This document shows, piece after piece, positions 1 through 64,000 of a stretch of 64,000 nt of DNA. Positions within the stretch are counted from its first letter, which is position 1, and every line of letters begins with the position of its first letter. The stretch spans positions 268,271-332,270 of IMG/VR virus record IMGVR_UViG_3300009703_004110, one strand, 5' to 3'. The notes under the pieces are model-generated. The model had not been told where the DNA came from. It did not search any database and saw only the letters and a program-made list of their open reading frames with translations. The translations under genes and the position numbers were made by a program.

Positions 1-83
1 GTTGACCTCTTACGCCAAGAAATGTTACTTCTGGATTCTTAATCTTAATCTCATAGCCCATAGAAGATGGGTTTCTTATTGCC

Positions 84-569
84 TTAAGAATACCTGGGTC
101 GCTCCACACTCTTTTCTTTTTTGCCGTCATCTGACCTCCGCTCTTCTTGATTATACAATCTTCTATAGCGAATAGTCAAAACATTTTTAATATGAGTTCT
201 TACCTTCTCTGATACATCGATCTTATCAATGATATCCCAAAAATCATTCTTGGTCAATCCCATCACGTATCGGCGCGTTTTATTACTTTCCATCTTTTCC
301 AATTCAACCATTAAATTGTTAAATCGGTTTATCAAACGCCCAGCTTTATTTGCTAAATACGGATCATTTATTTCATTTAGAATTCTAGCTAAATTAACTT
401 CTGCTCTTGCATTACCAAAAGTATAGTCCTCAAGACTTACTCTGTCCTGATCTAGGCTTTCTAATTCTTGCAAGCAGTCCTCGCAGGAAATAGCCGATTC
501 TATATCGGTCCATTTCCCACGAACATGAGTTGCTCCGCAGAGTATCCTCCCCTGTATTACATAATGCAT
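84..569 (-). CDS. hypothetical protein, N-terminal Cys/His cluster
   Basis: 161-aa ORF with RBS AAGGAAAGG; H..C...CxxC pattern. Confidence 0.6.
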   Translation of the reverse strand: MHYVIQGRILCGATHVRGKWTDIESAISCEDCLQELESLDQDRVSLEDYTFGNARAEVNLARILNEINDPYLANKAGRLINRFNNLMVELEKMESNKTRRYVMGLTKNDFWDIIDKIDVSEKVRTHIKNVLTIRYRRLYNQEERRSDDGKKEKSVERPRYS

Positions 570-722
570 TAAACCTTTCCTTAGAGCTTAATAGAGCATA
601 CAAACAATCGCCGCATAACTCGCAATCCTTATACTTCCATAAGTCTCTGGTTCTATAGACACAAGGACTGCCGCCTATATTAATCGAGCAAAACATGGGT
701 ATAGGGCTATCAGGATCTTCTG

Positions 723-748
723 ATATATATATATATATATATATATAT
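723..748. repeat. (AT)n dinucleotide microsatellite
   Basis: about 13 tandem AT units at the start of ORF 430-753 (gives YIYIYI). Confidence 0.9.
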
Positions 749-769
749 GCCATATACCGTTATAGCCCT

Positions 770-3454
770 TTACCCATCCAAAGTTGAAAGACAACGCTTG
801 CATGTTCCATCCGAAAGATCAGAGTATCTCCAGCACTTGTCACACTTCTCACCTTGATGCCTGCCTACCTTTACTGAGAACTCATGCGAAGCTCCGCCCC
901 AAACATTGATACCCGAAACAATAAAAGCTTCTGTTAAATCTACATGCTTGGAATAAACAGCTTTTTCGATTTCGCAAGGAGGATCGTTAACCGGAAGGTA
1001 TAGTGTTACATCCGCCTCTAGAGACTTATTAAGAACTCCATTAGCTCGTGCCTTTTCAACTTCTTTATTAACAACTTCTCTCATTTCAAAGATTGCATTC
1101 CACCTTGGCACAAGTGCCGCATCAAGGTGAGTATCTTCAGCCTCAGCCCATCCCGCCTGGAACACAGAGTCCCCAAGAAACATCGAACCAAACGTATCCA
1201 TTTCTGCCCAAACTTCTTCAGATAGATACGAACATACTGGCGCGATCATTCTAACCATATCCTGTAGGTAATAACAAAATACAGTCTGGACAGATCTACG
1301 CGCTACACTATCTGATCTTTCGACATACAACCTGTCTTTTGTGATATCCAGATAGAAGGCAGATAGTTTTTGGCGAATAAAATCCATAAGATCACGGTAT
1401 GCACCATAGAAGTCATATTCGTCATAAGCCTGGTTAAAGCGTACTTTCAACTCTTCCAACTCATGAAGCATATATCTATCAACTTCATGCATATCTTCTA
1501 ATGCAACGGAATCTGTTTCGAAATTGAAATCGGATAAGTTACCAAGAAAGAACCTGAATGTATTACGAAGTCTTCTATAATTTTCATTAACCTGATTTAG
1601 AATTTCATCAGAGATTCTTACGTCAGTTTTGTAATCTACAGATACTGTCCATAATCTAAGTACGTCTTTATTGTACCTGCTAACAACATCGTCTGGAGAG
1701 ACCACATTCCCAAGAGACTTACTCATCTTACGACCCTTACCATCAACAACAAATCCATGAGTTACAACGGCCTTGTATGGAAGCTCACTATCGCTTGCTA
1801 CCGCAGTTAGTAAGGAGGTTTGGAACCAGCCACGATATTGATCGTGACCTTCTAGATATAAGTCTGCATTTGATTTGCCAACTGCTCGGTGTGATACACC
1901 AGAGTCGAACCAAACGTCCATGATATCCGTCTCTTTTTTGAGTGAATCTACAAGTGGGTTACCACGTAGATCATACTCTAAACCAAGGGATAATCTTTCT
2001 CCAAGTAATTCTCTTGGTGACCAAGTAAACCATACCTCTGTGCCATACTCTTCAAATACTTCGAGCAATCGCGCAAAGATTCTTTGATTATAAAGAGGCT
2101 GACCATCGTGATAAAAGACAGGGATTGGTACGCCCCAAGCTCTTTGTCGAGAGATACACCAGTCCGGTCTACCAAGAATCATCCCGATCATCTTATCTCT
2201 GCCATGGGGCGGATAAAATTCAACTTCTTTAAGCGAAGCCAATGCCATCACTTCTAAAGTATCTTCTACCTTAACAAACCACTGATTGGTAACTCGAAAA
2301 ACGATTGGCTTCTTCGTTCTCCAATCATGTGGATATGAGTGAGTAAAGTCTTCTTCATAGAGGACCGCATTTAGAGACGCACGCACGCGCTTGTCTGCCT
2401 TCATATAGAAGTCGCCAGCATATACTCCGGCGAGATCATTATAGTGACCTCTTTCATCTAAGATGCAATCACTTCCTAATCCGTGTTCTTGTCCGATCCA
2501 ATAGTCATCTTCACCGTGTCCGGGAGCGATATGAACCAATCCGGTCCCCATTGAGTCGGTAACATGATGCCCAACTACAACAGGACATAGTTCGTTAGAG
2601 AATGGATGATAGTATTCTAAGCCTTCAAAGTCAGTAAATGGCTTTGTACGATAAGAATCTATTTCAAGCTTATCTACAAACTCTGTATAAAGGGCCCTCG
2701 CCAATACGTAACTTCTTCCATCATCCAATGTAAGCAATACGTATGGAACGTCTTTGCCATAAGCAACCGCTCTATTGGCCGGAAGAGTCCATGGTGTTGT
2801 AGTCCAGATTACCAGCTTAACTCTTGCAGTAGTTTCCAACTCGACATAAACCGCCTTAGCGGTCACGTCCTTATATTCAAGCTCTGCTTCAGCTAATGCC
2901 GTTTCAGAAGATGGCGACCAATAAACAGGACGCTTACCTCTGTAAACATATCCGTTACGAAACATTTCATTAAAAACTCTAAGCTGCTCTCGCTTATATT
3001 CTTCATCTAATGTTTCGTATCTATGATCCCAATCAGCATGGATACCTAAGCTTTGAAACTGACGCTCTTGTTCGTCAACCCACTTACGAGCATACTTCCG
3101 GCAAGCAGCACGGACACTACTTCCGCTACTATCTGTGGCCTCTTCCGATGCCTTTAGTTCGATTGGAAGTCCGTGAGTATCCCACCCAGGAACAAACGGT
3201 GCATTATAACCCTGCATTCTCTTTCGCTTTAAGATTGCGTCCTTAAGAACCTTATTTAAAGCGTGGCCGATATGGATATTTCCATTGGCATATGGAGGGC
3301 CGTCATGTAGGATAAATGACTCCCCGTCTTTGTTTAATGAGAGATCATAAACTTCTTGTTCGCCCCATAACTCTTCGGTATCAGAAAAGCTCTGATCGCT
3401 TGGACGCATCCCAAAGTCTGTCTTAGGAAGATTTAGTTTGTGCTTCTTTGACAT
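770..3454 (-). CDS. ileS: isoleucine--tRNA ligase
   Basis: LHDGPPYANG-HIGH, GWDTHGLPIE, WTTTPWTLP editing motif, KMSKS, C-terminal CxxC..CxxC; 894 aa. Confidence 0.97.
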   Translation of the reverse strand: MSKKHKLNLPKTDFGMRPSDQSFSDTEELWGEQEVYDLSLNKDGESFILHDGPPYANGNIHIGHALNKVLKDAILKRKRMQGYNAPFVPGWDTHGLPIELKASEEATDSSGSSVRAACRKYARKWVDEQERQFQSLGIHADWDHRYETLDEEYKREQLRVFNEMFRNGYVYRGKRPVYWSPSSETALAEAELEYKDVTAKAVYVELETTARVKLVIWTTTPWTLPANRAVAYGKDVPYVLLTLDDGRSYVLARALYTEFVDKLEIDSYRTKPFTDFEGLEYYHPFSNELCPVVVGHHVTDSMGTGLVHIAPGHGEDDYWIGQEHGLGSDCILDERGHYNDLAGVYAGDFYMKADKRVRASLNAVLYEEDFTHSYPHDWRTKKPIVFRVTNQWFVKVEDTLEVMALASLKEVEFYPPHGRDKMIGMILGRPDWCISRQRAWGVPIPVFYHDGQPLYNQRIFARLLEVFEEYGTEVWFTWSPRELLGERLSLGLEYDLRGNPLVDSLKKETDIMDVWFDSGVSHRAVGKSNADLYLEGHDQYRGWFQTSLLTAVASDSELPYKAVVTHGFVVDGKGRKMSKSLGNVVSPDDVVSRYNKDVLRLWTVSVDYKTDVRISDEILNQVNENYRRLRNTFRFFLGNLSDFNFETDSVALEDMHEVDRYMLHELEELKVRFNQAYDEYDFYGAYRDLMDFIRQKLSAFYLDITKDRLYVERSDSVARRSVQTVFCYYLQDMVRMIAPVCSYLSEEVWAEMDTFGSMFLGDSVFQAGWAEAEDTHLDAALVPRWNAIFEMREVVNKEVEKARANGVLNKSLEADVTLYLPVNDPPCEIEKAVYSKHVDLTEAFIVSGINVWGGASHEFSVKVGRHQGEKCDKCWRYSDLSDGTCKRCLSTLDG

Positions 3455-3974
3455 GCTTTCTCTCTTTTACTTTCTTTCGTTTTAATTTTCCGAGAGCCGA
3501 TTTATTAGGAACAGATATCATCTGTTCTTCATCAATCTGGTCACCAAAAGAATAGTCTGCTGGTATAGCATTACACCAACTTACTTCTTTCTCGGCAATG
3601 CGATTCCATCTTTTGACCTTTATTAAGTCGCCATGTTCTGCACCACGTACTTGCTCTATGTTTTCGAAAAGTCTGGTAATTCTATCTGAATTTAATGCAA
3701 ATATAGGATCATTCAAAATTACCACGGAGGCGTTTGTACCCTCTCTGACCATATGCTTTGAGCCGTACCACCCATTATATGTAACAGTGTGAACACAATG
3801 CGAATAGTTCGAGCCGGCACCCTTGGTGATAGAGGTGACAACGCCGACATACATATTTCGCTCGCCCTGCCCCGCCTTGCTATAGGCAATTACCTGTCCT
3901 CTGACAAGCTCATTCCCCATTATATCAAGTACAGGTTTCTCTGAGTTTACTAGTTCATATATTTCATCACTCAT
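3423..3974 (-). CDS. hypothetical protein (N-terminus D-x-x-G-x-E-x-x-x-G like 9175-9522)
   Basis: 183-aa ORF downstream of the promoter motif at 3981-4010. Confidence 0.65.
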   Translation of the reverse strand: MSDEIYELVNSEKPVLDIMGNELVRGQVIAYSKAGQGERNMYVGVVTSITKGAGSNYSHCVHTVTYNGWYGSKHMVREGTNASVVILNDPIFALNSDRITRLFENIEQVRGAEHGDLIKVKRWNRIAEKEVSWCNAIPADYSFGDQIDEEQMISVPNKSALGKLKRKKVKERKHVKEAQTKSS

Positions 3975-3980
3975 TTATAT

Positions 3981-4010
3981 ATTACCCTCAGCTTTTTCTT
4001 TTTATGTCAG
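3981..4010 (-). promoter_or_regulatory. putative phage promoter, class A motif
   Basis: CTGACA-TAAAAAGAAAAAGCTGAG-GGTAAT; the same 30-nt pattern occurs at 4 other intergenic sites. Confidence 0.65.
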
Positions 4011-4025
4011 GTTTATATTCTCAAA

Positions 4026-4207
4026 TGGTAGGGGTTAGAAGACTCGAACTTCTTTGCGCCATAATAGTCCAACTCCAACTTCATGTTGCATATCGATCGC
4101 TTTGCAACTTCCATTCTTGCTGAAAACGAGCCGCCACATCACCCGTTCCTAGGTTGGGTATTGCGCACACTCTTATGGTTCGTTTTACACATATAAACTA
4201 AACCCCT
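4026..4207 (-). ncRNA. tRNA-like RNA with an insert of about 110 nt replacing the anticodon loop
   Basis: acceptor AGGGGTT/AACCCCT+ACCA, D arm GTTT/AAAC, T arm AGAAG-TTCGAGT-CTTCT, CCATAA/TTATGG closing the insert. Confidence 0.7.
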
Positions 4208-4210
4208 CAA

Positions 4211-4285
4211 TGGAGCGGATAACTGGATTCGAACCAGCGACATTTACGTTGGCAACGTAATGCTCTACCACTGAGCTATATCCGC
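4211..4285 (-). tRNA. tRNA-Gly(GCC)
   Basis: cloverleaf, TTACG-TTGCCAA-CGTAA, CCA end. Confidence 0.95.
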
Positions 4286-4571
4286 AAATGGGCCAGTCCT
4301 CATTTCTTTTTAAGTCTGACTCACCGCCTTCTTAAAATACCAGATTAGCAGTATTCTAAGCAATTTGTTCTGGCCGCAACCCAGAACACCGCCTTTAGTA
4401 ATAATTTGTCCACTCCTGATCAAATTGGTGGGACACCGCCTTTTAAATTACAATACATATGTGAGGAAGATGTATCATGCGATTGGTTCATCGACAACGC
4501 TTTTTTAGCTGGCCTTGAACACACCGTCTATAAAAATATTAGCTTATCACATGACACACCTTCCTGTTTTA

Positions 4572-5750
4572 TTACTCTACAATACTGGTAACGTAACCGG
4601 CGCCGACAGTCTTGCCTCCCTCACGAATGGCAAAACGCATCTGCTCTTCCATACCAACAGGCTTCTGTAGACGGAAAGTAATATCCGCACGATCACCTGG
4701 GTTTACGATACCCACCTCTCCTACATCAATAGTACCAGTTACATCAGTAGTTCCGAAGAAAAACTGAGGACTGTAACCAGTTCCGAATGGACGGTGACGG
4801 CCGCCCTCGTCCTTAGTAAGAACAAGAACGTGAGCAGTTGCCTCAATGTGAGGAACAATAGCACCAGGAGCAGTAATTACCTGACCTCTCTGGACGCCAT
4901 CACGCTTCACACCACGAAGTAATAGACCAACGTTCATACCAGCTACTGCTGCATCAACATCCTTGTGGAAAGCCTGAGTACCAGTTACCACAGTGTCTTC
5001 GCCTTCGCTGTCAAGACCAACGATCTCAACCTTATCACCAACCCGTAGGGTTCCTCTTTCTACCTTGCCAGTAACTACGGTTCCACGACCCTTGATGTTA
5101 AATACATCTTCAATAGGCATCATGAAAGGAGAGTCATAGTCACGAGTAGGCTCAGGAATAGCATCCAAAGCTGTTACCAACTCTGTAATACAATTCAAAG
5201 CCTCGGCCTCGGCGTCTCCGGCGAGTGCGGCATTAAGAGCTTGTAGAGCGCTACCAAAGATAAAGGCCACATTGGTGTAACCATTGGACTCCAGTTGCTC
5301 TTCCACTTCCATCTCAACTAACTCAAGTAACTCAGGATCAGCTACGTCACACTTGTTAACGAAAACAACCATGTGCTCAACGCCGACCTGACGAGCCAAT
5401 AGAATGTGCTCAACGGTCTGCTTCTGTGGTCCTTGAGAACCATCGACAAGCAAGATTGCTCCATCCATCTGAGACGCGCCAGTAATCATGTTCTTGATAT
5501 AGTCAGCGTGACCCGGACAGTCAATGTGTGCATAGTGACGAGTGTCACTCTCGTATTCTACGTGAGAGGTATTAATGGTAATACCACGCTCCCTCTCTTC
5601 TTTGGCATTGTCAATCTCATCAAAAGACTTAGCCTTGCTTCCCTGCAATACTGCCTGTACCTGAGTAATAGCAGCAGTTAGAGTAGTCTTACCATGATCA
5701 ACGTGGCCGATGGTTCCTACATTTATATGGCACTTAGATTCTGTACTCAT
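4572..5750 (-). CDS. tuf: elongation factor Tu
   Basis: [25 protein letters not shown]; start reassigned to ATG 5750 (RBS, ATGA overlap with upstream HNH). Confidence 0.97.
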
Positions 5751-6316
5751 TTTATTTTCCCTCTTTCTATTGTTGTATATGAAATAATTTTTTTCATATG
5801 TTGAATCCACTCATCAAATGAATGAGAGCGCTTCATATAGTTGCAAGTTTTGCAACATATTTTAATATTGCTTAATACATACCCAACATCATTATTGGGT
5901 CTGTCAAGCCCTATTGTATCTATTTTTGAACCACAATATTCGCATGGTTTTTGCCACAAAGATTTAAACTCAATAAAAGATATACCAAATTTATATCCAC
6001 GTCTTTCAGCTTCGTTTTTATAAATAGTGTATTTACTGACCGGCGAATATCTGTGCCTATCTTTGCACGGTTTACAGTTGGGGTGATACCCATCCTTTCT
6101 GCTTGCTAATTTGTGATATTCAGCAATCGGTTTTTTAACATTACAATGCCCACAAACTTTTTCTGTTATAGCGGGCTTTGCCTTTGTTTTCATTTCTGAT
6201 TGAATTTTCTTTACGCAGTCCTTACATCTGGCCATCACACCCAATCGGCAAGTCTTGTTTTTATAAAACTCTGAAAGCTCTTTCACCTTACTACACTTAG
6301 TACATGTTTTCGTCAT
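5747..6316 (-). CDS. HNH-type homing endonuclease
   Basis: repeated CxxC..K...EFY modules, CEYCG..GLDRPNN..GY..SN...CCKTCN; AT-rich. Confidence 0.85.
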
Positions 6317-6358
6317 AATATATTCTCCTATAACGATTGTACCAAATAACTTTAGGAA

Positions 6359-6628
6359 CTATTGATTAATTTTAATCCCAAAATCTTGATCATTCTCTGA
6401 GGCTTTTAAGATCTCTATGAATGCATCAATATCTTCTTTACTAGGTGTATAGTCATCGCTACCAATATTTACAACAGTCACAGAAGATAAGTCCATAAGT
6501 GCGGCTAGTAAAATTTTTTCTCTAAGTGGGACACCATTACCATCTGTGTACGGTGAAGCTCTAGACCAGATGCGATCACCTGTCGCATCAAGCCTTCTGC
6601 TGATTTCACATACATTCCGGTCTAACAC
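6359..6628 (-). CDS. hypothetical protein
   Basis: 89-aa ORF in gene-dense orientation. Confidence 0.5.
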   Translation of the reverse strand: MLDRNVCEISRRLDATGDRIWSRASPYTDGNGVPLREKILLAALMDLSSVTVVNIGSDDYTPSKEDIDAFIEILKASENDQDFGIKINQ

Positions 6629-6872
6629 GTCAGAATATATTAGATATAGAATTGTTAGTGACGACTATTCGTGCAGGCATATCATTGACCTGCCCTTCCC
6701 AGATAACTTTCGGATATTCGCTCATTATCTCTCCATATAAATAATCCTAACATAGCTTTTTAAGACTACATCAGGACATTGAATCAAGACCTCTCCATTA
6801 CTAGATAGACAACGCTAACCAACTCAGCGCAAAAGAGTGTAAGTCTATAGTGGGTATTTCTACCGTCTTGAA

Positions 6873-6984
6873 TGAAGTCACCAAAGGGACTCGAACCCTC
6901 GATCTCAAACGGGGGAGGTCCACCCATCGATCGCGCCCAACCAATAGCCCCTTCCTCTCAGGACTAAAGACACCTGCTGATGAC
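6873..6984 (-). ncRNA. tRNA-like RNA with a non-canonical expanded core
   Basis: acceptor GTCATCA/TGGTGAC, T arm GAGGG-TTCGAGT-CCCTT, 3' TTCA; no canonical anticodon arm. Confidence 0.55.
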
Positions 6985-6992
6985 ATAAAAAT

Positions 6993-7119
6993 AGGGTGCG
7001 TTTTGTTGTAACGGTGTCCTACCATTAGACGATCACCCCATAAGATGGTGGGGCGAGTGGGATTCGAACCACACATTACCGGCTTTTCATGCTTAACTTT
7101 GGATTGCTGTTTACACCCT
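6993..7119 (-). ncRNA. circularly permuted tRNA-like RNA (YrlA/Y RNA-like architecture)
   Basis: order is T arm, 3' acceptor strand+ACCA, TCTTA loop, 5' acceptor strand, D arm; ends paired AGGGTGT/GCACCCT. Confidence 0.75.
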
Positions 7120-7121
7120 TA

Positions 7122-7197
7122 TGGCGGACTGTGGGGGTTACGATCCCCGTACTTCAGCGTGACAGGCCGATGTGTTACCAATTACACCACACAGTCC
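7122..7197 (-). tRNA. tRNA-Asp(GTC)
   Basis: TCGGC-CTGTCAC-GCTGA, GCCA end; variant T loop ATCGTAA. Confidence 0.9.
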
Positions 7198-7414
7198 ATA
7201 TTATCTTGCGCCTATTAATTTTTCAATACAGGCTTCTAACTCTTCTTCTTTCATCTTTTTAATGCCATGTTGTGTTCCTTGGGAGTATCTCCCAAGCGAC
7301 GATCCCATTTGCAATGAGCCATATCACAACCATGATAACAAAAGCTATCAGAGCATGGTCCCATCCACTTATCTCGTTCTTCTGAGACTATCTTATATTG
7401 TTCAGATGGGAACT

Positions 7415-7780
7415 TCATATGTTCTCCTTAATTTGAAATAATGCATTTATCCATTCCGGTGTAATACCCCTAGAGAATACTACCCATCCTATGACATTAT
7501 CTTCATCAATTAAAGCTCTCGCTTCTTCCATTGATTTACCAGTTGTTAAAACATCATCAACTATTAAAAAAGGCAACTTTGAATTTTCAGGTATAACATG
7601 AGCCTTTGCTAATGGTGTACCACCAGTTGGTACCCCATATACGCCTCTAAAGTTTTGATACTCGGAAATCATATATGCCAAAGTTTTCCAATCTTCATCA
7701 GTTAGGGCATCACACTCTATCTTCCAGCCAGCTAAACGTCCGGCATATGTAGTAAACTTTTTTCTTTCAAAGAGCGGCAT
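7415..7780 (-). CDS. type I phosphoribosyltransferase-like protein
   Basis: PRPP-binding motif LIVDDVLTTGKS, GVPTGG. Confidence 0.8.
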   Translation of the reverse strand: MPLFERKKFTTYAGRLAGWKIECDALTDEDWKTLAYMISEYQNFRGVYGVPTGGTPLAKAHVIPENSKLPFLIVDDVLTTGKSMEEARALIDEDNVIGWVVFSRGITPEWINALFQIKENI

Positions 7781-8078
7781 TTAGTCTTTCTCTCCAACCA
7801 ACTACAAATTCTTCTCCGTATGTATCACGAATAATAAACTCCAATTTATTGATTGTTCGATCAAGCTTCCAATTATGCTTAGTAGCATTTTTCAGAAAAT
7901 GAATCCAGTCTGGCATCATACCGTGTTCTTTTAGGGACCATACAATTGTTTCGAGATCAATCCCTTTCTCGCTTACAAATCTAAATGCGCCTCTTACAAT
8001 CTTTATACCGTCGTCAGTTTCGCCCACAATTTCAAAATGAGGCTTTGTCTTTTTCTTTCTACCCATGACGACCCCCAA
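7767..8078 (-). CDS. hypothetical protein, weak resemblance to the AlaRS helical motif
   Basis: GAFRFVSEKGIDLE..PDW..F resembles AFKLYDTYGFP..VD..GF. Confidence 0.5.
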   Translation of the reverse strand: MGVVMGRKKKTKPHFEIVGETDDGIKIVRGAFRFVSEKGIDLETIVWSLKEHGMMPDWIHFLKNATKHNWKLDRTINKLEFIIRDTYGEEFVVGWRERLNAAL

Positions 8079-8260
8079 GGATCGTACTTTGGATAGAGGT
8101 TAGGCTGCTTCCCGCTGTGTCATAACTTCTCCCTATCTAAAATTTTAGTCGCCAAAAACTCCCGGGCTTCTGTCGTGGCGGTCGATGCTGGGTCTCTCAC
8201 CCATCCAATTGAATCCCTTAATTTACCCCGGTAATGAGCACCTGCTTTCGCAGACTAAAA

Positions 8261-8335
8261 TGGTAGCCGATGACGGATTCGAACCGCCGACCTTCGCTTT
8301 GTAAAAGCGACACTCTCCCGCTGAGTTAATCGGCC
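8261..8335 (-). tRNA. tRNA-Val(TAC)
   Basis: TCGCT-TTTACAA-AGCGA, ACCA end. Confidence 0.93.
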
Positions 8336-8384
8336 AGATACCATGATTTCTATTTCTACTAATAATACCAAAAGAAAGCAATTT

Positions 8385-9140
8385 TTAATTATCTATTTTT
8401 TCTTGGCCCCAATACCATGTGCTATGCGACTCTGCCTTGAACCGCTCTTTGCTTTTGCTATTTATATGATTAATTCTTTCGTTGTATAGATATTCTAAGT
8501 AACCCTTTGGATCTCTTCGACTATTATAACTTCTACCGGTAGTAGAAACTTTAGTAATGCCGCCTAGAACCATTGGCAAAACATTTTCTGGACAATTATT
8601 TATTGTATAGGTTATTACCTCTACGTTTTTTGATCTTGCAATAATATCCCATGCGCTGCCAGGAAGGTTGCCGGCTGCTAAGTTTCTATGAACCCAATCG
8701 CCATTACTTCCTGATGTAGCGTACGTCTTTATATAATATAGCTTACCCGAATCTGGTAGCAAATCTTTATCTAACGCCCTTATTGCAACACCCTTTCTAA
8801 ACTCGGAAGAAAAGCCAAAGCCTCTCTTCTTTGCCGCAAGGAATAGCTTATCCAAATAAGCCCTACAAACATCGGGATGAGAATCTAGCATTCTTGAGAA
8901 CATATCTAAGAATAGCCGCGAAGCACCATAGTGACCAGTGTCAGCTAGTAAGCCCTTGCGAATTAGAAAGTCTACACCAGGATCTTCTGGAACTTTCCAA
9001 TCATGCTTTAAGCTAATTTCCTTAGGAAAAGAATCAGTTAGTATCTTTGCGTCTTTCATCTCTCTAATGCCGATCATTAAGACCGCATTTATATTATCTA
9101 ACTGATCTTGCGTTAATTCAATAGATATTTTATCAGACAT
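8385..9140 (-). CDS. hypothetical helical protein (possible paralog of 21780-22505)
   Basis: 251 aa; segment INNCPENVLPMVLG resembles IERAPLDKLPFLLG. Confidence 0.65.
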   Translation of the reverse strand: MSDKISIELTQDQLDNINAVLMIGIREMKDAKILTDSFPKEISLKHDWKVPEDPGVDFLIRKGLLADTGHYGASRLFLDMFSRMLDSHPDVCRAYLDKLFLAAKKRGFGFSSEFRKGVAIRALDKDLLPDSGKLYYIKTYATSGSNGDWVHRNLAAGNLPGSAWDIIARSKNVEVITYTINNCPENVLPMVLGGITKVSTTGRSYNSRRDPKGYLEYLYNERINHINSKSKERFKAESHSTWYWGQEKIDN

Positions 9141-9174
9141 TCTTCCTCTTGTTATTCGGCTAATATGCCGAGCC

Positions 9175-9522
9175 TTACAATGCTTTGCATATGAATCCTG
9201 ACGGCATCTTTTCGTTTTTTAATGCAAACTTTAAAATTGCAATTATAGAGGCACGGAAAGAAGCGTGAGAACCTTTTGGTATTTCATCTATTATATAGAG
9301 CTGTTGCTCCGATCGTTTTAAATTATGAGCCCTTCCGCTTTCAAAAATAAAGGTATTATTTATGTAATCGTATTTACCTGTTGCGGTGATGACTCTTAAT
9401 GACTTTGCATTTATTTTGGTAATTATAGCTGGATGATATGAGCAATTAGTTCTGCCCATAGCACCTTCAAGGTATAAGACTATATCACCTACTTGGATTT
9501 CTCTTCCAGTTACATCAGTCAT
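9175..9522 (-). CDS. hypothetical protein
   Basis: 115 aa, MTDVTGREIQVGDIV N-terminus typical of small phage proteins. Confidence 0.65.
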   Translation of the reverse strand: MTDVTGREIQVGDIVLYLEGAMGRTNCSYHPAIITKINAKSLRVITATGKYDYINNTFIFESGRAHNLKRSEQQLYIIDEIPKGSHASFRASIIAILKFALKNEKMPSGFICKAL

Positions 9523-9533
9523 GCTACTTCCTA

Positions 9534-9630
9534 TGGAGGCAGGCTGGGAGTCGAACCACGAGCAGCATAGGGTATGAACCTAGCCAGCCCAATCCCGAAG
9601 GATAACCGGGGCTATTAAGCTTTTCCTGCA
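9534..9630 (-). tRNA. atypical tRNA (CAT anticodon) with an inserted UUCG hairpin in the D region
   Basis: TAGG-TTCATAC-CCTA arm, TTCGACT T loop with a weak stem, GCAGG/CCTGC acceptor, TCCA end. Confidence 0.55.
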
Positions 9631-9667
9631 TGGAAGCGGGTGCCAGAATTGAACTGATTCACCCACT
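9631..9667 (-). ncRNA. tRNA minihelix (acceptor stem plus T arm only)
   Basis: AGTGGGTG-AA-TCAG-TTCAATT-CTGG-CACCCGCT-TCCA. Confidence 0.6.
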
Positions 9668-9671
9668 ATAA

Positions 9672-10283
9672 CTATTTAAAATTATACTTAGCCTTAATCT
9701 CCAAATCAAGAGACGGTATACGAATATGCTGAATCATTCCGTGACTCTTTGCTTCTTCAGGAGTCAGCCACCAATCTGCGTGACCGCGATTGTGAGTCTC
9801 GGTTAGAAAATGCTCTTCATCTTTGCCACAGTTTCTTGCCATTCTTCTGTATACAAGCTGGTTAAGTCTTTCGGTTTCTGCGGCACCAGCTTTTATTTCC
9901 TCAACCTTACCCCATTCCATACTTGAAACATCATGAATTAAGACAGTACTATTGGGTCCGGCAAAACGCATACCATCCTGCCCACAAGTCAAGAGGATAG
10001 CTCCACAACTCATAGCCTTACCTTCAACAATTGTTGCTACAGGCAAAGAGGCTGACTTAATACAATCCATCATAGCAAGCAAAGAATATACTTGGCCGCC
10101 ATATGAGTCAATTACAATTGGGATAACAGGCTGCCCTGTGCCATGAGCCTCTTCCATACTTTCAGTAAATTTCTTAACCGCATCTTCATTAAATTTATTA
10201 ACGCGGATAATTACCGGAGGTATAACCAAATCTTTTGGCTTACGTACAGTTAAAAGAGGGTCAATCTTGCAGGTCGCTCTCAT
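9672..10283 (-). CDS. clpP: ClpP-like serine protease
   Basis: IDSYGG, AMSCGA (catalytic Ser), LIHD, WWLTPEEA. Confidence 0.9.
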   Translation of the reverse strand: MRATCKIDPLLTVRKPKDLVIPPVIIRVNKFNEDAVKKFTESMEEAHGTGQPVIPIVIDSYGGQVYSLLAMMDCIKSASLPVATIVEGKAMSCGAILLTCGQDGMRFAGPNSTVLIHDVSSMEWGKVEEIKAGAAETERLNQLVYRRMARNCGKDEEHFLTETHNRGHADWWLTPEEAKSHGMIQHIRIPSLDLEIKAKYNFK

Positions 10284-11165
10284 CGCTTTCTCCCTTTGTA
10301 TTTTCTGTCAAAGCTTGCTAATTTTTGCAAGTCAATATTGGCAGGAGAATTCCTCATCTTCCCGCCATCAATAAATAAGTCTAATGCCTGATCTCTAGTG
10401 ATAATAGCCGTAGACTTATCATCTTTGCGCGGGCCCCATCCTAAGCGTAGAAGGAAGTTTAGCATAGCACCTGGATCGACTCCAGAGTCCATGTAACTAA
10501 TCATAGATGCAGCACCGTCCCGTTTTACTTAACTTCTTCTTATCTTTAAACAGAAGGCCGGTATGGGCGTATTGCGGGACTTTAATTCCTGACATTGGAA
10601 TAGTGCTCAAAAAATAATAAAGCACAATCTGCTTACCAGTATTCTTCTGGTGGTCAACACCGCGAATAACATAATTTACACCAATATCAAAGTCGATATC
10701 GTCACAGACATTGGCAAAGTTATATGTTGGCGATCCATTAGACTTAATTAAAACCATATTTGAAATATAATCAAAGTCTGATTGTCCAATCTTAATATCT
10801 CCAGCAATATTATCATGCCATGATTTGCAAGGAAAGTTGTCCCAATCCTGGAAATCTAAAACTACTGCTCCATCGTCTAATCGCTTTGCGAAACCGCCAT
10901 CAATCAGACACTCTGCTACGTGCTGATAAAGATCGAATCGGTTACTCTGATAAACGAGCATATCATAGTCAAGACTGAGCCAGTCCATAACTTTTAAAAT
11001 ATCATCAACTTTGCTTTGATCATTTCTTGCAATATCTGTATCATCAATTCTTAAGATGAATTTTCCGTCTGTAGCCCGAGCTGCCAACCAATTAAAGTAA
11101 GCGGTACGAGCCGTCCCCATATGCATATCACCCGTGGGGCTCGGTGCTATTCTTGTATTAAACAT
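10280..11165 (-). pseudogene. gltX: short glutamate--tRNA ligase (GluRS/GluQ-like catalytic domain) split by a 1-nt frameshift
   Basis: RIAPSPTG-HMGT, LRIDDTD, VIRGVDH; removing one A at 10523-10526 restores KLSKRDGA and joins the two ORFs (about 294 aa). Confidence 0.85.
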
Positions 11166-11385
11166 GCCTACACTCATAATGAAAGTCATCCAAAGTCATA
11201 GCCTTATATTCTGTGAACTCCGAATCTTTATTTAATTTATGTGCAGCCAATACAGCGGTATCTTCTTTAAAGGAAGGACCAGCAGTAATGCTCCATAAAC
11301 CAGGGTCATTACTATAAGGATTGCGAGACCAGCTTGCTACAACCCATAGATCGTAAACGCTTACGTCAGCTTCAGGTATTTCCAT
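11158..11385 (-). CDS. hypothetical protein
   Basis: 75-aa ORF with RBS GAGGCGG. Confidence 0.55.
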   Translation of the reverse strand: MEIPEADVSVYDLWVVASWSRNPYSNDPGLWSITAGPSFKEDTAVLAAHKLNKDSEFTEYKAMTLDDFHYECRHV

Positions 11386-11574
11386 TACCGCCTCTCTATC
11401 TGAGTGTTATAGATCTGTTTTTATTTGAATTAATTCCCATCTAGAGGCTCACGTCCTCTTACTCTTGCCTCTCACTGTGATCAAACAGTCCCGGGTGCTT
11501 TACTTCTATTAGATACGTCAGTCGGCATCTAAAGACCTTAAGCCGCTGGTAGCACCGAGGTTCGGTAATCAAAC

Positions 11575-11703
11575 ATGAATAAATATATTACAAAAAAATG
11601 TTTAAATTGTCAAAACGATTTTGACGCATTATTAGAAATACTTTGTCCTACTTGCCATGACGAAGAACACTATCTGAAACAAGACGGCAGATTTAATAGA
11701 TGA
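11575..11703 (+). pseudogene. internally deleted HNH endonuclease remnant (42 aa)
   Basis: MNKYITKKCLNCQNDF fused directly to LEILCPTCHDEEH; ends at the tRNA-Leu 3' end. Confidence 0.65.
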
Positions 11704-11705
11704 TA

Positions 11706-11781
11706 TGGTAGCTCTGGTGGGAGTCGAACCCACACTGTAGCGGTTTTAAGCCGCTTGTCTCTGCCGTTGGACTACAGAGCC
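11706..11781 (-). tRNA. tRNA-Leu(TAA), short variable loop
   Basis: AGCGG-CTTAAAA-CCGCT, ACCA end. Confidence 0.9.
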
Positions 11782-11834
11782 ATAACGTACTTCTTACGTT
11801 ACGAATAGATAAAAATCAAATTTCTACTCTATTC

Positions 11835-11864
11835 ATTACCTTCTTGTTTTTATTTTTAAGTTAA
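11835..11864 (-). promoter_or_regulatory. putative phage promoter, class A motif
   Basis: TTAACT-TAAAAATAAAAACAAGAA-GGTAAT upstream of tRNA-Leu. Confidence 0.55.
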
Positions 11865-11928
11865 GGCGTAACTCATACTGAATTATACGGTAAGCCAAGG
11901 TTTTGCCGCCGAAGCGGCTGCGGAGAAC

Positions 11929-13278
11929 CTAAAGGGTCTTTAGCAGGCTATCAGACTCAGTGGCTTCCGCCACATCATTATCATCAAGCCTTTCAAAATC
12001 CGCATCAGGTACTTCTACATATCCCTGACCGATCATGCTTCTAGAAACTAGATCAATCTCCATTTCTCCGCCGCACCATTCGCAAGCCCTCTCTCCCGAG
12101 ACATAATGGCTGCCGGTACTTTTCTGGCAGACTTCACAGATGGTCGCATAAGCAAGAAGCTGATCATCACCGTTATTATCCATTGGCTCAGGATCAACTA
12201 AGGTAAGTTGTGAGCCACTGGACTTTGTAGTAGTAATTGAAGACTTAGACCACTTCTCTCTATTCTCCTTATTGATTTCTGTTTCAATCTGGCGAAGACT
12301 CTTTCCATCTCCATCCTTAATCAACCAGAAGTCTGGAGTACTAGAGCCAGGATATTCCCTATACTTAGGTAGCACTAACGGCTTATTGTAAGTAATAAGC
12401 TCTTGTCGATCCATCTTAATAGACATATGCCAGCCATCGGCACTCATCTTGGATCTTGGACCAAAGTAGTTTGAGCCGCCATTGTGACCAACTGAGGTCA
12501 TACCAAACTGACGCATAGTAACGGCGCCCTTTAGAGGCTCATCAGCGCACTCAAATCTCCACATTGAAAACATTTTTTCACGCATTTCATCGCGCTTGCT
12601 TTCATCAGGAAACATCTTCTCCAGAGCTTCTTCGTTAGTAGTAGATCCGTCCACTAAGAAAAATGGGTTGCAGCCCAGAGAGGCAATAAACGGATGATAA
12701 TCTTCAAAGCGCCTTGTGTTTCTTGGAACTAGAATCCTGCTAATTCCGAGTCCATAAGGTTCGATTAATTGATGTAATACAGTAAATGTATACTGCTGTT
12801 GCAATCCATCTTTGGTGCACATATCATTTAACTTATACCACTCTCGGTCGTCTCTGTCCAGCTTCATTCCAAGCCAATGCTGCATATAATCATTGGTTGC
12901 ATTATACGCACAACAGGCAACAGTTCTGTTCTTAGTAATTCTATGTGGAATGTCATTAATATCCATAGCGATGGCAGGAATATACCCTTTTCCGTGAGCA
13001 TATTTCCATACCTCATCCTTCGGAGATAACGTAACTTTCCAGTGGTCAAAATTACCACGTTCAAAAATCTCACCCATTTTATATTCGCTGAGAATCTTTA
13101 TCTCTTCGAAATCGGGATCAGTTCTGTCCGTCATAACAATAGCGGCATATCCAGTCTTCTTTGGCGGGACATACTTCTTTGGCCTCGGTGTGTTACGAGA
13201 GGTGTTGCCATAATAGCCACCATACCCTCCATATCCTCCGCCTGAGCTACCTTGTGATCTACCGTTATTCATCTTCAC
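11929..13278 (-). CDS. putative papain-fold cysteine protease with C-terminal zinc ribbon
   Basis: CAYNATNDYMQ resembles the Josephin/C39 catalytic helix (CAxHxLNNLLQ); later VGH; CEVC..CEWC; G/Y-rich N-terminus. Confidence 0.45.
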   Translation of the reverse strand: MKMNNGRSQGSSGGGYGGYGGYYGNTSRNTPRPKKYVPPKKTGYAAIVMTDRTDPDFEEIKILSEYKMGEIFERGNFDHWKVTLSPKDEVWKYAHGKGYIPAIAMDINDIPHRITKNRTVACCAYNATNDYMQHWLGMKLDRDDREWYKLNDMCTKDGLQQQYTFTVLHQLIEPYGLGISRILVPRNTRRFEDYHPFIASLGCNPFFLVDGSTTNEEALEKMFPDESKRDEMREKMFSMWRFECADEPLKGAVTMRQFGMTSVGHNGGSNYFGPRSKMSADGWHMSIKMDRQELITYNKPLVLPKYREYPGSSTPDFWLIKDGDGKSLRQIETEINKENREKWSKSSITTTKSSGSQLTLVDPEPMDNNGDDQLLAYATICEVCQKSTGSHYVSGERACEWCGGEMEIDLVSRSMIGQGYVEVPDADFERLDDNDVAEATESDSLLKTL

Positions 13279-13996
13279 TCCCTACATGAACAGGAAAGAA
13301 ATCATCATGGAGGAACATATCATCCATTTGCAACTGGCAACCATTAATGTCTATATTCCAACATGTCATAGTTCCTTCGTCCTCTGCGCCTTCAAGAATA
13401 TTCCAAGGATCAAGTCCGAAAAAGAATCCAGCAGCCTTTGCAATACCCTGGACCAGCATAACTCCCGCAGTACGGTACTTATACATTTCACACGGAGGCT
13501 CTTTAATATCCTGCTCCTTCAAGGTACGTCCACCAACAACATCCGGTCGGAATGGAAAGGTATCAAAGTTGGGAGAGGCCCAATTGATAATTCCCTGTCC
13601 TTGCCTTGAGATACCTGTATGCATACAAGGTCCAGAAACTCCAGCTAATGCGAAGCCCCAAAGTAACTGACGAGTAGGAATGTTATCTACACAGTCAATA
13701 ATCAGATCAGCGTCACTAAGCAGTTGCTTTGCATTAAAGGCCGTTAGCTTTTCAGTAACTGCCTCAGAAGTAATGCCAGGGTATGAACTGGCATAACGGG
13801 CACAAGTCTCAGCCTTCATAATTCCATCTTCTGCTTCAACGCCATCTACGTTTTGATTGGCCGCGTTTCTTCCTTCCCAGGTATCAAAATCAACGAACCT
13901 AAAGTTAGCTGATACGTCCTGAGAATAAAGAAGCTTCGGAATTTCATCAGCAACATGACTTCCAATGAAGCCACAACCAATTACTACAATATTCAT
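13265..13996 (-). CDS. ThiF/MoeB (E1-like) adenylyltransferase
   Basis: GCGFIG, VDFD..RN..NQ, K, IIDCVDN..R, crossover-loop Cys (PPCE); no CxxC zinc pairs. Confidence 0.9.
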   Translation of the reverse strand: MNIVVIGCGFIGSHVADEIPKLLYSQDVSANFRFVDFDTWEGRNAANQNVDGVEAEDGIMKAETCARYASSYPGITSEAVTEKLTAFNAKQLLSDADLIIDCVDNIPTRQLLWGFALAGVSGPCMHTGISRQGQGIINWASPNFDTFPFRPDVVGGRTLKEQDIKEPPCEMYKYRTAGVMLVQGIAKAAGFFFGLDPWNILEGAEDEGTMTCWNIDINGCQLQMDDMFLHDDFFPVHVGSEDE

Positions 13997-14016
13997 TTAT
14001 TTGCCTTGGTTAAATG

Positions 14017-15597
14017 TTATCGGCCCTGCATGGCGCGCATCTTATTCAGAACTGCTGCCTTGCGGTCCTTCTTCTTTGACTTATTACCAAAGAATACAAT
14101 TGGAGCTTCGGTGATCTGTAGATTGCATCGCTCTGCAAATGGTCCGGCAAGCCAATCCTCTAGTAACCAGTCGCCATTCTTCTGGTCGACTCTTCCTGTA
14201 GCCTTGGTCCACTTTGAAACTCTCTGACACCAAGCGGACTGCTGCATACGCATATTACCATCCTCATCTTCGAACACTACAACGTATCCTCGCTGAGAAC
14301 CTCTTACTCCAACAATGTTAGAGCCGTGATATGAAATAGCAATATTGAAATGAGTCCCCATCTTTCCGACACCGTAGGAATTCTTGTCCTTAACCCAGTC
14401 ATGAATCTGGGCAGAGTCCTTAAATCTAATTCCTACAGCCTCTGTGATCTTAAATCCAGGGAATCCTCGTGCAGCAAGATAGTCGTTAATCTTGCGCTTG
14501 AATACAGGACCAGCCTCTTTGGACAGAAGCTCTCTTGTGTGCGCATTATACGCCTTCTTGTTTTCTACAAGGCGTGCCTGCATTAGAGTGTGTGCTTCTT
14601 CGGCTAATTGATCAGAGCGTACAAAGGCCCCTGTCTCAATATCATAAGCGAGAATATGAAGAACGGCCTCGTAGGATCCAGTGTGATTATCTTTCATAAA
14701 TGACGGCCTACCAACAGCAAACATCGAATGACTATGAGACTCCAAATGGATAAATAGATTTACAGCCAATTGGTCCGAACCCTTGATTGCAGGTAGCACA
14801 AACTTAGTTGCACTTACAAGCTTTCGGTTAGCACCAAGATAATAAATATAATTCTTCTGACTACCCCAATCGCCAGAAGTGACGCTGTACGCTTGAACGA
14901 TAACTGGAATATATCGATTGTGCAAAACAGTATACTTAGCGTACTTATCATCTGCCTTCTCAGGTGCAGCCTCAAGAACTTTCCTGCCCTTCTTTACAGC
15001 CCTCTTTGGTAGCTCAATAAAGTCAAAGTTCTTAATTTCTTTCTGGATAGCCTTAAAGGCCGCAGACTTCTTGATTTCGGCTTCTGTCTCAACACCGTAA
15101 GGCATTACCTTCTTAAACTCAGACTGCATAATTGTAGCAAGTTCCGAATTATCAGTTGTCACATGAGCATTCTCTTGATCGATCTTAGGGCAGCTAAGAA
15201 GCTTGGGCAATCTGTCCATATAGATGCCTTTGCCGATAAACTTCTGACCGGTTCCTCGCATATACTTATAGATTCTTACCAAAGAGAACTTGCCAGCTTC
15301 AGGAAAGAATACGTATCTAAAGTTCTTTGCAGACTTCTTAATCATACTTGGAAGCTCATAAATACCGGGCTCATCAACTACGATACTCATACCCTCTCTA
15401 GAGGCGTCGCCAGGAAGACTTCCAAATGCCGCCGTGATTGGTGCGGGCATATAATAATAGCTATACCCACCTACATCAACATGCTGATAAGCATGAGCGT
15501 AGTGATTTGAATATCCATATCGATTCCTACGTCGACGAACCGAATTAATATCTTCAAGTGAGGTTTGTAAAGACGCAATTACTTCTACCGTGTGCAT
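14017..15597 (-). CDS. hypothetical protein ending -GR
   Basis: 526-aa ORF, RBS AGGAGAG. Confidence 0.75.
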   Translation of the reverse strand: MHTVEVIASLQTSLEDINSVRRRRNRYGYSNHYAHAYQHVDVGGYSYYYMPAPITAAFGSLPGDASREGMSIVVDEPGIYELPSMIKKSAKNFRYVFFPEAGKFSLVRIYKYMRGTGQKFIGKGIYMDRLPKLLSCPKIDQENAHVTTDNSELATIMQSEFKKVMPYGVETEAEIKKSAAFKAIQKEIKNFDFIELPKRAVKKGRKVLEAAPEKADDKYAKYTVLHNRYIPVIVQAYSVTSGDWGSQKNYIYYLGANRKLVSATKFVLPAIKGSDQLAVNLFIHLESHSHSMFAVGRPSFMKDNHTGSYEAVLHILAYDIETGAFVRSDQLAEEAHTLMQARLVENKKAYNAHTRELLSKEAGPVFKRKINDYLAARGFPGFKITEAVGIRFKDSAQIHDWVKDKNSYGVGKMGTHFNIAISYHGSNIVGVRGSQRGYVVVFEDEDGNMRMQQSAWCQRVSKWTKATGRVDQKNGDWLLEDWLAGPFAERCNLQITEAPIVFFGNKSKKKDRKAAVLNKMRAMQGR

Positions 15598-15639
15598 TAT
15601 ATACTCTCCTAAGTCTTAATTTAGTATCATGCAAACATG

Positions 15640-15673
15640 AAACAGCGCAGGCTAACTAAAGTCTGCGCTGTTT
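15640..15673 (-). terminator. strong hairpin (terminator or attenuator)
   Basis: AAACAGCGCAGAC/GCCTGCGCTGTTT stem between the 151-aa and 526-aa genes. Confidence 0.65.
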
Positions 15674-15708
15674 AAACAAAGTCCTGCTAAGTCGTTCTAA
15701 GGATCGGT

Positions 15709-16164
15709 TTATCGGCCCCAGGTACCCACGGCAGTAACGCGCCAGAAACGCTCGTCACCAACTTCCATAGGACCAGCGATGTTGATCGCATCCTGAGAGA
15801 TAACGTAACCGTCACCCTGATCGGTGGTGTTGTAGACGTGACCCTTCGGGCGAGTATCTAGAACCCAACGAACAACAGACTCAGCTAGAGCTTCCGCAGG
15901 AGGAACCTGACCAGAGGCCAGATATTCAGCGGTAGCATCAGCGAAAGCACCCTGCATTCTTAGTGCAGCCTCCGGATCGCTTTCCAGCAACTTAGTAAAA
16001 GCAGCGGTATCAAACTCCGGTGCCGCAACCTTAACGCCACCTTTGACACCAAGATCCGCAACGGAAACCTGCTCATTAAGCTCCACGGTGGAGAGAGAAT
16101 CCCTGCCGCGAAGTGTCAAACGAATAAGAACCTTATCGGTATCAAGTACATGTAATTCAGCCAT
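15709..16164 (-). CDS. candidate ubiquitin-like (beta-grasp) protein ending -TWGR
   Basis: two N-terminal strands followed by SVADL, final strand FWRVTAV then GTWGR; upstream of the E1; fold is inferred. Confidence 0.45.
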   Translation of the reverse strand: MAELHVLDTDKVLIRLTLRGRDSLSTVELNEQVSVADLGVKGGVKVAAPEFDTAAFTKLLESDPEAALRMQGAFADATAEYLASGQVPPAEALAESVVRWVLDTRPKGHVYNTTDQGDGYVISQDAINIAGPMEVGDERFWRVTAVGTWGR

Positions 16165-16196
16165 TTATTCTATCTCCTGATTGTTAATTAGACCGC

Positions 16197-16655
16197 TTAT
16201 CGGCCCTTGTTTCGTCTCATTCTACGAGACTCAAACTCTCTAAGTTTGCGCTCATATCGCGCCTCAAACATACTATTCCATGCCGCAGAAATCCTACTAA
16301 GAAATCCAACCGGCTCTGTCATATCAACGTCAAGATTTTCGGAACGTTCCATCCATCTATCAATTAATTTCTGGTCTGATGCCGACACCTCCTCTTCTAC
16401 CGTATCAGGTAGACTTTCCGAAGCTGTCATCCATCTTTCAATATCTGCCATATCAGACTGAGAAAGACCGGCCATTGGGTCCGTCTTAAGTCCTTCGTAA
16501 TAAGCAAGAGTGTGCTCAGAACCATCGCCTAAAGCATCAGCTCTACTATTCAGTTCCTCACTGTACGAACCACTTGAGTTGGTTACGAACCTGTCGTATC
16601 TACTATATACGCTGTCCATAAGCCCGCGAAAACTGCCGCGTCCTTCCTCTTTCAT
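16197..16655 (-). CDS. hypothetical protein ending -GR
   Basis: 152 aa with internal repeat SDxxxI(E/D)RWM; first gene after the promoter motif. Confidence 0.7.
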   Translation of the reverse strand: MKEEGRGSFRGLMDSVYSRYDRFVTNSSGSYSEELNSRADALGDGSEHTLAYYEGLKTDPMAGLSQSDMADIERWMTASESLPDTVEEEVSASDQKLIDRWMERSENLDVDMTEPVGFLSRISAAWNSMFEARYERKLREFESRRMRRNKGR

Positions 16656-16693
16656 TATTACCTCGCTTTATAATCGGTCGGCCTTTTCAACCT

Positions 16694-16723
16694 ATTACCT
16701 ACCGATTTTTCTTTTTATGACAA
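16694..16723 (-). promoter_or_regulatory. putative phage promoter, class A motif
   Basis: TTGTCA-TAAAAAGAAAAATCGGTA-GGTAAT. Confidence 0.65.
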
Positions 16724-16749
16724 GCAATACTCATGCTAATGAGTCTAGG

Positions 16750-17169
16750 CTATACTCTGTCGATGGTAACTGGTACATTACTTTTCTTGGCGATATTGAT
16801 CGTCATATATGTTCCAGAGTACCTTGTCTTTCCGGTCCAAAAAGCGTGCATCTTATCTACTGATGAAACTATAAGTTCATTTCTAACCCTATAGTCATTC
16901 TTACCCTCAGAGCCTTTTGGGGCGTTTATTCTAACATCGCTGTTCTTGATTGATTCCCAATCAACAGCCTTCCTATTGTATGGTACAACTGCAATAACAT
17001 ACAGTCCGCTCTCTTTAGCTTTCTTGGCGACCAAAGCATCGGCGCCTTCACATGCTCCGTGATATACAATAGCGTTATCCGGCAGAGACCTAATCCATGC
17101 CGTAATGGCATCATCTAATAACGGTGTGACTGTTCTTGTTCCGGTCATACCAAACTTAGGCCGTATCAT
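16750..17169 (-). CDS. SLOG-superfamily protein (YspA/DprA-like)
   Basis: GMTGTR, HGACEGAD, RNELIV, SGTYMTI. Confidence 0.75.
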   Translation of the reverse strand: MIRPKFGMTGTRTVTPLLDDAITAWIRSLPDNAIVYHGACEGADALVAKKAKESGLYVIAVVPYNRKAVDWESIKNSDVRINAPKGSEGKNDYRVRNELIVSSVDKMHAFWTGKTRYSGTYMTINIAKKSNVPVTIDRV

Positions 17170-17531
17170 AATACATCCAAATGATACACAAGCTCTTCCT
17201 GTAGCTTTTTTGGAATATTCGCATGGAATATATCTTCTATCGGAATTTCTTCAAACCCAGGGGTTGACAGAGTATGTCCAGAAAATACAATTCCACTATT
17301 CTTCTTTTCTCTTAAGAGGTGTATTTTATCTGCTATATGATTATGGGCCAGCCACACTGACGTTCCTTTGATTTTGTATAAGCTTAACTTTAGAACCTGG
17401 TTTGGAAGTGCCCTATGTACTCTATGTATTTCCATAGGCTCACCCCAATTGGCATATCCGAAATCTTCTGAAACCTCATCAAACATATGTTTAATTATCT
17501 TTTGTTTTTCAAGGTTATTCAGAAGCTTCAA
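17166..17531 (-). CDS. hypothetical protein, C-terminal LDLF-module family
   Basis: TTG start after GGAG; ends LVYHLDVL. Confidence 0.6.
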   Translation of the reverse strand: MKLLNNLEKQKIIKHMFDEVSEDFGYANWGEPMEIHRVHRALPNQVLKLSLYKIKGTSVWLAHNHIADKIHLLREKKNSGIVFSGHTLSTPGFEEIPIEDIFHANIPKKLQEELVYHLDVL

Positions 17532-17544
17532 TTTATATCTCCAG

Positions 17545-17620
17545 TGGCAACCGCCCAGGGAACCGAATCCCCGCAGCCCCAGGGTTTGGAATCCCAAGTG
17601 TGTCCCAAAGCACAGCGGCT
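17545..17620 (-). tRNA. atypical tRNA (Trp CCA-like; ambiguous loop ATTCCAAA)
   Basis: acceptor AGCCGCT/GGCGGTT+GCCA, reduced D arm, 8-nt T loop. Confidence 0.5.
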
Positions 17621-17627
17621 ATATGCT

Positions 17628-18014
17628 TTATACGAAGAGATCTAAATTAAACAGAAAAGTTTCTTTATCTTTTTCATCAATAATTTGCTCAAGAATATCC
17701 TGAGCATCTAATGATCCTTCCCTTAGCCCGCAGTCCTGCTCAACTATTACGTGATACCACCGAATTCGTCCACCTTCTCGAACCTCTATCCAAATAGAGG
17801 GATCGCTTTTAAGCTCAATAGAGAACTTTGTCAGATGCATATAGAACTCATATACAAGATCGTTTTCTGACATTAATTCATAATCAAGTTCTGTTTTCAC
17901 TTTACTAGTGGAAACTCTGATACTTTTCGGATTGAATAAGCCGGTATCAAAATACCGGCTTATCTTTTTAATCTTGCCACAGGCACTATGAAACTTGGCG
18001 TCCCATAGCATCAT
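17628..18014 (-). CDS. hypothetical protein, C-terminal LDLF-module family
   Basis: ends FLFNLDLFV. Confidence 0.65.
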   Translation of the reverse strand: MMLWDAKFHSACGKIKKISRYFDTGLFNPKSIRVSTSKVKTELDYELMSENDLVYEFYMHLTKFSIELKSDPSIWIEVREGGRIRWYHVIVEQDCGLREGSLDAQDILEQIIDEKDKETFLFNLDLFV

Positions 18015-18520
18015 CGAGGGACGAAAGTTAATGTCATAAAGCGTCCGCTCATTCTTGGCGGCTGGTCTACAACGGCAACGTCTTCCACTAACGCGATAAG
18101 ATCATTGCATCTTTCACGTCCAATATCAATGTGACGCATATCCGCACCCTTAAACTTCATAGCAACCTTAACTTGGTTTCCTTTGCTAATGAAGTTCTTA
18201 ATTTGGTTAGCTCGGACGTTTAAGTCTCCGTCAGCTATCCTCGGACTCATGCGAACTTCTTTCATCTTAACCCTTGTTGAAGATGCCTTTGTTGCCTTTT
18301 GCTTCTTCTTTCGGTCATAGACGTGCTTGCCCCAATCCATAAGCTTGCACACCGGGACTTGTGCATCTGATACTCTTACCAAATCTAAGCTTCTATCTGC
18401 TGCTAATTTAATAGCATCATCACGTAGAAACTCTCCCATCTTTTTTCCGTGCTCATCAATTACGAGCACCCTTCTTGCTTTAATGTTGTAATTGATTTGC
18501 TGAACATTTTTCTTGATCAA
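18011..18520 (-). CDS. infC: translation initiation factor IF-3
   Basis: IN..I....V.VID..G...G, LDLV, PVCKLMDWGK, MKEVRMSPRI..GD; probable TTG start overlapping the upstream TGA. Confidence 0.93.
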   Translation of the reverse strand: MIKKNVQQINYNIKARRVLVIDEHGKKMGEFLRDDAIKLAADRSLDLVRVSDAQVPVCKLMDWGKHVYDRKKKQKATKASSTRVKMKEVRMSPRIADGDLNVRANQIKNFISKGNQVKVAMKFKGADMRHIDIGRERCNDLIALVEDVAVVDQPPRMSGRFMTLTFVPR

Positions 18521-19005
18521 ACTGGATTCTCCCTGAGAATTGTTGAAATTGTTATGGCATACTGAGTGCCATCTTTCATTGGATACATACAATACTTTGG
18601 GCCCATTGAATATCCATTTGTACACTGTTGAACAATGATATCTCCCGGCCTAATTTCTTCTACCGTCTCATCAAATTTATATTGACAAGATTCGAAGTTT
18701 CCCATAACTAATGTTACGGACTCTCCGACAGTATTTCTTGAATCAATATGTGGTATTACATAGTCTCCAACCTCAAGCTTCCTGATTGTTACAGTATTAA
18801 AATTCTGCTCTATTTCTAAGATATCAATTATAGCTGTGACAGCTTTGAAAACAAGTGGGTTAATATCTTCGTTGTCTTCATTATATCTAATAGCAGTATG
18901 TCTACCTTCCCAGCTTACACCAGTATATGTCAGGTCTTCTATTTTGGATATAACGTAATTTTGCTGTCTTGTGTTTAATTTGCTTCTTATAATTCTGTGC
19001 TTCAT
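18517..19005 (-). CDS. 2OG-Fe(II) oxygenase-like protein
   Basis: FNTVTIRK..GD..PHID; distal His not evident. Confidence 0.5.
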   Translation of the reverse strand: MKHRIIRSKLNTRQQNYVISKIEDLTYTGVSWEGRHTAIRYNEDNEDINPLVFKAVTAIIDILEIEQNFNTVTIRKLEVGDYVIPHIDSRNTVGESVTLVMGNFESCQYKFDETVEEIRPGDIIVQQCTNGYSMGPKYCMYPMKDGTQYAITISTILRENPV

Positions 19006-19136
19006 AAAATGTCCATTTGTATAATATTAGATGTTAATTTTGCAGACCGATACATCGTATCCACTATGAATATTATACGTTTTTGAGAACACTTTTCCAA
19101 TCCCACAACAGGATATTACCTTCCCGATTTTCTTTC

Positions 19137-20090
19137 TTACTCGGCCTGCCATTCCCACTTGTAGCGGGTTTGATGGCTGCGGTAGTAACTGTATTCACCA
19201 TAGTGATTATTGTTACCGCGAGCCACCAAGTCTTCAAACGCCTGCTTGTCATCACGGTGGTCTCTGTAAAGCTCCACGAACATCATAACCATATGACATA
19301 GATGATGTTGATTAGCAGGATTCGGCAACCAAGCCTGAGTGTACTGCCCACGATAGTTTTTGCTATAGTGTTTACCATCACCCCTTATACTTACGGGCCG
19401 CCCATGTCTGTAGAAATCTAAAAACTTTTCTACGTTATGCACGCCAAGCAAAAGCTCTAGCTCGCCAGTTTTATGATACGGTACATACTTCATAGCAGAA
19501 GTAGATTCGCCATATAGCTTATGGGTTACTACTTCTTCGTAGACATACCAAGTAACGTACTTCTTGTGACGCTTTAGCATATCGTTTAGTTTACGATGTG
19601 CCCAGGAGTCTTCAAGTATTTCCTGCATTACTTTGCGAATATCGGCGGCGGCAAAAACTTCTCTTGTATCTCTATGGCGGTAACTGTATCTCCAGCTATA
19701 CGGGTTCTTATCGAAACCGTCTATCCACTCTAAATGAGAATAGGCGTGCTCAATAATTACGCCCTTACCTTTAATGACGCCTTTGATGTAGTCCATCTTT
19801 TCGCCATCGGGAATGTCTTTTGCCTTTACTTCTGCCCAATGACAGAAGTGATTGGTCTTATCAGCGCCACGTCTATCTGCAACGATCCAGCTTCTTTCGT
19901 GCTCGCCATCGTCCCAAAAATCAGTGTCGTCGTCCAACCAATCTTCTTCGCTTCTAATTTCACTCAATGCTTGACGTGCGTTTCTACGCAATCGTCTGTT
20001 TAATTTGGCCTTTCCTAAGCGGGCGGATCTGCGCCTACTGGAAGGTAAGATGCTTCTTACCATTTGACGTACTTTTTCGTCGCCGTACAT
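19137..20090 (-). CDS. hypothetical Arg-rich protein
   Basis: ATG after GGAGG; preceded by an 11-bp hairpin GTTCTCTTGGA/TCCAAGAGAAC. Confidence 0.7.
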   Translation of the reverse strand: MYGDEKVRQMVRSILPSSRRRSARLGKAKLNRRLRRNARQALSEIRSEEDWLDDDTDFWDDGEHERSWIVADRRGADKTNHFCHWAEVKAKDIPDGEKMDYIKGVIKGKGVIIEHAYSHLEWIDGFDKNPYSWRYSYRHRDTREVFAAADIRKVMQEILEDSWAHRKLNDMLKRHKKYVTWYVYEEVVTHKLYGESTSAMKYVPYHKTGELELLLGVHNVEKFLDFYRHGRPVSIRGDGKHYSKNYRGQYTQAWLPNPANQHHLCHMVMMFVELYRDHRDDKQAFEDLVARGNNNHYGEYSYYRSHQTRYKWEWQAE

Positions 20091-20220
20091 ACGATCCTCC
20101 AATCGTTCGTTCTCTTGGAGGAATTTCAGATATTATTTTATATCCAAGAGAACTTAATCATAATGCACACTAGTATTTAGTGTGTTAATCTTTGTCGTCT
20201 TAGATAGGTGTAAGCGCATC

Positions 20221-20463
20221 TTACTCTCCGTAAATTAGGATCTCATCGAAATCCTTATGAAACATTACGAGCCTGACTCCATCATACTTAATTACATAAT
20301 GTACGCCAGATTCTTCATCTGGATCAGGATCGATAGAATGTATTGGTAATTTTTCTGGCATTATAGCCAATAGATTGGGTATCTTAGAAGCGGTAAACTC
20401 AAGCATACTTAGCCACACTTTTAATTTAGGGACTAAGTATCCTAAAACTACATCTTCTTTCAT
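20221..20463 (-). CDS. hypothetical protein
   Basis: start trimmed to the ATG downstream of the tRNA, RBS GAGGA. Confidence 0.55.
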   Translation of the reverse strand: MKEDVVLGYLVPKLKVWLSMLEFTASKIPNLLAIMPEKLPIHSIDPDPDEESGVHYVIKYDGVRLVMFHKDFDEILIYGE

Positions 20464-20501
20464 AGATTCCTCTGGTGGCTTTATAGCTGCAATTTTAAAA
20501 A

Positions 20502-20578
20502 TGGTAGCTCCGGTGAGATTCGAACTCACGATACACAGGATATGAACCTGCTGCCTTAGACCTCTTGGCTACGGAGCT
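20502..20578 (-). tRNA. tRNA-Met/Ile2 (CAT)
   Basis: GCAGG-TTCATAT-CCTGT, ACCA end. Confidence 0.9.
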
Positions 20579-20614
20579 ATATATATCCAATAGTACTAAG
20601 GATGCGAAAGGGAA

Positions 20615-20920
20615 TCAACCCCAAGTTGCTGATACAAGATAATGTCCAGGTTCAAGGTGCCCCTTTTTAATCAAGGCCATTATCATCATATTTAAACTTA
20701 CAGTTCCGTCAGAATAGTCCGTCATTTCGGTGACAGCTTCGTCTACCCACTTCTGACGTGATTTAATTATATCACTCGTACAATCGAACAGAGTTTCTCC
20801 GCCGCTATCGTGCCCAGCAATTTCATCTTCATATGGTTCACATGTGAATCCGAAATGCTCCTTGGCTAATGATAGAATATCTTCTATATCCGTCCAATAT
20901 ACTTCTAGTCTCTTTATCAT
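20615..20920 (-). CDS. hypothetical protein
   Basis: 101 aa, overlaps the stop of the RF gene. Confidence 0.6.
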   Translation of the reverse strand: MIKRLEVYWTDIEDILSLAKEHFGFTCEPYEDEIAGHDSGGETLFDCTSDIIKSRQKWVDEAVTEMTDYSDGTVSLNMMIMALIKKGHLEPGHYLVSATWG

Positions 20921-21603
20921 TTGTTTAATTCCCCAAGCTGGCCTCTAGAGTAAGCTTTGTACGTAATAGTTTTATCATTGATGTGATCATAAACTTTGCC
21001 AGCTTGAACTCTAATGGTTCTAATCTTTTCTTCGCCTCTGCCTCCAGAACCAACTTGTTGCTTACGCTTACTTCTTCTGTTCAAATAAGCCTCTCTGTCA
21101 GCTATGGCTTGTAACTTTGCAGAAATAACGCTGAGTGCATTTTCTTTATTCTGCTTTTGACTACGTTCAGATTCGCATCGCACAATAATCCCTGTTGGCT
21201 TATGCTTAATCTGAACAGCAGAGTCAGTCACATTTCTATGTTGTCCGCCAGCACCAGAACCTCGGGCAGTCTTTATTTCAAGCTCATCCTTTCTAAAGGA
21301 TAATTGTTCAGCCTTTTGAGATTCTGGCAGCACGGCGACAGTAATCGTAGAGGTGTGCACCCTTCCTTTACGTTCAGTAGGCGGGACCCTTTGCCACCTT
21401 ATAATTCCCGATTCTTTCTGAAATAACTTACCGGCATTTTTTCCGATAACTTTAAATATAATAATTCCATCCCTACATGTAATCAAATCTATATCTAACT
21501 TATTTCTTTTTGCATACTTACAATAAATTTTGAATTGAATCTTCACTAGATCTTTTGAATCTGATCCGCCTTCGCCCGCTCTTATTTCTATAATTAATGT
21601 CAT
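20917..21603 (-). CDS. RF1-like peptide chain release factor lacking the N-terminal domain
   Basis: EIRAGEGG, RVPPTERKGRVHTS (PxT motif), GAGGQHRN, ERSQ..N. Confidence 0.9.
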   Translation of the reverse strand: MTLIIEIRAGEGGSDSKDLVKIQFKIYCKYAKRNKLDIDLITCRDGIIIFKVIGKNAGKLFQKESGIIRWQRVPPTERKGRVHTSTITVAVLPESQKAEQLSFRKDELEIKTARGSGAGGQHRNVTDSAVQIKHKPTGIIVRCESERSQKQNKENALSVISAKLQAIADREAYLNRRSKRKQQVGSGGRGEEKIRTIRVQAGKVYDHINDKTITYKAYSRGQLGELNK

Positions 21604-21662
21604 AATAATTCCTATGTAGTTGAAAATCTATTTTTATTTCTACAATATATAAAGGAGTTATT

Positions 21663-21800
21663 ATGAAACTAACTGAACGCCAAACTAAAATTATCAATGG
21701 ATTGATGCTTGGCGATGGAAATATCACTAAGCGTGGAAATGGGAATGGAAGACTTAGAATAAATCGTAGTTTCTCAACTTTATTTACTTATACTATATAG
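21663..21800 (+). pseudogene. truncated LAGLIDADG endonuclease remnant (45 aa)
   Basis: RBS AAAGGAG, MKLTERQTKIINGLMLGDGNI, then runs into the convergent gene. Confidence 0.65.
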
Positions 21801-22505
21801 CTTCTTCTCAAGCAAGGCCAAAAGTTTCTTATTCTTTGTCCCAAGTAAGAAAGGTAATTTATCCAGCGGAGCCCTTTCTATCAACATTTTTTGAACAACT
21901 ATAGCTCTTGACTTCCAAAATATCTCTAACTTATCCAATTCCTCATCTGCAATTAATGCCTCCATTACTTGGACCTTTTCTTTGCCAGAAAAATACCCTC
22001 TAAGAAACAGCTTAATTACATCTTCATCTTTGTGAAGATCGTTTTCTATGACCCAACCAATTAAGCCAAATCTACAATTGGTGTTGAGATTGCCTCTATT
22101 AGTTTTAAACTCCTTTGAAGTAACCAGGCCTAGTAAGTCTTTTATTGATTCGTGCTTTAAAGCAATATCGAATATTTCATCGAATACTTTTACTCTCTCT
22201 CCTTTTCCGTACCAGTCATATCTACCTTTTGCTTCCGTTCGATGCTTTCCCCATCCATAACCACCTTGATAATAATGTCGCTGGTTATCAATGTCAAGAG
22301 ATAGAATAAGAAGTCTTTCGGTAGCTCTATCAATATTGAATACGCCATCAGGAGCTAGGAACTCCTCAAGGCCGTCCACTGTTGGTATGGAGTAGCAACG
22401 CAACAAATGACCCAAGTCTTCCGGAAGCCACCCTTGACCATGATTATAATTTATTCGTCGTGCTAACTGGATGATGTGCTCTTCTGATAGAGTAAATTCT
22501 GTCAT
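21780..22505 (-). CDS. hypothetical helical protein
   Basis: 241 aa; see 8385-9140. Confidence 0.65.
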   Translation of the reverse strand: MTEFTLSEEHIIQLARRINYNHGQGWLPEDLGHLLRCYSIPTVDGLEEFLAPDGVFNIDRATERLLILSLDIDNQRHYYQGGYGWGKHRTEAKGRYDWYGKGERVKVFDEIFDIALKHESIKDLLGLVTSKEFKTNRGNLNTNCRFGLIGWVIENDLHKDEDVIKLFLRGYFSGKEKVQVMEALIADEELDKLEIFWKSRAIVVQKMLIERAPLDKLPFLLGTKNKKLLALLEKKLYSISK

Positions 22506-22816
22506 ACTATATAATGATCCGTTACAAAGTTCTCAAGACCTTGAGAGCCTGCGTGTCGCCCAACCTCTACTCCGTCCCTAAAGGCAATGATAGTTGGAAT
22601 ACTACGTATCCCTGCTTCTTTTGCAGTCTTTCTTGACACGCCAGTATCTGCCTTCAAGAAAGTTGCCTCTTCATATACTTCAGATAGCTCTTCATATTGT
22701 GGCGCTAATGCTTTGCACGGCCCACACCATTCGGCCCAAAAGTCTACAAATACTAGACCTTTTGATTTCGTTACTTTTACTTCAAAGGTTTTATCCGTTA
22801 CTGCTTCTACTGACAT
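22502..22816 (-). CDS. trxA: thioredoxin
   Basis: VDFWAEWCGPCK, IRSIPT. Confidence 0.95.
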   Translation of the reverse strand: MSVEAVTDKTFEVKVTKSKGLVFVDFWAEWCGPCKALAPQYEELSEVYEEATFLKADTGVSRKTAKEAGIRSIPTIIAFRDGVEVGRHAGSQGLENFVTDHYIV

Positions 22817-22827
22817 TAATTTCCCTC

Positions 22828-23424
22828 TTATTGCTTGACGTTTTTATTTTGCCTGCAAAAAGTTGATGTTTGGCTATGGCAATTCGGACAAAGCAATCTT
22901 AAGTTACTTATTTCATTATTGTTTGGTATTCCATCTATATGGTCTAATTGCAATACTAATTTTTTATTCTGCCATTTGCTAATATTACACACTGAGCAGT
23001 TATATTTTAAAAGACCTGCCGTTAAAAGCCTTTTCTTCAAAGAGTCGCGACTTTTGTATGGGCTATCTTTGACCAAAATTTCACTTAAATTATACTTATA
23101 TGTTATACGATTCTTTTGCCAACTACCAAAATGCGATATATCGATATTTAGCTCGCTAATATAGCGATCTATTGTTTGAAAATTTCCAGACGCATTAGGG
23201 CTTAGTCCCAATTTTTTAATTACATCAGTTTTAGTTACAGATGCTTTCACTGCTTCGATTAAGTCATCATCAGTCCATGTTCTTTGCGCCCCACGCTTAT
23301 CTCCGCTCATTCCGTATTTTTTCAAATAAAATCTAACCGTAGAGTATCCCGCCCCCATTTTTTCGGCAATTTCTTTTATAGTCTTACATTCTTTCCTATA
23401 TTTCATCAAAGCTTGCTTGTCCAT
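22828..23424 (-). CDS. HNH homing endonuclease with N-terminal HTH
   Basis: LQLDHIDG..NNN..SNLRLLCPNCHSQT; start trimmed to ATG 23424. Confidence 0.9.
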   Translation of the reverse strand: MDKQALMKYRKECKTIKEIAEKMGAGYSTVRFYLKKYGMSGDKRGAQRTWTDDDLIEAVKASVTKTDVIKKLGLSPNASGNFQTIDRYISELNIDISHFGSWQKNRITYKYNLSEILVKDSPYKSRDSLKKRLLTAGLLKYNCSVCNISKWQNKKLVLQLDHIDGIPNNNEISNLRLLCPNCHSQTSTFCRQNKNVKQ

Positions 23425-23469
23425 ATTAGCTCTCCCTATATTAGCTAATATATTAATAGACGGGATATA

Positions 23470-23545
23470 TGGTGGACTGAGACGGAATCGAACCGCCGAC
23501 GCGAGGATCTTCAATCCTCCGCTCTACCGACTGAGCTATCAATCC
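23470..23545 (-). tRNA. tRNA-Phe(GAA)
   Basis: GAGGA-TTGAAGA-TCCTC, ACCA end. Confidence 0.95.
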
Positions 23546-23575
23546 ATACAAATTGTATTATTAACGGAGATTGAT

Positions 23576-24115
23576 ATGATTAGAGACTTTGAATTTATCG
23601 GCCTTGAGTTTGGCTGCGGAAATACTCCAGCTAAGCCAGAATATTACGGAGTTGATATCAGAGGCTTTGAAAGTGTTAAGTATGTATGTAACGCCTGGGA
23701 TATAACAGACCACGTTGAGCCTGAATCAATAGACGATATATATAGCAAACATTTTCTCGAGCATCTAACTTTTTATGATGCTAACCGAACTCTCGAAAGT
23801 TGGTATAAGATTTTAAAAAAGAAAGGTACTCTTCATGTTATTGTTCCTGACTTAATATATCATATAAATCAATTTTTAGATCCAAATAGAACCAGACGAA
23901 TGAAAGTCAAGAAAGGAATCTGGACCGTCGAAGATATGGCTGGATTTGGATTTTGGGGATTTCAAAGACAAGCTGAACTTGGAGAGACTTGGGATATACA
24001 CAAGTCTGGTTATGACTTTGACCTTCTAAAAAGAAAGCTTATAGAGCATGGGTTTCATAAAGTCACGCGACTTGAAGCCGGAAGGGAACACCTCTCTGTT
24101 ATCGCATATAAATAA
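23576..24115 (+). CDS. class I SAM-dependent methyltransferase
   Basis: LEFGCG, HFLEH, IVPD; RBS GGAG; inverted between two tRNAs. Confidence 0.8.
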   Translation: MIRDFEFIGLEFGCGNTPAKPEYYGVDIRGFESVKYVCNAWDITDHVEPESIDDIYSKHFLEHLTFYDANRTLESWYKILKKKGTLHVIVPDLIYHINQFLDPNRTRRMKVKKGIWTVEDMAGFGFWGFQRQAELGETWDIHKSGYDFDLLKRKLIEHGFHKVTRLEAGREHLSVIAYK

Positions 24116-24193
24116 TGGTCCGAGCGGCAGGAGTTGAACCTGCAATAAGCCTGCTTCCAAAGCAGGTAACCGCGCCACATGGATCGCGCCCGG
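24116..24193 (-). tRNA. tRNA-Pro(TGG), atypical D arm
   Basis: CCTGC-TTTGGAA-GCAGG, ACCA end. Confidence 0.85.
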
Positions 24194-24450
24194 ATATGGG
24201 TGCGAAGTCGTCCTATTTCACTTTTGTCTTAAGGCAGGGGAAAGTGTTCCTTTCCCGAGAGGGCGACTCCTCACCTAATAAATCGCTCGCTGCTCGGGAA
24301 AGGTGCAAACTTAGCACTATGCGCCACATACTCTGCCTCGTATTTGATTCCGTTATTTATGATGTAATGCAACATAGTTGTTCTCCATTGAGGCATAAGC
24401 CTGCTTTCACTTTCTATCTTACGCCCTCGAATTAAGAGGGTCAAGGGAAA

Positions 24451-24915
24451 TTATGATAATTTTTTAATCAGTCTATCTACTAGGTCTTTCTGTCCCACAA
24501 TTAATCTGAACTTAGCTACCTCTGCTGATACAAATTCACCACGATCAATTTCTGGCACTTGAATCATTGTACCAGAGCCACGCGGCCATTCTATTGTAGT
24601 TAAATTAGAAACGATGATTGGGTCATCTGGTGCTAAGTATCTAGCTCCCCACGCAAACACGTCTTTACGACTTTGTCTGGCTACACCAAGATTTATCAGA
24701 TTGTCGTAATTTAAATCACTAATGCCCGTCTCTTCAAGAAGCTCTCTCTTGGCCGCCTCTAATTGATCCTCACCAGCCTCAATCTTTCCTTTCGGAATTG
24801 ACCAGCGGTCTTTGTCGGGGCCTCTACCGTATGGTCCGCCAACATGACAGACTAAGAATTCTAAATTGTCATCCCTAAAACGATACAGAAGAATTCCGGC
24901 GCTTTTAGCTCTCAT
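24451..24915 (-). CDS. NUDIX hydrolase
   Basis: KGKIEAGEDQLEAAKRELLEETG; H.GGP, EWP..SG, PEIDR. Confidence 0.9.
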   Translation of the reverse strand: MRAKSAGILLYRFRDDNLEFLVCHVGGPYGRGPDKDRWSIPKGKIEAGEDQLEAAKRELLEETGISDLNYDNLINLGVARQSRKDVFAWGARYLAPDDPIIVSNLTTIEWPRGSGTMIQVPEIDRGEFVSAEVAKFRLIVGQKDLVDRLIKKLS

Positions 24916-25381
24916 TGAATTTCTCCATATTGAATAAGATTGTATCTACTAAGGCAGAGTTCTTGGTATTATTTAGAACCTCATCTGGTTCTATTTCATA
25001 ACATATATAATACAACTTATCAGAATGGAGAATAAAGTTAGGACTCTGAGCAAGAATACTGTCCAAAGCTTTAGAAACTTCTGCGGCTTTTTTCTCAGCC
25101 TTCTCTCTTCTTCCAATTGCCTTATGATGATTCTTCTTTTTTCTTTTACCATTTAGGTTGCGAACATTACGTAAAGCTTTCTCATGAGCTTTGCGTACTT
25201 CAGTTATTTTATGAGTATATCTATCTGCCCATTCACGATATGCTTCATGATTTCTGAAGATGCGCTTTTCAATTCTAACCCAATTAATCTCAAATAACTT
25301 ATGCCAGTAATAAGATTTCGTGTTGGCGATAATTATTCCGTGTTCATTAAAAAACTCGCATCCCTGCACGAACGATGGCAT
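24905..25381 (-). CDS. hypothetical protein, C-terminal LDLF-module family
   Basis: ends ILFNMEKFNES. Confidence 0.6.
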   Translation of the reverse strand: MPSFVQGCEFFNEHGIIIANTKSYYWHKLFEINWVRIEKRIFRNHEAYREWADRYTHKITEVRKAHEKALRNVRNLNGKRKKKNHHKAIGRREKAEKKAAEVSKALDSILAQSPNFILHSDKLYYICYEIEPDEVLNNTKNSALVDTILFNMEKFNES

Positions 25382-25453
25382 CCATAAGCTAGTCTTACCC
25401 CCTTATGAGGCTCTCCAGGTAGCTTTAAATGCTTTTCATGCCAACCGTTGTCC

Positions 25454-25939
25454 TTAAGAAGCTGAGTGAATTCCTGAATTGATATCATTTTTAACTCGCG
25501 TTAGAACTTCACCAAGCCAATTCTTTCCCTGCCAGGTGCTACGGCTTTGTGCTCGCTTATCATCCTTAGCTAATCCAATTCCCCAAATTTTATCATAAGG
25601 GCTGGCTTCAACCAAAATTTTATCACCTGTTGCCAATAGAATCTCTTTAAGCTTTTCATCCTGTGTAAATTTCGCCATGCTAGCACGATAAACAATATCT
25701 TTAGCAGCGCTCTGCCACTTGCCCACATTAAAGTTTTTAACTTTGCGGCCAAGGGCCTTTTGTTCTCTTGGACTATTTGTCTTCATAATCTTACGAAGAG
25801 ATTTAGCGTCCTTGAACATTCTGGCCTTCTCTGCCATCATATATTGTTCTGCGCAATTATACTTAACACCGTTAATTACAAAAGAAGATGGATGCCATTG
25901 ACTAAACGGTCCGCTCCAAAAGAATTCAAATTCTTCCAT
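25454..25939 (-). CDS. NADAR (YbiA-like) family protein
   Basis: FSQW, AEQYMMAEKA, LGR.V.NF, EASPYDKIWGIG, G.N.LG. Confidence 0.93.
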   Translation of the reverse strand: MEEFEFFWSGPFSQWHPSSFVINGVKYNCAEQYMMAEKARMFKDAKSLRKIMKTNSPREQKALGRKVKNFNVGKWQSAAKDIVYRASMAKFTQDEKLKEILLATGDKILVEASPYDKIWGIGLAKDDKRAQSRSTWQGKNWLGEVLTRVKNDINSGIHSAS

Positions 25940-25948
25940 TTTAAATCC

Positions 25949-26353
25949 CTATATAAATTTGTCAAGATTGTAAACTATTGATTCCCCAGCCCTCTTTGGT
26001 ATTACCCCGAGAACATCTTCAATTGGAACCTCTACAATAAAGTCGTTGCCCTTATCGAAAGACATTTGGACAAAGACTCTTTTCTTTTCTTGTCTATTAG
26101 GATCTCTTTCTATTATATACAAAAAGTCTGTGCCACGTATATAATAAGCTTCTGTTCCGTTTAGAAATCCAATCAGTGGCATAAAACAATTAATATCTTC
26201 TGCTAATGGGTATTCTTTTTTAATTCGCTCTTTAACACGCGGATTGGCATAGGATAGGTAAAGATCATAATATGCCAGAGTTCTAATTAGAATGGTTATA
26301 AAACGTCTAATCGTTCGCTTTTGTAATTTATACATTAGCTCGTTTTTGTTCAT
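25949..26353 (-). CDS. hypothetical protein, C-terminal LDLF-module family
   Basis: ends IVYNLDKFI; start placed at the ATG with an RBS. Confidence 0.6.
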   Translation of the reverse strand: MNKNELMYKLQKRTIRRFITILIRTLAYYDLYLSYANPRVKERIKKEYPLAEDINCFMPLIGFLNGTEAYYIRGTDFLYIIERDPNRQEKKRVFVQMSFDKGNDFIVEVPIEDVLGVIPKRAGESIVYNLDKFI

Positions 26354-26450
26354 TCTTTTAGTGGCCCTCTTATTGTGGGTTCTTATCACCTGAATCAGAA
26401 TCCATAAGATATTATATACATTAACTTTCATACTATCTCATAGGAGCTTA

Positions 26451-26525
26451 TGGATGGGGTATTAGGACTCGAACCTAAAGTAGCAGGTCCAGAGCCCACT
26501 GTGTTGCCAATTACACCATACCCCA
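26451..26525 (-). tRNA. tRNA-Gln(CTG)
   Basis: T1-A72, GTGGG-CTCTGGA-CCTGC. Confidence 0.92.
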
Positions 26526-26559
26526 ATAGCATCTTTACTTATTACTGATTTGTTATAGT

Positions 26560-26874
26560 TTAAACAAACAGGTCAAAGTGAAAGATCACTTGTGATTTTA
26601 TATTTGGTGGAAGCATTTCGAAGAATTGCTCAATAGGAATTTCTACCCTGTCGCTATAAGCTTGTCCAAAATAATATCTTACTAAAGGACTCCCATCAGA
26701 ATTTATTCCGCATATTTCAATTAGTAAGTGTGTTCCATTGACTTTATAAAAGCCGCGATATATCTGAGAAAGAAAGGGCAAATGATGGGCTTCTTCGGCC
26801 CCATCAACTACGCCATATCTATTCGGTATATTCCTATAGCTCACCTTGCTATAAGCCTCTCTAAGTATTCCCAC
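26560..26874 (-). CDS. hypothetical protein, C-terminal LDLF-module family
   Basis: ends VIFHFDLFV. Confidence 0.6.
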   Translation of the reverse strand: MGILREAYSKVSYRNIPNRYGVVDGAEEAHHLPFLSQIYRGFYKVNGTHLLIEICGINSDGSPLVRYYFGQAYSDRVEIPIEQFFEMLPPNIKSQVIFHFDLFV

Positions 26875-27389
26875 ATTTCTGCGGGAGCATTAGTTGAGCC
26901 TTGCAGCTTTGCCTTAAAGGCAGACCATTCCTTACGATACATGCCAAGGAGATTCTTTTTCTTAGTATGACAATGCTCTATGTTGGCAATTCGATCTGCT
27001 AACTTTAGAATGATTGCATCTTTAATCTCTATAATCTTGCCATGACTTTTGGCATGACGCTCCCTACGGTTCTTACCAGGCTCATTAGAGACGGCATAAA
27101 CAAGTAATGCCACGTCATCACCGAAGACTTCCGCAACCTCTTCTCTAGTCACATGAGTATCCTCAATAACATCATGAAGAATTGCGGCAAGAATCAGCCT
27201 TCTTGATCTGGCACGTTCATAGTCGTCTTCTAACCAGGGGCCAAATCCATAACGAACCAGCACTTGAGACACTTGTACAAGATGCATAACATAAGGCACA
27301 TTGCCATACATTTGATCGCCATGAGCATCAACAGCAAACTCAATTGCTTTTTGGTATTCACTATCAAACTCTTTAATACCAAACAACAT
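26841..27389 (-). CDS. HD-domain (p)ppGpp hydrolase-like protein (Mesh1/SpoT type)
   Basis: AH..Q, PY..H, AAILHDVIEDT, KLADR..N. Confidence 0.88.
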   Translation of the reverse strand: MLFGIKEFDSEYQKAIEFAVDAHGDQMYGNVPYVMHLVQVSQVLVRYGFGPWLEDDYERARSRRLILAAILHDVIEDTHVTREEVAEVFGDDVALLVYAVSNEPGKNRRERHAKSHGKIIEIKDAIILKLADRIANIEHCHTKKKNLLGMYRKEWSAFKAKLQGSTNAPAEMWEYLERLIAR

Positions 27390-27410
27390 AATACACCTCG
27401 ACTATATTCT

Positions 27411-27440
27411 ATTACCTGTCAGCTTTTCTTTCTAAGTTAG
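27411..27440 (-). promoter_or_regulatory. putative phage promoter, class A motif
   Basis: CTAACT-TAGAAAGAAAAGCTGACA-GGTAAT. Confidence 0.55.
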
Positions 27441-28906
27441 CCGCTAGTTCTCATGGTTGGAAATAAGATTACATCCCGGATAGAGGTTCGATTTGTTAAA
27501 ATCATAACCAGCCGGTCAATACCGATACCTTCGCCAGCCGTTGGTGGCATACCGAAAGTTAAAGCTCTAACGTAATCTTCATCAAAATACATTGCCTCAT
27601 CATCGCCGGCATTCTTCCTCACTACCTGAGCAGCAAAGCGATCAGCTTGATCCATCGGATCATTAAGTTCGGAAAAGGCATTTGCAATTTCCATACCAGC
27701 AACAAATAACTCAAACCTATCGGTCACCCGTGGGTCGTCATCATTACGTCTAGCAAGCGGGCTGATCTCTGTTGGATAGTGAGTTACAAACGTTGGATTA
27801 ATCAACTGATCTTCAATGTATGTATCAAAGATTAATGTAAACATTTCTCCAATAGAGTCTGGTAGCTCACTCTCATAAGCTGGATTAGCTGACTGCCAAA
27901 ATTCGTGCAAGTTTTGAATCGAATAAGGATCGCCCTCAACACCAACCTTTGTTAGCAACTCATCAAACCTGGCTTCGCCCCATTGGCCGAAGTCAATTTC
28001 AGTATCACCATACGGTCTAACTAAATTACTATAGCCAAACAAATCTCCAACCAACTCAGTAATCATATTCTGAGTCATCTTCATTAGATCACGATAAGTA
28101 GAGTGAGCCGCATAGAATTCAACAGTAGTGAATTCAGGATTGTGCTTGGTGGAAATCCCCTCATTTCTGAAATTCTTTCCAATCTCATATACACGATCTA
28201 GCCCGCCAACAATTAATCTCTTAAGATAAAGCTCTGGAGCAATTCTCATAAAGAGATCCATATCTAAAGCATTATGGTGCGTTACGAATGGCTTAGCTGA
28301 CGCTCCGCCAGGAATCGGCTGTAAGGTCGGGGTCTCTACCTCTAAAAAACCTCGATCTTCTAAGTGCCGACGTACTCCGCTAACAATCTTAGATCTTGTA
28401 ATAAAGACTTGCCTACTGTCATCATTGACTGCCATGTCTAAGTAACGCATTCGAGAACGTGTCTCTTGGTTAGTTAGACCGACATGCCTATCTGGCATAC
28501 CCGCAATATTCTTGGAATACAAATGAATCTCTGCTACATTTACAGTCAACTCACCCATGCGCGTGCGCATCATGGTTCCAGCGAACCAGACCCAATCACC
28601 AATATCCATCGCCTTCCATTCGGCAAACTGTTCTGCACCAACAGTCTTCTTTGATACCATAATCTGAATGGCAGCATCTTGACCATTTACGCGGCCAAAC
28701 CCAAGCTTACCAAGCTCATTCTTAAATCGCAATCTTCCAGCGGATGATACGGTCATATCATTCATGGCCGCAATAGAGTGCTCACTATAAGCAGTAACAA
28801 TGCTCTCAACGCTGGTGTCAAATGGTATATCATTCGGATATGGCTCGATTCCTTCTGCCCTGAGGCGTAGCGCCTTGTCTCTCATTTCTTCATTAAACTG
28901 AAACAT
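27437..28906 (-). CDS. lysS: lysine--tRNA ligase (class II)
   Basis: OB fold, FLEVETP, RIAPELYLKRL, FRNEG..HNPEFT, GMPPTAGEGIGIDRL. Confidence 0.97.
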   Translation of the reverse strand: MFQFNEEMRDKALRLRAEGIEPYPNDIPFDTSVESIVTAYSEHSIAAMNDMTVSSAGRLRFKNELGKLGFGRVNGQDAAIQIMVSKKTVGAEQFAEWKAMDIGDWVWFAGTMMRTRMGELTVNVAEIHLYSKNIAGMPDRHVGLTNQETRSRMRYLDMAVNDDSRQVFITRSKIVSGVRRHLEDRGFLEVETPTLQPIPGGASAKPFVTHHNALDMDLFMRIAPELYLKRLIVGGLDRVYEIGKNFRNEGISTKHNPEFTTVEFYAAHSTYRDLMKMTQNMITELVGDLFGYSNLVRPYGDTEIDFGQWGEARFDELLTKVGVEGDPYSIQNLHEFWQSANPAYESELPDSIGEMFTLIFDTYIEDQLINPTFVTHYPTEISPLARRNDDDPRVTDRFELFVAGMEIANAFSELNDPMDQADRFAAQVVRKNAGDDEAMYFDEDYVRALTFGMPPTAGEGIGIDRLVMILTNRTSIRDVILFPTMRTSG

Positions 28907-29249
28907 CTGAGGCTCCGGCGTTTAAAATATCTTCTACTTCAACCATCATTCTGCCATAAGCATCATATGTGCCAGGCAACATCATCATGGTTTCGGCGGT
29001 AAAAAGATTATCTGCTGCACTTTCGTGAACACCGGACAGGTGATCCAAAGCTTCCTCTGTATCCATTCCGGTAATTGATTCAAGTAATTGTTCGTGAGCC
29101 TCTGCATATAAAGATCTGTATTCAGACGGATCTTCCGCAGAGTCATCAACAACCTTCTGTAATGTTTGTCTAAACCTATCAAGCTTTTCTTCCGCAGTAT
29201 TTCCGCGAACACGCCCTGGTCTAAAAAATTCTAATGGGTTATCCTGCAT
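28893..29249 (-). CDS. hypothetical protein
   Basis: 118 aa, overlaps both neighbours. Confidence 0.6.
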   Translation of the reverse strand: MQDNPLEFFRPGRVRGNTAEEKLDRFRQTLQKVVDDSAEDPSEYRSLYAEAHEQLLESITGMDTEEALDHLSGVHESAADNLFTAETMMMLPGTYDAYGRMMVEVEDILNAGASDVSV

Positions 29250-29808
29250 TTGCTCTCTCCATAAGCCTTTTGCTAATCTTCTTCAACTTCTTATTAAAAC
29301 GACTTCGTTTAAGACTGCTAGCGTGCTTAAGGAGAGTGATTCCATCTAAATGGTCAATCTCATGTTGGATAATAACTGCAACAAACCCTGTGAAAATTTC
29401 TTCTACAAAGTCGCCGGTCACTGTTTGATATCTGACAGATACTTCATCTGGCCTTGATACTTTGACGGCCATTGAGGGCAAGGATAAGCATCCTTCTTCT
29501 GACGTGATCTCTGTTTCTGATGCTTCAAGAATTACTGGATTGACGAGCTTTAATGCTCCTGAGGCATATCCTCCACCATAAGCTGATGCCGGAGAATAGT
29601 CTCCAACATGCCCTGTATCAATCACAATTAATCTGCGACTATCACCAACTTGTGGCGCAGCTAATCCCACACCATTGTTGCCGTACATAGTTATCAGCAT
29701 TTCAGACATATATGCGTCCAGATCATCTCCGAACTCATCTTCGGTTACATCACGAGCAACCTGATTCAAAATTGTACTGCCTGGAAATCCAGGAATTAAA
29801 ATTCTCAT
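29239..29808 (-). CDS. def: peptide deformylase
   Basis: GVGLAAPQVG, EGCLS, QHEIDHLDG. Confidence 0.97.
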   Translation of the reverse strand: MRILIPGFPGSTILNQVARDVTEDEFGDDLDAYMSEMLITMYGNNGVGLAAPQVGDSRRLIVIDTGHVGDYSPASAYGGGYASGALKLVNPVILEASETEITSEEGCLSLPSMAVKVSRPDEVSVRYQTVTGDFVEEIFTGFVAVIIQHEIDHLDGITLLKHASSLKRSRFNKKLKKISKRLMERANAG

Positions 29809-29837
29809 AATTACTTTCCTTTATCCAATTTCTTTTA

Positions 29838-29924
29838 TGGCGGAGAGTACAGGATTCGAACCTGTGAGGCTGTTACGCCGACGAGTTAGCAACCCGTTCC
29901 CTTAAACCGCTCGGGCAACTCTCC
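29838..29924 (-). tRNA. tRNA-Ser(GCT)
   Basis: ACGGG-TTGCTAA-CTCGT, long variable arm, GCCA end. Confidence 0.93.
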
Positions 29925-29929
29925 ATACT

Positions 29930-30265
29930 TTATTCTATATATTCAAATATGATATATTCACGAGACCATTCAGGAAAAGCTCTGCGTATCAGTTCTTTGA
30001 CTTTAAATTCTTTATTAGATTGCTGCTTATAGCTTTTAAACTTCTTACGCAATTTAACAGGAATAGTTAATCGCAATTGCTGGCCGCCACCTTCTGGGCA
30101 GACATAATATTCTAATCTAATGCGTTGACCAAATCGACTATAGCCGTTCATTACTTCGTGAGCAATTGATTCAATACGAGGCAGATAGTCTAAAACAATG
30201 TCGTGCGCTTTACTAGCTGTCATCAGATACCTGCTTCTCAGCAATATCTTCCGGCATACTTTCAA
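29930..30265 (-). CDS. hypothetical protein
   Basis: ORF in operon orientation; true start may be MTASK. Confidence 0.5.
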   Translation of the reverse strand: MKVCRKILLRSRYLMTASKAHDIVLDYLPRIESIAHEVMNGYSRFGQRIRLEYYVCPEGGGQQLRLTIPVKLRKKFKSYKQQSNKEFKVKELIRRAFPEWSREYIIFEYIE

Positions 30266-30428
30266 GTCGCTTTAGCTCTAGCAGCCTATCATGCAGATAC
30301 TTTAGTCCGGTAAGTCTCTCCATGTGAAGCAGGTAAGGCACATTTTGCGAGACAACTAGTTGCTCTAAATCGCCCAACACAAGTTCCGCTTTTTCAAATT
30401 CTGTTTCAGCACTCATAATATTCTCCAA
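30213..30428 (-). CDS. hypothetical protein
   Basis: 71-aa ORF, TAG TAA double stop. Confidence 0.5.
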   Translation of the reverse strand: MENIMSAETEFEKAELVLGDLEQLVVSQNVPYLLHMERLTGLKYLHDRLLELKRLESMPEDIAEKQVSDDS

Positions 30429-30542
30429 ATAGGTGCGGCAAAGATTAGGGATCCAAACCCCTTGAAAACAACCTAATCTTTGCCTACCTCTTTGAATAGT
30501 ACCATGCAGAGTAACTTCGTTCAGAAAAATATTCTGTCTTTC

Positions 30543-32213
30543 TTACTCGTATGCATTCATGCTGCCACTTTCAATCTTGGCTGCTTCGACTTCCAACTTC
30601 TCTCGCATCAGTGGGCTTAGAATATCACACTTAGCAGGACGCTTTGCCCAATCAGCATTAAGACGCTCACGCATTTGATCGAAGTCTTCGAAGACATAAT
30701 CAACAGGTCCACAGTCCCAGATGACCTCAAGCAAGTCTGTCTCCATACGATAATCTTCCCAGCTTGTTCCTGTTGCAGGATATACCTTCAACTCAGAACC
30801 AACGGAATTAACGATGGTAAGTCCGGGCAGGCTCATCTTGCTAAGGTCACGACTCGGCTTCTTCATAACATCACGAACCGTTCCGTCCGCATACTCGATA
30901 CGACAAAGCTTGGTTGCACACTTTAGTGTGTCACGGTTCTGCTTCTGTAGCAAACCACCGCCCATACCAAAGGCGACATTCTGAGCACTATAACCAGCAT
31001 TCAAAACGGCACGGAGAATAGCGGCAAGGATGCGAGCATCAATACCGTCTCCCTGGATTACAGCCGCTCCGTTAAGAACCTTGTAACCCTTGCTGTTAAC
31101 TGTCACACCGAATGCTGCCTCGCAAGCTTCCAGTCCATCTAGAACACATCTAACAGGATCGCCAGAGTCAGGACGTACTACGAATAGAATTCCCTGCTTC
31201 TGCGCCAGTGGTGCAATCTGAGGAAGAATCGTCCAAAGGAACGATGCTCGATCAGGATTATTATAGTTATAAGAATCAGCAACACAGCTAAGGATTGCTC
31301 CCTCAGGAGTGATTCCAATAAGATGCTCAACTGCGGCCATTTCCTTAGGCCAAGCTGTCATCACACTGTGCTCAGATGCAAGTACCGATTCACCAACCGG
31401 ACGACCTTCGTTCCACTTAGTTGCAAGCCAACCAGCAGTCATGGTATCAGTACCTTCAAAACTTAGAAGGTGACCGGCACCAGTAGTCATCGCAGTTTCT
31501 GCGCTCGATACTCCACGCGAACCAAAATCATGCAAACGGCTGGGAAGCAAGAAGTCAAGCTCTGCTTCAACAGACTCATCAAATGCGGCACGAATCAGAC
31601 GCCAAACATGACGGCTCTTAGTAGCAGTAACGGACGGGCTCCACAGACGCATCAACGCAGTCTCAAGCCAAGTCACCAGATACACAAACTCATCGTCTGT
31701 TAGATTATCTGTGCTTGCCGTAATTGTAAAGCAAGGAACATTCGGATAAACCACTGTTCCATCACGTAGCGCCTTAATCTTGATGGGAATATATCCACCA
31801 TTATCTACGACCTTCTGCCATAGATGCTTGGGCCAACTCATCGGAGTCTTTGCGACACCATGAGTCTTTAGATAGGTCTCTGCTTCATCTACTTCAAACT
31901 GCTCAATTCGATGAGAGATAACAGTTTCAAATAGGTAGCGCATACCAAAGAAAACGATTCGCTCGTCCTCTGCTGTGAGTGGGCCACGGAATGTAAAGTA
32001 CGCAGTCATTGACTTTGCGTCAGGATACATCTGCCAGTGTCCAGTCTTATAAGTATCCGTGTCCAGTAGGAACGGGATACGTCGAGGGTCGCTTTTTAGA
32101 ATGTCAATCTTAAGCTGTTCCATCAGATCCGCTAAGGCATCTGATCCTGCTGCGCCGTGTATCTGTAAGATATTACATTCTGCTTCTCTAATAATATCAT
32201 TTATATTTCTCAT
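30543..32213 (-). CDS. nadV: nicotinamide phosphoribosyltransferase
   Basis: TDTYK.GH, LHDFGSRG, ASEHSV, VADSYN, RPDSGDP, IQGDG, FGMGGGLLQ. Confidence 0.95.
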   Translation of the reverse strand: MRNINDIIREAECNILQIHGAAGSDALADLMEQLKIDILKSDPRRIPFLLDTDTYKTGHWQMYPDAKSMTAYFTFRGPLTAEDERIVFFGMRYLFETVISHRIEQFEVDEAETYLKTHGVAKTPMSWPKHLWQKVVDNGGYIPIKIKALRDGTVVYPNVPCFTITASTDNLTDDEFVYLVTWLETALMRLWSPSVTATKSRHVWRLIRAAFDESVEAELDFLLPSRLHDFGSRGVSSAETAMTTGAGHLLSFEGTDTMTAGWLATKWNEGRPVGESVLASEHSVMTAWPKEMAAVEHLIGITPEGAILSCVADSYNYNNPDRASFLWTILPQIAPLAQKQGILFVVRPDSGDPVRCVLDGLEACEAAFGVTVNSKGYKVLNGAAVIQGDGIDARILAAILRAVLNAGYSAQNVAFGMGGGLLQKQNRDTLKCATKLCRIEYADGTVRDVMKKPSRDLSKMSLPGLTIVNSVGSELKVYPATGTSWEDYRMETDLLEVIWDCGPVDYVFEDFDQMRERLNADWAKRPAKCDILSPLMREKLEVEAAKIESGSMNAYE

Positions 32214-32243
32214 GAGTCTATTCTCCTATTTGTTTTGCGGGAT

Positions 32244-32453
32244 CTATTCCCTAATTATGATGATGGTTCTCTTTCCATCTTTAATGCCCCTTCCCTTAAC
32301 AGGCTTGGCATTTGTTGGGTTATCATAGTAACCGCCTCTTCCATCGTCTATCCACTCGCCTCTATTACAGTTGCAAGTCAATACAGGTCCGTCTCCGCAT
32401 CTACCATCATAGAGTGCTCCGGCACCACATACACTACACTTATAGTCTCTCAT
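32244..32453 (-). CDS. small Cys-rich protein
   Basis: CxxC..C..CxC, RBS AAGGAG. Confidence 0.55.
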   Translation of the reverse strand: MRDYKCSVCGAGALYDGRCGDGPVLTCNCNRGEWIDDGRGGYYDNPTNAKPVKGRGIKDGKRTIIIIRE

Positions 32454-32477
32454 ACTCCTTTTCCTTCGGGTCTATTC

Positions 32478-33611
32478 CTAGTATGCCATGCTTTCGATAA
32501 TATCAAGGTGATCCTCAAACAAAAGGTGTGGCATATCATTAATGACTTCGCTTAGAGCGAACCATTGTACTCTGGTTACTTCCCTCTCAAATCCACGCTC
32601 GGGCTTAAGTTGGGGAATCTTAAACCATGAAGGAACATCCCATCGAAACGCATGTGTGAGCACACGCCCACGCTGGCTTCTCTTTGGGTGATCGAAACGG
32701 TCTTCCTTAGTCAACCATTCGTCACGTACCTTCATTCGTGTCTCTTCCTGTAGCTCGCGCTTTGCGCCAGCAACAGCCGTCTCATCCGCCTCAAGGAATC
32801 CTCCTGGCAGAGCCCACAGTCCCTTGCCGGGATGTGAGCGACGACGAACAAGTAGAATGTTACCCTGATGGATAACTACATTATCTGTCGTCATAAACTG
32901 TAGCTTATGACCAGCGGGGCTAATTTGCCTAATCCTTTCTCCGGACTCATCAATGATCCAGAGATACTGATCTTTTGGCAACCCTTCTAATGGGTCATAC
33001 TTGCTTCGATACTTTAGAATATGCTTATGTCCAGCGGCCATGTTCTTGCCGTGCTCTGTGCCTATCCATTGGGACAGGAGCTCTGAAGTAGATGAGGCAA
33101 CAAGGCTCATCCAGTCATTGGACTCGTTCATATAAAGTCCGTGCATAATTTCTGCATATCGGCTTTCAATATCTTCAATAACCTCTACCTCAGAATTCCA
33201 TCGAGGGAAGCTATTTAAATAGTCAGTTTCTTCATGCCTTCTATCTACACCATACAAAGTGATATTGCAATCACTTAGTCGGTGATCTGGCCCATAGGCT
33301 GACTTAATTCCTTCTGAGACAGCCTCTTGAACCTTAGTAAGAAAACGTGTCTTATTATACCAGTAATCACGAGCCCTTCTGTATTCGACCTTGTGATAAT
33401 CTAAACCGTAATCTGCAAGGGCCTCATCAATCATGTTTGATCGTTCTGCCGCTACAAAGGGGTCTCTGGAGTCACGGGCTGTATCAGATGAGCCAAGGAT
33501 AACTACTACAATGTTATTATCACTAATGGCCGGGCTGAATAGCCGCTCAATTTGTTCTAGGGTCACAGGCTGAAATCGCCCAATGATTACGCCTACATTT
33601 GGATTCTGCAT
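32478..33611 (-). CDS. nadM: bifunctional NMN adenylyltransferase / Nudix hydrolase (NadM-Nudix)
   Basis: IIGRFQP, LGS..R.PF...ER; Nudix box PGG....E....AKRELQEET; FEDH; the HxGH motif is degenerate (TLEQ). Confidence 0.88.
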   Translation of the reverse strand: MQNPNVGVIIGRFQPVTLEQIERLFSPAISDNNIVVVILGSSDTARDSRDPFVAAERSNMIDEALADYGLDYHKVEYRRARDYWYNKTRFLTKVQEAVSEGIKSAYGPDHRLSDCNITLYGVDRRHEETDYLNSFPRWNSEVEVIEDIESRYAEIMHGLYMNESNDWMSLVASSTSELLSQWIGTEHGKNMAAGHKHILKYRSKYDPLEGLPKDQYLWIIDESGERIRQISPAGHKLQFMTTDNVVIHQGNILLVRRRSHPGKGLWALPGGFLEADETAVAGAKRELQEETRMKVRDEWLTKEDRFDHPKRSQRGRVLTHAFRWDVPSWFKIPQLKPERGFEREVTRVQWFALSEVINDMPHLLFEDHLDIIESMAY

Positions 33612-33637
33612 AAGAGTCTATCTCCTAATTATATTAT

Positions 33638-33910
33638 TTACCACTTAACTACGACGTCGTCTCCCGAGTCGTTATCTCTCTGATCTGACTAAGTACTTCT
33701 GCTGACAGTAAAGCCGTTCTCTTCAAGGGCCGCTTTGATGCCCAAATAAACACGGCCTCTATAGCTGTAGTCTATTTTCATTAGCGACACGCTTACACTT
33801 GTTCTGCCGCTTGCGGCCGCCCGCCTAATCTTTTCGTAAATAGACTCGGGATCTAGCTGCTGTGTTGCCGCATATTTATCGTTTAATTCTTTTGCCTCAC
33901 TGGCTTTCAT
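33638..33910 (-). CDS. small phage protein with in-frame TAG at 33689-33691 (probable readthrough)
   Basis: ...GFTVSRST*SDQRDNDSGDDVVVKW-TAA; the extension fills the gap exactly up to the nadM RBS. Confidence 0.6.
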
Positions 33911-33947
33911 TTTATTCTCTCTTCGGCGTCTGTCGCCTATTTTTATC

Positions 33948-34256
33948 TTACTTTTTTGCGGAAAGAATATCTAAATAAAATAATATCTCCAAGTCATCGT
34001 CGCCAAGACCTGACATGAATTCTTCCCCATCGATTGTAGTCGCACAGCCTGTGTGATTAATTTTAACAAAAGTGACTTTGCCGTGATCTGATACAAAACC
34101 AACCTTATCAGAATCCATAATAACAACATTCATACGCCTTGGCGACGTAACTCTAACTTTTCGACTATTGATTAACGAAATATAAACGAGCATGGCCCGG
34201 CTCTTTTTCTTAGCACAATATTCTATAAAAGAAAGCTTCCGCCCAATCTTTATCAT
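33948..34256 (-). CDS. hypothetical protein, C-terminal LDLF-module family
   Basis: ends ILFYLDILSAKK. Confidence 0.6.
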   Translation of the reverse strand: MIKIGRKLSFIEYCAKKKSRAMLVYISLINSRKVRVTSPRRMNVVIMDSDKVGFVSDHGKVTFVKINHTGCATTIDGEEFMSGLGDDDLEILFYLDILSAKK

Positions 34257-34714
34257 AGCAAAGGAAGGTGGCCGGTAATCCTATCAACATCTTCAACAAA
34301 ACCTGGGCCAATTGCAACGGCTGTCTTTGTCGGAACACCATCAAACTCAGTGAATCCAGCGTCGGTGATTAAAGAGCACGGAAGATTAGCGGCCTTAGCC
34401 GCCTCATATAACTCCACTAACTCTTCTTCACTATCAACACTAACACAGATCTTAGCAAACCTTCCGGCAATCCAAGCACAGACACCCTGTAGCTTTCTGA
34501 TATAACTCTTAAGCCCCCTTGGACCGAAATGTAAATCTACTACCCCGTAAATCCCGCCTTCTTCCCAAAGACCTATATCACCACTACCCCAATCAATTAG
34601 ATCTAATAGTACAGCGCAAGAAGCATGAGCGCCTTGCGACACCATCTTACCTTTCCTCATATTAAGATCTTTTCTTATTATGATTACCTGCTTTGCTTTA
34701 TAATTTTTGGTCAT
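34253..34714 (-). CDS. pth2: peptidyl-tRNA hydrolase, Pth2 family
   Basis: KQVIIIRKDLNMRKGK..SQGAHA, ITDAGFTE, T.VAIGP, ITGHLPLL. Confidence 0.93.
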   Translation of the reverse strand: MTKNYKAKQVIIIRKDLNMRKGKMVSQGAHASCAVLLDLIDWGSGDIGLWEEGGIYGVVDLHFGPRGLKSYIRKLQGVCAWIAGRFAKICVSVDSEEELVELYEAAKAANLPCSLITDAGFTEFDGVPTKTAVAIGPGFVEDVDRITGHLPLL

Positions 34715-35289
34715 ATATTCCTCGGTGGCTTTACGGCCTCAACATTTAAACTAACCAAAGTTCCTTTGTGCCATATTTCATCTGGCAGCTCATTACCATC
34801 CTCATCATGCCTTGGAACATAATCCCTGCTCCAGTCTCTTACATTAGCATGTGAAGTTGTAAATGGATCATATCGTTTGATATTGACAAATCCCATTTCA
34901 GACAAATCTTTTTGAAGCTGGTTGAAATCCCATCCCCAACAGTGATAGTCGTAAGGATTTCTTTGGCCACCGAACATGGTGCCTCTTATCTCAGATAGAT
35001 CACCAGTCTCATTGTAGTGACGAATCAGCCCTTCAAAATCAGGAACCGAAATCCTTAGCATTCCGCCCGGTGCTAACAAATCAAGTAAGGTTGATAGAAC
35101 ATCTTTGTACTCGTGTCGTGAGAAGTGTTCTAAAACATGGCAAGCATAGATGTAATCAACACTGTTCTTTTCAAACTTTGTATGCAAATCTTTTATATCA
35201 CATATCAAATCAGTAGCGTCAGTTTCATAAATATCTATGTTTACAAAGCCTTCTATCTTTTTTGGTCCGCATCCTAAATGTAATTTCAT
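34711..35289 (-). CDS. class I SAM-dependent methyltransferase
   Basis: KLHLGCG, NID, HVLEH, L.PGG.LRISVPD. Confidence 0.85.
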   Translation of the reverse strand: MKLHLGCGPKKIEGFVNIDIYETDATDLICDIKDLHTKFEKNSVDYIYACHVLEHFSRHEYKDVLSTLLDLLAPGGMLRISVPDFEGLIRHYNETGDLSEIRGTMFGGQRNPYDYHCWGWDFNQLQKDLSEMGFVNIKRYDPFTTSHANVRDWSRDYVPRHDEDGNELPDEIWHKGTLVSLNVEAVKPPRNI

Positions 35290-35305
35290 TTTCCCTTCAA
35301 TTTTA

Positions 35306-35381
35306 TGGCACGCTGTAAGGGATTCGAACCCTTGACGCGGAGGTCTAGAATCTCCCGCTCTGACCGCTGAGCTAACAGCGC
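35306..35381 (-). tRNA. amber suppressor tRNA (anticodon CTA)
   Basis: canonical 76-nt numbering gives GGAGA-TTCTAGA-CCTCC; A31-C39 mismatch, G73, CCA end. Confidence 0.85.
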
Positions 35382-35460
35382 AAAATGAAATAGAAAGCTT
35401 AGGCCGAAGCCTTTGTGTCCTCTCTATTTCATTACCCTTTGAATTTTGTTTTTAGCTTGC

Positions 35461-35835
35461 TTACTGAAGGCTTGCCGCATACAGCGCTGTCTTGGCTGAG
35501 TAGTTGCTGTTTGAAAGTGCCCAACTTCTCATCCAATCCCAATCACCCATCACATAGGCAGAGAATTGAGTTTCAGAAAGGTCAATCTCTGTGTCTACAG
35601 ACATTTCCTGCATTCGGATAATTCTATCGAAGGTTTTGACATGTGATTGCAGTTCTGCTAAGCTAAATTGCATATTAACTTTTTCGCCATTCTCTAGTTG
35701 GCGCAGCTTCTTCATTAAAATTCTCTTGGACTCTCGACGATAGCCCTCCATCACCTCTTCATACATTTCGATGTGCTCTTCTCGGTTAGTTCTTAGCGCC
35801 TCAAGAACATCTTTTCTTAATACTGTTACATTCAT
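35461..35835 (-). CDS. hypothetical protein
   Basis: 124-aa helical ORF. Confidence 0.65.
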   Translation of the reverse strand: MNVTVLRKDVLEALRTNREEHIEMYEEVMEGYRRESKRILMKKLRQLENGEKVNMQFSLAELQSHVKTFDRIIRMQEMSVDTEIDLSETQFSAYVMGDWDWMRSWALSNSNYSAKTALYAASLQ

Positions 35836-35862
35836 TTCGTCACGGCTTCCCCTTATATTTCC

Positions 35863-36156
35863 TCACTTTGCATATACCTCGTTCAGAGGCCAGAATCCAT
35901 ATCCTGTACGGATCCCTTTGATTAATCTTCTTAAGATTGCAGCTTCCTCATTAGAAACTACACGAGACCAAAAGTGTCTTAAGAAATCTTCTCTATCTTC
36001 ATAGTCAAGATATTGGTTTGAACCAAATCCATAATGAAGTGGCTGATTAGATGGAATTTTGCTTTGTGCGTTATTCCACTCTTCTTCCTCCATTAATGCT
36101 ACTCCGCCAAGATTAAACTCATCAGCCCAATTATCATTAAAGTAAATTAACAACAA
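35863..36156 (-). CDS. hypothetical protein
   Basis: NWADEF and FGSNQ motifs; RBS AGGAG. Confidence 0.6.
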   Translation of the reverse strand: MLLIYFNDNWADEFNLGGVALMEEEEWNNAQSKIPSNQPLHYGFGSNQYLDYEDREDFLRHFWSRVVSNEEAAILRRLIKGIRTGYGFWPLNEVYAK

Positions 36157-36157
36157 T

Positions 36158-36385
36158 TCAATCTCCTTTGTTATTCAAAAATGAAATGAACACTCCAGAA
36201 CGTTCATCCCACCATGTAAATTCAACATAAATACTTGAAATAACATTTGCTGCACTACTTTTTTCAGTTACTCTCAGCCAAACTCCACCGGGCAAATTCA
36301 TGGCTGATGTAACAATGTCACCACTACCATAGCCACCATAAGATTTATCTACTCTTAACCACTTGCCCATTATGGGGTCGCTCAT
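36158..36385 (-). CDS. hypothetical protein
   Basis: 75 aa, tightly packed. Confidence 0.55.
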   Translation of the reverse strand: MSDPIMGKWLRVDKSYGGYGSGDIVTSAMNLPGGVWLRVTEKSSAANVISSIYVEFTWWDERSGVFISFLNNKGD

Positions 36386-36388
36386 AAT

Positions 36389-37327
36389 TTAACCATTAAA
36401 AAGATGTTTACAAATAGCTCGACCTCTGCGATCGATCTGCTTCCACTTAATCTTAAAACTATCAGATTCTCTTCCGCCAAATATCTTGGCATTACTATGA
36501 ACCTCAGATAAGCCTGCAAGTAACAAAGTAATTGCAACGATCTTATTTCTACAGAACTCTTCAGCTTCTGATGCTTTGATAGTATGAATCTCCATATCTC
36601 TCAGAATAAGCTCTCCAATAATTGGGTCGCCATTAATTTTATTCCAAGTCTGATATGATATCTTTGCGTGATCAGGAAAATGAACACGGCCTTCTTCATC
36701 CATTTCTTTACAGTAAGGCTTGCCACAATCATGCATGGTAGCGTACTGCTGAATGATATCCGATGATAACAAACTATTTTTGATATCCTCTCTGTACCCT
36801 TCAAACCAAGAAGGCAGTTTCCAGTCTAGTCGCAACTCTTGTCCGTCCAGATAATGAAGCAAATCTTCATAATGCTTCCAGACGGATAGTCCGTGCTCGT
36901 AAATTGTTTGCCCTTTGGTCTGCTCTATATGCTTCATATCTCGTACCACTTTTTGGTACGGCGTCTCTGGCTGACTAAATTCTTTTAGTGCCAGCGGAAG
37001 CGAGCCACAGAATCTTCGACCTTTATCTCCAGGCTCAATTGCAAGTGCAGTAATCTGATTGTTAATGTCGGGCTCTCGAAAAACAGAAAATCTAATCTTC
37101 TTCTTTTCGGCTCGTGCAATCAGCTTGATTAGCTCGTCTTCATCCTTCGCAGATAGAATTGCGATATGATTAGAAGACTGATACCATTCCGATTCGATCT
37201 CAGAATGCTCTGAAATGAATTCACGAAATGCGTGAAGTGCCTGTGCAATTTGTGTGCCAGGATCTAAATCCTTGCGAGTAATAATATATAGCTTGTCAGT
37301 TGGACAGAGGCCCTAAGTGTGTTCCAT
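36389..37327 (-). CDS. Pth2-like/HD-domain fusion protein with in-frame TAG at codon 5
   Basis: RBS AGGAGAGGG, ATG GAA CAC ACT TAG then open frame KLYIITRKDL..G.Q.AQ..HA..FREPD..ITALA..LPLAL continuing into the HD domain (HG..V, MHDCGKP, HF.DHA); 312 codons. Confidence 0.8.
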
Positions 37328-37336
37328 TTCCCTCTC

Positions 37337-37744
37337 CTATAAGGTCTGTTGTATGCTATCCATATCTTCTATCTCTATTTCATCAAAGCCAAAGTCGGCT
37401 TGAAATGTGCGGACGCTAGTGCTATCTGTTTCATCAGAATGAATTGAGTGCCAATACTGCCCATCATATTCTGCGTTATTTACAAGATGCACATGATGCA
37501 CATGATAGACTCTTCCATTAATTTCTTTACTTAACCAAGTAGATAAAAGACGCTTATTCTTTCCCGATTCTCCAGCTTCGCCAGTAATATACCAGCCATG
37601 CCCAAATAATGAATCGGTGTTTCCAATGCCCCACTCATCAGAAGTTAAGTTATTATAAAGATGATTCATTCTATCTCTGTAGAAATCCCATTCTCCAATC
37701 CATAGAACATTATAACCAACATCTGAATAAGTATTCCTGCCCAT
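37337..37744 (-). CDS. hypothetical protein
   Basis: 135 aa, RBS GGGAG. Confidence 0.6.
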   Translation of the reverse strand: MGRNTYSDVGYNVLWIGEWDFYRDRMNHLYNNLTSDEWGIGNTDSLFGHGWYITGEAGESGKNKRLLSTWLSKEINGRVYHVHHVHLVNNAEYDGQYWHSIHSDETDSTSVRTFQADFGFDEIEIEDMDSIQQTL

Positions 37745-37796
37745 CTTAATTCTCCCATGTGATATGCAGGCCGGTAGGCGGCAAAATCTTTATAGT

Positions 37797-38027
37797 CTAT
37801 TCACTCTCGTCAGCTTTCTCTTTCACTAATTTAATATAAGCAGTATAAGCAACTTGACTATATGCCATGTTAATTGAGGCGGACATTACTACCAGTGATA
37901 TACCAAAGATTGCTTCTTCATCTGTGCCATGCATCATATCATAAATGATATAAGCAAATTCCTCTGGTGTGTTTTGTTCAATTAATTTCTTACAAAACCG
38001 GGCTGGGTCGATTGACTCTAATAACAT
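37797..38027 (-). CDS. hypothetical protein
   Basis: 76 aa, RBS GAGG. Confidence 0.5.
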   Translation of the reverse strand: MLLESIDPARFCKKLIEQNTPEEFAYIIYDMMHGTDEEAIFGISLVVMSASINMAYSQVAYTAYIKLVKEKADESE

Positions 38028-38043
38028 GGTTTCCTCGTAATTA

Positions 38044-38120
38044 TGGAGGCGACGGCAGGATTCGAACCTGCGAATAGACGAGTTGCAGTCGCCTCCCTTA
38101 AGCCTCTTGGGTACGTCGCC
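38044..38120 (-). tRNA. tRNA-Cys(GCA)
   Basis: GGCGA-CTGCAAC-TCGTC, U73. Confidence 0.95.
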
Positions 38121-38150
38121 ATTATGGGGAGATTTCTCTCCCCAATTAGA

Positions 38151-38513
38151 TCAGTTCAAAAGTTCCTTCACACGTTCCAACGTCCAGTCCTTCCTTTCGG
38201 AATAACCTACGTGAGACTTAATGATGCTCAAAACCTCTTCCGCGTCAGGCGCCTCCTTGCAACTTGCTTCAATCTTACGATAAGCCATACCCCTAATGAG
38301 GCCATTGGCTACGTTAAGACTGCGAGCATAAGATGCCCGGTCAACACGAAGTGATGCTGCCGCATACGTAGTGTTGCCCCAATGCTTAGTCTCCTGAGAG
38401 TCTATCATCTTCTGCGCTGTTTGAAATAAAGTTCTGGCTCTTGCCTTCACCATACGGCGATGGTAAGCGGTTGACTTAAGTTCTGCTCTAAGTAGTTCAC
38501 GATACATATTCAT
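38151..38513 (-). CDS. hypothetical basic helical protein
   Basis: 120 aa; R...(V)A.GL.RG..Y..IE motif; follows the amber/RGPP leader. Confidence 0.7.
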   Translation of the reverse strand: MNMYRELLRAELKSTAYHRRMVKARARTLFQTAQKMIDSQETKHWGNTTYAAASLRVDRASYARSLNVANGLIRGMAYRKIEASCKEAPDAEEVLSIIKSHVGYSERKDWTLERVKELLN

Positions 38514-38529
38514 TTTGTTTTATCCTTTT

Positions 38530-38649
38530 TTAGTTTTTTTGAATTGCTGCCATCACAGCCGACTTTGTGTGGCACGATTTAAACGCTGTTATATCAACTC
38601 CAAAACTAAAAGGTGGACCTCTTGCATAAGTCTAACAATATTCTCGCAT
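38530..38649 (-). promoter_or_regulatory. leader peptide MREYC*TYARGPP... (amber stop followed by an arrest-like motif)
   Basis: RBS GGAG, TAG at 38632-38634, RGPP 4 codons later, hairpin at about 38548-38574, TAA abutting the next RBS. Confidence 0.65.
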
Positions 38650-38714
38650 AACTATCTCCATATTAACAATATACCGAAGTGTACATTGTCGTTCAAAAAA
38701 ATTTAATTAGTTTC

Positions 38715-39482
38715 TTACAGAAACCTACTAACGTACTCTCTATCTTCTTTAAAGAGAGGAATCTCCCAGTCGATAGTCCATCTATTACGTTTGGCTATCA
38801 CAGTTTCTTTAGCCCCATGCTTCATAAAAGTCACAGGTTCTTCAAAGCTTTTACGAGTTACAGTAAATCCTTTTTGAAAATGACTTGGGACGTCTTCCCA
38901 CGGAGTACCATTATTTCTCAACATTTCTTTCATCTGCAAAACAGTTCTACCATTACATTCTTTATGAGAAAAATAATGCCTTGCATACATTGAAACAGAA
39001 TTGCGCAAAGCGTCTTGCTGTCTCCATACAAAAGCATTAACAACTTCATGCTCAGGAAGATTCCAGAACCTAGAATCAAATTTTGGTCTAGAGTCTGCAA
39101 GGCTTGGATCGCTCATAACTAATGCTGCATAAAACTCAACTGCTACAGCAGAAGCAATAACGCTATTCATCTTTCTGGTTTTATAACCAAAATAAGGCTG
39201 AGTCTGCTCTGATTCAGTATCAGTTATTAGAAAGGATATTTCATCAGACTGGACGTAAGCCATCTTACAACCTTGGATTTCTTGGCACCCAACAATGGCA
39301 CCTACAGCCATAGCCAAAACAAATTTTTCATTCCAAGGAGAATTAGCTTCTTTCTTTAGACTCTTAGTAAATTTACTAAAATTCTTTCCATCTACTCGGC
39401 CAATAACAGGAACGCCACTAACTAGCTTAAAGTTAGTTTGCTTCTCGTAACCCTTCATCCTATTTTCTAATGTATCAAACAT
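38715..39482 (-). CDS. thg1: tRNA(His) guanylyltransferase Thg1 / Thg1-like protein
   Basis: RMKGYE, RVDGKNFSKFT, YVQSDEIS, FDSR, WRQQDA.RNS. Confidence 0.93.
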   Translation of the reverse strand: MFDTLENRMKGYEKQTNFKLVSGVPVIGRVDGKNFSKFTKSLKKEANSPWNEKFVLAMAVGAIVGCQEIQGCKMAYVQSDEISFLITDTESEQTQPYFGYKTRKMNSVIASAVAVEFYAALVMSDPSLADSRPKFDSRFWNLPEHEVVNAFVWRQQDALRNSVSMYARHYFSHKECNGRTVLQMKEMLRNNGTPWEDVPSHFQKGFTVTRKSFEEPVTFMKHGAKETVIAKRNRWTIDWEIPLFKEDREYVSRFL

Positions 39483-39912
39483 CGGGAGCCTCTCCGCTCT
39501 TAGTTATCTGCTCAGCTGCCGCAATACCCGCCAGCTTATCAACCACTTCGTTATATTCATTTCCAGCATGACCCTTAACCCATTTAATATCAAGGTTTGG
39601 ACAGTTTTCTAATTTTTCTCTTATTGTTTTAACACGCTCGGTATTCTTCCTAGCAATCCAGTTCTTAGTAAAAAGTCCCACACAGTAACTTGAGTCGGTA
39701 TATATAACGGCCTCTTCCCAATTCCTGCCTTCTCTTATTAGATAATCTATGGCATACTCTATTCCGCTCATTTCAGCAACATTATTTGTCTCGACTCCAA
39801 TGTGGCCGGCACAATAGTGTATTACCTTATCATCTTCTAAAACTATAACGCCATATCCTGCTGGACCTGGATTGGTTGGCTTGCATGAGCCATCCGTATA
39901 TATTGAGATCAT
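39475..39912 (-). CDS. rnhA: ribonuclease HI
   Basis: IYTDGSC..NPGP.G, TNN.AE, TDS.Y, WVKGH.G...NE.VD. Confidence 0.95.
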   Translation of the reverse strand: MISIYTDGSCKPTNPGPAGYGVIVLEDDKVIHYCAGHIGVETNNVAEMSGIEYAIDYLIREGRNWEEAVIYTDSSYCVGLFTKNWIARKNTERVKTIREKLENCPNLDIKWVKGHAGNEYNEVVDKLAGIAAAEQITKSGEAPDV

Positions 39913-39932
39913 CTGTTATTAGACTCCTTAGG

Positions 39933-40544
39933 TTATGCTAGCTCCTCGTAAAGAGCCTCGTCATTTCTGCATCTTTTACGTAGTTCAGTATACCAAGCTT
40001 GATTCTTAACTTTGAACATTAAGACGCCAGGCTTCTTTGGATGCTTGGCTTTGCATACTACGCCTTCGAATGTCATCCCCGGTAACGTACCGTTTCTAAC
40101 TTGCTCTAAGAACGTGGCATTCGGCTTACCTCTATAGAGCATAGGTGCTATATCTAAATGTCCAAACAGCTTTAAGAATTCTTTGGGCGGAACCATTCCG
40201 CTCTTAAATAGATTGGCATCAAACAAGACTATTTGATGCTCTTCGGTATTGTCGTGCCATCCAAAAGATGAACTCTCTCCAAAGAATTCAAAGAACAATA
40301 CGACTTTATCGAGCCGTTGTTTTCTCATGATCTTGGAAACATCATCTTCGTACTTATTTCGGATAAGACCTATGGCTTCACCAAAGGTTTCGTCGTCTGC
40401 ACCAAGCATTCTCTTGCGAGTGCCAAACTTATAGAAGCCACGCTTCTTTGACCATTCGGCTCTGATGTTGGAACCATCTAATTTGTCAAAGGCATAAACA
40501 TCAAGATTAGATATCTCGCCTGTTATTGATGGATACTGTTTCAT
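39933..40544 (-). CDS. RNA ligase-like nucleotidyltransferase (Rnl2-type core)
   Basis: KLDGSN, EFFG, FD, EGVV, KVK. Confidence 0.75.
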   Translation of the reverse strand: MKQYPSITGEISNLDVYAFDKLDGSNIRAEWSKKRGFYKFGTRKRMLGADDETFGEAIGLIRNKYEDDVSKIMRKQRLDKVVLFFEFFGESSSFGWHDNTEEHQIVLFDANLFKSGMVPPKEFLKLFGHLDIAPMLYRGKPNATFLEQVRNGTLPGMTFEGVVCKAKHPKKPGVLMFKVKNQAWYTELRKRCRNDEALYEELA

Positions 40545-40545
40545 T

Positions 40546-40836
40546 TTATTTCCAGATGATTACCCTGTTCTCTCTTGAGTCTATAACATAAGAAAAATAA
40601 ACCGCGCCCTCTTTGGCAGGGTCTATTTTTTCATATACTTCTATAGCCGGACCAGTACTGTAATCAATAAAGTTTACTCTTTTAAGGTTGACAATACCTG
40701 CCTCATAAAACATATCACTATAATCGTATGCCTCTACCGGAACCAGCAAGAAGCCGTTCATAATTGTTCCAGCAACCTCTTGGTAGGCGCGCTCCTCGTT
40801 ATCTTCATCTACATATTTTCTTGTATTCATATGCAA
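40546..40836 (-). CDS. hypothetical protein
   Basis: 96 aa, RBS GAGG. Confidence 0.55.
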   Translation of the reverse strand: MHMNTRKYVDEDNEERAYQEVAGTIMNGFLLVPVEAYDYSDMFYEAGIVNLKRVNFIDYSTGPAIEVYEKIDPAKEGAVYFSYVIDSRENRVIIWK

Positions 40837-40851
40837 CCTCAGCTTATTTTA

Positions 40852-40928
40852 TGGTAGCCCCATCAGGAGTCGAACCTGAAACCTTTCGCCTATCAAGCGA
40901 CTGCTCTAGCCAATTGAGCTATGGAGCC
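40852..40928 (-). tRNA. tRNA-Ile(GAT)
   Basis: TCGC-TTGATAG-GCGA, ACCA end. Confidence 0.9.
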
Positions 40929-41008
40929 ACATTCATAATAAGTGGTCGTGTGGTTGCCCGCAGTCCCACACGACCTTACCCTAGGTCGTAACTTTACTTA
41001 TTATGAAA

Positions 41009-41086
41009 TGGTAGGGGTAGTTGGATTTGAACCAACGGCCTTTCGCTTATCAGGCGGCTGCTCCAACCAAACTGAGCTATACCCCT
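41009..41086 (-). tRNA. tRNA-Ile(GAT), second divergent copy
   Basis: CGC-CTGATAA-GCG, AGGGGTA/TACCCCT+ACCA. Confidence 0.88.
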
Positions 41087-41500
41087 AAATACTTTATTGC
41101 TTCACGCAATCTATCAACATCATCTTCAAACATTCCAAGTCCAGTATTACAGTTGCTACAAAGCAGACCTCTTACTTTTCTAGTAGAATGGCAATGATCA
41201 ACGTATGGTGTTCCTTTAAAAGTTACTTTACAAATCCCACAAGAATTATTCTGAGCAGCTCTCATATCTTTAAAGTCTTCTAATGTAATACCATATTTAT
41301 ACTTCAACTGATATGACTTCTCAGTTGAATATTTATTTTCCTTCTTACTTTTTTGACGAGAAAGATTATAACACTGTGTCGTACAATATTTAGCCTTCCC
41401 TCGTCTAACCTTAATAGCTAAAGCAATGAAGTCTTGATTGCAACCCTGGCAAACTCTCTTAACCTTTTTTCCCGCCTCTACCTTTCGTATTATCTATCAT
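41077..41500 (-). pseudogene. endonuclease VII-type HNH endonuclease, frameshifted near the 5' end
   Basis: YGIT...Q...CGIC..VDHCH...VRGLLC..CN..LG; ATG 41500 is 1 nt out of frame across GGGAAAAAAG; the stop overlaps the tRNA 5' end. Confidence 0.75.
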
Positions 41501-41661
41501 AGTATCCCCTCTATGTATATAGTAATAGATTTTGGACTAGTGCGACAAACCGTATTCGCCTACTCTCCAAATAGAAACCATGTAACCATTGTAATAAAAA
41601 ATGCAGTGACTGGATCAATTCCCATACACATAAATAAAAAGAAAAAGAAGAAAAATGACAC

Positions 41662-42846
41662 CTATACCTCACTTACAATATTCATTCCAAGAAAAGTCAT
41701 GCCTAGTGCCAAGTCATCTAACATTGGCTGAAACAAAGCTTGTCCCTCTGGATTATTCTGAATTTTAACATCCATATAAAGTCCGTTAATTTTCTTTGCT
41801 AACTTAACCAGAGCCGTTAGTAAAGTCTTTGGATTAAGATCACTTTGTGATTTAATCAAAGCATAGATAAGCTCCGGAGACTTTAGCGCACCAGACTCTG
41901 GCTTTAGCCCGGCACTCTGTAAGCGTGCCAAAGTATAGCTCAAGTATAGGCCAGAAGATTGTTTCAGAGATTTAATCTGGTCCAAATCTAATTTCTTAGT
42001 ACTCTTTGGTGAGCTATTCAAAATGAAGCCAACTAATACATTATACGCCAAATCAGGGTTTGGAAACTCGTCAATCAGTAGATCATAAACCTCTTGGGCC
42101 ATGACGGTGTTGCCCTCCCTGCTTGACATCTTCTTCCCTTTAGCGATTACTAGTCCAAGCGGAACATGCGTAATTTCGCCCTCGGGAAATAGCTGTGCCA
42201 ACTTCTTAAAGTGCGGGCCTTGCTCCGAACCCGTTAGATATAACTTACTCTCACCATTCCAGGCTTGAGCTAGAGCGACGTCTTGCCAAAAATAGCTAGT
42301 ACTTCCATCGCTTTTAATTCCAACAACATACTCGTCGTCAGCTATAAAGCCTTTAGTACCTTCATACTTACCATTTCCGCTTACTAAAAGAGAATCGTCA
42401 TTCAATATCATATCTGATGCAAAGAAGACTGCACCATTAATATAGTAGTCAGACCACTTAAGCCATTCTTCTAGTTTGCTTAGGGCGTCTTCTTTGGAAA
42501 CATCACCATCTAATGTGTCCCCAAGGATGGCCACAAAGTCAAGGCCAATCCCCATGTTTTCAAATGCTTTGGCAATGACAAGGTTTGATAGGTGACCAAT
42601 ATGAAGGTGCTTATTTAGATTCGGACTAAACCCATCAACTATCGAATAAGCCTTAGGCTCTACAAACAGATCGTGTAGACTTATACTCTCTGGAATATTA
42701 ATGTTAGTAAACCTTCCAGACTTAACCAAAGTTAAGCTATGATAGTCTGCCCACTTACTGATCTCTTCTGATGGTTTGCCAAATACACATAAAGCAAAGT
42801 CCATCATCGGCGGCGTTGTAGCTACCTTTCCAATATCGATTTTCAT
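41662..42846 (-). CDS. argS: shortened arginine--tRNA ligase
   Basis: SPNLNKHLHIGH, KSDGSTSY..D, Q..HF, KMSSR.G, G.YL.Y..AR; 394 aa. Confidence 0.88.
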   Translation of the reverse strand: MKIDIGKVATTPPMMDFALCVFGKPSEEISKWADYHSLTLVKSGRFTNINIPESISLHDLFVEPKAYSIVDGFSPNLNKHLHIGHLSNLVIAKAFENMGIGLDFVAILGDTLDGDVSKEDALSKLEEWLKWSDYYINGAVFFASDMILNDDSLLVSGNGKYEGTKGFIADDEYVVGIKSDGSTSYFWQDVALAQAWNGESKLYLTGSEQGPHFKKLAQLFPEGEITHVPLGLVIAKGKKMSSREGNTVMAQEVYDLLIDEFPNPDLAYNVLVGFILNSSPKSTKKLDLDQIKSLKQSSGLYLSYTLARLQSAGLKPESGALKSPELIYALIKSQSDLNPKTLLTALVKLAKKINGLYMDVKIQNNPEGQALFQPMLDDLALGMTFLGMNIVSEV

Positions 42847-42868
42847 AACGACACCTTTGACATTTTAA

Positions 42869-42956
42869 TGGAGGAGGATAGAGGAATCGAACCCCGTGGC
42901 TTTTATACACACCCCAAGGGTTCAAGCCTTGTTTATCTCCGAGTGAGGTATCCTCC
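42869..42956 (-). tRNA. tRNA-Ser(TGA), atypical D arm and U73
   Basis: CAAGG-CTTGAAC-CCTTG, long variable arm. Confidence 0.8.
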
Positions 42957-42965
42957 GATTTTATC

Positions 42966-43910
42966 TTACCTGCGTCCGGGATCAAATCCTGGGACCAGCC
43001 TTAATGAGTTAGCAATCTCTGTTAGATTATCTGGATCAACTTCTATTCCGTAAAAGCCATAATGAGTACCAAACTTTCCAATAGCTAGCTTAACTCCCGC
43101 TTCCGTCTTTGTTCCCCACCATCCGTCAATATCTCCGACGGGGATTCCCATTCTATTGCAATGAGACTGGACAGCTCTAACTCTATCACGCCTCTTAAAG
43201 TTTACGTCAAGTAACTCAGGCATTTCACAGTGCGCCTTCATTTCAATATACTTTCTAATGTATTCCCAATTAAATGCAGGACCCGGATCAGACTTTCTGT
43301 GAGGTGTAACATGTTCGTGGCCAATTACATTCTCTGGAAGAATCTTATATTCCTTCATCCATTGCCATACCTGCCATGATACTGCTTCCATCTGAGGGTC
43401 CGGATATTTAGCCCAATACTTGTCATCCCAATTACCCCTATGATCGGTAAACTTTGCGCACTCTTGTCTGGTAGCAACTCTGACTTTGCGGCTCCTGTAA
43501 GATTCGTCTCGATACCATTCGTCTGGACCCTGAAATACTTCTGGATCAGACTTTGATCTGTTACGATAAACACCGTGCGGAGAGGGTCCGTCCATCTTTC
43601 CATCGGCCCAGCCAAAGTTTACAACTTCTATTCCGAAGCTATGATGGTTCATATTGGAGCGGCCACCCCATTGACCATAACCAGCGTGCCATCCTCTATC
43701 TCCATCCTTTAGATATCGATACAGTGTTCCGTCTCTTTCAATACAAAAGTGAACAGACAAGCCTCTCTTATTCAAAACCTTATAAGTCTGTTTGGCGGTA
43801 AAACCAGCAGTATAGTGCAGGACAATTACCCACGGTGTACGACTCCATCCTTTAGAATAGCCCTTTGTAAGTGGTTGCTCAATAATATTCATAAGACCCT
43901 CCGAATACAT
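42966..43910 (-). CDS. N-acetylmuramoyl-L-alanine amidase with peptidoglycan-binding domain (endolysin-like)
   Basis: IVLHYTAG, SVHF, WHAG, GIEVVN, GHE..RK.DPG, DG.WG.KT. Confidence 0.9.
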   Translation of the reverse strand: MYSEGLMNIIEQPLTKGYSKGWSRTPWVIVLHYTAGFTAKQTYKVLNKRGLSVHFCIERDGTLYRYLKDGDRGWHAGYGQWGGRSNMNHHSFGIEVVNFGWADGKMDGPSPHGVYRNRSKSDPEVFQGPDEWYRDESYRSRKVRVATRQECAKFTDHRGNWDDKYWAKYPDPQMEAVSWQVWQWMKEYKILPENVIGHEHVTPHRKSDPGPAFNWEYIRKYIEMKAHCEMPELLDVNFKRRDRVRAVQSHCNRMGIPVGDIDGWWGTKTEAGVKLAIGKFGTHYGFYGIEVDPDNLTEIANSLRLVPGFDPGRR

Positions 43911-43933
43911 TATACTATTAGTATTCGGAACTA

Positions 43934-44275
43934 TTAGTCTATATCATCCCAAGACTTACCTTTCTCAAAAAACCATTTTTGCCTTACTCTTATAAAATCA
44001 AACGGACGCTCTATCGTCACGCCCATATCAAGCAATCTAAGATCTGCTACAAACTGCGCAGCTTCTGGAGTATAATACTCAACCTCATCGGCAATCCACT
44101 TGAAATCTGAAAAATCATAGTAATTATATTTCCAAGTTTCTTTTATCAAATTGTCCGTTTCATAAACCTCAACTACAGTATGTGATCTAGGTATACCATT
44201 CAAAGTTGCCTTTCTTATGATAATGGGATAAGCATCAGCAAAGTCTTTATCTTTAATTTCCCATGCAGTTATCAT
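43934..44275 (-). CDS. hypothetical protein
   Basis: 113 aa. Confidence 0.55.
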   Translation of the reverse strand: MITAWEIKDKDFADAYPIIIRKATLNGIPRSHTVVEVYETDNLIKETWKYNYYDFSDFKWIADEVEYYTPEAAQFVADLRLLDMGVTIERPFDFIRVRQKWFFEKGKSWDDID

Positions 44276-45009
44276 TAGTTTCTTCTATTAAGAATCTTTT
44301 CGACTAACCGCCGAGTAAAATTGTGACCAGCAAAGTATCCAAGCTTGAGAGTCTGCTCACCAAAAACTACGCGCACAACAGTCTCGCCATCATGGACGCG
44401 ACCATCAGTTACAACTCTTACAGGTCTATATTTGGTATCTTCCGCGCGAATGATGACTTCTGTGGTGCCCGGCAAAACAACAGATCTAAAGTTAGGGTGG
44501 TGTGCGTTGTTAGGCGTAACAACCATATTCTTATTCAGCGGGTGAATAACTGGACCTCCCGCAGAAAAATTATAACCTGTTGAACCAAGCGGTGTTGCTA
44601 CAATAACTCCGTCAGCTACCATCTTTTGAACCAATGACGCACCATCAACTGCAACAGAAATTCTAGCAGTTTGTCCCGATGCTCTTTCGATATAAACGTC
44701 GTTAATTGCGAAGTCAGTCTTGCCGCTTCCAAATTGCGCTTCAAGTGTATGAAACCCTTGAACAGTCCATTCCTGATAACGAATCCCATCCTTAATATCT
44801 GTAGATTCATTCATAAGGAAGCCAAGATGGCCGCCGTTAATAGGTATATAGGTTTTATCAAGCCCATGCTTGCTTGCCGATCCCAAGAGATATCCGTCTC
44901 CTCCAACGACAACAATAATATCTTTGCTTTCGATCAATTCTTCATCAGCCCAATTAAATACAGCTTTTGCCATACTCTTTGCATTAGGACTTTTTCCAAC
45001 TACAATCAT
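44275..45009 (-). CDS. nadK: NAD kinase
   Basis: GGDG, G.LGFL, ND, DG....TP.GSTGYN.SAGG; start trimmed to 45009. Confidence 0.92.
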   Translation of the reverse strand: MIVVGKSPNAKSMAKAVFNWADEELIESKDIIVVVGGDGYLLGSASKHGLDKTYIPINGGHLGFLMNESTDIKDGIRYQEWTVQGFHTLEAQFGSGKTDFAINDVYIERASGQTARISVAVDGASLVQKMVADGVIVATPLGSTGYNFSAGGPVIHPLNKNMVVTPNNAHHPNFRSVVLPGTTEVIIRAEDTKYRPVRVVTDGRVHDGETVVRVVFGEQTLKLGYFAGHNFTRRLVEKILNRRN

Positions 45010-45034
45010 CTTCTCTCCCGTCTCTCGGGTTGTA

Positions 45035-45167
45035 TGGTCGTGTCGCAGAGGATTCGAACCTACATTGACCCGGCGATTAAACCCGGGAATGTCCAAGTGA
45101 TAGAGGGCACGCAGAGAGACTTGCTAATCGCAGCAAGATCATTTACCATTTTCACTACACGTCACGA
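45035..45167 (-). ncRNA. tRNA-like RNA with an expanded multi-hairpin core
   Basis: TCGTG/CACGA+CCA, AGG-TTCGAAT-CCT, D-loop-like AATGGTAAA, hairpins CTTGCT/AGCAAG and CCCGG/CCGGG. Confidence 0.6.
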
Positions 45168-45171
45168 TATA

Positions 45172-45200
45172 TGGTAGGAAGTCTGAGATTCGAACTTCCA
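45172..45200 (-). pseudogene. 3' tRNA fragment
   Basis: GTTCGAATC...GACTTCCTACCA; the 5' part is replaced by the HNH upstream region. Confidence 0.55.
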
Positions 45201-45241
45201 GTTTTCTATTACTATTCTACCTATAAATATAGGAGATCGTT

Positions 45242-45883
45242 ATGAAAATTTTAAATTGTAATAAATGTAATAAAGAATTTGAAAGGCGCACAGGAGAATA
45301 TAACCAAGCTATTAGGCGTGGTTATAGGCGTTTTTATTGCTCTAATGAATGTCGAAAGACTCACTGTAAAAAGATTACTAAGATAAATATATCTTGTACA
45401 AATTGTGATACTATATTCCAAAGGCGTCCGCGAGACATTGAAAAGTCTAACACAGGGCGCTTCTTTTGTTCACGAAGTTGCGCAGCTACTTACAATAACA
45501 AACTTAATCCAAAAAGAATAGCGCGACACAGAATTTGCCCAGAGTGTCTTAATAAATTTAAAGGGCAAAATAAATATTGTAGCGCCGAATGCATACCTAA
45601 AAAATCAAAAGAAGAATATAAAAGCGACCATAGAAATAATGTTTCTAACTTAAGAAAGAGAATGAAAGAAAAGGCTATATCTCTTATGGGCGGTGAGTGC
45701 CAGATTTGCAAATACAACAAGTGTTCTCGCGCCTTGCATTTTCACCATATAAATCCGGAAGAAAAAGACTTTAATATATCTCTTGCATCAAGCTGGGAAA
45801 AGGCGAAGTCTGAACTTGATAAGTGTGTTTTATTGTGCGCGAACTGTCATGCCGAAGTTCACGATGGACTTATTGATATATAA
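45242..45883 (+). CDS. HNH homing endonuclease
   Basis: CxxC..F..CS..C repeats, GGECQIC..ALHFHH..P..K, LLCANCHAEVH. Confidence 0.9.
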   Translation: MKILNCNKCNKEFERRTGEYNQAIRRGYRRFYCSNECRKTHCKKITKINISCTNCDTIFQRRPRDIEKSNTGRFFCSRSCAATYNNKLNPKRIARHRICPECLNKFKGQNKYCSAECIPKKSKEEYKSDHRNNVSNLRKRMKEKAISLMGGECQICKYNKCSRALHFHHINPEEKDFNISLASSWEKAKSELDKCVLLCANCHAEVHDGLIDI

Positions 45884-45888
45884 TATAA

Positions 45889-45964
45889 TGGTAGAGTACC
45901 TTGGATTCGAACCAAGAACGCCGACGTCACAGGACGGAATGATAACCAATTTCAACAATACTCC
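45889..45964 (-). tRNA. tRNA-His(GTG) with A73 and no encoded G-1
   Basis: CCGTC-CTGTGAC-GTCGG; GGAGTAT/GTACTCT-A-CCA; base -1 is T. Confidence 0.85.
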
Positions 45965-45967
45965 AAA

Positions 45968-46231
45968 TTATTGTATAAATAAATCTAAATTAAATAATAG
46001 AAAATCTTTAGCACAATTATTTATAATATCTTCATCTAATAGCCTCTCTAGGTTCATTTTAGTAGTATGACCCGTTAAAGTAAAAATTTCTCCCGGGAAT
46101 TGGCTATCTAATGTAAATGAAAACTTTGGCGATAGTTGGAAAATTACAACTAATATATGATCACGATCTTTAAAAATATAAATATTTTCATCTAGTGATG
46201 ATATAATACACAAAAATTTTTCAAAAGTCAT
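45968..46231 (-). CDS. hypothetical protein, C-terminal LDLF-module family
   Basis: ends LLFNLDLFIQ. Confidence 0.55.
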   Translation of the reverse strand: MTFEKFLCIISSLDENIYIFKDRDHILVVIFQLSPKFSFTLDSQFPGEIFTLTGHTTKMNLERLLDEDIINNCAKDFLLFNLDLFIQ

Positions 46232-46236
46232 ATTGT

Positions 46237-46683
46237 CTATACAAACAAATCCATGTTAAACATTATAAAGTCTTTGATAGACTCTGGACCAGAAATCATA
46301 ATCTCTTCTGTGGTTAATATTTGTGAAGTATCAACTATAGATTTATTGACACCAACTAGATAGGGCCATTCATCTGAATCTTGCCTTGCTCTTTCTAGTT
46401 CACGAAGCTGCTGATATTCCGGTACGTTGCCAAGCCTGTCAAAATTATACTTAATCCAAATGGGATTATCCTCCTTAAAGTGTCCAACTAAAACAAGATT
46501 TGTATGATTTACACCAAGGTAAAAATTGTGCGGCAGATTATGTCTATGCTTTCCATAAATCTTTATCCAGTCGAGCCCACTTGAGTAAGTTCTTCTATGA
46601 CTTATAGTCGATGGAATTAAGTTTGTAAACATACCGCTGTCTTTAGCAGTATGATACAACTCACTTATTCTATCTGGATTCAT
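46237..46683 (-). CDS. hypothetical protein, C-terminal LDLF-module family
   Basis: ends IMFNMDLFV; ATGA overlap with the upstream gene. Confidence 0.6.
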   Translation of the reverse strand: MNPDRISELYHTAKDSGMFTNLIPSTISHRRTYSSGLDWIKIYGKHRHNLPHNFYLGVNHTNLVLVGHFKEDNPIWIKYNFDRLGNVPEYQQLRELERARQDSDEWPYLVGVNKSIVDTSQILTTEEIMISGPESIKDFIMFNMDLFV

Positions 46684-47273
46684 TTCTTCCTTGCAATCAT
46701 TAGCCTTTCTAGACCTAAGGCCCATCCTGCGCCACCATCATAAGGGCCGCCCCCAAGGATCTGCTTCTTGGTTTTAACAGAAGAAATCTCAAAGGTCTTT
46801 CCTGAGTCATCATATAGATTCAAACCCCTCTTCGCTCCATCTTCTAGAGACCAAGCGTTAGAAGGCAGAACCTTTCTGAATAGCTTAATGGCATCACGCC
46901 TCGTATCTCTACGAGCGTCAAGCGCATTATCCATCAGAAGTTCTACTCCAATCTGTGTGAACTCTCTTAGTCGTTCTGCATCAGTAGTCGACTCATTTCT
47001 AAAGCATCGAGCAACATAGTAAACTTTGCTCGCTCCAAGCTTTTGAGCGCCCATTCCTCTGACATAGTTGGTGACCTCTGGAGTCAACACAACACCATTA
47101 CCTAAGTCAAACATTCTGTTCTCAGTTCCCTCTGTACAGGAAGCGAAAACTTCTTCTTTGGCCAGGATTGGGATTTCAATATAACGGTAACCCCATGCTT
47201 CCAGCCAGGCTGAAATCTCAGCGATGAAGTAACCTCCGGTCAAGACTCTCATTAGCAGAGTAGGCCCTGACAC
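46680..47273 (-). CDS. minimal HisRS-like class II synthetase catalytic core
   Basis: GY..IEIP, L.PEVT, CFRNE..RLREFTQIGVE, GGG.YD, GWALGLERL then stop; 197 aa. Confidence 0.8.
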   Translation of the reverse strand: MSGPTLLMRVLTGGYFIAEISAWLEAWGYRYIEIPILAKEEVFASCTEGTENRMFDLGNGVVLTPEVTNYVRGMGAQKLGASKVYYVARCFRNESTTDAERLREFTQIGVELLMDNALDARRDTRRDAIKLFRKVLPSNAWSLEDGAKRGLNLYDDSGKTFEISSVKTKKQILGGGPYDGGAGWALGLERLMIARKK

Positions 47274-47290
47274 CTTGCGGCGTAATTAAC

Positions 47291-47938
47291 TTAGACATTT
47301 TTCTTTCCCTCTGTTGTTTTAGCCATTTTGGCCTCGACTATCATTTGAATTAATTCAATCTGACCTTTCAGAGCGTGCTTAATATTCTCATAAGCCAACT
47401 CTTGGTCTGGAAAACGATTCCTTGCCGCTTTAAGCATCGGCAAGATATGCTGCTTGCATTCTTCCATATAAGCCACCTGCTTCTCGCAAGAGAAGACTCC
47501 TGGCATCGTTTGGAAGTTGTGTACTCTGTCGCATCCCTTTACTATAGATGCAATTGGATTGGACGCCATATCTTTGTAATACTGTGTTTGATCCTTCTTG
47601 TCACCGCGATACTTCTTCGTCAAAAGCAAGACACCATCTGCAACTTGCTCACCAAACATAACACGAATAGTTTCAATTGGTACTTCATAGTCTTCAACTA
47701 CATCATGCAAGAGGCAAACAATGAATGTCGCCTCTTCATCACGCAAACCAGTCAAGGTTCGTGCATAATGCGTAATTGATATCTGGTGATGAAACTCAGG
47801 AGTTACCTTATCTTTTCTCAGTCCGTTGTGATATTCCGATGCAAACTCAAGCGCCTCAACAGCCTTGAAGTATCCCTTTCCCAAAAGAAAGGCTCTAATT
47901 CGTTCGCGATGAATGATGAACTTAGAAACAGATGTCAC
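47291..47938 (-). CDS. HD-domain (p)ppGpp hydrolase-like protein
   Basis: H.G.RKD..TP..H, LLHDVVED, K..DRVHN; GTG start after GGAGG. Confidence 0.85.
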   Translation of the reverse strand: MTSVSKFIIHRERIRAFLLGKGYFKAVEALEFASEYHNGLRKDKVTPEFHHQISITHYARTLTGLRDEEATFIVCLLHDVVEDYEVPIETIRVMFGEQVADGVLLLTKKYRGDKKDQTQYYKDMASNPIASIVKGCDRVHNFQTMPGVFSCEKQVAYMEECKQHILPMLKAARNRFPDQELAYENIKHALKGQIELIQMIVEAKMAKTTEGKKNV

Positions 47939-47964
47939 GACGCCTCCGTTAGTTATTTTAAATA

Positions 47965-48047
47965 TGGAGCGGGTGACGAGAATCGAACTCGCCATGTTTA
48001 AAACGCCTGCTTGGAAGGCAGGTTCCCCACCTTGGGGACTCACCCGC
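47965..48047 (-). tRNA. tRNA-Gly(TCC) with an enlarged variable region
   Basis: CCTGC-CTTCCAA-GCAGG, U73, 13-nt variable region. Confidence 0.85.
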
Positions 48048-48083
48048 ATATTATTCTTTATACTACTGACGCAGTATTTTAAC

Positions 48084-48524
48084 TCATTTTTTATTTTCGC
48101 CTAATGCGTAGATTGCCTCCATCGCATCTTCGTCCTTGGTTGCCTCAAACAAATCTTCCATTGAAGAAAACTTGACACCATGAAGATAGTATTCCTGAGA
48201 ATACCTATCTTCAACAGCAGGTCCATCAATTCTGTGAAGGCGGTCTTCTTCATCAAGATGAACAGCCACTCTCTGTCCATATTTTTCTTGGAAAGAAATC
48301 TTACTATCAGATTCCTCTGCAAAGTATAAGCCGTCAGTATTAATTGCGACCAACATACGATCTGAAAAGCAACGGACTAACGCCATTAGTCCGTCTGTAG
48401 TTTCTTGCAATAAAATAATTCTTCCGAAAGTAGGTTCTGACCGCGCAGCTATTCCGGGCTCCGCTCTCTTATTCTTATGGAACCAGACAGCTTTGTTCAG
48501 CAAATTTTCAACGCCATATATCAT
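48084..48524 (-). CDS. hypothetical protein with an LHRxDGPA motif
   Basis: LHRIDGPAV; paralog of 48521-48943. Confidence 0.65.
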   Translation of the reverse strand: MIYGVENLLNKAVWFHKNKRAEPGIAARSEPTFGRIILLQETTDGLMALVRCFSDRMLVAINTDGLYFAEESDSKISFQEKYGQRVAVHLDEEDRLHRIDGPAVEDRYSQEYYLHGVKFSSMEDLFEATKDEDAMEAIYALGENKK

Positions 48525-48943
48525 TTGACACCCAATTCGTAAATTGCATCCATTTCTTCGCCAGCTTCTTTTGCGGCATCAAACACAGCTTCTGCCGATC
48601 TGCATTGAACTCCTCGATAAAAATACTTATTTCCACCGTAATGCTTATGAGATATAAAGGCCGGCCCACCGAGTCTATGATAACGATCATTAGAATCTAT
48701 ATAAGCTTCAATCAACGGATTTTCACTATTCGTTAAGTGTCCATTATTTTCGCAACCTATATAAATTTTGCCTGCTATCGTATATGAATCAAGTTCACCA
48801 TTGTCAAATGACTGAACAATAATATTGGCCGGTCCCGCTAAACTATTTACACTTAGAATTCTTCCATATTTTGGAACAGTTCTAGTCTTATCATTAGGAT
48901 CTTTACCGTAGAAGAAAACGACTCTTCCTACTAAGACATTCAT
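48521..48943 (-). CDS. hypothetical protein with an HRxGGPA motif
   Basis: YHRLGGPAF; shared FGRI/YGRI and AIYxLG. Confidence 0.65.
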   Translation of the reverse strand: MNVLVGRVVFFYGKDPNDKTRTVPKYGRILSVNSLAGPANIIVQSFDNGELDSYTIAGKIYIGCENNGHLTNSENPLIEAYIDSNDRYHRLGGPAFISHKHYGGNKYFYRGVQCRSAEAVFDAAKEAGEEMDAIYELGVK

Positions 48944-49389
48944 GCCGTTACCTGCAAGATATCAAGATAGAACAAAATACTTTCCTTGTCTTTATTACCA
49001 AAAGCGATATCAATCACATGGTATCGGTCTGTCAGTCGAATGGAGTATTGATCGCCCTTTAGAAATAACATTAGAGTTGCCAAATATTACTCGGCTGCCG
49101 TCTCTACTCGGTCTTAATATAACATTAGAAGTTCCAACCCAAAAATCAAGGGACTTTTGCAAATGATTGTCAAAGAGTCAATCTCTACAAGCCTCTCCGC
49201 AAATCTGATATAATCACCCGGGCTATAGCTATTTACTGAACCACTAATCACTTCGGCATGTGTTCCACCAATCTGTGGGTGAATCTTACACTTACCTCTA
49301 CTGCACGGGTTCTTTGGCTTGCTATAGAAAAACTTTCGTAATATACTTCCTATAAGATCCATCGACCTTCCGTGCGGCTATATGTTAAA

Positions 49390-49466
49390 TGGCTGGGGTA
49401 GTAGGGTTCGAACCTACAAACCTTCCGGTTCAAAGCCGGATGCTCCACCAGTTGAGCTATACCCCA
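49390..49466 (-). tRNA. tRNA-Gln(TTG)
   Basis: T1-A72, TCCGG-CTTTGAA-CCGGA, GCCA end. Confidence 0.93.
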
Positions 49467-49748
49467 TTAAGTTAGAAGATCCATTTCATAAATTAAGAAG
49501 CTTCTAATAGAATCAGGAATTGTATCCCAGATATCTGCCGCCCGCCCCTGGCATATTAAGCGACCTGCCATATCTCTAATTCCCAATCTAATCTGACTTG
49601 TAGTTGCCAGTATACGAATATGATAGTTGTCAAATATAAACTCTGATCTATTCTCAGATTCATAATGCAATTCACAATGCTCTTCCAGTCGTACAGTTAA
49701 TATTTCTTTCTTGACTTTGGACTCTACTGCTTCTGACCAAGTATCCAT
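49467..49748 (-). CDS. hypothetical protein, C-terminal LDLF-module family
   Basis: ends LIYEMDLLT. Confidence 0.55.
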   Translation of the reverse strand: MDTWSEAVESKVKKEILTVRLEEHCELHYESENRSEFIFDNYHIRILATTSQIRLGIRDMAGRLICQGRAADIWDTIPDSIRSFLIYEMDLLT

Positions 49749-49769
49749 TATTAACTCGCAACATAAGAA

Positions 49770-49845
49770 TGGTGAGGCTGGTGAGATTCGAACTCACACT
49801 GGATGGCTTCTAAGACCATTTTCTCTACCGTTGGAATACAGCCCC
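49770..49845 (-). tRNA. tRNA-Leu(TAG), short variable loop
   Basis: ATGGT-CTTAGAA-GCCAT, ACCA end. Confidence 0.9.
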
Positions 49846-49878
49846 AAATGTTGAATAGATGTAGTTACCTATTCAAAC

Positions 49879-49908
49879 ATTACTACTGAACTTTTCTTTT
49901 TAACTCAA
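49879..49908 (-). promoter_or_regulatory. putative phage promoter, class A motif
   Basis: TTGAGT-TAAAAAGAAAAGTTCAGT-AGTAAT upstream of tRNA-Leu. Confidence 0.6.
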
Positions 49909-49921
49909 GTTTTAATTTAAC

Positions 49922-50125
49922 TTACTGAGTTGCTAAGAAGGCTTCGCGTGCTCCGTGTCTTTCTCCTGTCTTTTCATCAACAGATATTTGGCGCCTTGCT
50001 TCAATGTATCTTTCACGCATTTCTTTAACTAGAGGGTTGTCGATTCCGTGCCTTTCATACAGATCTTTAAACATTTTTGCTAGCACTAAACTCTTTTGAT
50101 GATAGAAGGTGTCTTTGTTTTCCAT
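49922..50125 (-). CDS. hypothetical protein
   Basis: 67 aa, RBS GAGGA. Confidence 0.5.
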   Translation of the reverse strand: MENKDTFYHQKSLVLAKMFKDLYERHGIDNPLVKEMRERYIEARRQISVDEKTGERHGAREAFLATQ

Positions 50126-50179
50126 TTATCTTCCTCTCTTACGCTCATCTTATTTGCCACCCTACCACCCTTTTGTTGT

Positions 50180-51181
50180 TTAGCCTTTCCAACCTGGAGG
50201 TGCTTTTGACGCCACCTTGTTTCCAGGGAATGGATTAGGCTTATTGACAGGCTTAGAGATAACGCCCCACTTTACCAGTTTAGCTCGTGTTGCATATCTA
50301 AAGCTTGTCAAACGATTTGGCTCAGAAGATTCTCTGGTGAATGATACCGAAGTAACTTTCATTGAGGTTTCCTTGCCATAGCCTGTTCCTATGTTTGTTT
50401 CGGGAGTAGCTTCAGAAGAAACATGATTAACATTTACAGTGCCTTTAGTTATTCTTCGACTAGAACTTCTGGTCGTAGTAGATGAGCTAAAGGTTCCGCC
50501 CATTGACTGCGATCCTGATCCGTAAACTATGTTTCCGCCAAGATTGTCATAAAAATTGTCCATAGGCCAAGAAGCATCCTTCAGCCAGTACTTGTAATCC
50601 TGTTTCTCGTTAAAGACCGCTACTCCAATTACGCCAACATTATCGGTGCCCTTACCCATCTTTGCTGAGTAGGACTCACCAGTCTTTGTAAACTCAAATG
50701 AAGCAACATCATCACTTGTTCTGCGCCATCCCTTAATATCTATTATACCGTATCCGCCGAGAATATACCCGCGCTTTTCGAAGGAGGCTTCCTCTCCGTC
50801 CATCACCGAAAGCCCGTCAACCGAGACTACAATTTCTTTTCTTTGATAGTCATTATTACGAACTCGGATTATATACTCTCCACTCTCTGGTGCCTCAAAG
50901 TACACCATTCCATCATGTGCGTGCTTGGTCATATTGCTACCAGCACTGATAATTTCTACTTCAACCATTTTCTTCTCCGTATTGATCTCTGGCTTTATTT
51001 GGTAGCCTAAAGATATCATATGATTTTTGATAACGGTATCCATAACACGAGATGTTTTTTCTTCGGTATAATACTTTTTAAGGGCCTCTACTGCCTCCAT
51101 CGCCGGTGGCGTTAATGTCACAGTTAGAAGTTTATTTTTTCTTTCACTTGCCACAGGCGCTCCCTCCATTGAGTATAACAC
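50180..51181 (-). CDS. hypothetical protein with putative N-terminal ribbon-helix-helix and a beta-rich domain
   Basis: LTVTLTP..helix..helix; VSVDGLSVMDG, GWR, NVGVIGVAVF; true start may be GTG 51154. Confidence 0.65.
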   Translation of the reverse strand: MLYSMEGAPVASERKNKLLTVTLTPPAMEAVEALKKYYTEEKTSRVMDTVIKNHMISLGYQIKPEINTEKKMVEVEIISAGSNMTKHAHDGMVYFEAPESGEYIIRVRNNDYQRKEIVVSVDGLSVMDGEEASFEKRGYILGGYGIIDIKGWRRTSDDVASFEFTKTGESYSAKMGKGTDNVGVIGVAVFNEKQDYKYWLKDASWPMDNFYDNLGGNIVYGSGSQSMGGTFSSSTTTRSSSRRITKGTVNVNHVSSEATPETNIGTGYGKETSMKVTSVSFTRESSEPNRLTSFRYATRAKLVKWGVISKPVNKPNPFPGNKVASKAPPGWKG

Positions 51182-51228
51182 AGTTATCTATATCAATGTT
51201 ATACTCAAAAGTATAACCATGATCAAAA

Positions 51229-51432
51229 CTAATCTGAAATTATTTTAAATCTATCACCATCGCTAGGGAGCATGGCCAAAGCGGAACCGTTATCCCACTT
51301 GACATAAACCTGCATACCCATATCAAAAGGCATCATTGCATGACCTGTAATTATTCCGGTATCACCTGGCTTTAAATTTGTATAAGGATCTTTAGTGTAA
51401 ACCAACTTGATACGAGTACCTTCTTTATACAT
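51229..51432 (-). CDS. DUF4314-like small protein
   Basis: GTRIKL...DPY..L.PG..G, V.WDNGS.L. Confidence 0.75.
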   Translation of the reverse strand: MYKEGTRIKLVYTKDPYTNLKPGDTGIITGHAMMPFDMGMQVYVKWDNGSALAMLPSDGDRFKIISD

Positions 51433-53501
51433 CAGCCTCTCCTGTTTGCTATAATATCTTCTGCAACGCTACGCGGAACCTCTGCGTAATGAGATAGCTC
51501 CATAGTATGAGTACCACGGCCGCTAGTCTTAGAACGAAGCTCTGTGGTGTAACTAAAGGTTTCTGCTAGCGGGACCATAGCTGTAATGATTGATGTTCCA
51601 CCCTTATCCTCCATGCCCTGGATTTCTCCACGACGAGCATTAAGGGTTCCAATTACTGTACCAAGATAATCCTTTGGAACAATAACTTCAATCGCCATAA
51701 TCGGCTCAAGAAGAACAGGCTTGGCGTTTCGCATGGCCTCCTTAAAAGCCATAGCTCCGGCTTGAGAATACGTTCGCTCATTAGCATCAACACTATGAGT
51801 TGAGCCATCAATTAGCCTGACCAAAACATCAACTACTGGATAATCAGCAAGGACTCCAGAAGTAAATGCCTCTTCGATTCCCCTAAAGACTGGCTGGATA
51901 TATTCCTTGGGAATGGCACCACCAACAACTTTATTAATAAGCTCATGACCGCTACCTGCTTCACGAGGTTCAATCTCGATCACAGCATGACCATAAGAGC
52001 CCTTTCCACCGGTATGCCTCCAGAGCTTCTTATCAGCACTAGCAGCCGCACGAATAGTCTCTCGATAAGAAACCTGTGGGCGTCCAACACTAATCCCGAC
52101 ACCAAAATCGTCACGAAGTCGGGTAGTTAAAACTTCAAGGTGAAGCTCTCCCATGCCAGCCATAATAGTCTGTCCGGTCTCTCGATCAGTCCAAACTTTA
52201 AATGTTGGATCTTCATTGGTAAGCTTGGACAAAGCAAGTCCGAGCTTATCTTGATCAGAGTTCTTATTTGGTTCAACAGAAACTTGAATCACTGGCTCAG
52301 GAAAAGACATAGACTCAAGTAGAATTGGATTACCACGAAGAGATAAGGTGTCTCCTGTAGTAGCGTCCTTAAGACCTACAAGAGCGACAATATCTCCAGA
52401 ACGCATTTCAGTTCTATCTGCTCGTTCCTTTGCGTGCATTTCAAGAATACGAGAGATTCGCACCTTGCGACCCTTGGTGGCATTATAAGCATTACTGCCG
52501 GATGCCATAACTCCAGAGTAAACTCTCGCATAAGCAAGGGAACCAAAGAACTTATCCGTTACAATCTTAAAGACAAGTGCACTAAATGCCTCATCATCAT
52601 TCAGCTGCAAAACGATCTCTTCTTCTGAATCATCAATAGCTTTAATTTCGCCAATATCAGCAGGAGAAGGAAGGTATCGTACAATTGCATCAAGCAAAGG
52701 CTGAACGCCCTTATTCTTATATGCAGAGCCACATAGTACAAGTGTCGCTTCATTACTCAGAGTAATTTCACGAAGTCCTGCAACAAGATTCTCAACTGAA
52801 ATACTATCTGTTTCTGACCACTCCTTAAAGTAATCATCATTAAGCATAGCAACCGCTTCAAGAATCTCACAGTGCATATCATATGCGTCATCGTACATAT
52901 CAGAAGGAATATCCGAGTCGACCATTTCTAGCCCCATCTTGTCCTTCCAAGTAATTGCCTTCATTTCCACTAGATCAATTACTCCCTTGAAATCAGGGCC
53001 AGAACTAATCGGTAACTGTAGCGGTAAGACTGTAGCTCCAAGGCGTTCAATCATTGAGTCTACTGCACTTTGGAAGTCTGCACCAATCGCGTCCATCTTG
53101 TTGATGAAAGCAATTCGTGGAACGCCATAACGCTCTGCCTGACGCCATACGGTCTCTGACTGAGACTCGACACCACCCTTCGCACAAAAGACTGCCACAG
53201 AGCCATCTAGGACCCTTAGGGAGCGTTCTACTTCCACAGAGAAGTCAATGTGTCCCGGAGTATCAATGATGTTGATAGTGTGACTATCCCATTCGACAGT
53301 TGTAGCGGCAGAACTAATGGTAATGCCACGAGCCTGTTCCTGCTTTCCATCATCCATTGTAGTGTTACCATCATGGACCTCACCCATCATATGGTTCTTC
53401 CCGGTATAGAAAAGAATCCTTTCTGTGGTTGTAGTCTTGCCCGCATCAATGTGGGCCATGATCCCAATATTACGGGTGTGACTAATTCGTTCGGTACTCA
53501 T
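51432..53501 (-). CDS. fusA: elongation factor G
   Basis: [37 protein letters not shown]; 689 aa. Confidence 0.97.
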
Positions 53502-53568
53502 GATTTATTCTCCGTAAACTTATCCATATTGTGGATAATTAAAATCTGCAAGCTCTTCGGCATTTCAT

Positions 53569-53808
53569 CTAGACATTCTTCAATTTTTTTGCATGAAATA
53601 TAGTTCTATTTGGAAAGTCTGCCTCATAGAGTGAAAATAAAAGACCTTTTGCCTTTCCTCTGAAGCGCAATAAATATAAGTTATCTATAGAGTGATCAAA
53701 CCACCATCCTTCTTGATCAATAAATGGAAATCCATGTGTGTCAAAAAATACAGATATAAGTTTACTAGTTTCATGTGACTCATGTAGTAACTTCCATTTA
53801 CTTATCAT
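53569..53808 (-). CDS. hypothetical protein
   Basis: 79 aa, RBS GAGG. Confidence 0.45.
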   Translation of the reverse strand: MISKWKLLHESHETSKLISVFFDTHGFPFIDQEGWWFDHSIDNLYLLRFRGKAKGLLFSLYEADFPNRTIFHAKKLKNV

Positions 53809-53903
53809 AAGAACCTCAAGCTATTTTGGACTGACCACTAATTAAAGTAATCAGCCCATACATATTACAATAAAACTACGAACCGCCTTCCAAAAAAGTA
53901 TTT

Positions 53904-55085
53904 CTACTTATACGTCAGAGCATAAATGCTCTTTACAACTTCTTCAATCTTATCCATATCAGGTTCCTTTGGAACTACTGATTTTCCACTTCTCTCAATC
54001 TCATGAAGTTCATTCTTCTCGCGCTCGGCCCATTCAATTAACTTAGAATAAGACCAGTCGCCATTCCGAATTTCCTTCAACTCTTCTCTATCAGGTCTAT
54101 AAACCTGAACCACGCCTTGGGTCAGAACCTCTTTCCCCATACGGAGCAATCGAACCAAGTGCATGGCATGTTTGCAATCATAACCATACCTTGCTTCAAG
54201 TTCTGCCCGAGCAGGGTTTCGATTCTTCTTCCAGGACTGAAACGACTTCCATCGCTTCTTAGCAGCATCATACTGCTTTTCCTTTCTAAGTTCTGTCATG
54301 AAGTCATCACTAAAACCTAACCTAGAACCCATTGTATAGATTGCGGTGTCTCTAACTTCTATCCACTCGTCGGCGTCGATATCGTAGATGATACTAGCAT
54401 CTTCTGCTAGAAGCAAAAGCATGTTCGCTACGCCTTCCCAAAATGCCTCTTGATATTGATTGTCCGCATCTAATAGCCAGGGCGCAAGCTCCTGAATGTT
54501 TAGCTCAGCATAACGTAAAGCTGCGCCCATCTGATCGTGATGAATTCTCTTTGCAGGTGGCAGCCCAAAGTCTGCTCTGTCTGGTGGCGCTACCGGAGGG
54601 TTATCTAACCATCCCTTATGGGTTCGAATTCTTTTCAACTGAGACATGGCATAGCCACCGAACTTATATGCTGCACGACCAGATAGAAACAAGTCACGAC
54701 TATCTCGCAATAGTCCGCCAGCTTCTGTCATGTGGACGATGTGACGCTCATCAACATACAGTCCTTCAATGATATTAGGGTTGCAAGACGATGCCAGATT
54801 TACAAACTTATTAAAGCCGTAGATAACGCCCTCTTCATCTGCCTCTGGTAGTCCTGCTACCTCACTAACTCTTCCGCTCTTCTCTTCGCTCTTCCACATT
54901 ACTTGTTCGAATTTACGAAATGGAGATAGAATCTCAATCATAGGTGTAACTAAAACACCTTTAAAATCGGTATCAGAAGTAGGAGTATCAGTACCGTAAG
55001 ACTTAGAACCAGCTAATGTCAACAAGATAGTTGCATCTCTGATATCAAATCTTTGATTCTGAAATTCTGGCCAATTAAAATCCAT
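53904..55085 (-). CDS. Pol-beta-superfamily nucleotidyltransferase (RlaP/YcgL-like)
   Basis: GSKSYGT..SDTDFKG, NPN..E, GYD.KHAMHLVRLL, L..IR.G. Confidence 0.85.
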   Translation of the reverse strand: MDFNWPEFQNQRFDIRDATILLTLAGSKSYGTDTPTSDTDFKGVLVTPMIEILSPFRKFEQVMWKSEEKSGRVSEVAGLPEADEEGVIYGFNKFVNLASSCNPNIIEGLYVDERHIVHMTEAGGLLRDSRDLFLSGRAAYKFGGYAMSQLKRIRTHKGWLDNPPVAPPDRADFGLPPAKRIHHDQMGAALRYAELNIQELAPWLLDADNQYQEAFWEGVANMLLLLAEDASIIYDIDADEWIEVRDTAIYTMGSRLGFSDDFMTELRKEKQYDAAKKRWKSFQSWKKNRNPARAELEARYGYDCKHAMHLVRLLRMGKEVLTQGVVQVYRPDREELKEIRNGDWSYSKLIEWAEREKNELHEIERSGKSVVPKEPDMDKIEEVVKSIYALTYK

Positions 55086-55401
55086 CTATAACTCGCGCCT
55101 CAAAAGTCGTAAAAACCGCGTACCCACGCGCGTCTATACAAATTAAAAATTGATACATTGGAAATCTTTTGGAATCCGGAAACCAGCTTTTAATTACCTT
55201 ATAGATTCCAATATCTCTATTATCAGTAAGTTCAGTTGGCGTAATACACCCTATCTGAAAACCAAGGGTTTGTAGATCAACAATATCAGGAACCCCCTTC
55301 TCAGATGGCTCGCACAATACGGTCATTCCTGGCATATATTCGTTTGCCCACACCCATGTCATACTCTGTTGTATACGTATTCCCGGCCTAAACCTTGTCA
55401 T
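55075..55401 (-). CDS. hypothetical protein
   Basis: 108 aa, overlaps both neighbours. Confidence 0.55.
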   Translation of the reverse strand: MTRFRPGIRIQQSMTWVWANEYMPGMTVLCEPSEKGVPDIVDLQTLGFQIGCITPTELTDNRDIGIYKVIKSWFPDSKRFPMYQFLICIDARGYAVFTTFEARVIDGF

Positions 55402-56087
55402 TTCTTGTTAGGCCAACACTCAACACAGTGGCCGCCAAGATAAGTTATGGGCCACTTACTGCGATCCATTCCATCATTATGCATAGCACGCTCACCATAT
55501 AGCCGATTACATTCGGCGCATACACCATGAGTACGCAATTTGATCTTTAGGCCGTCATCTTGAACATAGAATAGTTCATCACCAGAGATAGAACATACCT
55601 GGATTTCACCATCAGTGTCTCGTCGAGCATCCTTTAGCCCTTCGATATTCCATTCCTTAGATCCATGAAGCATGTGACGAATCTTTGCACGAGGCTCAGT
55701 AGATACAGTTTTGGTTGCAATCACTTCAGGCTCCACGGCTGTAATTTCTTCTGCTTCTTCATGCTTATTTTCAATTTCAGAACGAGCATCATCTAACTCG
55801 GTCCATTCGCCACTTGGCGTTCCCTTAATACCAATGAGATCATGCACCCACAGTTGGTCTGCATACTCTACCACATGATGCTCAGGAAGACTCGGCTCCA
55901 ATGCTAAGATTTTAATCTTACCATTATCAAACCTAGTCATTACTTCATCATGCGGAAGAGTCCCCTTGTAAACAGCCTCAACAATAAGACGTTCCTTATT
56001 GTGAAGCTCTTGTAGCGGAGGAGTTAGGAAGAGAGTCATTAAAAACTCTTGACCAATATCATAATCAACCGTGGGCACACTACTCAT
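55398..56087 (-). CDS. hypothetical protein with C-terminal Cys motifs
   Basis: start trimmed to MSSVP; CxxC pairs. Confidence 0.6.
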   Translation of the reverse strand: MSSVPTVDYDIGQEFLMTLFLTPPLQELHNKERLIVEAVYKGTLPHDEVMTRFDNGKIKILALEPSLPEHHVVEYADQLWVHDLIGIKGTPSGEWTELDDARSEIENKHEEAEEITAVEPEVIATKTVSTEPRAKIRHMLHGSKEWNIEGLKDARRDTDGEIQVCSISGDELFYVQDDGLKIKLRTHGVCAECNRLYGERAMHNDGMDRSKWPITYLGGHCVECWPNKK

Positions 56088-57270
56088 TGGGAACTCCCTT
56101 GTCATCACCGTCAATATAATCAAAGGACTGAAGCCTTGCAGCCTCAATACCATTCACAGGAATCTTCAGCACTCGGGCTGCAATAAGATCCTTAATAGAA
56201 TCTAAGCCACCATCGAGATACTTAAAGCCAACAGACATGAGCTTCCTGTTAGAGCCGGATAGCTCCTTCAACACACGAGCCTGACCCTTACGAGTCGGTA
56301 GCTCAGCGACCTGACGCTCTTCCATCTCTTCAAGAAACTTAGTTACTTCGCTAACTACATCCTGCTTATCTTCCAAGAACTGTGTCATGAAAGGTTCGGC
56401 AAAGCTTGCAGACTCCCAATCCAAACCTCTTGCAAAGAAGAAGTCTCGCAACTCTCCGACTGAATTCAAGTCAGCAAACCATGCGATCTTACGAACGCGG
56501 TCTTCCGATAGATGAAACTTTAGTCGATGAATACGCAGGTATTCGTCTGCCTTGATCTTAATTAGCATAGCACCGTTACCACACCATGCTACAATACCTT
56601 CACTACCAATCCACGGAGCAATCTCGGCACGAAGCGCATTGATATCCATAGGTAGATCGTGGAATTGAACAGGGCGAGTCCCCGTAGTTTCTGCGACCTT
56701 TTCAATCAGGTGAGCAAAGCCAAAGAACTTCGGCAAAGTCTCATCATGATAAAGGTTCATATAACCAAGGAAAGTTAGCGCAGGTTCCCTGTACTCAAGG
56801 ACGATACGGTTGTTCGGAGAAGTATACTCAAAGAGCAGAGACTTGTCTCGGAACAAAGAAGCGTCTAGCAATGCCGGATACTTTTCGCGTACCAATTCCA
56901 TGACCGGGAAGCCAAAGCCATCAGCCAAAACATGCGAACCACGGGTACGAAAGTTAACGTGACCATCAATAACAGAACGAATGATCAGAGAGCCGTCCAT
57001 CTTTTCGGCAAAGCGTACTTCACCATTGTCAAGATAACCTTCAAACATCTTATCATGCTCTGGATTCTCGAAGAGATTGAAGAATTTTGGTAAAGATGCG
57101 CTTACGATATTTCCATTGGTATCAAGAAGTAAACTTCTTAAGTGTAACTCATCTAACGCCCACTTATGTTTAGATTTCTTCGGTACAATAAGAAAATAAA
57201 CTTTTCCATTCCAACTTCTCTCTGAAATCTTAAAGTCTTTTCTATTAATTTCTTCAATATTAATGTGCAT
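56080..57270 (-). CDS. T4 Rnl1-like RNA ligase
   Basis: R.L, KFFN, EKMDGSL, FEY.SP.N.IV..Y, EGIV, KIK..Y. Confidence 0.88.
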   Translation of the reverse strand: MHINIEEINRKDFKISERSWNGKVYFLIVPKKSKHKWALDELHLRSLLLDTNGNIVSASLPKFFNLFENPEHDKMFEGYLDNGEVRFAEKMDGSLIIRSVIDGHVNFRTRGSHVLADGFGFPVMELVREKYPALLDASLFRDKSLLFEYTSPNNRIVLEYREPALTFLGYMNLYHDETLPKFFGFAHLIEKVAETTGTRPVQFHDLPMDINALRAEIAPWIGSEGIVAWCGNGAMLIKIKADEYLRIHRLKFHLSEDRVRKIAWFADLNSVGELRDFFFARGLDWESASFAEPFMTQFLEDKQDVVSEVTKFLEEMEERQVAELPTRKGQARVLKELSGSNRKLMSVGFKYLDGGLDSIKDLIAARVLKIPVNGIEAARLQSFDYIDGDDKGVPNE

Positions 57271-57290
57271 AGTAAATCCAGGAGGATTAA

Positions 57291-58082
57291 ATGAGGAGAG
57301 ACAACCGTAAATATACCGTAAATGATAATTTTCTTAAGGAGGTTGGCCCAGAGCAGGCTTATTTTATTGGCCTTATGGCCGCAGACGGCTCTATTGCCAA
57401 ATCACCAAAGGCAAAGCAAAATAAATTTAGATATTTAAAATTGAGCCAGTCTGGTTATAATGGTTTAAAAACTATAAAGTATATAACTAATTTATTAGAG
57501 TCAGATTGCAAAATCTATTCTGATCCAAAAATTAGTTCACACTCATTTCAAATAACTTCAATCTCAATTGTATCTGAGTTAATTAAAATTGGTGTAACTC
57601 CAAATAAAACACTAACACTTGGTTGGCCAAAAATAAGTCCATTGCTTTCAAATCATTTTATGAGAGGGTATATAGATGGTGATGGTTCAGTTGGAATTTA
57701 TAAACGCGGTGGTGGCACTTACCTTTCGCTTAGCTATGTTGGAACAGAAGAGTTTGTTAAATCCTCGATCCTATTTCTTCCTGTAAATAAGTATCACCTT
57801 AGAAAAGTTAAACGATGCAAAAATCTATATCAGATATATTTTAACGGACAAGCCGCAGAGATAATGTGCAAATGGCTATGGATTGATTCAAAATATAAAA
57901 GCTATAAGTATGATATATATAATAATTGGATGACCAATTATCATCCACCATATAGAAAATATACTAAGCTTAAACATCAAGCAAAAAAACTTTTTGATAG
58001 CGGTATGACACCTGTTAAAATTTCGAAAGAAATTAACATAGCTTTTCAAACTGTATATAAGTGGCGAAAAGAATGGATCTAG
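57291..58082 (+). CDS. LAGLIDADG homing endonuclease with C-terminal HTH
   Basis: YFIGLMAADGS and FMRGYIDGDGS; AT-rich, opposite strand. Confidence 0.9.
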   Translation: MRRDNRKYTVNDNFLKEVGPEQAYFIGLMAADGSIAKSPKAKQNKFRYLKLSQSGYNGLKTIKYITNLLESDCKIYSDPKISSHSFQITSISIVSELIKIGVTPNKTLTLGWPKISPLLSNHFMRGYIDGDGSVGIYKRGGGTYLSLSYVGTEEFVKSSILFLPVNKYHLRKVKRCKNLYQIYFNGQAAEIMCKWLWIDSKYKSYKYDIYNNWMTNYHPPYRKYTKLKHQAKKLFDSGMTPVKISKEINIAFQTVYKWRKEWI

Positions 58083-58092
58083 CCTTTATATA

Positions 58093-58287
58093 TTAAAAGC
58101 CTTTTCGCAAACTACTTAAATCACTAAGAGTTGCTATCTTAATATTAGCAATTAAAACAGAATATGAATCTTGCATATTTTGCTCTCCCTCAATATAAAT
58201 TATACAACGGTCTAAAGTTTGAGAGTGATATCCAAAGTCATAAATCGCATTTTTATAGACTACCTTCTGCCCACGCTTAAGTCGCAT
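58093..58287 (-). CDS. hypothetical protein
   Basis: 64 aa. Confidence 0.5.
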   Translation of the reverse strand: MRLKRGQKVVYKNAIYDFGYHSQTLDRCIIYIEGEQNMQDSYSVLIANIKIATLSDLSSLRKGF

Positions 58288-58570
58288 TATCTTGCTCCAA
58301 TTTATCTTTTTTTTGTTTGGGCTTAGTCTCTTTCTCTGAGCTTACCCAAACCTTGTATCCAATTACAAATGTAGCTACTGAGATTATAACACAGTAAATG
58401 AGGGACATTTTCCCGACAAAGTAGGCTAAGGCAAAAATCCAAAATGGCATTACATATGGTGAGCTTATTAGCTTCATCAATTGAACGATGCCATAAGCGA
58501 ATCGCTCTACTATAGGGTGCCGATACCATTCATCGTGAAAATTACTCATGCTGGTGTCTCCGCAGTACAT
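58277..58570 (-). CDS. small membrane protein
   Basis: two hydrophobic segments. Confidence 0.55.
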   Translation of the reverse strand: MYCGDTSMSNFHDEWYRHPIVERFAYGIVQLMKLISSPYVMPFWIFALAYFVGKMSLIYCVIISVATFVIGYKVWVSSEKETKPKQKKDKLEQDNAT

Positions 58571-59838
58571 GGTGTATCAGATGAATCATCCTTAGGGCTT
58601 TTATCATTTGATTCTTCTTCACCGTTCTTTGGTGATGTATATAGAATACTTTTGATTTCCTGCTCCCAATTACCAAATCCATGCACCACTAATCTTCTCG
58701 CAACCTCGCCAAGATATGCACCAGATAATTGATCTGTTAGTTTTATGATTTCATCCCAATGCGGTATGACTTCTTCAGTATTCTTACCTAGATAATATCT
58801 AAGAATCAAATTCCTTTCTTCTTCATTTGGAAGATGAAAGGTTAAAACCTCATCAACTCTTCCCGGTCTCATTCCGGGGAAGTGCCAGTCACCAATTTTG
58901 GGTTCTTTATCAGGATCATCAGCGGAGCTTGTCATTACTGTTGCAATAACCAAGCACTCCGGATCTCTTAGCGCTTCCAGTAAAGAAAGGAACCCTTCCG
59001 TCTTTTCTGTATTACTTAAAGACAGATCATCTAAAAGCAGCACTGTTGGTTTAAACAAATGAACCATAGCGATTAACTGTTCGAAGCTACAATTACCCAA
59101 AACAGAAGAGGCTATCTTTAATGTCTTTGCATTATGACCTGCACTATACGAGGCCACATGCTTTGCAAAGACACTCTTCCCAACTCCCGTTGGTCCTCTT
59201 AGCAGAACAGTCCTAGGCTCTCGTCCATAACGTGCAAGCCTCTTAGCAAAAGATTCTGGATTGTGAACCATTCCAAGAAACGGTCCCGGCTCTTGCCCTG
59301 GGTTAACACCAAACTTATTACTACCGCGATAAGAATAGTGATCATTCTCTTTTGCACTAAGCATTAAGCTTGAGTCTTTTTCCCAAACAATCTCTTGCAG
59401 GATTCCAACAATATCTTCAAACTTTCCGTTCTCTAAATATGGCCCACCAGAATATTTATCTCCAGAGAAAATAGCTCCAATGTTAATATTTCCGCTGGTA
59501 AATACGTAAGCCTGATCAGTTAGGCTAGCTGCGACTAGTTGCCTTTCCAGATTGCTGCTCATTAATAATTCGCATACAAAACCATCAATTGCTGTATCAA
59601 TAGATTGGTAACCTCTGTTACCAAAATATGACCAAGGAGAATCTGACGGATAAAAGATATTAACTATTTCGCTTGTTGCTATTGCGCTGCCTAATAGTTT
59701 TGATATTGGTCCGCCTTCTCTAGTTGCATCGGACATCTCAACTACCTTTCCAGCAGCTTTAAACCACCTCTGCTTTCCTTTTATAAACCTGACTATTCGT
59801 GGCATCCTTTTACAGATCATGACCTGTTGTCCTGCCAC
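58546..59838 (-). CDS. AAA+ ATPase
   Basis: GPTGVGKS, LLLDD, RPGRVD. Confidence 0.85.
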   Translation of the reverse strand: MAGQQVMICKRMPRIVRFIKGKQRWFKAAGKVVEMSDATREGGPISKLLGSAIATSEIVNIFYPSDSPWSYFGNRGYQSIDTAIDGFVCELLMSSNLERQLVAASLTDQAYVFTSGNINIGAIFSGDKYSGGPYLENGKFEDIVGILQEIVWEKDSSLMLSAKENDHYSYRGSNKFGVNPGQEPGPFLGMVHNPESFAKRLARYGREPRTVLLRGPTGVGKSVFAKHVASYSAGHNAKTLKIASSVLGNCSFEQLIAMVHLFKPTVLLLDDLSLSNTEKTEGFLSLLEALRDPECLVIATVMTSSADDPDKEPKIGDWHFPGMRPGRVDEVLTFHLPNEEERNLILRYYLGKNTEEVIPHWDEIIKLTDQLSGAYLGEVARRLVVHGFGNWEQEIKSILYTSPKNGEEESNDKSPKDDSSDTPCTAETPA

Positions 59839-60332
59839 CTGTTAATCATGCGCCTAATTGCTTCAACCGGAACACCATGAGTGTTGCGCTTAGCAGCAAC
59901 CTGGGGCTTTGGGTGAGGAAGGGTAACATGAGCGACAATGTATCCCTGCTGCTCAGCCTCGCGAGCATACTTACCCCATTCCTTTCGCTGCGTATTGGTG
60001 TTGTCACAAATAACAATCGGGATCTCGTCCATCAAAGACTGACGAAATGCCTTGTAGTTTGCATTGTGAAAGATACCAAGCTGCTTAGGGTTAAACTTGT
60101 AAACTCCGTCCTTCATGAAGTATTCATCAGTAGAATGAATCGCGGCACAAATCTCTTGGACCTCTCCATCATATACATAGCCGAAGTACTGAACAGACTT
60201 TTCAGTCCAAAATACCCCATGATAACTCTGCATAGAGTTCTCTGACGCCATCCAGTTAGACTGAGCAATAGCACGCGCAGCACTGGACTTGCCAGAACCA
60301 GGGACTCCACCCATGATAAAACAAAGCTTCAT
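59817..60332 (-). CDS. P-loop polynucleotide-kinase-like protein (AAA_33)
   Basis: GVPGSGKS, STDEYF, DNTN, RNTHGVP. Confidence 0.85.
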   Translation of the reverse strand: MKLCFIMGGVPGSGKSSAARAIAQSNWMASENSMQSYHGVFWTEKSVQYFGYVYDGEVQEICAAIHSTDEYFMKDGVYKFNPKQLGIFHNANYKAFRQSLMDEIPIVICDNTNTQRKEWGKYAREAEQQGYIVAHVTLPHPKPQVAAKRNTHGVPVEAIRRMINRWQDNRS

Positions 60333-60436
60333 AGCTTACCCTCCTTTCTTCCAATTCATTACCTGCACCATTTTCATTTTAAGCCAACGAAGACAAGGTT
60401 TTGCCGCCAAGGGCTTTGGCCCCTGGATCTATTCAT

Positions 60437-61099
60437 TTATCCAATTGTGATCACCGCCGGGTTGACCGTGCCAGTCTCACTTTCAACTCCATACTTTTTG
60501 TTATGCCATTGACGCAAAGTATCGCCATGCTCCCAAACCTGAGATAGAGTGTGAACAGCCGCACCATACATGAAGCCGGTAATTCCCTCATTATCTGCCA
60601 AGCTAGAGGTCCTCTTTGCAGAACTTTCAATTGACTCTCCACGACTCAACGCTGATTCCATTAGTCTTGCCCAACGCTCTGCATATGTAACTACCGCTCC
60701 ACCATAGGGATCGGTATTCTTATTCTTAAAGTCATCCCATGCATCAGAATCTTTTAGAGTCATATTGTCAGGAGCGGTAGCTAGAAGATCCTCAAGAGCG
60801 TTCTTTCGCTCGCTCTCCTTTCTTTCCGCTTCTTTCATCCTCTCTCGATATTCATCAGAAGCAAGATACTCTTCTCGACGTCTATCACTTTCTTCCCAAT
60901 AAACCTTAGCCAACTCAGGTCCCGCCTTAGAACCGTCCGCAATCAGCTCAATACCATTAAAGGAAAGAGCCTGGGTCTCGCCTGTTTCTTTAGCATAAGC
61001 AACCAAGTCATCGGCCGCGCCAGAGATGGTCGAACCGGGAGTCGCCTCTAGCTCTCCATCATAAATCCAAAGATTATCTGAAATATTTTCGTAACTCAT
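60437..61099 (-). CDS. hypothetical protein
   Basis: 220 aa; DPYG, AERWA.LME, GITGFM, W.HG motifs; RBS GAGGTG. Confidence 0.7.
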   Translation of the reverse strand: MSYENISDNLWIYDGELEATPGSTISGAADDLVAYAKETGETQALSFNGIELIADGSKAGPELAKVYWEESDRRREEYLASDEYRERMKEAERKESERKNALEDLLATAPDNMTLKDSDAWDDFKNKNTDPYGGAVVTYAERWARLMESALSRGESIESSAKRTSSLADNEGITGFMYGAAVHTLSQVWEHGDTLRQWHNKKYGVESETGTVNPAVITIG

Positions 61100-61264
61100 C
61101 TTTCACCTCTTAATGTAATTTTTATCAAAGAAGGAGCGCAGCTAATGTAACCCAAGTACCTGCTGAAGCAGCAAAGACCCACGTTGCCAAAAGGTTCCAG
61201 TCGTTCTTTAGTCCGACATATCCAATGCCAAGACCAACAGTGCTTGCAAGTAAAACATAAGGAA

Positions 61265-61708
61265 TCATATGTCCGCTCCGTTGTTAATTAGCACTACCTT
61301 GAGTGCTTTGTTATAATCTTTGTAAGTTGAAGTGTCTGCACAGATTGAGTCGTAGTCAACCCATCTAACATATCCTTCGCCTTCTTTCTTTCCTTCCTTA
61401 ACCCAATCGGCATTAATATTACCGTAGTAAAGATAGGTAGAACAGAGGTTGCCATCACAATCTCGCATCCTAAAGATTTCTTCAATAGGTCTTTTGCCTA
61501 AACGAAAGCCGGTCTCTTCAAAAGTTTCCCGAGTAATTGCCTCACGCGGAGTTTCACCAGGATCAATCTTGCCACCAGGAAGGTTTATATCATTGTCATC
61601 ATGCTTACGAGCTACTGACAGGATCCTTCCGTCTTCTGAAAAGATTACGATTGTTACAGCAAAAAGATCATCTTCCATTTCAAGTCCCATGTTCTTCACA
61701 AAAATCAT
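61265..61708 (-). CDS. NUDIX hydrolase
   Basis: PGGKIDPGETPREAITRETFEETG. Confidence 0.9.
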   Translation of the reverse strand: MIFVKNMGLEMEDDLFAVTIVIFSEDGRILSVARKHDDNDINLPGGKIDPGETPREAITRETFEETGFRLGKRPIEEIFRMRDCDGNLCSTYLYYGNINADWVKEGKKEGEGYVRWVDYDSICADTSTYKDYNKALKVVLINNGADI

Positions 61709-61716
61709 TTTGTTGC

Positions 61717-62202
61717 CTACCGTAATAATTTTTCAACATCATCAAACAAAAGGCTTCGCTCTCTATCTGTTAATGCTCTTAATTTTTCAGCAGGCTTTAT
61801 CGGCATGTCTCTGCCCCAAGGCTTACCGGATACCATGATTGTGATACAGGTTTCAAGTGGCGCGACATAGTGCCATAAGTTTTTGTCCATCATTTCATAA
61901 CAGCCTTCGTTCATAATTACTCTTGACATATTCTCTGGAGCGTCAATAGTTTCGCTATAACCGAATGCAGTTTGATACCCGCCGAATACCATAAAGGCAG
62001 CAGGCCAAGGGTGAGGATGAATCAATGCGTCACTTGGTTCGCATTTATGAAGTCTATGAATAGAAATTCTTACGTCTTCATAATCCATATAAAGTCTTTC
62101 AACTAATGGAGGATGATAATCTACATAAAGAGACTTCCAGTTTTCTCGGTCCGAAAGCAGAGCCGGAAGTTTTTCTTTTATATCTATTAGTTTCTTAATC
62201 AT
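61717..62202 (-). CDS. cupin-like protein
   Basis: HPHPW...G.Y...WHYV. Confidence 0.55.
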   Translation of the reverse strand: MIKKLIDIKEKLPALLSDRENWKSLYVDYHPPLVERLYMDYEDVRISIHRLHKCEPSDALIHPHPWPAAFMVFGGYQTAFGYSETIDAPENMSRVIMNEGCYEMMDKNLWHYVAPLETCITIMVSGKPWGRDMPIKPAEKLRALTDRERSLLFDDVEKLLR

Positions 62203-62675
62203 CTTGACTTTCCTTCTTTATATCTTTGTCTGCGAAGGAAGCGCCCATTACCTTTATTTTTAATTCCAAAAGTTGGCGTTTGGGCATGACAATTAGGACA
62301 GAGAAGTCTTACATTATTTAAACTACTATCTTCCGAGTTTCCATCTATATGATCTATTTGAATTGGAATAGGATTACCCATCCATTCTGATAAATCACAT
62401 GATGAGCATACATGACCAATTGTTTTTAAAAGATATTTTTTTGCTGTATGTGCAGTAAACTTTCCAGACTTAATTTTCATATCAAATTGATAATCCATCT
62501 GGCACCTATTAGAGCAGTACTTTCCTCTTGCTATTTTAATATCACATTGTATACAAAAATAATCTTTTCCATGACGCCTATTTCCCCTGTTGTTAAATTT
62601 TGCAGAACAACTTTGAGAGCAAAACTTTTTTGTTCGTGGGCCACGCTCTTGTCCGCACTCTTTACAAGTATTCAT
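62199..62675 (-). CDS. HNH homing endonuclease
   Basis: IQIDHIDGN..NVRLLCPNCHAQT. Confidence 0.9.
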   Translation of the reverse strand: MNTCKECGQERGPRTKKFCSQSCSAKFNNRGNRRHGKDYFCIQCDIKIARGKYCSNRCQMDYQFDMKIKSGKFTAHTAKKYLLKTIGHVCSSCDLSEWMGNPIPIQIDHIDGNSEDSSLNNVRLLCPNCHAQTPTFGIKNKGNGRFLRRQRYKEGKSR

Positions 62676-62744
62676 TTCGAACTCCTTACTGCTTTATAAT
62701 TTAAAAGTAATAGATAGTTCGAAATGTTATATGGTTACATCAGC

Positions 62745-63047
62745 TTATACTACAGTAGCATCTTCTGAGATTAACTTTCTATATTCAATAATCCATTCTT
62801 CAAGCTTATCAGCAAATTTGCCCATAGGCATATTCGGAAATCTTGGAGAGATCATCTGAGGTCCGGGAAATACTTTTTCACGAGATAGACGCGGAGCTTC
62901 CGGCATATCTAATCCAACGGCCTGAATTGTCATCGCTGTCCATATAATAGCAACTAGTTCACCATTATTTGTTGCGTACGCTTCTGGACACTTAATAACG
63001 CCGTCGAGAATCAGGTCTGCGATATCATCGTTCATATTACTCTCCAT
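62745..63047 (-). CDS. hypothetical protein
   Basis: 100 aa. Confidence 0.55.
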   Translation of the reverse strand: MESNMNDDIADLILDGVIKCPEAYATNNGELVAIIWTAMTIQAVGLDMPEAPRLSREKVFPGPQMISPRFPNMPMGKFADKLEEWIIEYRKLISEDATVV

Positions 63048-63105
63048 ATTTAATGGGGCCCTGTATAATATTCGGACCTTTTTGTGTATAGCGCAGTATA
63101 ATTAA

Positions 63106-63181
63106 TGGAGCACCATAACGGAATCAAACCGTTATCCCCAGAGTACAAAACTGGAATAATAAATCATTATACTAATGGTGC
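63106..63181 (-). tRNA. tRNA-Thr(TGT)
   Basis: GCACCAT/ATGGTGC+TCCA, CCAG(T)-TTTGTAC-(T)CTGG; variant D and T loops. Confidence 0.8.
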
Positions 63182-63211
63182 AAATTGATTTAATTAATGC
63201 AAAGGAAAAAT

Positions 63212-64000
63212 ATGAAATATACTAACAAAAACTTTAAAGACTGGCTTACACAATTCGGCTCAAGAGAGGACGTATTATTAGAGTGTGATTATTGTGATAA
63301 TACATTTACAAGAAATAAACATTCGATTATCCGATCCATTAACAAAGGTTATACGCACTCTTTTTGCTCCTCTCAGTGTAAAAGCCTATATAATGGTATT
63401 TCTATAAAGAAAAATTGTAAAACTTGTGATAAGGAATTTACCAGAAATACTAAATTAAATGGAACATTTTGCTCTCAAAGTTGCGCCGCCTCATTTAATA
63501 ACCTTGGAACTTGTAAAAATCCAAACGGTATTGGCCTAGATAAAGCCAGGAAATCACGTATTAAAAACTTAAAAGGATCTATAGGTAACAAAAAATATAA
63601 GCCTAAAAGGCAGTATCGTCCTCGACTAAGAACGAATAAATGTATAAATTGTGAAAACTCTGCATCAAAGAATGCCAAATATTGCTCTACTAGATGCCAG
63701 ATGGATTATCAATTAGAAGCCAGAATTGCCTCTGGAGAGTTTTCGGCTAGAACTGCAAAGCGATATCTTTTAAAACACAGCGGTCATATATGTTCTATGT
63801 GTGATTTATCTGAATGGAATAACCGGCCAATTCCTATAGAAATAGATCATATAAATGGAAACTCATCTGATAATTCTTTATCGAATTTAAGGCTTCTCTG
63901 CCCAAACTGTCACGCTCAAACAGTTACTTATAAATCAAGAAATAAGGGCAATGGCAGATATTACAGAAGGCAGAGATATAAAAATGGAAAATCTTATTAG
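63212..64000 (+). CDS. HNH homing endonuclease
   Basis: CxxC..FCS..C repeats, IEIDHINGN..NLRLLCPNCHAQT; close paralog of 62199-62675. Confidence 0.9.
   Translation: MKYTNKNFKDWLTQFGSREDVLLECDYCDNTFTRNKHSIIRSINKGYTHSFCSSQCKSLYNGISIKKNCKTCDKEFTRNTKLNGTFCSQSCAASFNNLGTCKNPNGIGLDKARKSRIKNLKGSIGNKKYKPKRQYRPRLRTNKCINCENSASKNAKYCSTRCQMDYQLEARIASGEFSARTAKRYLLKHSGHICSMCDLSEWNNRPIPIEIDHINGNSSDNSLSNLRLLCPNCHAQTVTYKSRNKGNGRYYRRQRYKNGKSY

What the first reader, a model, noticed from the sequence alone, without database searches (positions are those of the whole stretch)
770..53501. Exceptionally complete translation toolkit in a phage-like genome
Seen: EF-Tu, EF-G, IF3, an RF1-like factor, deformylase, two Pth2 proteins, five synthetases and about 18 tRNAs. 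They are scattered among orphan genes and not arranged in the cellular str or thrS-infC operons. Carrying both elongation GTPases is unusual for a phage. Inference: these replace host factors destroyed by defences that target translation.
Basis: partly seen in the sequence, partly recalled or inferred. Interest (0 to 1): 0.65.

Follow-up and report, generated by a model that had tools for sequence, protein, structure and literature searches.

The report
Huge phage carrying both elongation factors
The window is one arm of a roughly 420-kb bacteriophage from a subsurface metagenome that carries intact EF-Tu, EF-G, IF3, a short RF1, several tRNA synthetases and 19 tRNAs among RNA-repair and NAD-salvage genes, a known kind of huge-phage toolkit with an unusually full set of factors.

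Summary
On the minus strand the window encodes full-length EF-Tu, EF-G, IF3, peptide deformylase, Pth2, IleRS and LysRS, all above NCBIfam cut-offs. It also holds a domain-1-less RF1, a compact ArgRS-fold protein, a HisRS-like fragment, a frameshifted GluRS-like gene, a second Pth2 domain and 19 tRNA loci. The contig is viral: terminase and portal are present, and there is no rRNA, EF-Ts, IF1, RRF or str/S10 ribosomal protein. An independent assembly closes the genome at about 420 kb, so the 'provirus' label looks like a trimming artefact. Translation genes in huge phages are already published (Al-Shayeb 2020). Three things go further. (1) EF-Tu and EF-G together were found in none of 61 other factor-bearing viral records, only in one relative. 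(2) The EF-Tu belongs to a distinct clade shared by huge phages and orphan bacterial paralogues, while the EF-G is canonical-like, so the kit is a mosaic. (3) An amber-suppressor tRNA and an in-frame TAG at codon 5 of a Pth2-HD gene are both conserved in the relative. Both factors are under purifying selection (dN/dS about 0.1). That they replace factors destroyed by defences is plausible from context but untested.

The parts
770..3454 (-). Isoleucyl-tRNA synthetase, full length (894 aa). The HIGH and KMSKS motifs and the C-terminal Cys cluster are present.
   Evidence: TIGR00392 809 bits against a cut-off of 621. Pfam tRNA-synt_1 plus Anticodon_1. Motifs read from the translation. 64% identical to the relative's IleRS, dN/dS 0.11.
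4572..5810 (-). EF-Tu with three domains and G1-G5 motifs intact. The likely start is the ATG at 5750, giving 392 aa. It is a member of a divergent EF-Tu clade.
   Evidence: TIGR00485 544 against 522. Motifs. Tree: a 100* split from canonical EF-Tu. Clade signature includes Gln for the invariant canonical Glu at window residue 259 and Gly for the invariant Arg at 333. 85% identical to the relative, dN/dS 0.08.
10283..11189 (-). GluRS/GluQRS-like catalytic-core gene, interrupted by a frameshift near 10525.
   Evidence: Pfam tRNA-synt_1c. gltX 198 bits against a cut-off of 290. Residues 4-221 of the relative's 305-aa protein align in frame -3 and residues 221-301 in frame -1.
18011..18625 (-). 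Initiation factor IF3, with N and C domains.
   Evidence: Pfam IF3_N plus IF3_C. TIGR00168 163 against 60.
20917..21603 (-). Short RF1 (228 aa). It covers domains 2-4 only and keeps the PPT and GGQ motifs.
   Evidence: prfA 203 bits against a cut-off of 423, covering model positions 114-328 of 361. PDB RF1 residues 112-325 of 360 at E 1e-41, RF2 at 1e-31, PrfH at 2e-11. All 120 best homologues are 147-234 aa. GGQ is present in 110 of 110 aligned.
27437..28906 (-). Lysyl-tRNA synthetase (class II), full length.
   Evidence: TIGR00499 585 against 428. Pfam tRNA-synt_2 plus the OB fold.
29239..29808 (-). Peptide deformylase.
   Evidence: Pfam Pep_deformylase at 4e-42. TIGR00079 121 against 104. 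The EGCLS and HEIDH motifs are seen in the translation.
34253..34714 (-). Peptidyl-tRNA hydrolase Pth2.
   Evidence: PF01981 at 2e-30. TIGR00283 92 against 82.
35306..35381 (-). Amber-suppressor tRNA (anticodon CUA). ARAGORN labels it 'Pyl'.
   Evidence: ARAGORN. Rfam tRNA 56.9 bits. A homologue sits at the syntenic place in the relative, about 80% identical with compensatory stem changes.
36389..37327 (-). Pth2-like plus HD-domain gene whose fifth codon is an in-frame TAG (37315-37313), preceded by a Shine-Dalgarno site and an ATG.
   Evidence: PF01981 42 bits by six-frame search. There is no ATG, GTG or TTG for 121 codons after the TAG, the most extreme such case in the genome. Sequence read. 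The same TAG after a four-codon leader is present in the relative, 74% identical over 310 aa.
41662..42846 (-). Compact ArgRS-fold protein (394 aa) with HIGH and KMSS motifs.
   Evidence: TIGR00456 65 bits against a cut-off of 262. It belongs to a family of 390-420-aa proteins. AlphaFold model with pLDDT 95. The top 20 Foldseek PDB hits are all ArgRS, E 1e-16 to 5e-13.
46680..47273 (-). HisRS/HisZ-like N-terminal catalytic fragment (197 aa), conserved as a short protein in the relative.
   Evidence: Pfam tRNA-synt_His at 9e-11. hisS 59 bits against a cut-off of 287. 71% identical to a 170-186-aa ORF of the relative.
51432..53501 (-). EF-G, with all five domains and intact GTPase motifs.
   Evidence: TIGR00484 973 against 659. 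Pfam domains. Motifs. Forms a clade with the relative on a long stem inside canonical, mostly Bacillota, EF-G. dN/dS 0.11.
4211..63181 (-). Nineteen tRNA loci scattered singly between genes: Gly-GCC, Asp, Val, Leu-UAA, Met, Phe, Pro, Gln-CUG, Ser-GCU, CUA suppressor, Cys, Ile x2, Ser-UGA, His, Gly-UCC, Gln-UUG, Leu-UAG and Thr. All have an encoded CCA end.
   Evidence: ARAGORN. 15 pass the Rfam gathering score. The plus-strand 'tRNA-Arg' at 49373-49449 mirrors tRNA-Gln at 49390-49466.
38715..40544 (-). Thg1-like tRNA 5'-end enzyme, RNase H and an RNA ligase.
   Evidence: Pfam Thg1 at 3e-23, RNase_H at 2e-22, RNA_ligase at 3e-10.
53904..60332 (-). RNA-repair block directly upstream of EF-G in the direction of transcription (minus strand): RlaP nucleotidyltransferase, T4 Rnl1-like ligase, an AAA ATPase and an AAA_33 (PNK-like) kinase. 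A LAGLIDADG endonuclease lies on the other strand.
   Evidence: Pfam. The same order is kept in the relative.
25454..33611 (-). NAD and alarmone-related genes interleaved with LysRS and PDF: NADAR, a SpoT-type HD_4 hydrolase, NAMPT and a NadM-Nudix-like protein. Further NAD-related genes elsewhere in the window: NAD kinase at 44275-45096, a second HD_4 at 47291-48049 and Tad4 at 60437-61099.
   Evidence: Pfam. NCBIfam.

Best explanation
The window is the auxiliary arm of a huge phage of about 420 kb that uses the standard genetic code. The arm is a long-retained 'translation maintenance' island.

It encodes working copies of the two elongation GTPases, IF3, a short RF1, deformylase, Pth2, three complete synthetases (Ile and Lys in the window, Asn just outside it) and 25 tRNAs genome-wide. 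These genes are interleaved with tRNA/RNA-repair and NAD-salvage genes.

The most likely role is to act on the host ribosome so that elongation, initiation, termination and tRNA supply continue during a long infection in which the host's own supply has stopped or been damaged. Whether that damage comes from phage-imposed shut-off or from abortive-infection defences cannot be told here.

Shown:
- Gene identity and intact catalytic motifs.
- Viral context.
- Conservation and purifying selection against a diverged relative.
- Mosaic origin: the EF-Tu comes from a specialised clade shared by phages and bacterial orphan paralogues, and the EF-G comes from canonical EF-G.
- A conserved suppressor tRNA together with a conserved in-frame amber codon.

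Inferred:
- That the proteins are expressed and work on host ribosomes.
- The reason the phage needs them.
For: Identity and intactness:
- NCBIfam scores are above cut-off for EF-Tu, EF-G, IF3, IleRS, LysRS, PDF, Pth2 and AsnRS.
- The G1-G5 motifs of both GTPases, GGQ and PPT of RF1, and HIGH and KMSKS of IleRS are present.

Viral context:
- Terminase and portal are adjacent at G000 172-176 kb.
- Nearly all genes lie on one strand and GC is even.
- There is no 16S rRNA, EF-Ts, IF1, RRF or str/S10 ribosomal protein.
- An independent 420,521-bp assembly is 100% identical to the window end and also contains the record's start, which closes the genome at about 420,130 bp.

Retention and selection:
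- A relative assembled in a different ENA/Logan sample (contigs of 160-403 kb) keeps the gene order across the window at 36-85% protein identity.
- EF-Tu is the best-conserved protein. dN/dS is 0.08 for EF-Tu, 0.11 for EF-G and 0.11 for IleRS, with dS above 1.3.

Not a recent host capture:
- EF-Tu falls in a 69-row clade split with 100* support from 35 canonical str-operon EF-Tus.
- EF-G forms its own 100* clade on a long stem.

Context of repair and salvage genes.

Literature: huge phages carry such genes and are proposed to sustain translation (PMC7162821).
Against: - There is no expression evidence. Only DNA runs hold the sequence.
- The host is unknown. EF-Tu points to Pseudomonadota or Myxococcota, while EF-G points weakly to Bacillota.
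- No EF-Ts is encoded, so the divergent EF-Tu would have to use the host's exchange factor or none.
- Parts of the kit look decayed or non-canonical: the frameshifted GluRS-like gene, the HisRS-like fragment, the compact ArgRS-like protein without a phage tRNA-Arg, and RF1 without domain 1.
- The divergent EF-Tu has Gln in place of a Glu that is invariant in canonical EF-Tu at the tRNA 3'-end site. Its substrate range could therefore differ from ordinary EF-Tu.
Confidence: 0.55

Rival explanations
1. The factors are spare parts that replace host EF-Tu, tRNAs and other factors after abortive-infection defences have cleaved or modified them. They would act together with the neighbouring repair and anti-defence genes.
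For: - The factors share the arm with Tad4, NADAR, NAMPT and NadM-Nudix, two SpoT-type HD hydrolases, three RNA ligases, Thg1, RlaP and a PNK-like kinase.
- EF-G sits directly downstream, in the direction of transcription, of a conserved repair block of a PNK-like kinase, an AAA ATPase, Rnl1 and RlaP.
- EF-Tu is cleaved by Lit and by the type IV Thoeris caspase (PMC13581612; 10.1101/2024.10.24.620036).
- The only previously described distinct EF-Tu-like subfamily, actinomycete Tuf3, is a stress-expressed, inhibitor-resistant spare (PMC4342817).
- In a Teredinibacter genome a member of the same divergent EF-Tu clade lies beside an EF-G paralogue, between RtcB, NADAR, Apyc1, an ADP-ribosylglycohydrolase and NAD-salvage genes.
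Against: - The phage EF-Tu keeps the RGITI Lit site and the Arg of the R59 caspase site. Only the R45 position is changed, to Lys, and that caspase is promiscuous.
- No defence that destroys EF-G or IF3 turned up in my literature searches.
- Other bacterial members of the EF-Tu clade sit in unrelated contexts.
- Association is not a test.
Confidence: 0.3
2. A partly private decoding regime. The divergent EF-Tu, the phage's own EF-G, the short RF1, the amber-suppressor tRNA and unusual phage tRNAs would form a co-adapted set. That set would favour phage tRNAs and control programmed UAG read-through, rather than simply topping up host factors.
For: - The suppressor tRNA and the in-frame TAG at codon 5 of the Pth2-HD gene are both conserved in a relative whose synonymous sites are saturated.
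- The clade-wide Glu-to-Gln change lies at the residue that, from memory of the ternary-complex structures, stacks on A76 of the aminoacyl-tRNA.
- Several phage tRNAs are atypical: 76-nt tRNA-Leu and 92-nt tRNA-Lys.
- The short RF1 family keeps PPT and GGQ and is common on contigs of huge-phage size.
Against: - Only one clear read-through gene was found. TAG is not enriched among in-frame stops and still ends 13.5% of ORFs.
- Bacterial members of the EF-Tu clade occur without tRNA arrays.
- An RF1-type factor would oppose UAG suppression rather than help it.
- No binding or specificity data exist.
Confidence: 0.12
3. The translation genes are cellular DNA, either the host flank of a provirus or a chimeric assembly, and not phage genes.
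For: - IMG/VR classes the record as 'provirus'.
- The genes have cellular homologues.
Against: - An independent assembly from another data set is 100% identical across the record's end and contains the record's start about 88 kb further on, which indicates a circular or permuted 420-kb genome.
- The flanks beyond both ends of the record are orphan-rich and phage-like.
- Strand bias and GC content are the same as in the rest of the phage.
- Synteny is conserved in a second phage.
- EF-Tu is at most 60% identical to the canonical genomic EF-Tus retrieved, and EF-G at most 61% identical to any named bacterial EF-G.
- There is no rRNA and no ribosomal-protein operon.
Confidence: 0.02

Closest known systems
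Huge phages of Al-Shayeb et al. 2020 (PMC7162821)
   Same: - Genome above 200 kb from an environmental metagenome.
- tRNAs, synthetases, IF3, EF-G or EF-Tu, RF1/RF2 and deformylase scattered among orphan genes.
- tRNA-repair ligases.
   Different: [quoted passage not shown]
- The four published EF-G-bearing genomes I tested lack EF-Tu. Their EF-Gs are 47-49% identical to this one and do not group with it.
- This phage and one relative carry EF-Tu, EF-G, IF3 and RF1 together.
- The terminase is only about 26% identical to any deposited phage.
actEF-Tu / Tuf3 of actinomycetes, the one distinct EF-Tu-like subfamily recognised by Atkinson 2015 (PMC4342817)
   Same: A second, clearly diverged EF-Tu kept beside the canonical factor. 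It has been proposed to be a condition-specific or inhibitor-resistant spare.
   Different: - The clade found here is carried by huge phages and by Pseudomonadota, Myxococcota and Alphaproteobacteria genomes, not by actinomycetes.
- I had no Tuf3 sequence to place in the tree, so the relationship is untested.
Stop-codon-recoded phages and their 'code change module' (Borges et al., 10.1101/2021.08.26.457843)
   Same: A phage-encoded suppressor tRNA, a release factor and, in the relative, a GlnRS next to the tRNA(CUA), with in-frame stop codons that need the suppressor.
   Different: - The genome is standard-code: coding density is 0.94 under table 11, and one conserved in-frame TAG was found.
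- In that study TAG-recoded phages carried RF2. Here the factor is RF1-type, which recognises UAG.
- The read-through gene is a Pth2-HD gene, not a lysis or structural gene.
PrfH-RtcB ribosome rescue and repair pair (PMC9304027)
   Same: A release-factor homologue without domain 1, encoded near RNA ligases.
   Different: - The phage factor matches RF1 far better than PrfH: PDB E 1e-41 against 2e-11, and prfH 82 bits against a cut-off of 167.
- It keeps the RF1 PxT-type motif.
- No RtcB is encoded in the window.

Membership tests
Bacterial EF-Tu (TIGR00485) | Score above the curated cut-off, three domains and G1-G5 GTPase motifs. | tested here: met
   544 bits against 522. Pfam GTP_EFTU, D2 and D3. 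[22 protein letters not shown] and SAL are present.
Canonical (str-operon type) EF-Tu clade | Groups with the genomic tuf genes that lie next to fusA, and keeps the residues invariant in them. | tested here: not met
   Separated by a 100* branch (0.49 plus 0.18 substitutions per site) from 35 canonical sequences. Gln replaces the invariant Glu at window residue 259, and Gly replaces the invariant Arg at 333. There is no fusA or rps gene nearby.
EF-G (TIGR00484) | Score above cut-off, five domains and GTPase motifs. | tested here: met
   973 bits against 659. Pfam GTP_EFTU, D2, III, IV and [15 protein letters not shown] and NKMD are present.
IF3 (TIGR00168) | N and C domains, with a score above cut-off. 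| tested here: met
   163 bits against 60.
Release factor 1 (TIGR00019) | Full four-domain protein above cut-off. | tested here: not met
   203 bits against 423. Only model positions 114-328 are covered and domain 1 is absent.
Release factor 1 (TIGR00019) | PxT codon-recognition motif and GGQ hydrolysis motif. | tested here: met
   PPT at residues 74-76 and GGQ at 119-121. Both are conserved across 110 short homologues.
PrfH | Score above the TIGR03072 cut-off. | tested here: not met
   82 bits against 167. The PDB PrfH match is only E 2e-11.
Aminoacyl-tRNA synthetases | Equivalog score above cut-off for a named specificity. | tested here: inconclusive
   Met for IleRS, LysRS and AsnRS (AsnRS lies outside the window). 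Not met for the GluRS-like, ArgRS-like and HisRS-like genes. The ArgRS-like protein has the ArgRS fold. Catalytic activity was not tested.
Huge (jumbo) tailed phage | Terminase large subunit and portal, genome above 200 kb, no cellular core operons. | tested here: met
   PHROG terminase at 1e-66 and portal at 4e-48. The record is 332 kb and closes at about 420 kb. There is no 16S rRNA and no str/S10 protein. A major capsid protein was not identified.
Alternative-code (TAG-recoded) phage | Many genes need TAG read as a sense codon. | tested here: not met
   Table 11 already gives 0.94 coverage. TAG is not enriched among same-frame ORF junctions. One conserved in-frame TAG was found.
Alternative-code (TAG-recoded) phage | Phage-encoded suppressor tRNA(CUA). 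| tested here: met

The most novel reading that the evidence does not exclude
This huge-phage lineage runs a partly orthogonal elongation and termination module. The module would consist of an EF-Tu from a specialised clade with an altered tRNA 3'-end pocket, the phage's own EF-G, a domain-1-less RF1 and a conserved amber suppressor. Together they would gate expression of a Pth2-HD tRNA-rescue enzyme through a UAG at codon 5. On this reading the divergent EF-Tu clade, shared with orphan bacterial paralogues, is an undescribed class of conflict-associated translation factor.
Probability: 0.15. Interest if true: 0.85.

Novelty: new variant of a known kind. Interest (0 to 1): 0.6.

Why it matters
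Translation genes in huge phages are known, but their purpose is still argued from gene lists. This lineage offers three concrete handles.

1. It is the only case among 62 factor-bearing viral genomes examined in which EF-Tu and EF-G can be studied together.
2. It carries an EF-Tu clade distinct from the canonical factor. Huge phages and bacterial orphan genes share this clade, and it differs at invariant tRNA-contact positions. That makes 'spare part', 'resistant part' and 'specialised part' separable in vitro.
3. It has a single, conserved, suppressor-dependent amber codon in a standard-code phage. This is a minimal natural example of the first step towards stop-codon recoding, or of a translational switch.

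Tried and rejected
- Genome-wide recoding. ORF coverage under TAG, TGA or TAA reassignment gives no gain beyond chance, and TAG is not enriched at same-frame ORF junctions. Rejected, apart from the one gene.
- Cellular origin or provirus flank. Rejected.
- A single-protein EF-G scan of IMG/VR found nothing because its patterns were too specific. I repeated it with an alignment.
- Most 'phage' database hits for EF-Tu and EF-G are short or host-contaminated records, such as str-operon pieces, and say nothing about phages.
- Resistance by target-site change. The Lit-site RGITI and the Arg at R59 are unchanged. So are the Asp of GHVDHGKT and the Thr of GGKTVGAG, which I recalled from memory as the TreTu and Doc target sites. 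Only R45 differs, as Lys. No support.
- The 'ribosomal protein L12' gene just outside the record contains only a C-terminal-domain-like stretch (33.5 bits against a cut-off of 84) and is not counted as a ribosomal protein.
- Host naming from cluster members returned no names.
- Atlas look-ups of the two large orphans beside the ThiF-like gene gave nothing usable.
- The PDB sequence search for the ArgRS-like protein was nearly blank. A fold search replaced it.
- The second start-less frame, an EndoVII-like homing endonuclease at 41080-41493, follows TGA-TAG with no upstream ATG in frame. I did not count it as read-through.

Full report
WHAT THE WINDOW IS. The window is the last 64 kb of a single-contig IMG/VR virus record of 332,270 bp with 39.7% GC. 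Almost every ORF of the record lies on the minus strand, and GC content and skew are even across the window. PHROG profiles identify an adjacent portal and terminase large subunit at 172-176 kb, along with ribonucleotide reductase, helicases, SbcC and two GroEL genes. The terminase is only about 26% identical to any deposited phage.

IMG/VR labels the record 'provirus', but this looks like a trimming artefact. A 420,521-bp contig from an independent ENA assembly is 100% identical to the last 11.8 kb of the record. The same contig also carries the gene at record positions 7694-10567. The two coordinate mappings differ by 420,130 bp, which fits a circular or circularly permuted genome of about 420 kb. 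The record lacks about 88 kb of that genome. The roughly 31 kb of the missing part that I could read is orphan-rich. It holds a flotillin-like gene, an ArdC-like gene and a gene with an L12 C-terminal-domain-like stretch below cut-off, and it has no cellular operons. The sequence comes from a subsurface metagenome.

CHECK OF THE OBSERVATION. Pfam and NCBIfam confirm these genes above their curated cut-offs: EF-Tu, EF-G, IF3, deformylase, Pth2, IleRS and LysRS. The translations show the G1-G5 motifs of both GTPases, the domain IV His loop of EF-G, HIGH and KMSKS of IleRS, and GGQ and PPT in the release factor.

The release factor is a 228-aa form that aligns to residues 112-325 of E. coli RF1. 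It matches RF2 and PrfH much less well. All 120 best homologues are likewise 147-234 aa, many of them on contigs of 230-760 kb, and GGQ is invariant among them. It is therefore a conserved short RF1 family and not a broken gene.

Three of the five 'synthetases' are not ordinary:
- The GluRS-like gene is split by a frameshift, judged against the 305-aa protein of a relative.
- The HisRS-like ORF is a 197-aa fragment that is also short in the relative.
- The ArgRS-like protein is a compact 394-aa form. It belongs to a family of 390-420-aa proteins. Its high-confidence model (pLDDT 95) finds ArgRS structures as its top 20 matches.

A complete AsnRS lies 1.8 kb outside the window. ARAGORN finds 19 distinct tRNA loci in the window and 25 in the record, all within the last 74 kb.

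EF-Tu and EF-G are 46 kb apart. No S12, S7, S10, L3 or L4 homologue exists in the record, and neither does 16S rRNA, EF-Ts, IF1 or RRF. The stated refutation test therefore fails, and the genome is viral. The kit is rich but not complete.

HOW UNUSUAL IT IS. Al-Shayeb et al. (PMC7162821) already reported EF-G, EF-Tu, EF-Ts, IF1, IF3, RF1/2, RRF, deformylase, up to 15 synthetases and up to 67 tRNAs in huge phages. They noted that no phage has them all. I tested co-occurrence directly:
- Of 20 IMG/VR records with an EF-Tu like this one, 9 of them at least 90% complete, none has EF-G.
- Of 37 IMG/VR records with a true EF-G, 6 of them at least 90% complete, none has EF-Tu.
- The four published huge phages with EF-G lack EF-Tu.
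- Among 25 of the larger of these records, IF3 occurs in 7 and an RF-1 domain in 9. Two have EF-Tu, IF3 and a short RF, and one has EF-G, IF3 and a full RF. None has all four.

The only other genome with both GTPases is a relative assembled in a different ENA/Logan sample (contigs of 160-403 kb). Its EF-Tu is 85% identical and its EF-G 72% identical.

Caveats: pattern scans are capped, many records are fragments, and close kin of the window are withheld by the tools.

ORIGIN AND SELECTION. In a tree of 112 EF-Tu sequences, a branch with 100% SH-aLRT support separates two groups. One group holds the canonical EF-Tus: 35 genomic copies from many phyla, most with fusA directly upstream, plus 8 viral rows nested among them. 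The other group has 69 rows: the window's EF-Tu, its 14 close relatives, 17 EF-Tus from IMG/VR records, 11 of them 190-620 kb, and 37 copies from metagenomes and bacterial genomes. The bacterial copies come from Hahella, Teredinibacter, Pleionea, Thiodiazotropha, Aurantivibrio, Myxococcota and alphaproteobacterial MAGs.

The clade differs from canonical EF-Tu at eight near-invariant positions. These include Gln for the invariant Glu at window residue 259 and Gly for the invariant Arg at 333. From memory of the Thermus ternary-complex structures, that Glu stacks on A76 of the aminoacyl-tRNA. I could not check this with the tools.

In bacteria these genes are orphans outside the str operon. In Teredinibacter one lies beside an EF-G paralogue in an island with RtcB, NADAR, Apyc1, an ADP-ribosylglycohydrolase and NAD-salvage genes. 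In three other genomes the context is unrelated. A 2015 survey knew only one distinct EF-Tu-like subfamily, actinomycete Tuf3 (PMC4342817).

The EF-G is different. It scores as canonical EF-G and forms a 100%-supported clade with the relative, a 4-kb metagenome contig (P0003) and one further metagenome sequence. That clade sits on a long stem inside a mostly Bacillota group, with support below the star level. It is apart from the EF-Gs of the published huge phages and from the Teredinibacter paralogue, which is 42% identical. The kit is therefore a mosaic.

Gene order across the whole window is kept in the relative at 36-85% protein identity, and EF-Tu is the best conserved. dN/dS is 0.08 for EF-Tu, 0.11 for EF-G and 0.11 for IleRS, with synonymous sites saturated. 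This argues for long-term function.

THE AMBER SUPPRESSOR. The tRNA that ARAGORN labels 'Pyl' has the anticodon CUA. The genome as a whole uses the standard code.

One gene needs the suppressor. The second Pth2 domain lies in a 307-codon frame with no ATG, GTG or TTG for its first 121 codons, the most extreme such frame in the genome. Just upstream in the same frame the sequence reads GGAGAGGGAA ATG GAA CAC ACT TAG. The relative has the same layout: a Shine-Dalgarno site, a four-codon leader of different sequence, TAG, and then the conserved SLCPTDKLYIITRKD, with 74% identity over 310 residues. Synonymous differences within the conserved N-terminus show that it is translated.

The relative also has a tRNA(CUA) at the syntenic place. 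It is about 80% identical, with compensatory changes in three stems, and it lies next to a full GlnRS. The most economical reading is programmed UAG read-through at codon 5 of a Pth2-HD gene. The inserted amino acid is unknown. The RF1-type factor would compete with suppression, and I cannot explain that combination.

MECHANISM. Shown: gene identity, intact motifs, viral context, retention and purifying selection.

Inferred: the factors work on the host ribosome to keep translation going. The neighbouring genes are RNA ligases, a Thg1-like enzyme, RlaP, a PNK-like kinase, SpoT-type HD hydrolases, Pth2, NAMPT with NadM-Nudix, NADAR and Tad4. They suggest an arm devoted to repairing or replacing translation components and NAD.

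EF-Tu-cleaving defences do exist. But the phage EF-Tu keeps the known cleavage sites apart from the R45 position, no EF-G- or IF3-destroying defence is known to me, and nothing here tests the idea. I therefore rank general maintenance of translation first, defence replacement as a specific and overlapping rival, and a private decoding module as the most novel reading still open.

VERDICT. The object is a new variant of a known kind, namely huge-phage translation gene sets. It has three features worth following up: both elongation GTPases together, a distinct EF-Tu clade shared by phages and bacteria, and a conserved suppressor-dependent amber codon.

Noticed in passing
window 36389-37327 (-) and 35306-35381 (-); L161:8767-9709 and L161:12088-12165: The Pth2-HD gene has an in-frame TAG at codon 5 after a Shine-Dalgarno site and an ATG. 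Both the TAG and a tRNA(CUA) are conserved in a diverged relative, although the genome otherwise uses the standard code.
   Followed up: yes
G000 ends; ENA contig k141_1786444 (L061, L242, L244): The IMG/VR record, classed 'provirus' at 332 kb, lacks about 88 kb. An independent contig closes the genome at about 420,130 bp. The missing part includes a 151-aa protein with an L12 C-terminal-domain-like stretch (below cut-off), a flotillin-like gene and an ArdC-like gene.
   Followed up: partly
window 10283-11189 (-): The GluRS/GluQRS-like gene is split by a frameshift near 10525, in an A-rich KKLSK-coding stretch. This could be a real mutation, a slippage site or an assembly error. The relative has an intact 305-aa gene, and QueF lies at the window start.
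   Followed up: partly
G000 262278-265065 (3-6 kb before the window): Isocitrate lyase and malate synthase lie side by side, so the phage encodes a glyoxylate shunt. Next to them are a sulfotransferase, an M50 peptidase and a third RNA ligase.
   Followed up: no
L065 (Teredinibacter sp. contig), 5818-9191: A bacterial island holds an EF-G paralogue and a divergent-clade EF-Tu side by side. They lie between RtcB, NADAR, a Mut7-C RNase and an AbiEii-RNA ligase on one side and Apyc1, Endo_dU, an ADP-ribosylglycohydrolase and a full NAD-salvage set on the other.
   Followed up: partly
window 11706-11781, 49770-49845; G000 258801-258892: The tRNAs with Leu anticodons UAA and UAG are only 76 nt and have no long variable arm. 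A tRNA-Lys(CUU) is 92 nt. All tRNAs have an encoded CCA end.
   Followed up: no
window 22828-23514 (-), 45242-45883 (+), 57291-58082 (+), 63197-64000 (+), 41080-41493 (-): Homing endonuclease genes (HNH, LAGLIDADG, EndoVII-like) are interspersed among the translation and repair genes, several on the opposite strand. The EndoVII-like frame follows TGA-TAG and has no canonical start for 62 codons.
   Followed up: partly
window 11929-15597 (-): A ThiF/E1-like protein (243 aa) is flanked by two large orphans of 449 and 526 aa. Neither has a Pfam, PHROG-like or Atlas lead.
   Followed up: partly
window 60437-61099, 30543-33611, 25454-25939, 44275-45096: Tad4 (a type I Thoeris inhibitor), NAMPT with a NadM-Nudix-like protein, NADAR and NAD kinase suggest a set for restoring NAD and countering defence. 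The relative additionally carries PARG-like, NadA, NAD synthase and ADP-ribosylglycohydrolase genes.
   Followed up: no
G000 187675-189345 and 237196-238797: The phage has two GroEL-type chaperonin genes.
   Followed up: no

What the first reader, a model, noticed from the sequence alone, without database searches (positions are those of the whole stretch)
4026..4207. 182-nt tRNA shell with a structured insert in place of the anticodon loop
Seen: perfect acceptor, D and T arms and CCA, with about 110 nt holding hairpins (ACCC/GGGT, GTTGCA/TGCAAC) closed by CCATAA/TTATGG. The acceptor is nearly identical to tRNA-Ile at 41009-41086. It has no G3-U70 pair and has a D stem, so it is unlike tmRNA, and the insert is too short for a group I intron. 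Inference: a tRNA-scaffolded ncRNA, a decoy for anticodon nucleases, or a protein-spliced intron (two RNA ligases are present).
Basis: partly seen in the sequence, partly recalled or inferred. Interest (0 to 1): 0.72.

Follow-up and report, generated by a model that had tools for sequence, protein, structure and literature searches.

The report
Anticodon-less tRNA-like RNA gene
A 182-base gene in a 332-kb phage has the complete outer shell of a tRNA but carries about 108 bases where the anticodon arm should be. It is most likely a non-decoding small RNA cut out by the tRNA-processing enzymes, or else the relic of a tRNA; it was found in this phage only, and nothing yet shows what it does.

Summary
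The tRNA shell at window 4026-4207 (minus strand) is real and far beyond chance. It has a 7/7 Watson-Crick acceptor stem, U8/A9, a 4-bp D stem, a 5-bp T stem with loop UUCGAGU, A73 and an encoded CCA. It starts 3 nt after the CCA of tRNA-Gly(GCC), inside a cluster EF-Tu > tRNA-Gly > this element > ORF183 > IleRS.

A strict shell scan of the 332-kb genome finds only real tRNAs plus this element. Simulated genomes give 0.1 shells each, and none with NCCA.

The 108-nt insert is not shown to be structured (z -1.05). It matches no Rfam family and has no second copy in the genome.

No single excision gives an acceptable anticodon arm. The same test resolves 10 of 26 other long tRNA shells from phage contigs.

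The phage encodes no EndA, RtcB, SmpB or Ro60. G3-C70 rules out tmRNA.

No homologue was found. In the nearest relatives tRNA-Gly is followed directly by a protein gene, so covariation cannot be tested, and no RNA run was listed.

Best reading: a lineage-specific, non-decoding tRNA-derived RNA matured by RNase P and 3' trimming, analogous to T4 species 1 RNA (confidence 0.45). Main rival: a tRNA relic (0.25).

The parts
4026..4207 (-). Whole tRNA-like element, 182 nt including the encoded CCA
   Evidence: Sequence. It is the only non-tRNA hit of the strict shell scan. Single copy in the genome.
4201..4207 (-). Acceptor 5' strand AGGGGUU (nt 1-7)
   Evidence: 7/7 Watson-Crick pairs with 4030-4036.
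4182..4198 (-). D arm: GUUU, loop AUAUGUGUA, AAAC. The loop lacks the usual GG.
   Evidence: Sequence. The same D stem occurs in element A of this genome and its relatives.
4173..4178 (-). Closing helix 5' strand CCAUAA, preceded by the 3-nt connector GAA
   Evidence: Pairs with 4059-4064.
4065..4172 (-). 108-nt insert in place of the anticodon loop. It holds the possible hairpins 4140-4160 (UACCC/GGGUG, 11-nt loop) and 4085-4108 (GUUGCA/UGCAAC, 12-nt loop).
   Evidence: Folding is not better than shuffles. No Rfam match. No repeat or antisense target in the genome. No ORF of note.
4059..4064 (-). Closing helix 3' strand UUAUGG
4037..4058 (-). Variable region CGCAA and T arm AGAAG-UUCGAGU-CUUCU
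4026..4036 (-). Acceptor 3' strand AACCCCU, discriminator A73, CCA
   Evidence: At least 23 of the 24 real tRNAs of the genome also encode NCCA.
4211..4285 (-). tRNA-Gly(GCC); its CCA lies 3 nt upstream of the element
   Evidence: ARAGORN and Rfam, 75.5 bits. Conserved in relatives, where a protein gene follows it directly.
4572..5810 (-). Phage EF-Tu, upstream gene
   Evidence: TIGR00485 544 bits, and the Pfam GTP_EFTU domains.
3423..3974 (-). ORF183, unknown function; starts 51 nt downstream of the element
   Evidence: No Pfam or NCBIfam family. DUF7205-like by the atlas search only. AlphaFold2 model pLDDT 41.7. Relatives carry a 203-aa paralogue where the element sits here.
770..3454 (-). 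Phage isoleucyl-tRNA synthetase
   Evidence: TIGR00392 809 bits against a cut-off of 621.

Best explanation
It is a lineage-specific, non-decoding RNA derived from a tRNA.

Shown: the gene keeps the part of a tRNA that the maturation enzymes read. That is the acceptor/T-arm minihelix, the L-shape core nucleotides, A73 and an encoded CCA. It sits 3 nt behind tRNA-Gly on the coding strand, with no promoter-like or convincing terminator-like site between EF-Tu and ORF183.

Inferred: it is transcribed with EF-Tu and tRNA-Gly. RNase P cuts at A1, and the 3' end is trimmed back to CCA. The result is a stable ~182-nt RNA whose ~108-nt domain projects where the anticodon arm would be. This is the layout of engineered 'tRNA scaffolds', and in outline that of tmRNA and T4 species 1 RNA.

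It cannot read a codon. What the insert does is unknown. My guess is that the shell serves for processing and stability, and perhaps for binding proteins that recognise the acceptor end, while the insert is the variable cargo.
For: - Shell perfect and non-random.
- The tertiary-core nucleotides are those of a class I tRNA (read).
- Encoded CCA, as in at least 23 of the phage's 24 tRNAs.
- 3-nt spacing from tRNA-Gly.
- No sigma-70-like promoter on the minus strand between EF-Tu and ORF183. The only terminator-like hit there is a weak 5-bp stem spanning the tRNA-Gly/element junction.
- No anticodon arm is recoverable. This is not what a simple recent insertion into an anticodon loop would leave.
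- The lineage keeps other non-canonical tRNA-like genes under selection. Element A (L047:635-739) is conserved in L028 and L030 with 3 compensatory pairs.
- T4 rnaC, a stable RNA at the end of the T4 tRNA cluster, likewise has a T arm and an acceptor-like stem around a large insert.
- Established knowledge: bacterial RNase P needs only the acceptor/T-arm minihelix and RCCA. RNAs put in place of the anticodon arm of a tRNA are processed and stable in E. coli (Ponchon and Dardel 2007).
Against: - No homologue anywhere searched, so no covariation and no sign of selection on either shell or insert.
- The nearest relatives lack it at the syntenic site.
- No RNA run was listed, so expression is unproven.
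- The insert folds no better than shuffled sequence.
- The D loop lacks G19, and the junction has 3 nt instead of 1, so the L-shape may be loosened.
Confidence: 0.45

Rival explanations
1. It is a relic. A former tRNA gene (Ile- or Trp-like by its acceptor) had its anticodon arm replaced by unrelated DNA. It may still be cut by the tRNA enzymes, but it has no function of its own and is on its way out.
For: - Orphan: one genome, one copy.
- Absent at the syntenic site in relatives.
- Insert with ordinary folding energy and no family match.
- D loop without GG.
- The phage lacks tRNA-Trp, tRNA-Asn and a credible tRNA-Arg, so a lost tRNA is plausible.
Against: - All 16 shell pairs are intact, together with CCA and the core tertiary nucleotides. 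A simple insertion would leave U33 or other anticodon-loop remnants at the junctions, and none is present.
- The coding in this region is dense, and 182 nt of dead DNA in a tight operon is not expected to last long.
- Without relatives its age cannot be judged, so this rival is not excluded.
Confidence: 0.25
2. It is a tRNA mimic that acts through its acceptor end. Either it is a cis- or trans-acting regulator of the neighbouring IleRS/EF-Tu genes, or it is a sponge for host factors or defence enzymes that act on the acceptor stem or CCA end.
For: - Ile-like acceptor with A73 and U12-A23.
- Position between EF-Tu and IleRS.
- The possible hairpin-2 loop contains GAU twice.
- Established knowledge: some toxins modify tRNA 3' ends, and some aaRS mRNAs carry tRNA mimics.
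Against: - Relatives express the same IleRS cluster without it.
- By established knowledge IleRS relies on the anticodon loop, which is missing here.
- GAU in a 12-nt loop is weak evidence, and 6-nt palindromes occur about 1.8 times per 120 nt by chance.
- Whether a sponge against catalytic enzymes could outnumber cellular tRNA is doubtful.
Confidence: 0.12
3. It is an interrupted tRNA whose ~108-nt intervening sequence is removed, by self-splicing or by proteins, to give a working tRNA. A giant variable arm behind a weak anticodon arm (GAACC-AUAAGAG-UGUGC, anticodon AAG) is a variant of this reading.
For: - Other phage contigs sampled here do carry insert-bearing tRNAs: a group I intron in L018:1368-1598, 57-nt inserts in L004, a ~100-nt insert in L095 that resolves to tRNA-Arg(UCG), and 55-70-nt variable-region inserts in L018 and L007.
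- The phage has two RNA ligases and lacks several tRNAs.
- ARAGORN calls low-quality Leu(AAG) structures on some excision products.
Against: - No excision gives a 5-bp or even 4-of-5 anticodon stem with U33 and R37.
- No group I match at E up to 10, and 108 nt is well below known group I sizes.
- I saw no bulge-helix-bulge by eye.
- No EndA or RtcB.
- The Leu(AAG) arm has only 3 of 5 pairs and competes with the stronger closing helix.
Confidence: 0.07
4. It is a miniature tmRNA-like molecule.
For: Same topology: a tRNA-like domain with the anticodon arm replaced by a larger domain.
Against: - G3-C70 instead of G3-U70.
- A true D stem.
- No tag reading frame ending inside the RNA.
- ARAGORN tmRNA mode and the Rfam tmRNA models are negative.
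- No SmpB in the phage.
Confidence: 0.01

Closest known systems
Phage T4 species 1 RNA (rnaC), a small stable RNA at the end of the T4 tRNA cluster
   Same: - Encoded in line with tRNA genes.
- T arm with a canonical loop (CCGGG-UUCGAAU-CCCGG) next to an acceptor-like stem.
- About 100 nt of other sequence in between.
- No anticodon.
- Function unknown. Processing with the tRNAs is from my own knowledge of the older T4 literature.
   Different: - The T4 acceptor-like stem has only 5 of 7 pairs.
- T4 rnaC has no D arm and no encoded CCA.
- No sequence similarity to this element.
- No family model exists, so membership cannot be tested.
tmRNA
   Same: A tRNA-like acceptor/T-arm domain with the anticodon arm replaced by a long helix leading to a larger domain.
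   Different: G3-C70, a real D stem, no tag ORF, a size of 182 nt against about 360 nt, no SmpB, and negative models.
Engineered tRNA scaffolds (Ponchon and Dardel 2007)
   Same: Identical design: cargo RNA grafted onto the anticodon stem of a tRNA, relying on cellular tRNA processing for defined ends and stability.
   Different: Those are artificial. Here the layout is natural, and neither processing nor stability has been shown.
Bacterial Y RNA YrlA (Rfam RF02553)
   Same: A non-coding RNA with a tRNA-like module: T arm, D arm and acceptor-like stem.
   Different: The topology is reversed, since YrlA's ends lie in the Ro-binding stem. The Rfam hit is E=2 and spans the tRNA-Gly T arm. The phage has no Ro60/TROVE protein.
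Insert-bearing tRNAs in other phage contigs (L095:6183-6350, L004:6448-6574, L007:1453-1591)
   Same: tRNA shells of 120-170 nt that ARAGORN misses, in tRNA-rich regions of large phage contigs. L004 and L007 also carry an EF-Tu gene. L095 has an insert of about 100 nt.
   Different: In those an anticodon arm is present or recoverable by one excision: Arg UCG, Lys CUU. Rfam's tRNA model scores two of them at 40-42 bits. This element has no recoverable arm and no Rfam score.

Membership tests
Canonical (decoding) tRNA | Acceptor stem, D arm, T arm with T-loop consensus, discriminator and CCA | tested here: met
   Sequence reading and the strict shell scan.
Canonical (decoding) tRNA | 5-bp anticodon stem with a 7-nt loop, U33 and purine 37, contiguous or after one excision | tested here: not met
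   No such hairpin. No solution at 5/5 or at 4/5 pairs. ARAGORN and the Rfam tRNA model are silent.
tmRNA | G3-U70 alanine identity pair | tested here: not met
   G3-C70.
tmRNA | Tag reading frame with a stop inside the RNA; SmpB partner | tested here: not met
   ARAGORN -m negative. Rfam tmRNA models negative. No SmpB in the phage; the host's SmpB was not examined.
tRNA with a group I intron | Group I catalytic core (P3-P9) | tested here: not met
   RF00028 has no match at E up to 10. The same model finds the intron in L018 at 76.6 bits. The insert is 108 nt.
tRNA with a group I intron | Exons that join into a normal anticodon loop | tested here: not met
tRNA with an archaeal/eukaryal-type protein-spliced intron | Bulge-helix-bulge at the exon-intron junctions | tested here: not met
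   Read by eye around the closing helix: no 3-nt bulge, 4-bp helix, 3-nt bulge arrangement. No formal BHB search program was run.
tRNA with an archaeal/eukaryal-type protein-spliced intron | Splicing endonuclease (EndA) and RtcB-type ligase available | tested here: not met
   PF01974 and PF01139 are absent from the phage while the controls ring. The host is unknown, but the EF-Tu is of the bacterial type.
YrlA / Y RNA | Match to RF02553 and a Ro60 partner | tested here: not met
   15.4 bits against a gathering score of 69, overlapping tRNA-Gly. No TROVE protein.
T4 species 1 RNA-like stable RNAs | Discrete stable transcript processed from a tRNA precursor | not testable with these tools
   No RNA run was listed. 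Only DNA runs hold the locus.

The most novel reading that the evidence does not exclude
This phage and its relatives, which encode EF-Tu, aminoacyl-tRNA synthetases and dozens of tRNAs, maintain a repertoire of non-decoding tRNA-shaped RNAs. Candidates seen here are this element, the conserved element A with a hairpin in its D loop, the acceptor/T-arm minihelix at about 9631-9671, and element C in relatives. On this reading they use the tRNA maturation and acceptor-binding machinery for something other than decoding. This element would then be a natural tRNA scaffold that presents a fast-evolving ~108-nt functional domain.
Probability: 0.18. Interest if true: 0.75.

Novelty: new variant of a known kind. 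Interest (0 to 1): 0.5.

Why it matters
If it is expressed and stable, it would be a natural counterpart of the engineered tRNA scaffold. It would also be a second, much cleaner example of the unexplained 'species 1 RNA' type that has sat in the T4 tRNA cluster for fifty years.

It also shows that standard tRNA finders miss a layer of tRNA-shaped genes in very large phages. In about 1.6 Mb of phage loci fetched here (EF-Tu neighbourhoods and D-arm/T-loop pattern matches), 26 shells of 98-200 nt went uncalled.

If it is only a relic, it is an ordinary by-product of rapid tRNA gene turnover.

Tried and rejected
- Homologue searches, all empty for this element:
  - blastn against 50,697 phage records.
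  - Exact 28-mer of the 3' end in IMG/VR.
  - nhmmer and blastn on 26 EF-Tu loci.
  - Covariance model R1 on 18 whole large phage records, on 6 syntenic loci and on one more record.
  - The tRNA-Gly 3' half as an anchor in IMG/VR and JGI metagenomes. This gave 10 loci; only L043 has the element, and it is identical to the window over all 6405 bases, so it is not an independent sample.
  - A gapped D-arm/T-loop pattern in IMG/VR. This gave 37 loci, mostly tandem tRNAs. One real long shell, L095, turned out to be an interrupted tRNA-Arg.
- Synteny through ORF183 homologues: the relatives have a 203-aa paralogue in that place.
- Sequencing runs: only two DNA runs were listed. One holds the whole query and may be the source; the other shares only conserved EF-Tu and tRNA words. 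No RNA run was listed.
- Internal repeat GAAGUUGGAGU / GAAGUUCGAGU: not significant, since 23 of 200 shuffles do as well.
- Palindromic loops CCUAGG and CGAUCG as kissing-loop dimer sites: dropped, because about 1.8 six-base palindromes are expected in 120 nt by chance.
- Antisense targets or repeats of the insert in the genome: none.
- Small ORFs on either strand: nothing credible.
- ORF183 structure: AlphaFold2 pLDDT 41.7, unusable. The atlas search gives only a weak DUF7205 lead.
- Shell against 321 tRNAs of this and other phage loci: no clear donor.
- Complex prediction was not used, because it gives no verdict for RNA.

Full report
**What is there.**

Read on the minus strand, window 4207 down to 4026 is a 182-nt sequence with the complete outer shell of a tRNA:
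- Acceptor AGGGGUU/AACCCCU, 7 Watson-Crick pairs.
- U8 A9.
- D stem GUUU/AAAC around a 9-nt loop.
- G26.
- Five-nt variable region CGCAA.
- T arm AGAAG-UUCGAGU-CUUCU.
- A73 and an encoded CCA.

The nucleotides that build the tRNA core are in place: U8-A14, A21, G10-C25-G45, U12-A23-A9, G53-C61, U54-A58, C56 and purine 57. The D loop has only one of the two usual G residues.

Between G26 and the variable region there is no anticodon arm. Instead come two extra bases (AA), a 6-bp helix CCAUAA/UUAUGG, and 108 nt inside that helix.

The element begins 3 nt after the CCA of tRNA-Gly(GCC) (4211-4285) and ends 51 nt before the start codon of ORF183.

**Is it more than chance?**

A strict scanner looked for a 7-bp acceptor, a 4-bp D stem, and a 5-bp T stem with the T-loop consensus, at total lengths up to 500 nt. 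Run on both strands of the whole 332,270-bp genome, it returned 11 real tRNAs and this element, nothing else.

Thirty simulated genomes with the same dinucleotide content gave 0.1 shells of 95-500 nt per genome, and none followed by NCCA.

An independently assembled 22-kb contig, from a run that may be the source sample, covers 3000-6000 without a difference and at even depth. The arrangement is therefore not an assembly join.

The shell is real. The claim that the insert is 'structured' is not supported:
- Its folding energy is ordinary (z -1.05; whole element z -0.62).

**Context.**

The window is the last 64 kb of a 332-kb IMG/VR virus record, 99% complete by CheckV and 39.7% G+C.

All 24 credible tRNA genes lie on the minus strand between genome positions 258 and 332 kb, scattered among protein genes. 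At least 23 of them encode NCCA.

The local gene order on the minus strand is:
- EF-Tu (4572-5810; TIGR00485, 544 bits).
- tRNA-Gly.
- The element.
- ORF183 (no family).
- Isoleucyl-tRNA synthetase (770-3454; TIGR00392, 809 bits).

No sigma-70-like promoter lies on that strand between EF-Tu and ORF183. The only terminator-like hit is a weak 5-bp stem across the tRNA-Gly/element junction. Co-transcription is therefore the simplest assumption.

**Relatives.**

ORF183 has only three homologue clusters among 5.8 billion proteins, at 45-56% identity.

Their contigs show the same cluster, but there tRNA-Gly is followed within about 20-40 nt by a 203-aa paralogue of ORF183. No tRNA-like element lies between them.

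A covariance model of the element (R1) found nothing:
- Not in those loci.
- Not in 18 whole records of large phages that carry EF-Tu.
- Not in a further record.

Sequence searches of phage records, IMG/VR and JGI metagenomes gave only L043. That stretch is identical to the window over all 6405 bases, so it adds no independent sample.

The element is so far an orphan, and covariation cannot be tested.

Only two DNA runs were listed. One holds the whole query and may be the source; the other shares only conserved EF-Tu and tRNA words. No RNA run was listed.

**What it is not.**

tmRNA:
- G3-C70, a true D stem and no internal tag frame.
- ARAGORN tmRNA mode and the Rfam tmRNA models are negative.
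- No SmpB.

Group I intron:
- No RF00028 match at E up to 10. The same model finds a group I intron inside a tRNA of a related phage at 76.6 bits.

Protein-spliced intron:
- I saw no bulge-helix-bulge at the junction by eye.
- No EndA and no RtcB.

Y RNA:
- Reversed topology, a meaningless Rfam score, and no Ro60.

**The excision test.**

If the 108 nt were an intervening sequence, removing one stretch should leave a 5-bp stem and a 7-nt loop with U33 and a purine at 37.

Every split of the 17-nt arm between the two sides was tried, with variable regions of 4-5 and 9-23 nt. There is no solution, not even with 4 of 5 stem pairs.

Controls on the test:
- With the insert shuffled, 7% of sequences give a 5/5 solution by chance, and 43% give a 4/5 one.
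- 26 other tRNA shells of 98-200 nt that ARAGORN misses were found in the phage loci fetched here. Of these, 10 are resolved at 5/5. Examples are L095:6183-6350 (tRNA-Arg UCG) and L004:6448-6574 (tRNA-Lys CUU, 57-nt insert).

ARAGORN run on all 1,943 single-excision products returns only poor structures. The commonest is a Leu(AAG) call with 3 of 5 stem pairs.

So this element differs in kind from the interrupted tRNAs found in those other phage contigs: it has no anticodon arm to recover.

**Most likely mechanism.**

The parts that are kept are the ones the tRNA maturation enzymes, and proteins that bind the acceptor end, are known to recognise: the acceptor/T-arm minihelix, A73 and CCA. The part that decodes is gone.

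I therefore read it as a non-decoding tRNA-derived RNA. It would be released from the EF-Tu/tRNA-Gly transcript by RNase P at A1 and trimmed to its CCA. The L-shaped core would give stability, and the 108-nt domain would sit on the former anticodon stem.

This is the layout of engineered tRNA scaffolds and, loosely, of tmRNA. The nearest natural analogue I could examine is T4 species 1 RNA (rnaC). It has a canonical T arm and a 5-of-7 acceptor-like stem around about 100 nt of other sequence, and it lies at the end of the T4 tRNA cluster.

Steps shown: the architecture, the position, and the absence of an anticodon arm.
Steps inferred: transcription, processing, stability, and any role of the insert.
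Confidence: 0.45.

**Rivals.**

- A relic of a tRNA (0.25). It fits the orphan status, the unremarkable insert and the missing Trp, Asn and Arg tRNAs. It fits less well with 16 of 16 intact shell pairs, and with the lack of any anticodon-loop remnant at the junctions.
- An acceptor-end mimic that regulates IleRS/EF-Tu or soaks up a host factor (0.12). It is suggested by the Ile-like acceptor, which is 6 of 7 identical to tRNA-Ile 41009-41086 with A73, and by the neighbouring IleRS. But the relatives run the same cluster without it, and the acceptor similarity is shared with Trp and Gln tRNAs.
- A spliced tRNA (0.07) and a tmRNA-like molecule (0.01) fail the tests above.

**Wider setting.**

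The phage and its relatives hold other tRNA-shaped genes that the finders miss:
- Element A, 105 nt, just outside the window. It has a ~38-nt D loop containing a hairpin and a GAA loop without U33. It is conserved in two relatives with compensatory changes.
- An acceptor/T-arm minihelix with CCA in an intergenic spacer at about 9631-9671.
- An 82-nt element C, present in relatives only.

This makes a functional, non-decoding tRNA-like RNA more believable in this lineage. It does not show that this particular one is functional.

**Verdict.**

A real and unusual tRNA-derived gene, best filed as a new variant of the tRNA-like stable RNAs of phage tRNA clusters. It is an orphan, its function is unknown, and it may be a relic. 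Interest 0.5.

Noticed in passing
L047:635-739 minus (G000:C1:266934-267038, 1.2 kb before the window start); homologues at L028:10405-10509 and L030:8028-8132: Element A is a 105-nt tRNA-like gene downstream of tRNA-Ala(UGC) that ARAGORN misses. It has the same UA-GUUU...AAAC-G D stem as the finding and a ~38-nt D loop holding a hairpin. Its anticodon loop is UGGAAGG here and UUGAACG in relatives (GAA in both; no U33 in this phage). It ends in ACCA. It is conserved in two relatives with 3 compensatory pairs.
   Followed up: partly
window 9631-9671, minus strand: An acceptor/T-arm 'minihelix' followed by UUCCA lies in the spacer between ORFs 9672-10283 and 9175-9522. The acceptor-like stem is GUGGGUG/CACCCGC and the T hairpin is UCAG-UUCAAUU-CUGG. 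Its 3' end resembles that of tRNA-Gly(UCC). It could be a tRNA 3'-half relic or a processing signal.
   Followed up: partly
window 4322-4330, 4387-4395, 4434-4442, minus strand: Three copies of AAGGCGGTG sit in the 285-nt spacer between EF-Tu and tRNA-Gly, and two are followed by a short inverted repeat. They are the only copies in the window (0.57 expected). A related GGTGAG-hairpin-CATTT motif precedes tRNA-Gly in the relatives.
   Followed up: partly
L030:8354-8435 and L028:10729-10810: Element C is an 82-nt tRNA-like gene in relatives. Its acceptor stem covaries (ACGAAAC/GUUUCGU against GCGGGU/ACCCGC), and an 8-nt palindrome GRCUAGYC in the D loop stays a palindrome through a double change. 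It is absent at the syntenic site of this phage.
   Followed up: partly
L095:6183-6350 and L095:5885-6027, minus strand (IMGVR_UViG_3300028591_000002, 178 kb): Two long tRNA shells lie side by side. The 168-nt one scores 40.2 bits with Rfam's tRNA model across a 105-nt gap, and becomes tRNA-Arg(UCG) if ~100 nt are removed between positions 30 and 31. The 143-nt one has G3-U70, A73 and a UAGUC motif before a short frame, which looks like a miniature tmRNA.
   Followed up: partly
L004:6305-6430 and 6448-6574; L018:2528-2648 and 2686-2808; L007:1453-1591; L169 (three copies): Families of 55-70-nt inserts occur inside phage tRNAs, either in the 5' strand of the anticodon stem or in the variable region. 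The L004 pair and the L169 trio each share sequence among themselves, and both sets end in (G/C)UUAC-like motifs. The L018/L007 inserts share a covarying hairpin with loop UGAAAG. How or whether they are removed is unknown. In all, 26 uncalled shells of 98-200 nt turned up in about 1.6 Mb of sampled phage loci.
   Followed up: partly
L006:1349-1773; L018:1368-1598; L004:7515-7597: Large phages that share the EF-Tu gene also carry a GOLLD RNA (156 bits), a group I intron inside a tRNA (76.6 bits) and a small SRP RNA (42 bits) in their tRNA regions.
   Followed up: no
window 47965-48047; genome 258801-258892; window 35306-35381: Some of the phage's own tRNAs are odd. tRNA-Gly(UCC) is 83 nt with a 5-6-bp D stem and a long variable region, and scores 44.5 bits on the tRNA-Sec model. 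tRNA-Lys(CUU) is 92 nt with a long variable arm. There is an amber-suppressor tRNA(CUA). No tRNA-Asn, tRNA-Trp or credible tRNA-Arg was found.
   Followed up: no
window 5747-6316, minus strand: An HNH / endonuclease VII-like gene (phrog_1035, E 1e-30) lies directly upstream of EF-Tu. It is a possible homing endonuclease in the translation-gene cluster.
   Followed up: no

What the first reader, a model, noticed from the sequence alone, without database searches (positions are those of the whole stretch)
6993..7119. Circularly permuted tRNA (YrlA/Y RNA-like) that retains an internal ACCA
Seen on the minus strand: AGGGTGT-AAACAGCAA..., CCGGT, T arm, TCGCCCC-ACCA, TCTTA, TGGGGTGA, D arm, ACCG, ...GCACCCT. 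The 3' half precedes the 5' half and the RNA ends replace the anticodon loop. Established: bacterial YrlA RNAs have this permuted tRNA mimicry and bind Ro60/Rsr. No Ro60/TROVE gene is in this window. Inference: a phage Y RNA, or an anticodon-less tRNA whose loop could be cut to expose CCA.
Basis: partly seen in the sequence, partly recalled or inferred. Interest (0 to 1): 0.75.

Follow-up and report, generated by a model that had tools for sequence, protein, structure and literature searches.

The report
Phage Y RNA with permuted tRNA core
This 127-base stretch is very probably a small non-coding RNA of a giant phage: a Y RNA, built as a tRNA turned inside out and still carrying a CCA, whose likely partner is a divergent Ro60-like protein encoded 80 kb away, in what looks like an undescribed Y RNA/Ro60 subclass.

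Summary
On the minus strand, window 6993-7119 reads: 7-bp closing stem, ACAGCAA, T arm, 7-bp acceptor hairpin with loop ACCAUCUUAU, D arm, 3-4 bp anticodon-type stem, closing stem.

Nineteen related phage elements share this permuted cloverleaf, with compensatory changes in 16 of 19 pairs and a covarying 15:48 tertiary pair. It is therefore one folded RNA, not two decayed tRNAs.

A model built only from cores beside Ro60-type genes in other phages, without this element, scores it at 56 bits. Rfam's YrlA model misses it, and the canonical GNCGAA Ro-binding motif is absent.

The window and the trimmed 332-kb record have no TROVE gene. The full contig (391-420 kb) encodes a DUF2828/DUF7788 protein that is a full-length Ro60 homologue by profile and fold.

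Around such genes in 7 of 8 phage loci, RNA units with a 5'-AG...CU-3' closing stem followed by ACAGCAA cluster on the gene's strand (23 seen, 3.6 expected). Two to three such units flank this phage's own gene.

The element is best read as the tRNA-like Y RNA of that subclass. RNase P cleavage exposing ACCA is plausible by precedent but untested. No RNA data exist.

The parts
6993..7119 (-). Whole element: 127-nt Y-RNA-like RNA with a permuted tRNA-like core
   Evidence: Sequence. CM R1 71.9 bits, the only copy in the 332-kb record. Leave-one-out CM R2 56.3 bits.
7113..7119 (-). 5' strand of the closing stem, AGGGUGU; pairs with 6993-6999
   Evidence: In the MFE and centroid folds. Every relative has a 5-10 bp closing stem of a different sequence, nearly always 5'-AG...CU-3'.
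7104..7110 (-). ACAGCAA motif, 2 nt after the closing stem; proposed binding determinant for the Ro60-like protein
   Evidence: Same motif at the same place in L041, L043 (UCAGCAA), L062 units 1-4, L067, L060:636-684, L060:4391-4535, and the L194, L197 and L198 arrays. Its role in binding is inferred.
7078..7081 (-). 3' strand of the anticodon-type stem, CGGU; pairs with 7012-7015 (ACCG). No anticodon loop exists.
   Evidence: Helix 1 (3 modelled pairs, all with changes on both sides; 84.6% paired). Big4 has AGGU/ACCU.
7057..7074 (-). T arm: GUG(U)GG UUCGAAU CCCAC, with one bulged U in the 5' strand
   Evidence: the CM places the U as an insertion. A base is bulged at the same place in G001 (A) and in Zooman and Big4 (C).
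7050..7056 (-). Acceptor 3' strand, UCGCCCC (positions 66-72)
   Evidence: Acceptor helix 100% paired in 13 sequences; 6 of 7 pairs change on both sides.
7040..7049 (-). Loop closing the acceptor stem, A73-C-C-A-UCUUA-U(-1); ACCA at 7046-7049. Predicted RNase P site between 7040 (U-1) and 7039 (G+1).
   Evidence: Sequence. NCCA also in G001, L056, L041, L043, Zooman A, Big4 A and L067; C74 in 19 of 19. Cleavage is inferred from M. smegmatis YrlA (PMC4201824).
7033..7039 (-). Acceptor 5' strand, GGGGUGA (positions 1-7)
7016..7030 (-). D arm: GUCU AAUGGUA GGAC (G18 G19 present; A15 pairs with U48)
   Evidence: Helix 4 (all 4 pairs change on both sides). 15:48 covariation.
6993..6999 (-). 3' strand of the closing stem, GCACCCU, followed by AUUUUUAU
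   Evidence: U-rich tails also follow the closing stem in L043, G001 and L060:4391-4535.
7122..7197 (-). tRNA-Asp(GUC) with encoded CCA, 2 nt upstream of the element; probable co-transcript
   Evidence: ARAGORN and Rfam 48.6 bits. Co-transcription is inferred from the 2-nt spacing.
7198..7226 (-). Promoter-like site, TTGAAA-17-TAATAT, directly upstream of tRNA-Asp
   Evidence: The number of such sites does not exceed the shuffles, so only its position is suggestive.
6877..6983 (-). Second, anticodon-less tRNA-shaped element (acceptor GUCAUCA/UGGUGAC, T arm GAGGG UUCGAGU CCCUU, CAGCAG near the 5' end); possibly a second Y-like RNA of the same transcript
   Evidence: Rfam tRNA only 16.6 bits, with a 38-nt insert. 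Fold. ARAGORN finds nothing there, even with introns allowed, apart from a tRNA-Gly(ccc) call at about 6874-6949 (a different register) at the loosest threshold, -ps80. Unresolved.

Best explanation
The element is a phage Y RNA of the YrlA type.

Anatomy. Its two ends pair in a 7-bp closing stem (5'-AG...CU-3') beside an internal loop that begins with ACAGCAA. The rest folds as a tRNA without an anticodon loop, in permuted order: T arm, a 7-bp acceptor stem closed by the loop ACCAUCUUAU, then the D arm.

Proposed working:
- It is made from the tRNA-Asp transcript.
- The closing stem with ACAGCAA is bound by the phage's divergent Ro60-like ring protein (DUF2828/DUF7788, phrog_850). That protein is encoded about 80 kb away in the same tRNA and RNA-repair island.
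- The tRNA-shaped module is offered to tRNA-recognising or RNA-decay enzymes, in the way Y RNAs tether Ro60 to PNPase.
- Because the acceptor has 7 bp, U at -1 and A73-CCA, RNase P probably cuts 5' of G+1. Trimming would then leave a two-piece RNA with a free ACCA end, as found for M. smegmatis YrlA.

Shown here: the fold, the homology to cores beside Ro60-type genes, the Ro60 nature of the protein, and the clustering of AG-stem/ACAGCAA units at such genes.

Inferred: expression, protein binding, cleavage and function.
For: Fold:
- 92.3% of cells pair against 66.6% in shuffles; 16 of 19 pairs change on both sides; the acceptor helix is 100% paired.
- The 15:48 pair is A:U or G:C in 18 of 19 elements.
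- Closing stems of unrelated sequence occur in every relative.

Homology to cores beside Ro60-type genes:
- 79% identity to an unannotated Zooman element about 3 kb upstream of its Ro-like gene.
- The same kind of core lies upstream of BRock gp191, of the Big4 and A3Wally Ro-like genes, and next to Ro-like genes in G003 and G006.
- These relatives match Rfam YrlA weakly over the core, at 27-33 bits.
- CM R2, built from ten such cores without this element, scores it at 56.3 bits.

Ro60-like protein in this phage (P0002):
- phrog_850, E = 7e-139, the same family as Zooman Ro and the G001 TROVE protein.
- hhalign against a TROVE alignment: 97.6%, E = 3e-12 over 357 columns.
- The AF2 model's top 13 PDB matches are all Ro60; phage phiLo Ro60 gives E = 5e-10 and TM 0.62/0.64.

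Shared RNA module:
- Units L060:636-684 and L060:4391-4535 flank P0002. The second reads ACAGCAGUCCAAUUUAAAUU against ACAGCAAUCCAAAGUUAAGC here. It is conserved in a related 403-kb phage.
- AG-stem/ACAGCA units lie within 2 kb, on the gene's strand, at 7 of 8 DUF2828-type loci: 23 seen against 3.6 expected, Poisson P about 6e-12, with 4 on the other strand.
- The motif class follows the protein class. ACAGCAA goes with DUF2828 in this phage, G002/G003 and G004. GNCGA goes with TROVE in the actinophages and G005.

Precedent:
- RNase P cleavage and CCA on M. smegmatis YrlA (PMC4201824).
- Phage Ro60 with Yrl RNAs and host PNPase (PMC12135203).
- TROVE with a tRNA-like partner in jumbo-phage RNA repair (PMC7824862).
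- The window also holds genes for an Rnl1-type ligase and RlaP.
Against: - No transcript data. Only DNA runs of a subsurface metagenome hold the sequence.
- The element is about 80 kb from the Ro60-like gene, whereas most described Y RNAs are adjacent to theirs.
- The GNCGAA/CGAA motif, which is needed for binding in canonical Ro60 systems, is absent. Rfam YrlA gives no match even at E <= 10.
- RNA binding by any DUF2828-type protein has not been shown.
- One of eight DUF2828 loci (L195) has no such unit.
- In G001 and G005 the tRNA-like element is also far from the TROVE gene (80-120 kb), so linkage is by genome, not by neighbourhood.
- NCCA is kept in only 8 of the 19 elements. Four of those eight were found with a pattern that required CCA.
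- The Poisson background comes from this phage's genome only.
Confidence: 0.7

Rival explanations
1. A tRNA mimic that works without any Ro60-like protein. It would be released from the tRNA transcript by RNase P and act as a decoy, sponge or substrate for tRNA-directed enzymes, whether host nucleases or toxins, modification enzymes, the CCA-adding enzyme, or the phage's own EF-Tu.
For: It lies in a tRNA array 80 kb from the Ro-like gene and 1.2 kb from a phage EF-Tu gene. It has an intact 7-bp acceptor, A73-CCA, U at -1, and conserved T and D loops. Relatives in G001, L041, L043 and L056 also sit inside tRNA arrays.
Against: It does not explain the closing stem with ACAGCAA. That module is shared with non-tRNA-like units that cluster at Ro60-like genes, including the two to three beside this phage's own gene. 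Every sufficiently long contig with such an element encodes a Ro60-type protein.
Confidence: 0.17
2. A permuted tRNA gene in the manner of Cyanidioschyzon merolae. The ends of the transcript would be joined, for example by the phage's Rnl1-type ligase, and the acceptor loop opened to give a working tRNA.
For: The 3' half precedes the 5' half, and an encoded ACCA is followed by a 6-nt spacer. The phage encodes a T4 Rnl1-like ligase. On the re-permuted sequence ARAGORN calls tRNA-Phe(GAA) with a 46-nt 'intron', but only at a lowered threshold.
Against: - No anticodon loop or bulge-helix-bulge motif is present.
- The 'intron' is the conserved closing stem plus ACAGCAA module, which units without any tRNA part also carry.
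- The relatives share no anticodon-like loop.
- The phage already has tRNA-Phe(GAA).
- ARAGORN finds nothing at its default threshold.
Confidence: 0.04
3. A functionless remnant of two tandem tRNA genes: the 3' half of one and the 5' half of the next.
For: Tandem tRNA junctions can score up to about 47 bits with the core model (L194:2687-2760). Phage tRNA arrays do decay.
Against: - The upstream 3' acceptor strand is fully complementary to the downstream 5' strand in all 13 aligned sequences, and 6 of 7 pairs covary.
- The 15:48 pair covaries between the two 'halves'.
- The closing stems covary as whole helices.
- The element is conserved between phages of 40% G+C and high-G+C actinophages.
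Confidence: 0.03
4. The tRNA-like domain of a two-piece (permuted) tmRNA.
For: It has the same gene order as permuted ssrA: T arm, acceptor 3' strand with CCA, a short spacer, then the acceptor 5' strand. Relatives give weak hits to cyano_tmRNA and tmRNA_permuted, at about 15 bits.
Against: - There is no G3:U70; the pair is G3-C70.
- A full D stem and an anticodon-type stem are present.
- No tag reading frame or pseudoknots were identified.
- ARAGORN in tmRNA mode finds nothing in the 332-kb record.
Confidence: 0.01

Closest known systems
YrlA (Rfam RF02553), the bacterial and phage Y RNA with a tRNA-like domain; Chen et al. 2014, PMC4201824
   Same: The 5' and 3' ends pair in a stem. The permuted order is T arm, acceptor-like hairpin, D arm. 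The 15:48 pair covaries as A:U or G:C. It occurs in phages that encode a Ro60-type protein. Relatives of this element give sub-threshold RF02553 matches over model positions 23-87.
   Different: RF02553 does not detect this element at all. ACAGCAA replaces the GNCGAA(N0-1)G Ro-binding motif. The partner protein is of the DUF2828/DUF7788 type, not Pfam TROVE. The gene is 80 kb away rather than adjacent. A full NCCA sits in the acceptor loop.
Mycobacterium smegmatis YrlA
   Same: It has a 7-bp acceptor stem. It is cut by RNase P in the loop in vivo and in vitro, and the 5' piece ends in CCA.
   Different: In M. smegmatis only C is encoded and CA is added afterwards. Here the whole ACCA is encoded, followed by UCUUAU, so exonucleolytic trimming would suffice. 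Cleavage here is untested.
Yrl1 and Yrl2 with Ro60 of Thermus phage phiLo (PMC12135203; PDB 9kop, 9l5y)
   Same: A phage-encoded Ro60 ring protein with phage-encoded Y-like RNAs of stem, bulge and stem. The phiLo protein is the best structural match of this phage's P0002.
   Different: Yrl1 and Yrl2 carry the CGAA motif, lie directly upstream of the Ro60 gene, and are not described as tRNA-like. P0002 is only 17-18% identical to that protein.
Circularly permuted tRNA genes of Cyanidioschyzon merolae, and two-piece tmRNA genes (from my own knowledge)
   Same: In the gene, the 3' half with CCA precedes the 5' half, separated by a short spacer.
   Different: Those genes give a complete tRNA or tmRNA after processing. 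Here there is no anticodon loop, no BHB motif, no G3:U70 and no tag frame.

Membership tests
YrlA / bacterial Y RNA | tRNA-like domain in permuted order (T arm, acceptor-like hairpin, D arm), supported by covariation | tested here: met
   Leave-one-out CM 56.3 bits, full length.
YrlA / bacterial Y RNA | tRNA tertiary signature: the 15:48 Levitt pair covaries (G:C or A:U), with G18 G19 and the T loop UUCGAAU | tested here: met
   A15:U48 here; 18 of 19 elements are A:U or G:C.
YrlA / bacterial Y RNA | The 5' and 3' ends pair in a stem next to an internal loop (the Ro-binding module) | tested here: met
   AGGGUGU/GCACCCU in the MFE and centroid folds. All relatives have closing stems of different sequence.
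YrlA / bacterial Y RNA | Conserved GNCGAA(N0-1)G (CGAA) motif on the 5' strand | tested here: not met
   The sequence has ACAGCAAUCC at that place. The motif is present in the Zooman, Big4, A3Wally, BRock and L065 elements.
YrlA / bacterial Y RNA | Reaches the Rfam RF02553 gathering score (69 bits) | tested here: not met
   No match at E <= 10 over 6700-7400. Relatives beside Ro60-type genes reach only 27-33 bits.
YrlA / bacterial Y RNA | Encoded next to a Ro60 (TROVE) gene | tested here: not met
   No TROVE gene in the window or in the 332-kb record. A Ro60 homologue of the DUF2828 type lies about 80 kb away on the same contig and strand.
YrlA / bacterial Y RNA | Expressed as a stable RNA and bound by Ro60 | not testable with these tools
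   Only DNA runs hold the sequence.
Proposed subclass: AG-stem/ACAGCAA RNAs of DUF2828-type Ro60 homologues | 5'-AG...CU-3' closing stem of 7-10 bp, then 0-3 nt, then ACAGCA(A/U/G); A-rich 3' side of the loop | tested here: met
   AGGGUGU-AA-ACAGCAA ... CAACAAAAC-GCACCCU. It is the only such unit in the 332-kb record.
Proposed subclass: AG-stem/ACAGCAA RNAs of DUF2828-type Ro60 homologues | The genome encodes a DUF2828/DUF7788 protein with further units of the same kind beside it | tested here: met
   P0002 with units at L060:636-684 and L060:4391-4535. Enrichment at 7 of 8 loci.
Permuted tRNA gene (C. merolae type) | An anticodon loop restored by joining the ends; a BHB motif at the junction | tested here: not met
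   No anticodon loop. ARAGORN finds nothing on the re-permuted sequence at default settings. The junction is the conserved Y-type module.
Two-piece tmRNA | G3:U70 alanine identity, a tag reading frame, pseudoknots | tested here: not met
   G3-C70. ARAGORN in tmRNA mode is negative.

The most novel reading that the evidence does not exclude
The element is one member, the tRNA-like one, of an undescribed class of Y RNAs defined by a 5'-AG...CU-3' closing stem followed by ACAGCAA.

These RNAs would be the partners of the DUF2828/DUF7788 proteins. That family had more than 7,800 proteins at E <= 0.001 in the one search made, and its members are full-length Ro60 homologues that are not annotated as such.

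In this class the tRNA-like member keeps a complete, genome-encoded NCCA. RNase P cleavage would then yield a two-piece RNA with a tRNA-type 3' end, open to tRNA enzymes and perhaps to the phage's own EF-Tu.
Probability: 0.5. Interest if true: 0.8.

Novelty: new variant of a known kind. Interest (0 to 1): 0.62.

Why it matters
Y RNAs and Ro60 are known in bacteria and in some phages, but what the tRNA-like module does is still open.

First, this case links a very large and essentially unstudied protein family (DUF2828/DUF7788) to Ro60 and to a recognisable RNA partner with a new motif. Many further Ro60/Y RNA systems in phages could then be found from sequence alone.

Second, it gives a natural series of tRNA-like Y RNAs whose acceptor loops range from a tetraloop to a full encoded NCCA. 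That series makes the question of whether the mimic is opened by RNase P and given a tRNA 3' end directly testable.

Third, it places the system in a giant-phage island of tRNAs, EF-Tu, EF-G, an Rnl1-type ligase and RlaP. This fits a role in keeping or controlling the tRNA pool during infection.

Tried and rejected
- Rfam, at gathering threshold and at E <= 10: no YrlA match to the element.
- First viral pattern, which required the D-loop and anticodon-stem letters: 0 hits.
- Neighbour proteins (121 aa and 189 aa) in viral contigs: no relatives. The 251-aa neighbour against GenBank phages: none. The 121-aa neighbour against the protein collection: only homologues of about 54% identity on unrelated small contigs, so no orthologous locus of the element was found in related giant phages.
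- EF-Tu against phages: only bacterial-type matches of about 55% identity in contaminated records.
- Reads: both runs are DNA from the same subsurface study type, with no RNA and no variant of the element.
- Searching the 391-kb JGI contig directly was not possible. I walked along an ENA assembly of the same phage instead.
- Ten of the 19 metagenome pattern hits are an ordinary bacterial tRNA-Tyr followed by unrelated sequence. L051 and L054 stay ambiguous. L006 is a plain tandem tRNA pair.
- Second-best CM hits, at window 4177-4250 and L194:2687-2760, are tRNA junctions and not permuted elements. Core-model scores below about 50 bits are therefore not trustworthy.
- Pattern ACAGCANTCCAANNTNAA in viral contigs gave chance hits: 11 of 80 had a stem, against 14 of 80 controls.
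- Genome contigs: no NCCA-type element with this acceptor in any of 185,579 species genomes.
- phmmer of P0002 against PDB sequences gave nothing useful. Only the profile, PHROG and fold comparisons showed the Ro60 relationship.
- I did not use complex prediction, because it gives no verdict for protein with RNA.

Full report
**1. What is in the sequence**

Read on the minus strand, window 7119-6993 is as follows:
- AGGGUGU, then AA, then ACAGCAA, then UCCAAAGUUAAGCAUGAAAAGC
- CGGU, then AAU
- T arm: GUG(U)GG UUCGAAU CCCAC
- acceptor 3' strand: UCGCCCC
- loop: ACCAUCUUAU
- acceptor 5' strand: GGGGUGA, then UC
- D arm: GUCU AAUGGUA GGAC
- ACCG, then UUACAACAAAAC, then GCACCCU

With one U of the T stem bulged, the geometry is that of a standard tRNA: a 7-bp acceptor, a 5-bp T stem, U8, G18 G19, a 4-bp D stem, A73-CCA and U at -1. 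The differences are that the acceptor stem is closed by a 10-nt loop and that a 7-bp closing stem made by the two ends replaces the anticodon loop.

The element starts 2 nt after the encoded CCA of tRNA-Asp at 7122-7197. It is followed by AUUUUUAU and then by a second odd tRNA-shaped sequence at 6877-6983.

Alone, the fold is not statistically remarkable (z = -1.36). ARAGORN and Rfam do not call it, and the Rfam YrlA model is silent even at E <= 10.

**2. It is one conserved, structured RNA and not two tRNA fragments**

BLAST found an unannotated relative in Microbacterium phage Zooman, 79% identical over 81 nt. Further relatives came from Big4, A3Wally and Streptomyces phage BRock. Pattern scans added elements from viral and metagenomic contigs: G001, L056, L041, L043 and L061-L067.

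The comparative evidence:
- On a 13-sequence alignment fitted to a core model, 92.3% of cells pair. The figure is 66.6% for shuffled partners and about 45% for slid partners.
- 16 of 19 pairs show changes on both sides.
- The acceptor helix, which joins the 'upstream 3' half' to the 'downstream 5' half', is paired in every sequence, and 6 of its 7 pairs covary.
- The tertiary 15:48 pair is A:U in nine and G:C in nine of 19 elements. Chen et al. (PMC4201824) used the same signature to argue that YrlA RNAs fold like tRNA.
- Each relative has a closing stem of a different sequence.

This excludes the reading of two decayed tRNAs. The alignment was fitted to the model, which favours pairing somewhat. 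The slid controls and the by-eye parses do not depend on that fitting.

**3. It belongs with Y RNAs that lie beside Ro60-type genes**

- In Zooman, Big4 and A3Wally the cores lie in arrays of units 2-3 kb upstream of genes annotated as Ro-like RNA binding protein. Those units carry GAGCCGAAG...GGUUAUC motifs.
- In BRock two cores lie just upstream of gp191.
- These cores match Rfam YrlA over its tRNA-like part at 27-33 bits, below the 69-bit threshold.
- A model built from ten cores that sit beside Ro60-type genes, leaving out this element and G001, scores the window's element at 56.3 bits over its full length. It puts the bulged U in as an insertion. The next window hit, a tRNA junction, has 31.7 bits.
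- The 332-kb record holds a single copy.

**4. The 'missing' Ro60**

The window and the 332-kb IMG/VR record have no TROVE or RtcB gene.

That record is a trimmed version of a 391-kb JGI contig. An ENA assembly of the same phage has 420 kb. Walking past the window's end shows more tRNAs and phage-type genes.

About 80 kb from the element, on the same strand, lies a 478-aa DUF2828/DUF7788 protein, P0002 at L060:2067-3503. Three lines of evidence make it a full-length Ro60 homologue:
- It matches PHROG 850 ('RNA-binding protein') end to end at E = 7e-139. Zooman Ro and the G001 TROVE protein match the same family.
- Its family profile aligns to a TROVE profile at 97.6% probability, E = 3e-12, over 357 columns that span both the helical and the vWA parts.
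- Its AlphaFold model (pLDDT 81.5) has Ro60 structures as its 13 best PDB matches. Thermus phage phiLo Ro60 comes first, with E = 5e-10 and TM 0.62/0.64.
- A language-model search points the same way.

**5. A shared RNA module ties the element to that protein**

Two RNA units flank P0002 on its strand:
- L060:636-684 reads GGGUGCUA | ACAGCAACUU ... | UGGCACCC.
- L060:4391-4535 reads GGGAUACA | CUU | ACAGCAGUCCAAUUUAAAUU ... | UGUAUCCC and is followed by a U-rich tail.
- A weaker third candidate lies at L060:4722-4879 (AAUUAGA | GC | ACAGCAAUCA ... | UCUAGUU).

The window's element begins AGGGUGU | AA | ACAGCAAUCCAAAGUUAAGC. The downstream unit is conserved in a related 403-kb phage whose Ro-like protein is 61% identical.

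In G003, four tandem units of this kind directly follow a 573-aa Ro-like gene (hhalign 99.6% to the DUF2828 family). Two of the four have a permuted tRNA-like core.

Across eight DUF2828-type loci, 23 units lie within 2 kb on the gene's strand. Each has a stem of at least 7 bp followed within 0-3 nt by NCAGCA. The background density of this phage's own genome predicts 3.6, which gives a Poisson P of about 6e-12. Only 4 lie on the opposite strand. Seven of the eight loci have at least one unit.

Almost all closing stems start with AG and end with CU, as the window's does. It is the only unit of that form in the 332-kb record.

The motif class follows the protein class:

| RNA motif after the closing stem | Protein type | Where |
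|---|---|---|
| ACAGCAA | DUF2828 type | this phage, G002/G003, G004 |
| GNCGA | Pfam TROVE | actinophages, G005 |
| a hairpin-type variant | weakly scoring TROVE | G001, G006 |

**6. How it most likely works**

I read the element as the tRNA-like (YrlA-type) Y RNA of a Ro60 subclass.

- Shown: the fold, the homology, the Ro60 nature of P0002, and the clustering of the module at such genes.
- Inferred: that the closing stem with ACAGCAA is the protein's binding site; that the RNA is cut out of the tRNA-Asp transcript; that the tRNA-shaped module engages tRNA or RNA-decay enzymes.

A promoter-like site lies directly upstream of tRNA-Asp and a terminator-like site at 6777-6744. Neither count exceeds chance.

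For the ACCA there is a direct precedent. M. smegmatis YrlA has a 7-bp acceptor stem, is cleaved by RNase P in vivo and in vitro, and its 5' piece ends in CCA.

Here the RNase P determinants are all present: 7 + 5 stacked pairs, U at -1 and RCCA. The CCA is fully encoded, as in the phage's own tRNAs, so exonucleolytic trimming of UCUUAU would expose it.

Across the 19 elements:
- C74 is invariant.
- N73 is a purine in 17.
- A full NCCA is kept in eight. Four of those were found with a pattern that required it. Of the seven contigs found by the scan that did not require it (six distinct elements), two have it.

I put Y RNA status at about 0.7 and cleavage to a free CCA at about 0.4-0.5.

**7. 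Comparison with what is known, and novelty**

Phage Y RNAs and phage Ro60 have been described (PMC4201824; PMC12135203; PMC7824862), so the kind is known. What I could not find described is:
- the link between DUF2828/DUF7788 proteins and Y RNAs;
- the AG-stem/ACAGCAA module that replaces the CGAA motif;
- tRNA-like members with a complete encoded NCCA that lie in tRNA arrays far from the protein gene.

No such NCCA-type element with this acceptor occurs in 185,579 bacterial and archaeal species genomes. I therefore file it as a new variant of a known kind.

**8. Limits**

- There are no RNA data.
- About 32 kb of the contig was not read.
- The background for the enrichment test comes from one genome.
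- Orthologues of the element in close relatives of this phage were not found.
- The second tRNA-shaped sequence at 6877-6983 is unresolved.

Noticed in passing
window 6877-6983 (-): A second tRNA-shaped sequence lies right after the element. It has a 7-bp acceptor-type stem (GUCAUCA/UGGUGAC) and a good T arm (GAGGG UUCGAGU CCCUU), but no anticodon loop; about 47 nt stand where the anticodon arm and variable loop (normally about 22 nt) would be. CAGCAG lies near its 5' end. Rfam tRNA gives 16.6 bits. ARAGORN finds nothing except a tRNA-Gly(ccc) call at about 6874-6949 (a different register) at the loosest threshold, -ps80. It could be a second Y-like RNA of the same transcript, or a decayed tRNA.
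   Followed up: partly
window 4572-5810 (-); about 52199-53501 (-); 56080-57270 (-); 53904-55085 (-); 60437-61099 (-); 61265-61708 (-): The phage encodes its own EF-Tu, with all three domains and about 55% identity to bacterial EF-Tu. It also encodes an EF-G homologue, a T4 Rnl1-type RNA ligase, RlaP, Tad4 and a NUDIX protein, all inside the tRNA-rich region. Together these form a translation and RNA-repair island.
   Followed up: partly
window end (64000) and beyond; L059, L060: The IMG/VR 'provirus' boundary at the window's end looks like an artefact. The source contig (391 kb at JGI, 420 kb at ENA) continues with tRNAs (Arg x3, Glu, Lys, Leu) and phage-type genes. The phage is probably about 390-420 kb, and the trimmed record lacks the Ro60-like gene.
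   Followed up: partly
L060:1340-1972 and L193:4265-4882: A TilS-like PP-loop ATPase gene (PF01171) sits directly upstream of the Ro60-like gene, both in this phage and in a related 403-kb phage. L196 has one further upstream. The related phage also carries a class II aminoacyl-tRNA synthetase fragment and a tRNA_bind protein nearby.
   Followed up: no
window 35306-35381 (-): A tRNA with anticodon CUA, which ARAGORN labels 'Pyl', meaning an amber-suppressor-type tRNA. I did not examine whether the phage reads TAG as sense, and I claim no alternative code.
   Followed up: no
window 49373-49449 (+) against 49390-49466 (-): ARAGORN calls two tRNAs on opposite strands of the same DNA: Arg-UCG on plus and Gln-UUG on minus. 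Rfam supports the minus-strand one at 66.2 bits, so the plus-strand call is probably a mirror artefact.
   Followed up: no
L004:4802-4869 (Big4 gene 182) and L008:3495-3623 (A3Wally gene 192): Two GenBank annotations overlap Y-like RNAs and are probably wrong. One is a 'tRNA-Ser(cga)' in Big4 that lies on the permuted tRNA-like core B. The other is a 42-aa 'hypothetical protein' in A3Wally that lies on core A. None of the Y RNA arrays in Zooman, Big4, A3Wally or BRock is annotated.
   Followed up: partly
window 7071; L007, L001 and L004 equivalents: A single bulged base in the 5' strand of the T stem, between the second and third pair from the loop, is shared by this element (U), G001 (A) and Zooman and Big4 (C). 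Other family members lack it. It may be a protein contact or simply a mark of shared descent.
   Followed up: partly
L062:9029-9453; L041 and L067 elements: In several phages each ACAGCAA unit is followed, right after the closing stem, by GAUAAG or GAUA(A/G). This may be a processing or spacing signal between tandem units. The window's element has AUUUUUAU there instead.
   Followed up: no
L051:4803-4880 (-) and L054:1722-1813 (-): Two metagenomic hits have complementary acceptor strands around an NCCA loop, but their flanks are unclear. In L051 the downstream half looks like a class II tRNA-Leu. They may be tandem copies of one tRNA or further permuted elements.
   Followed up: no
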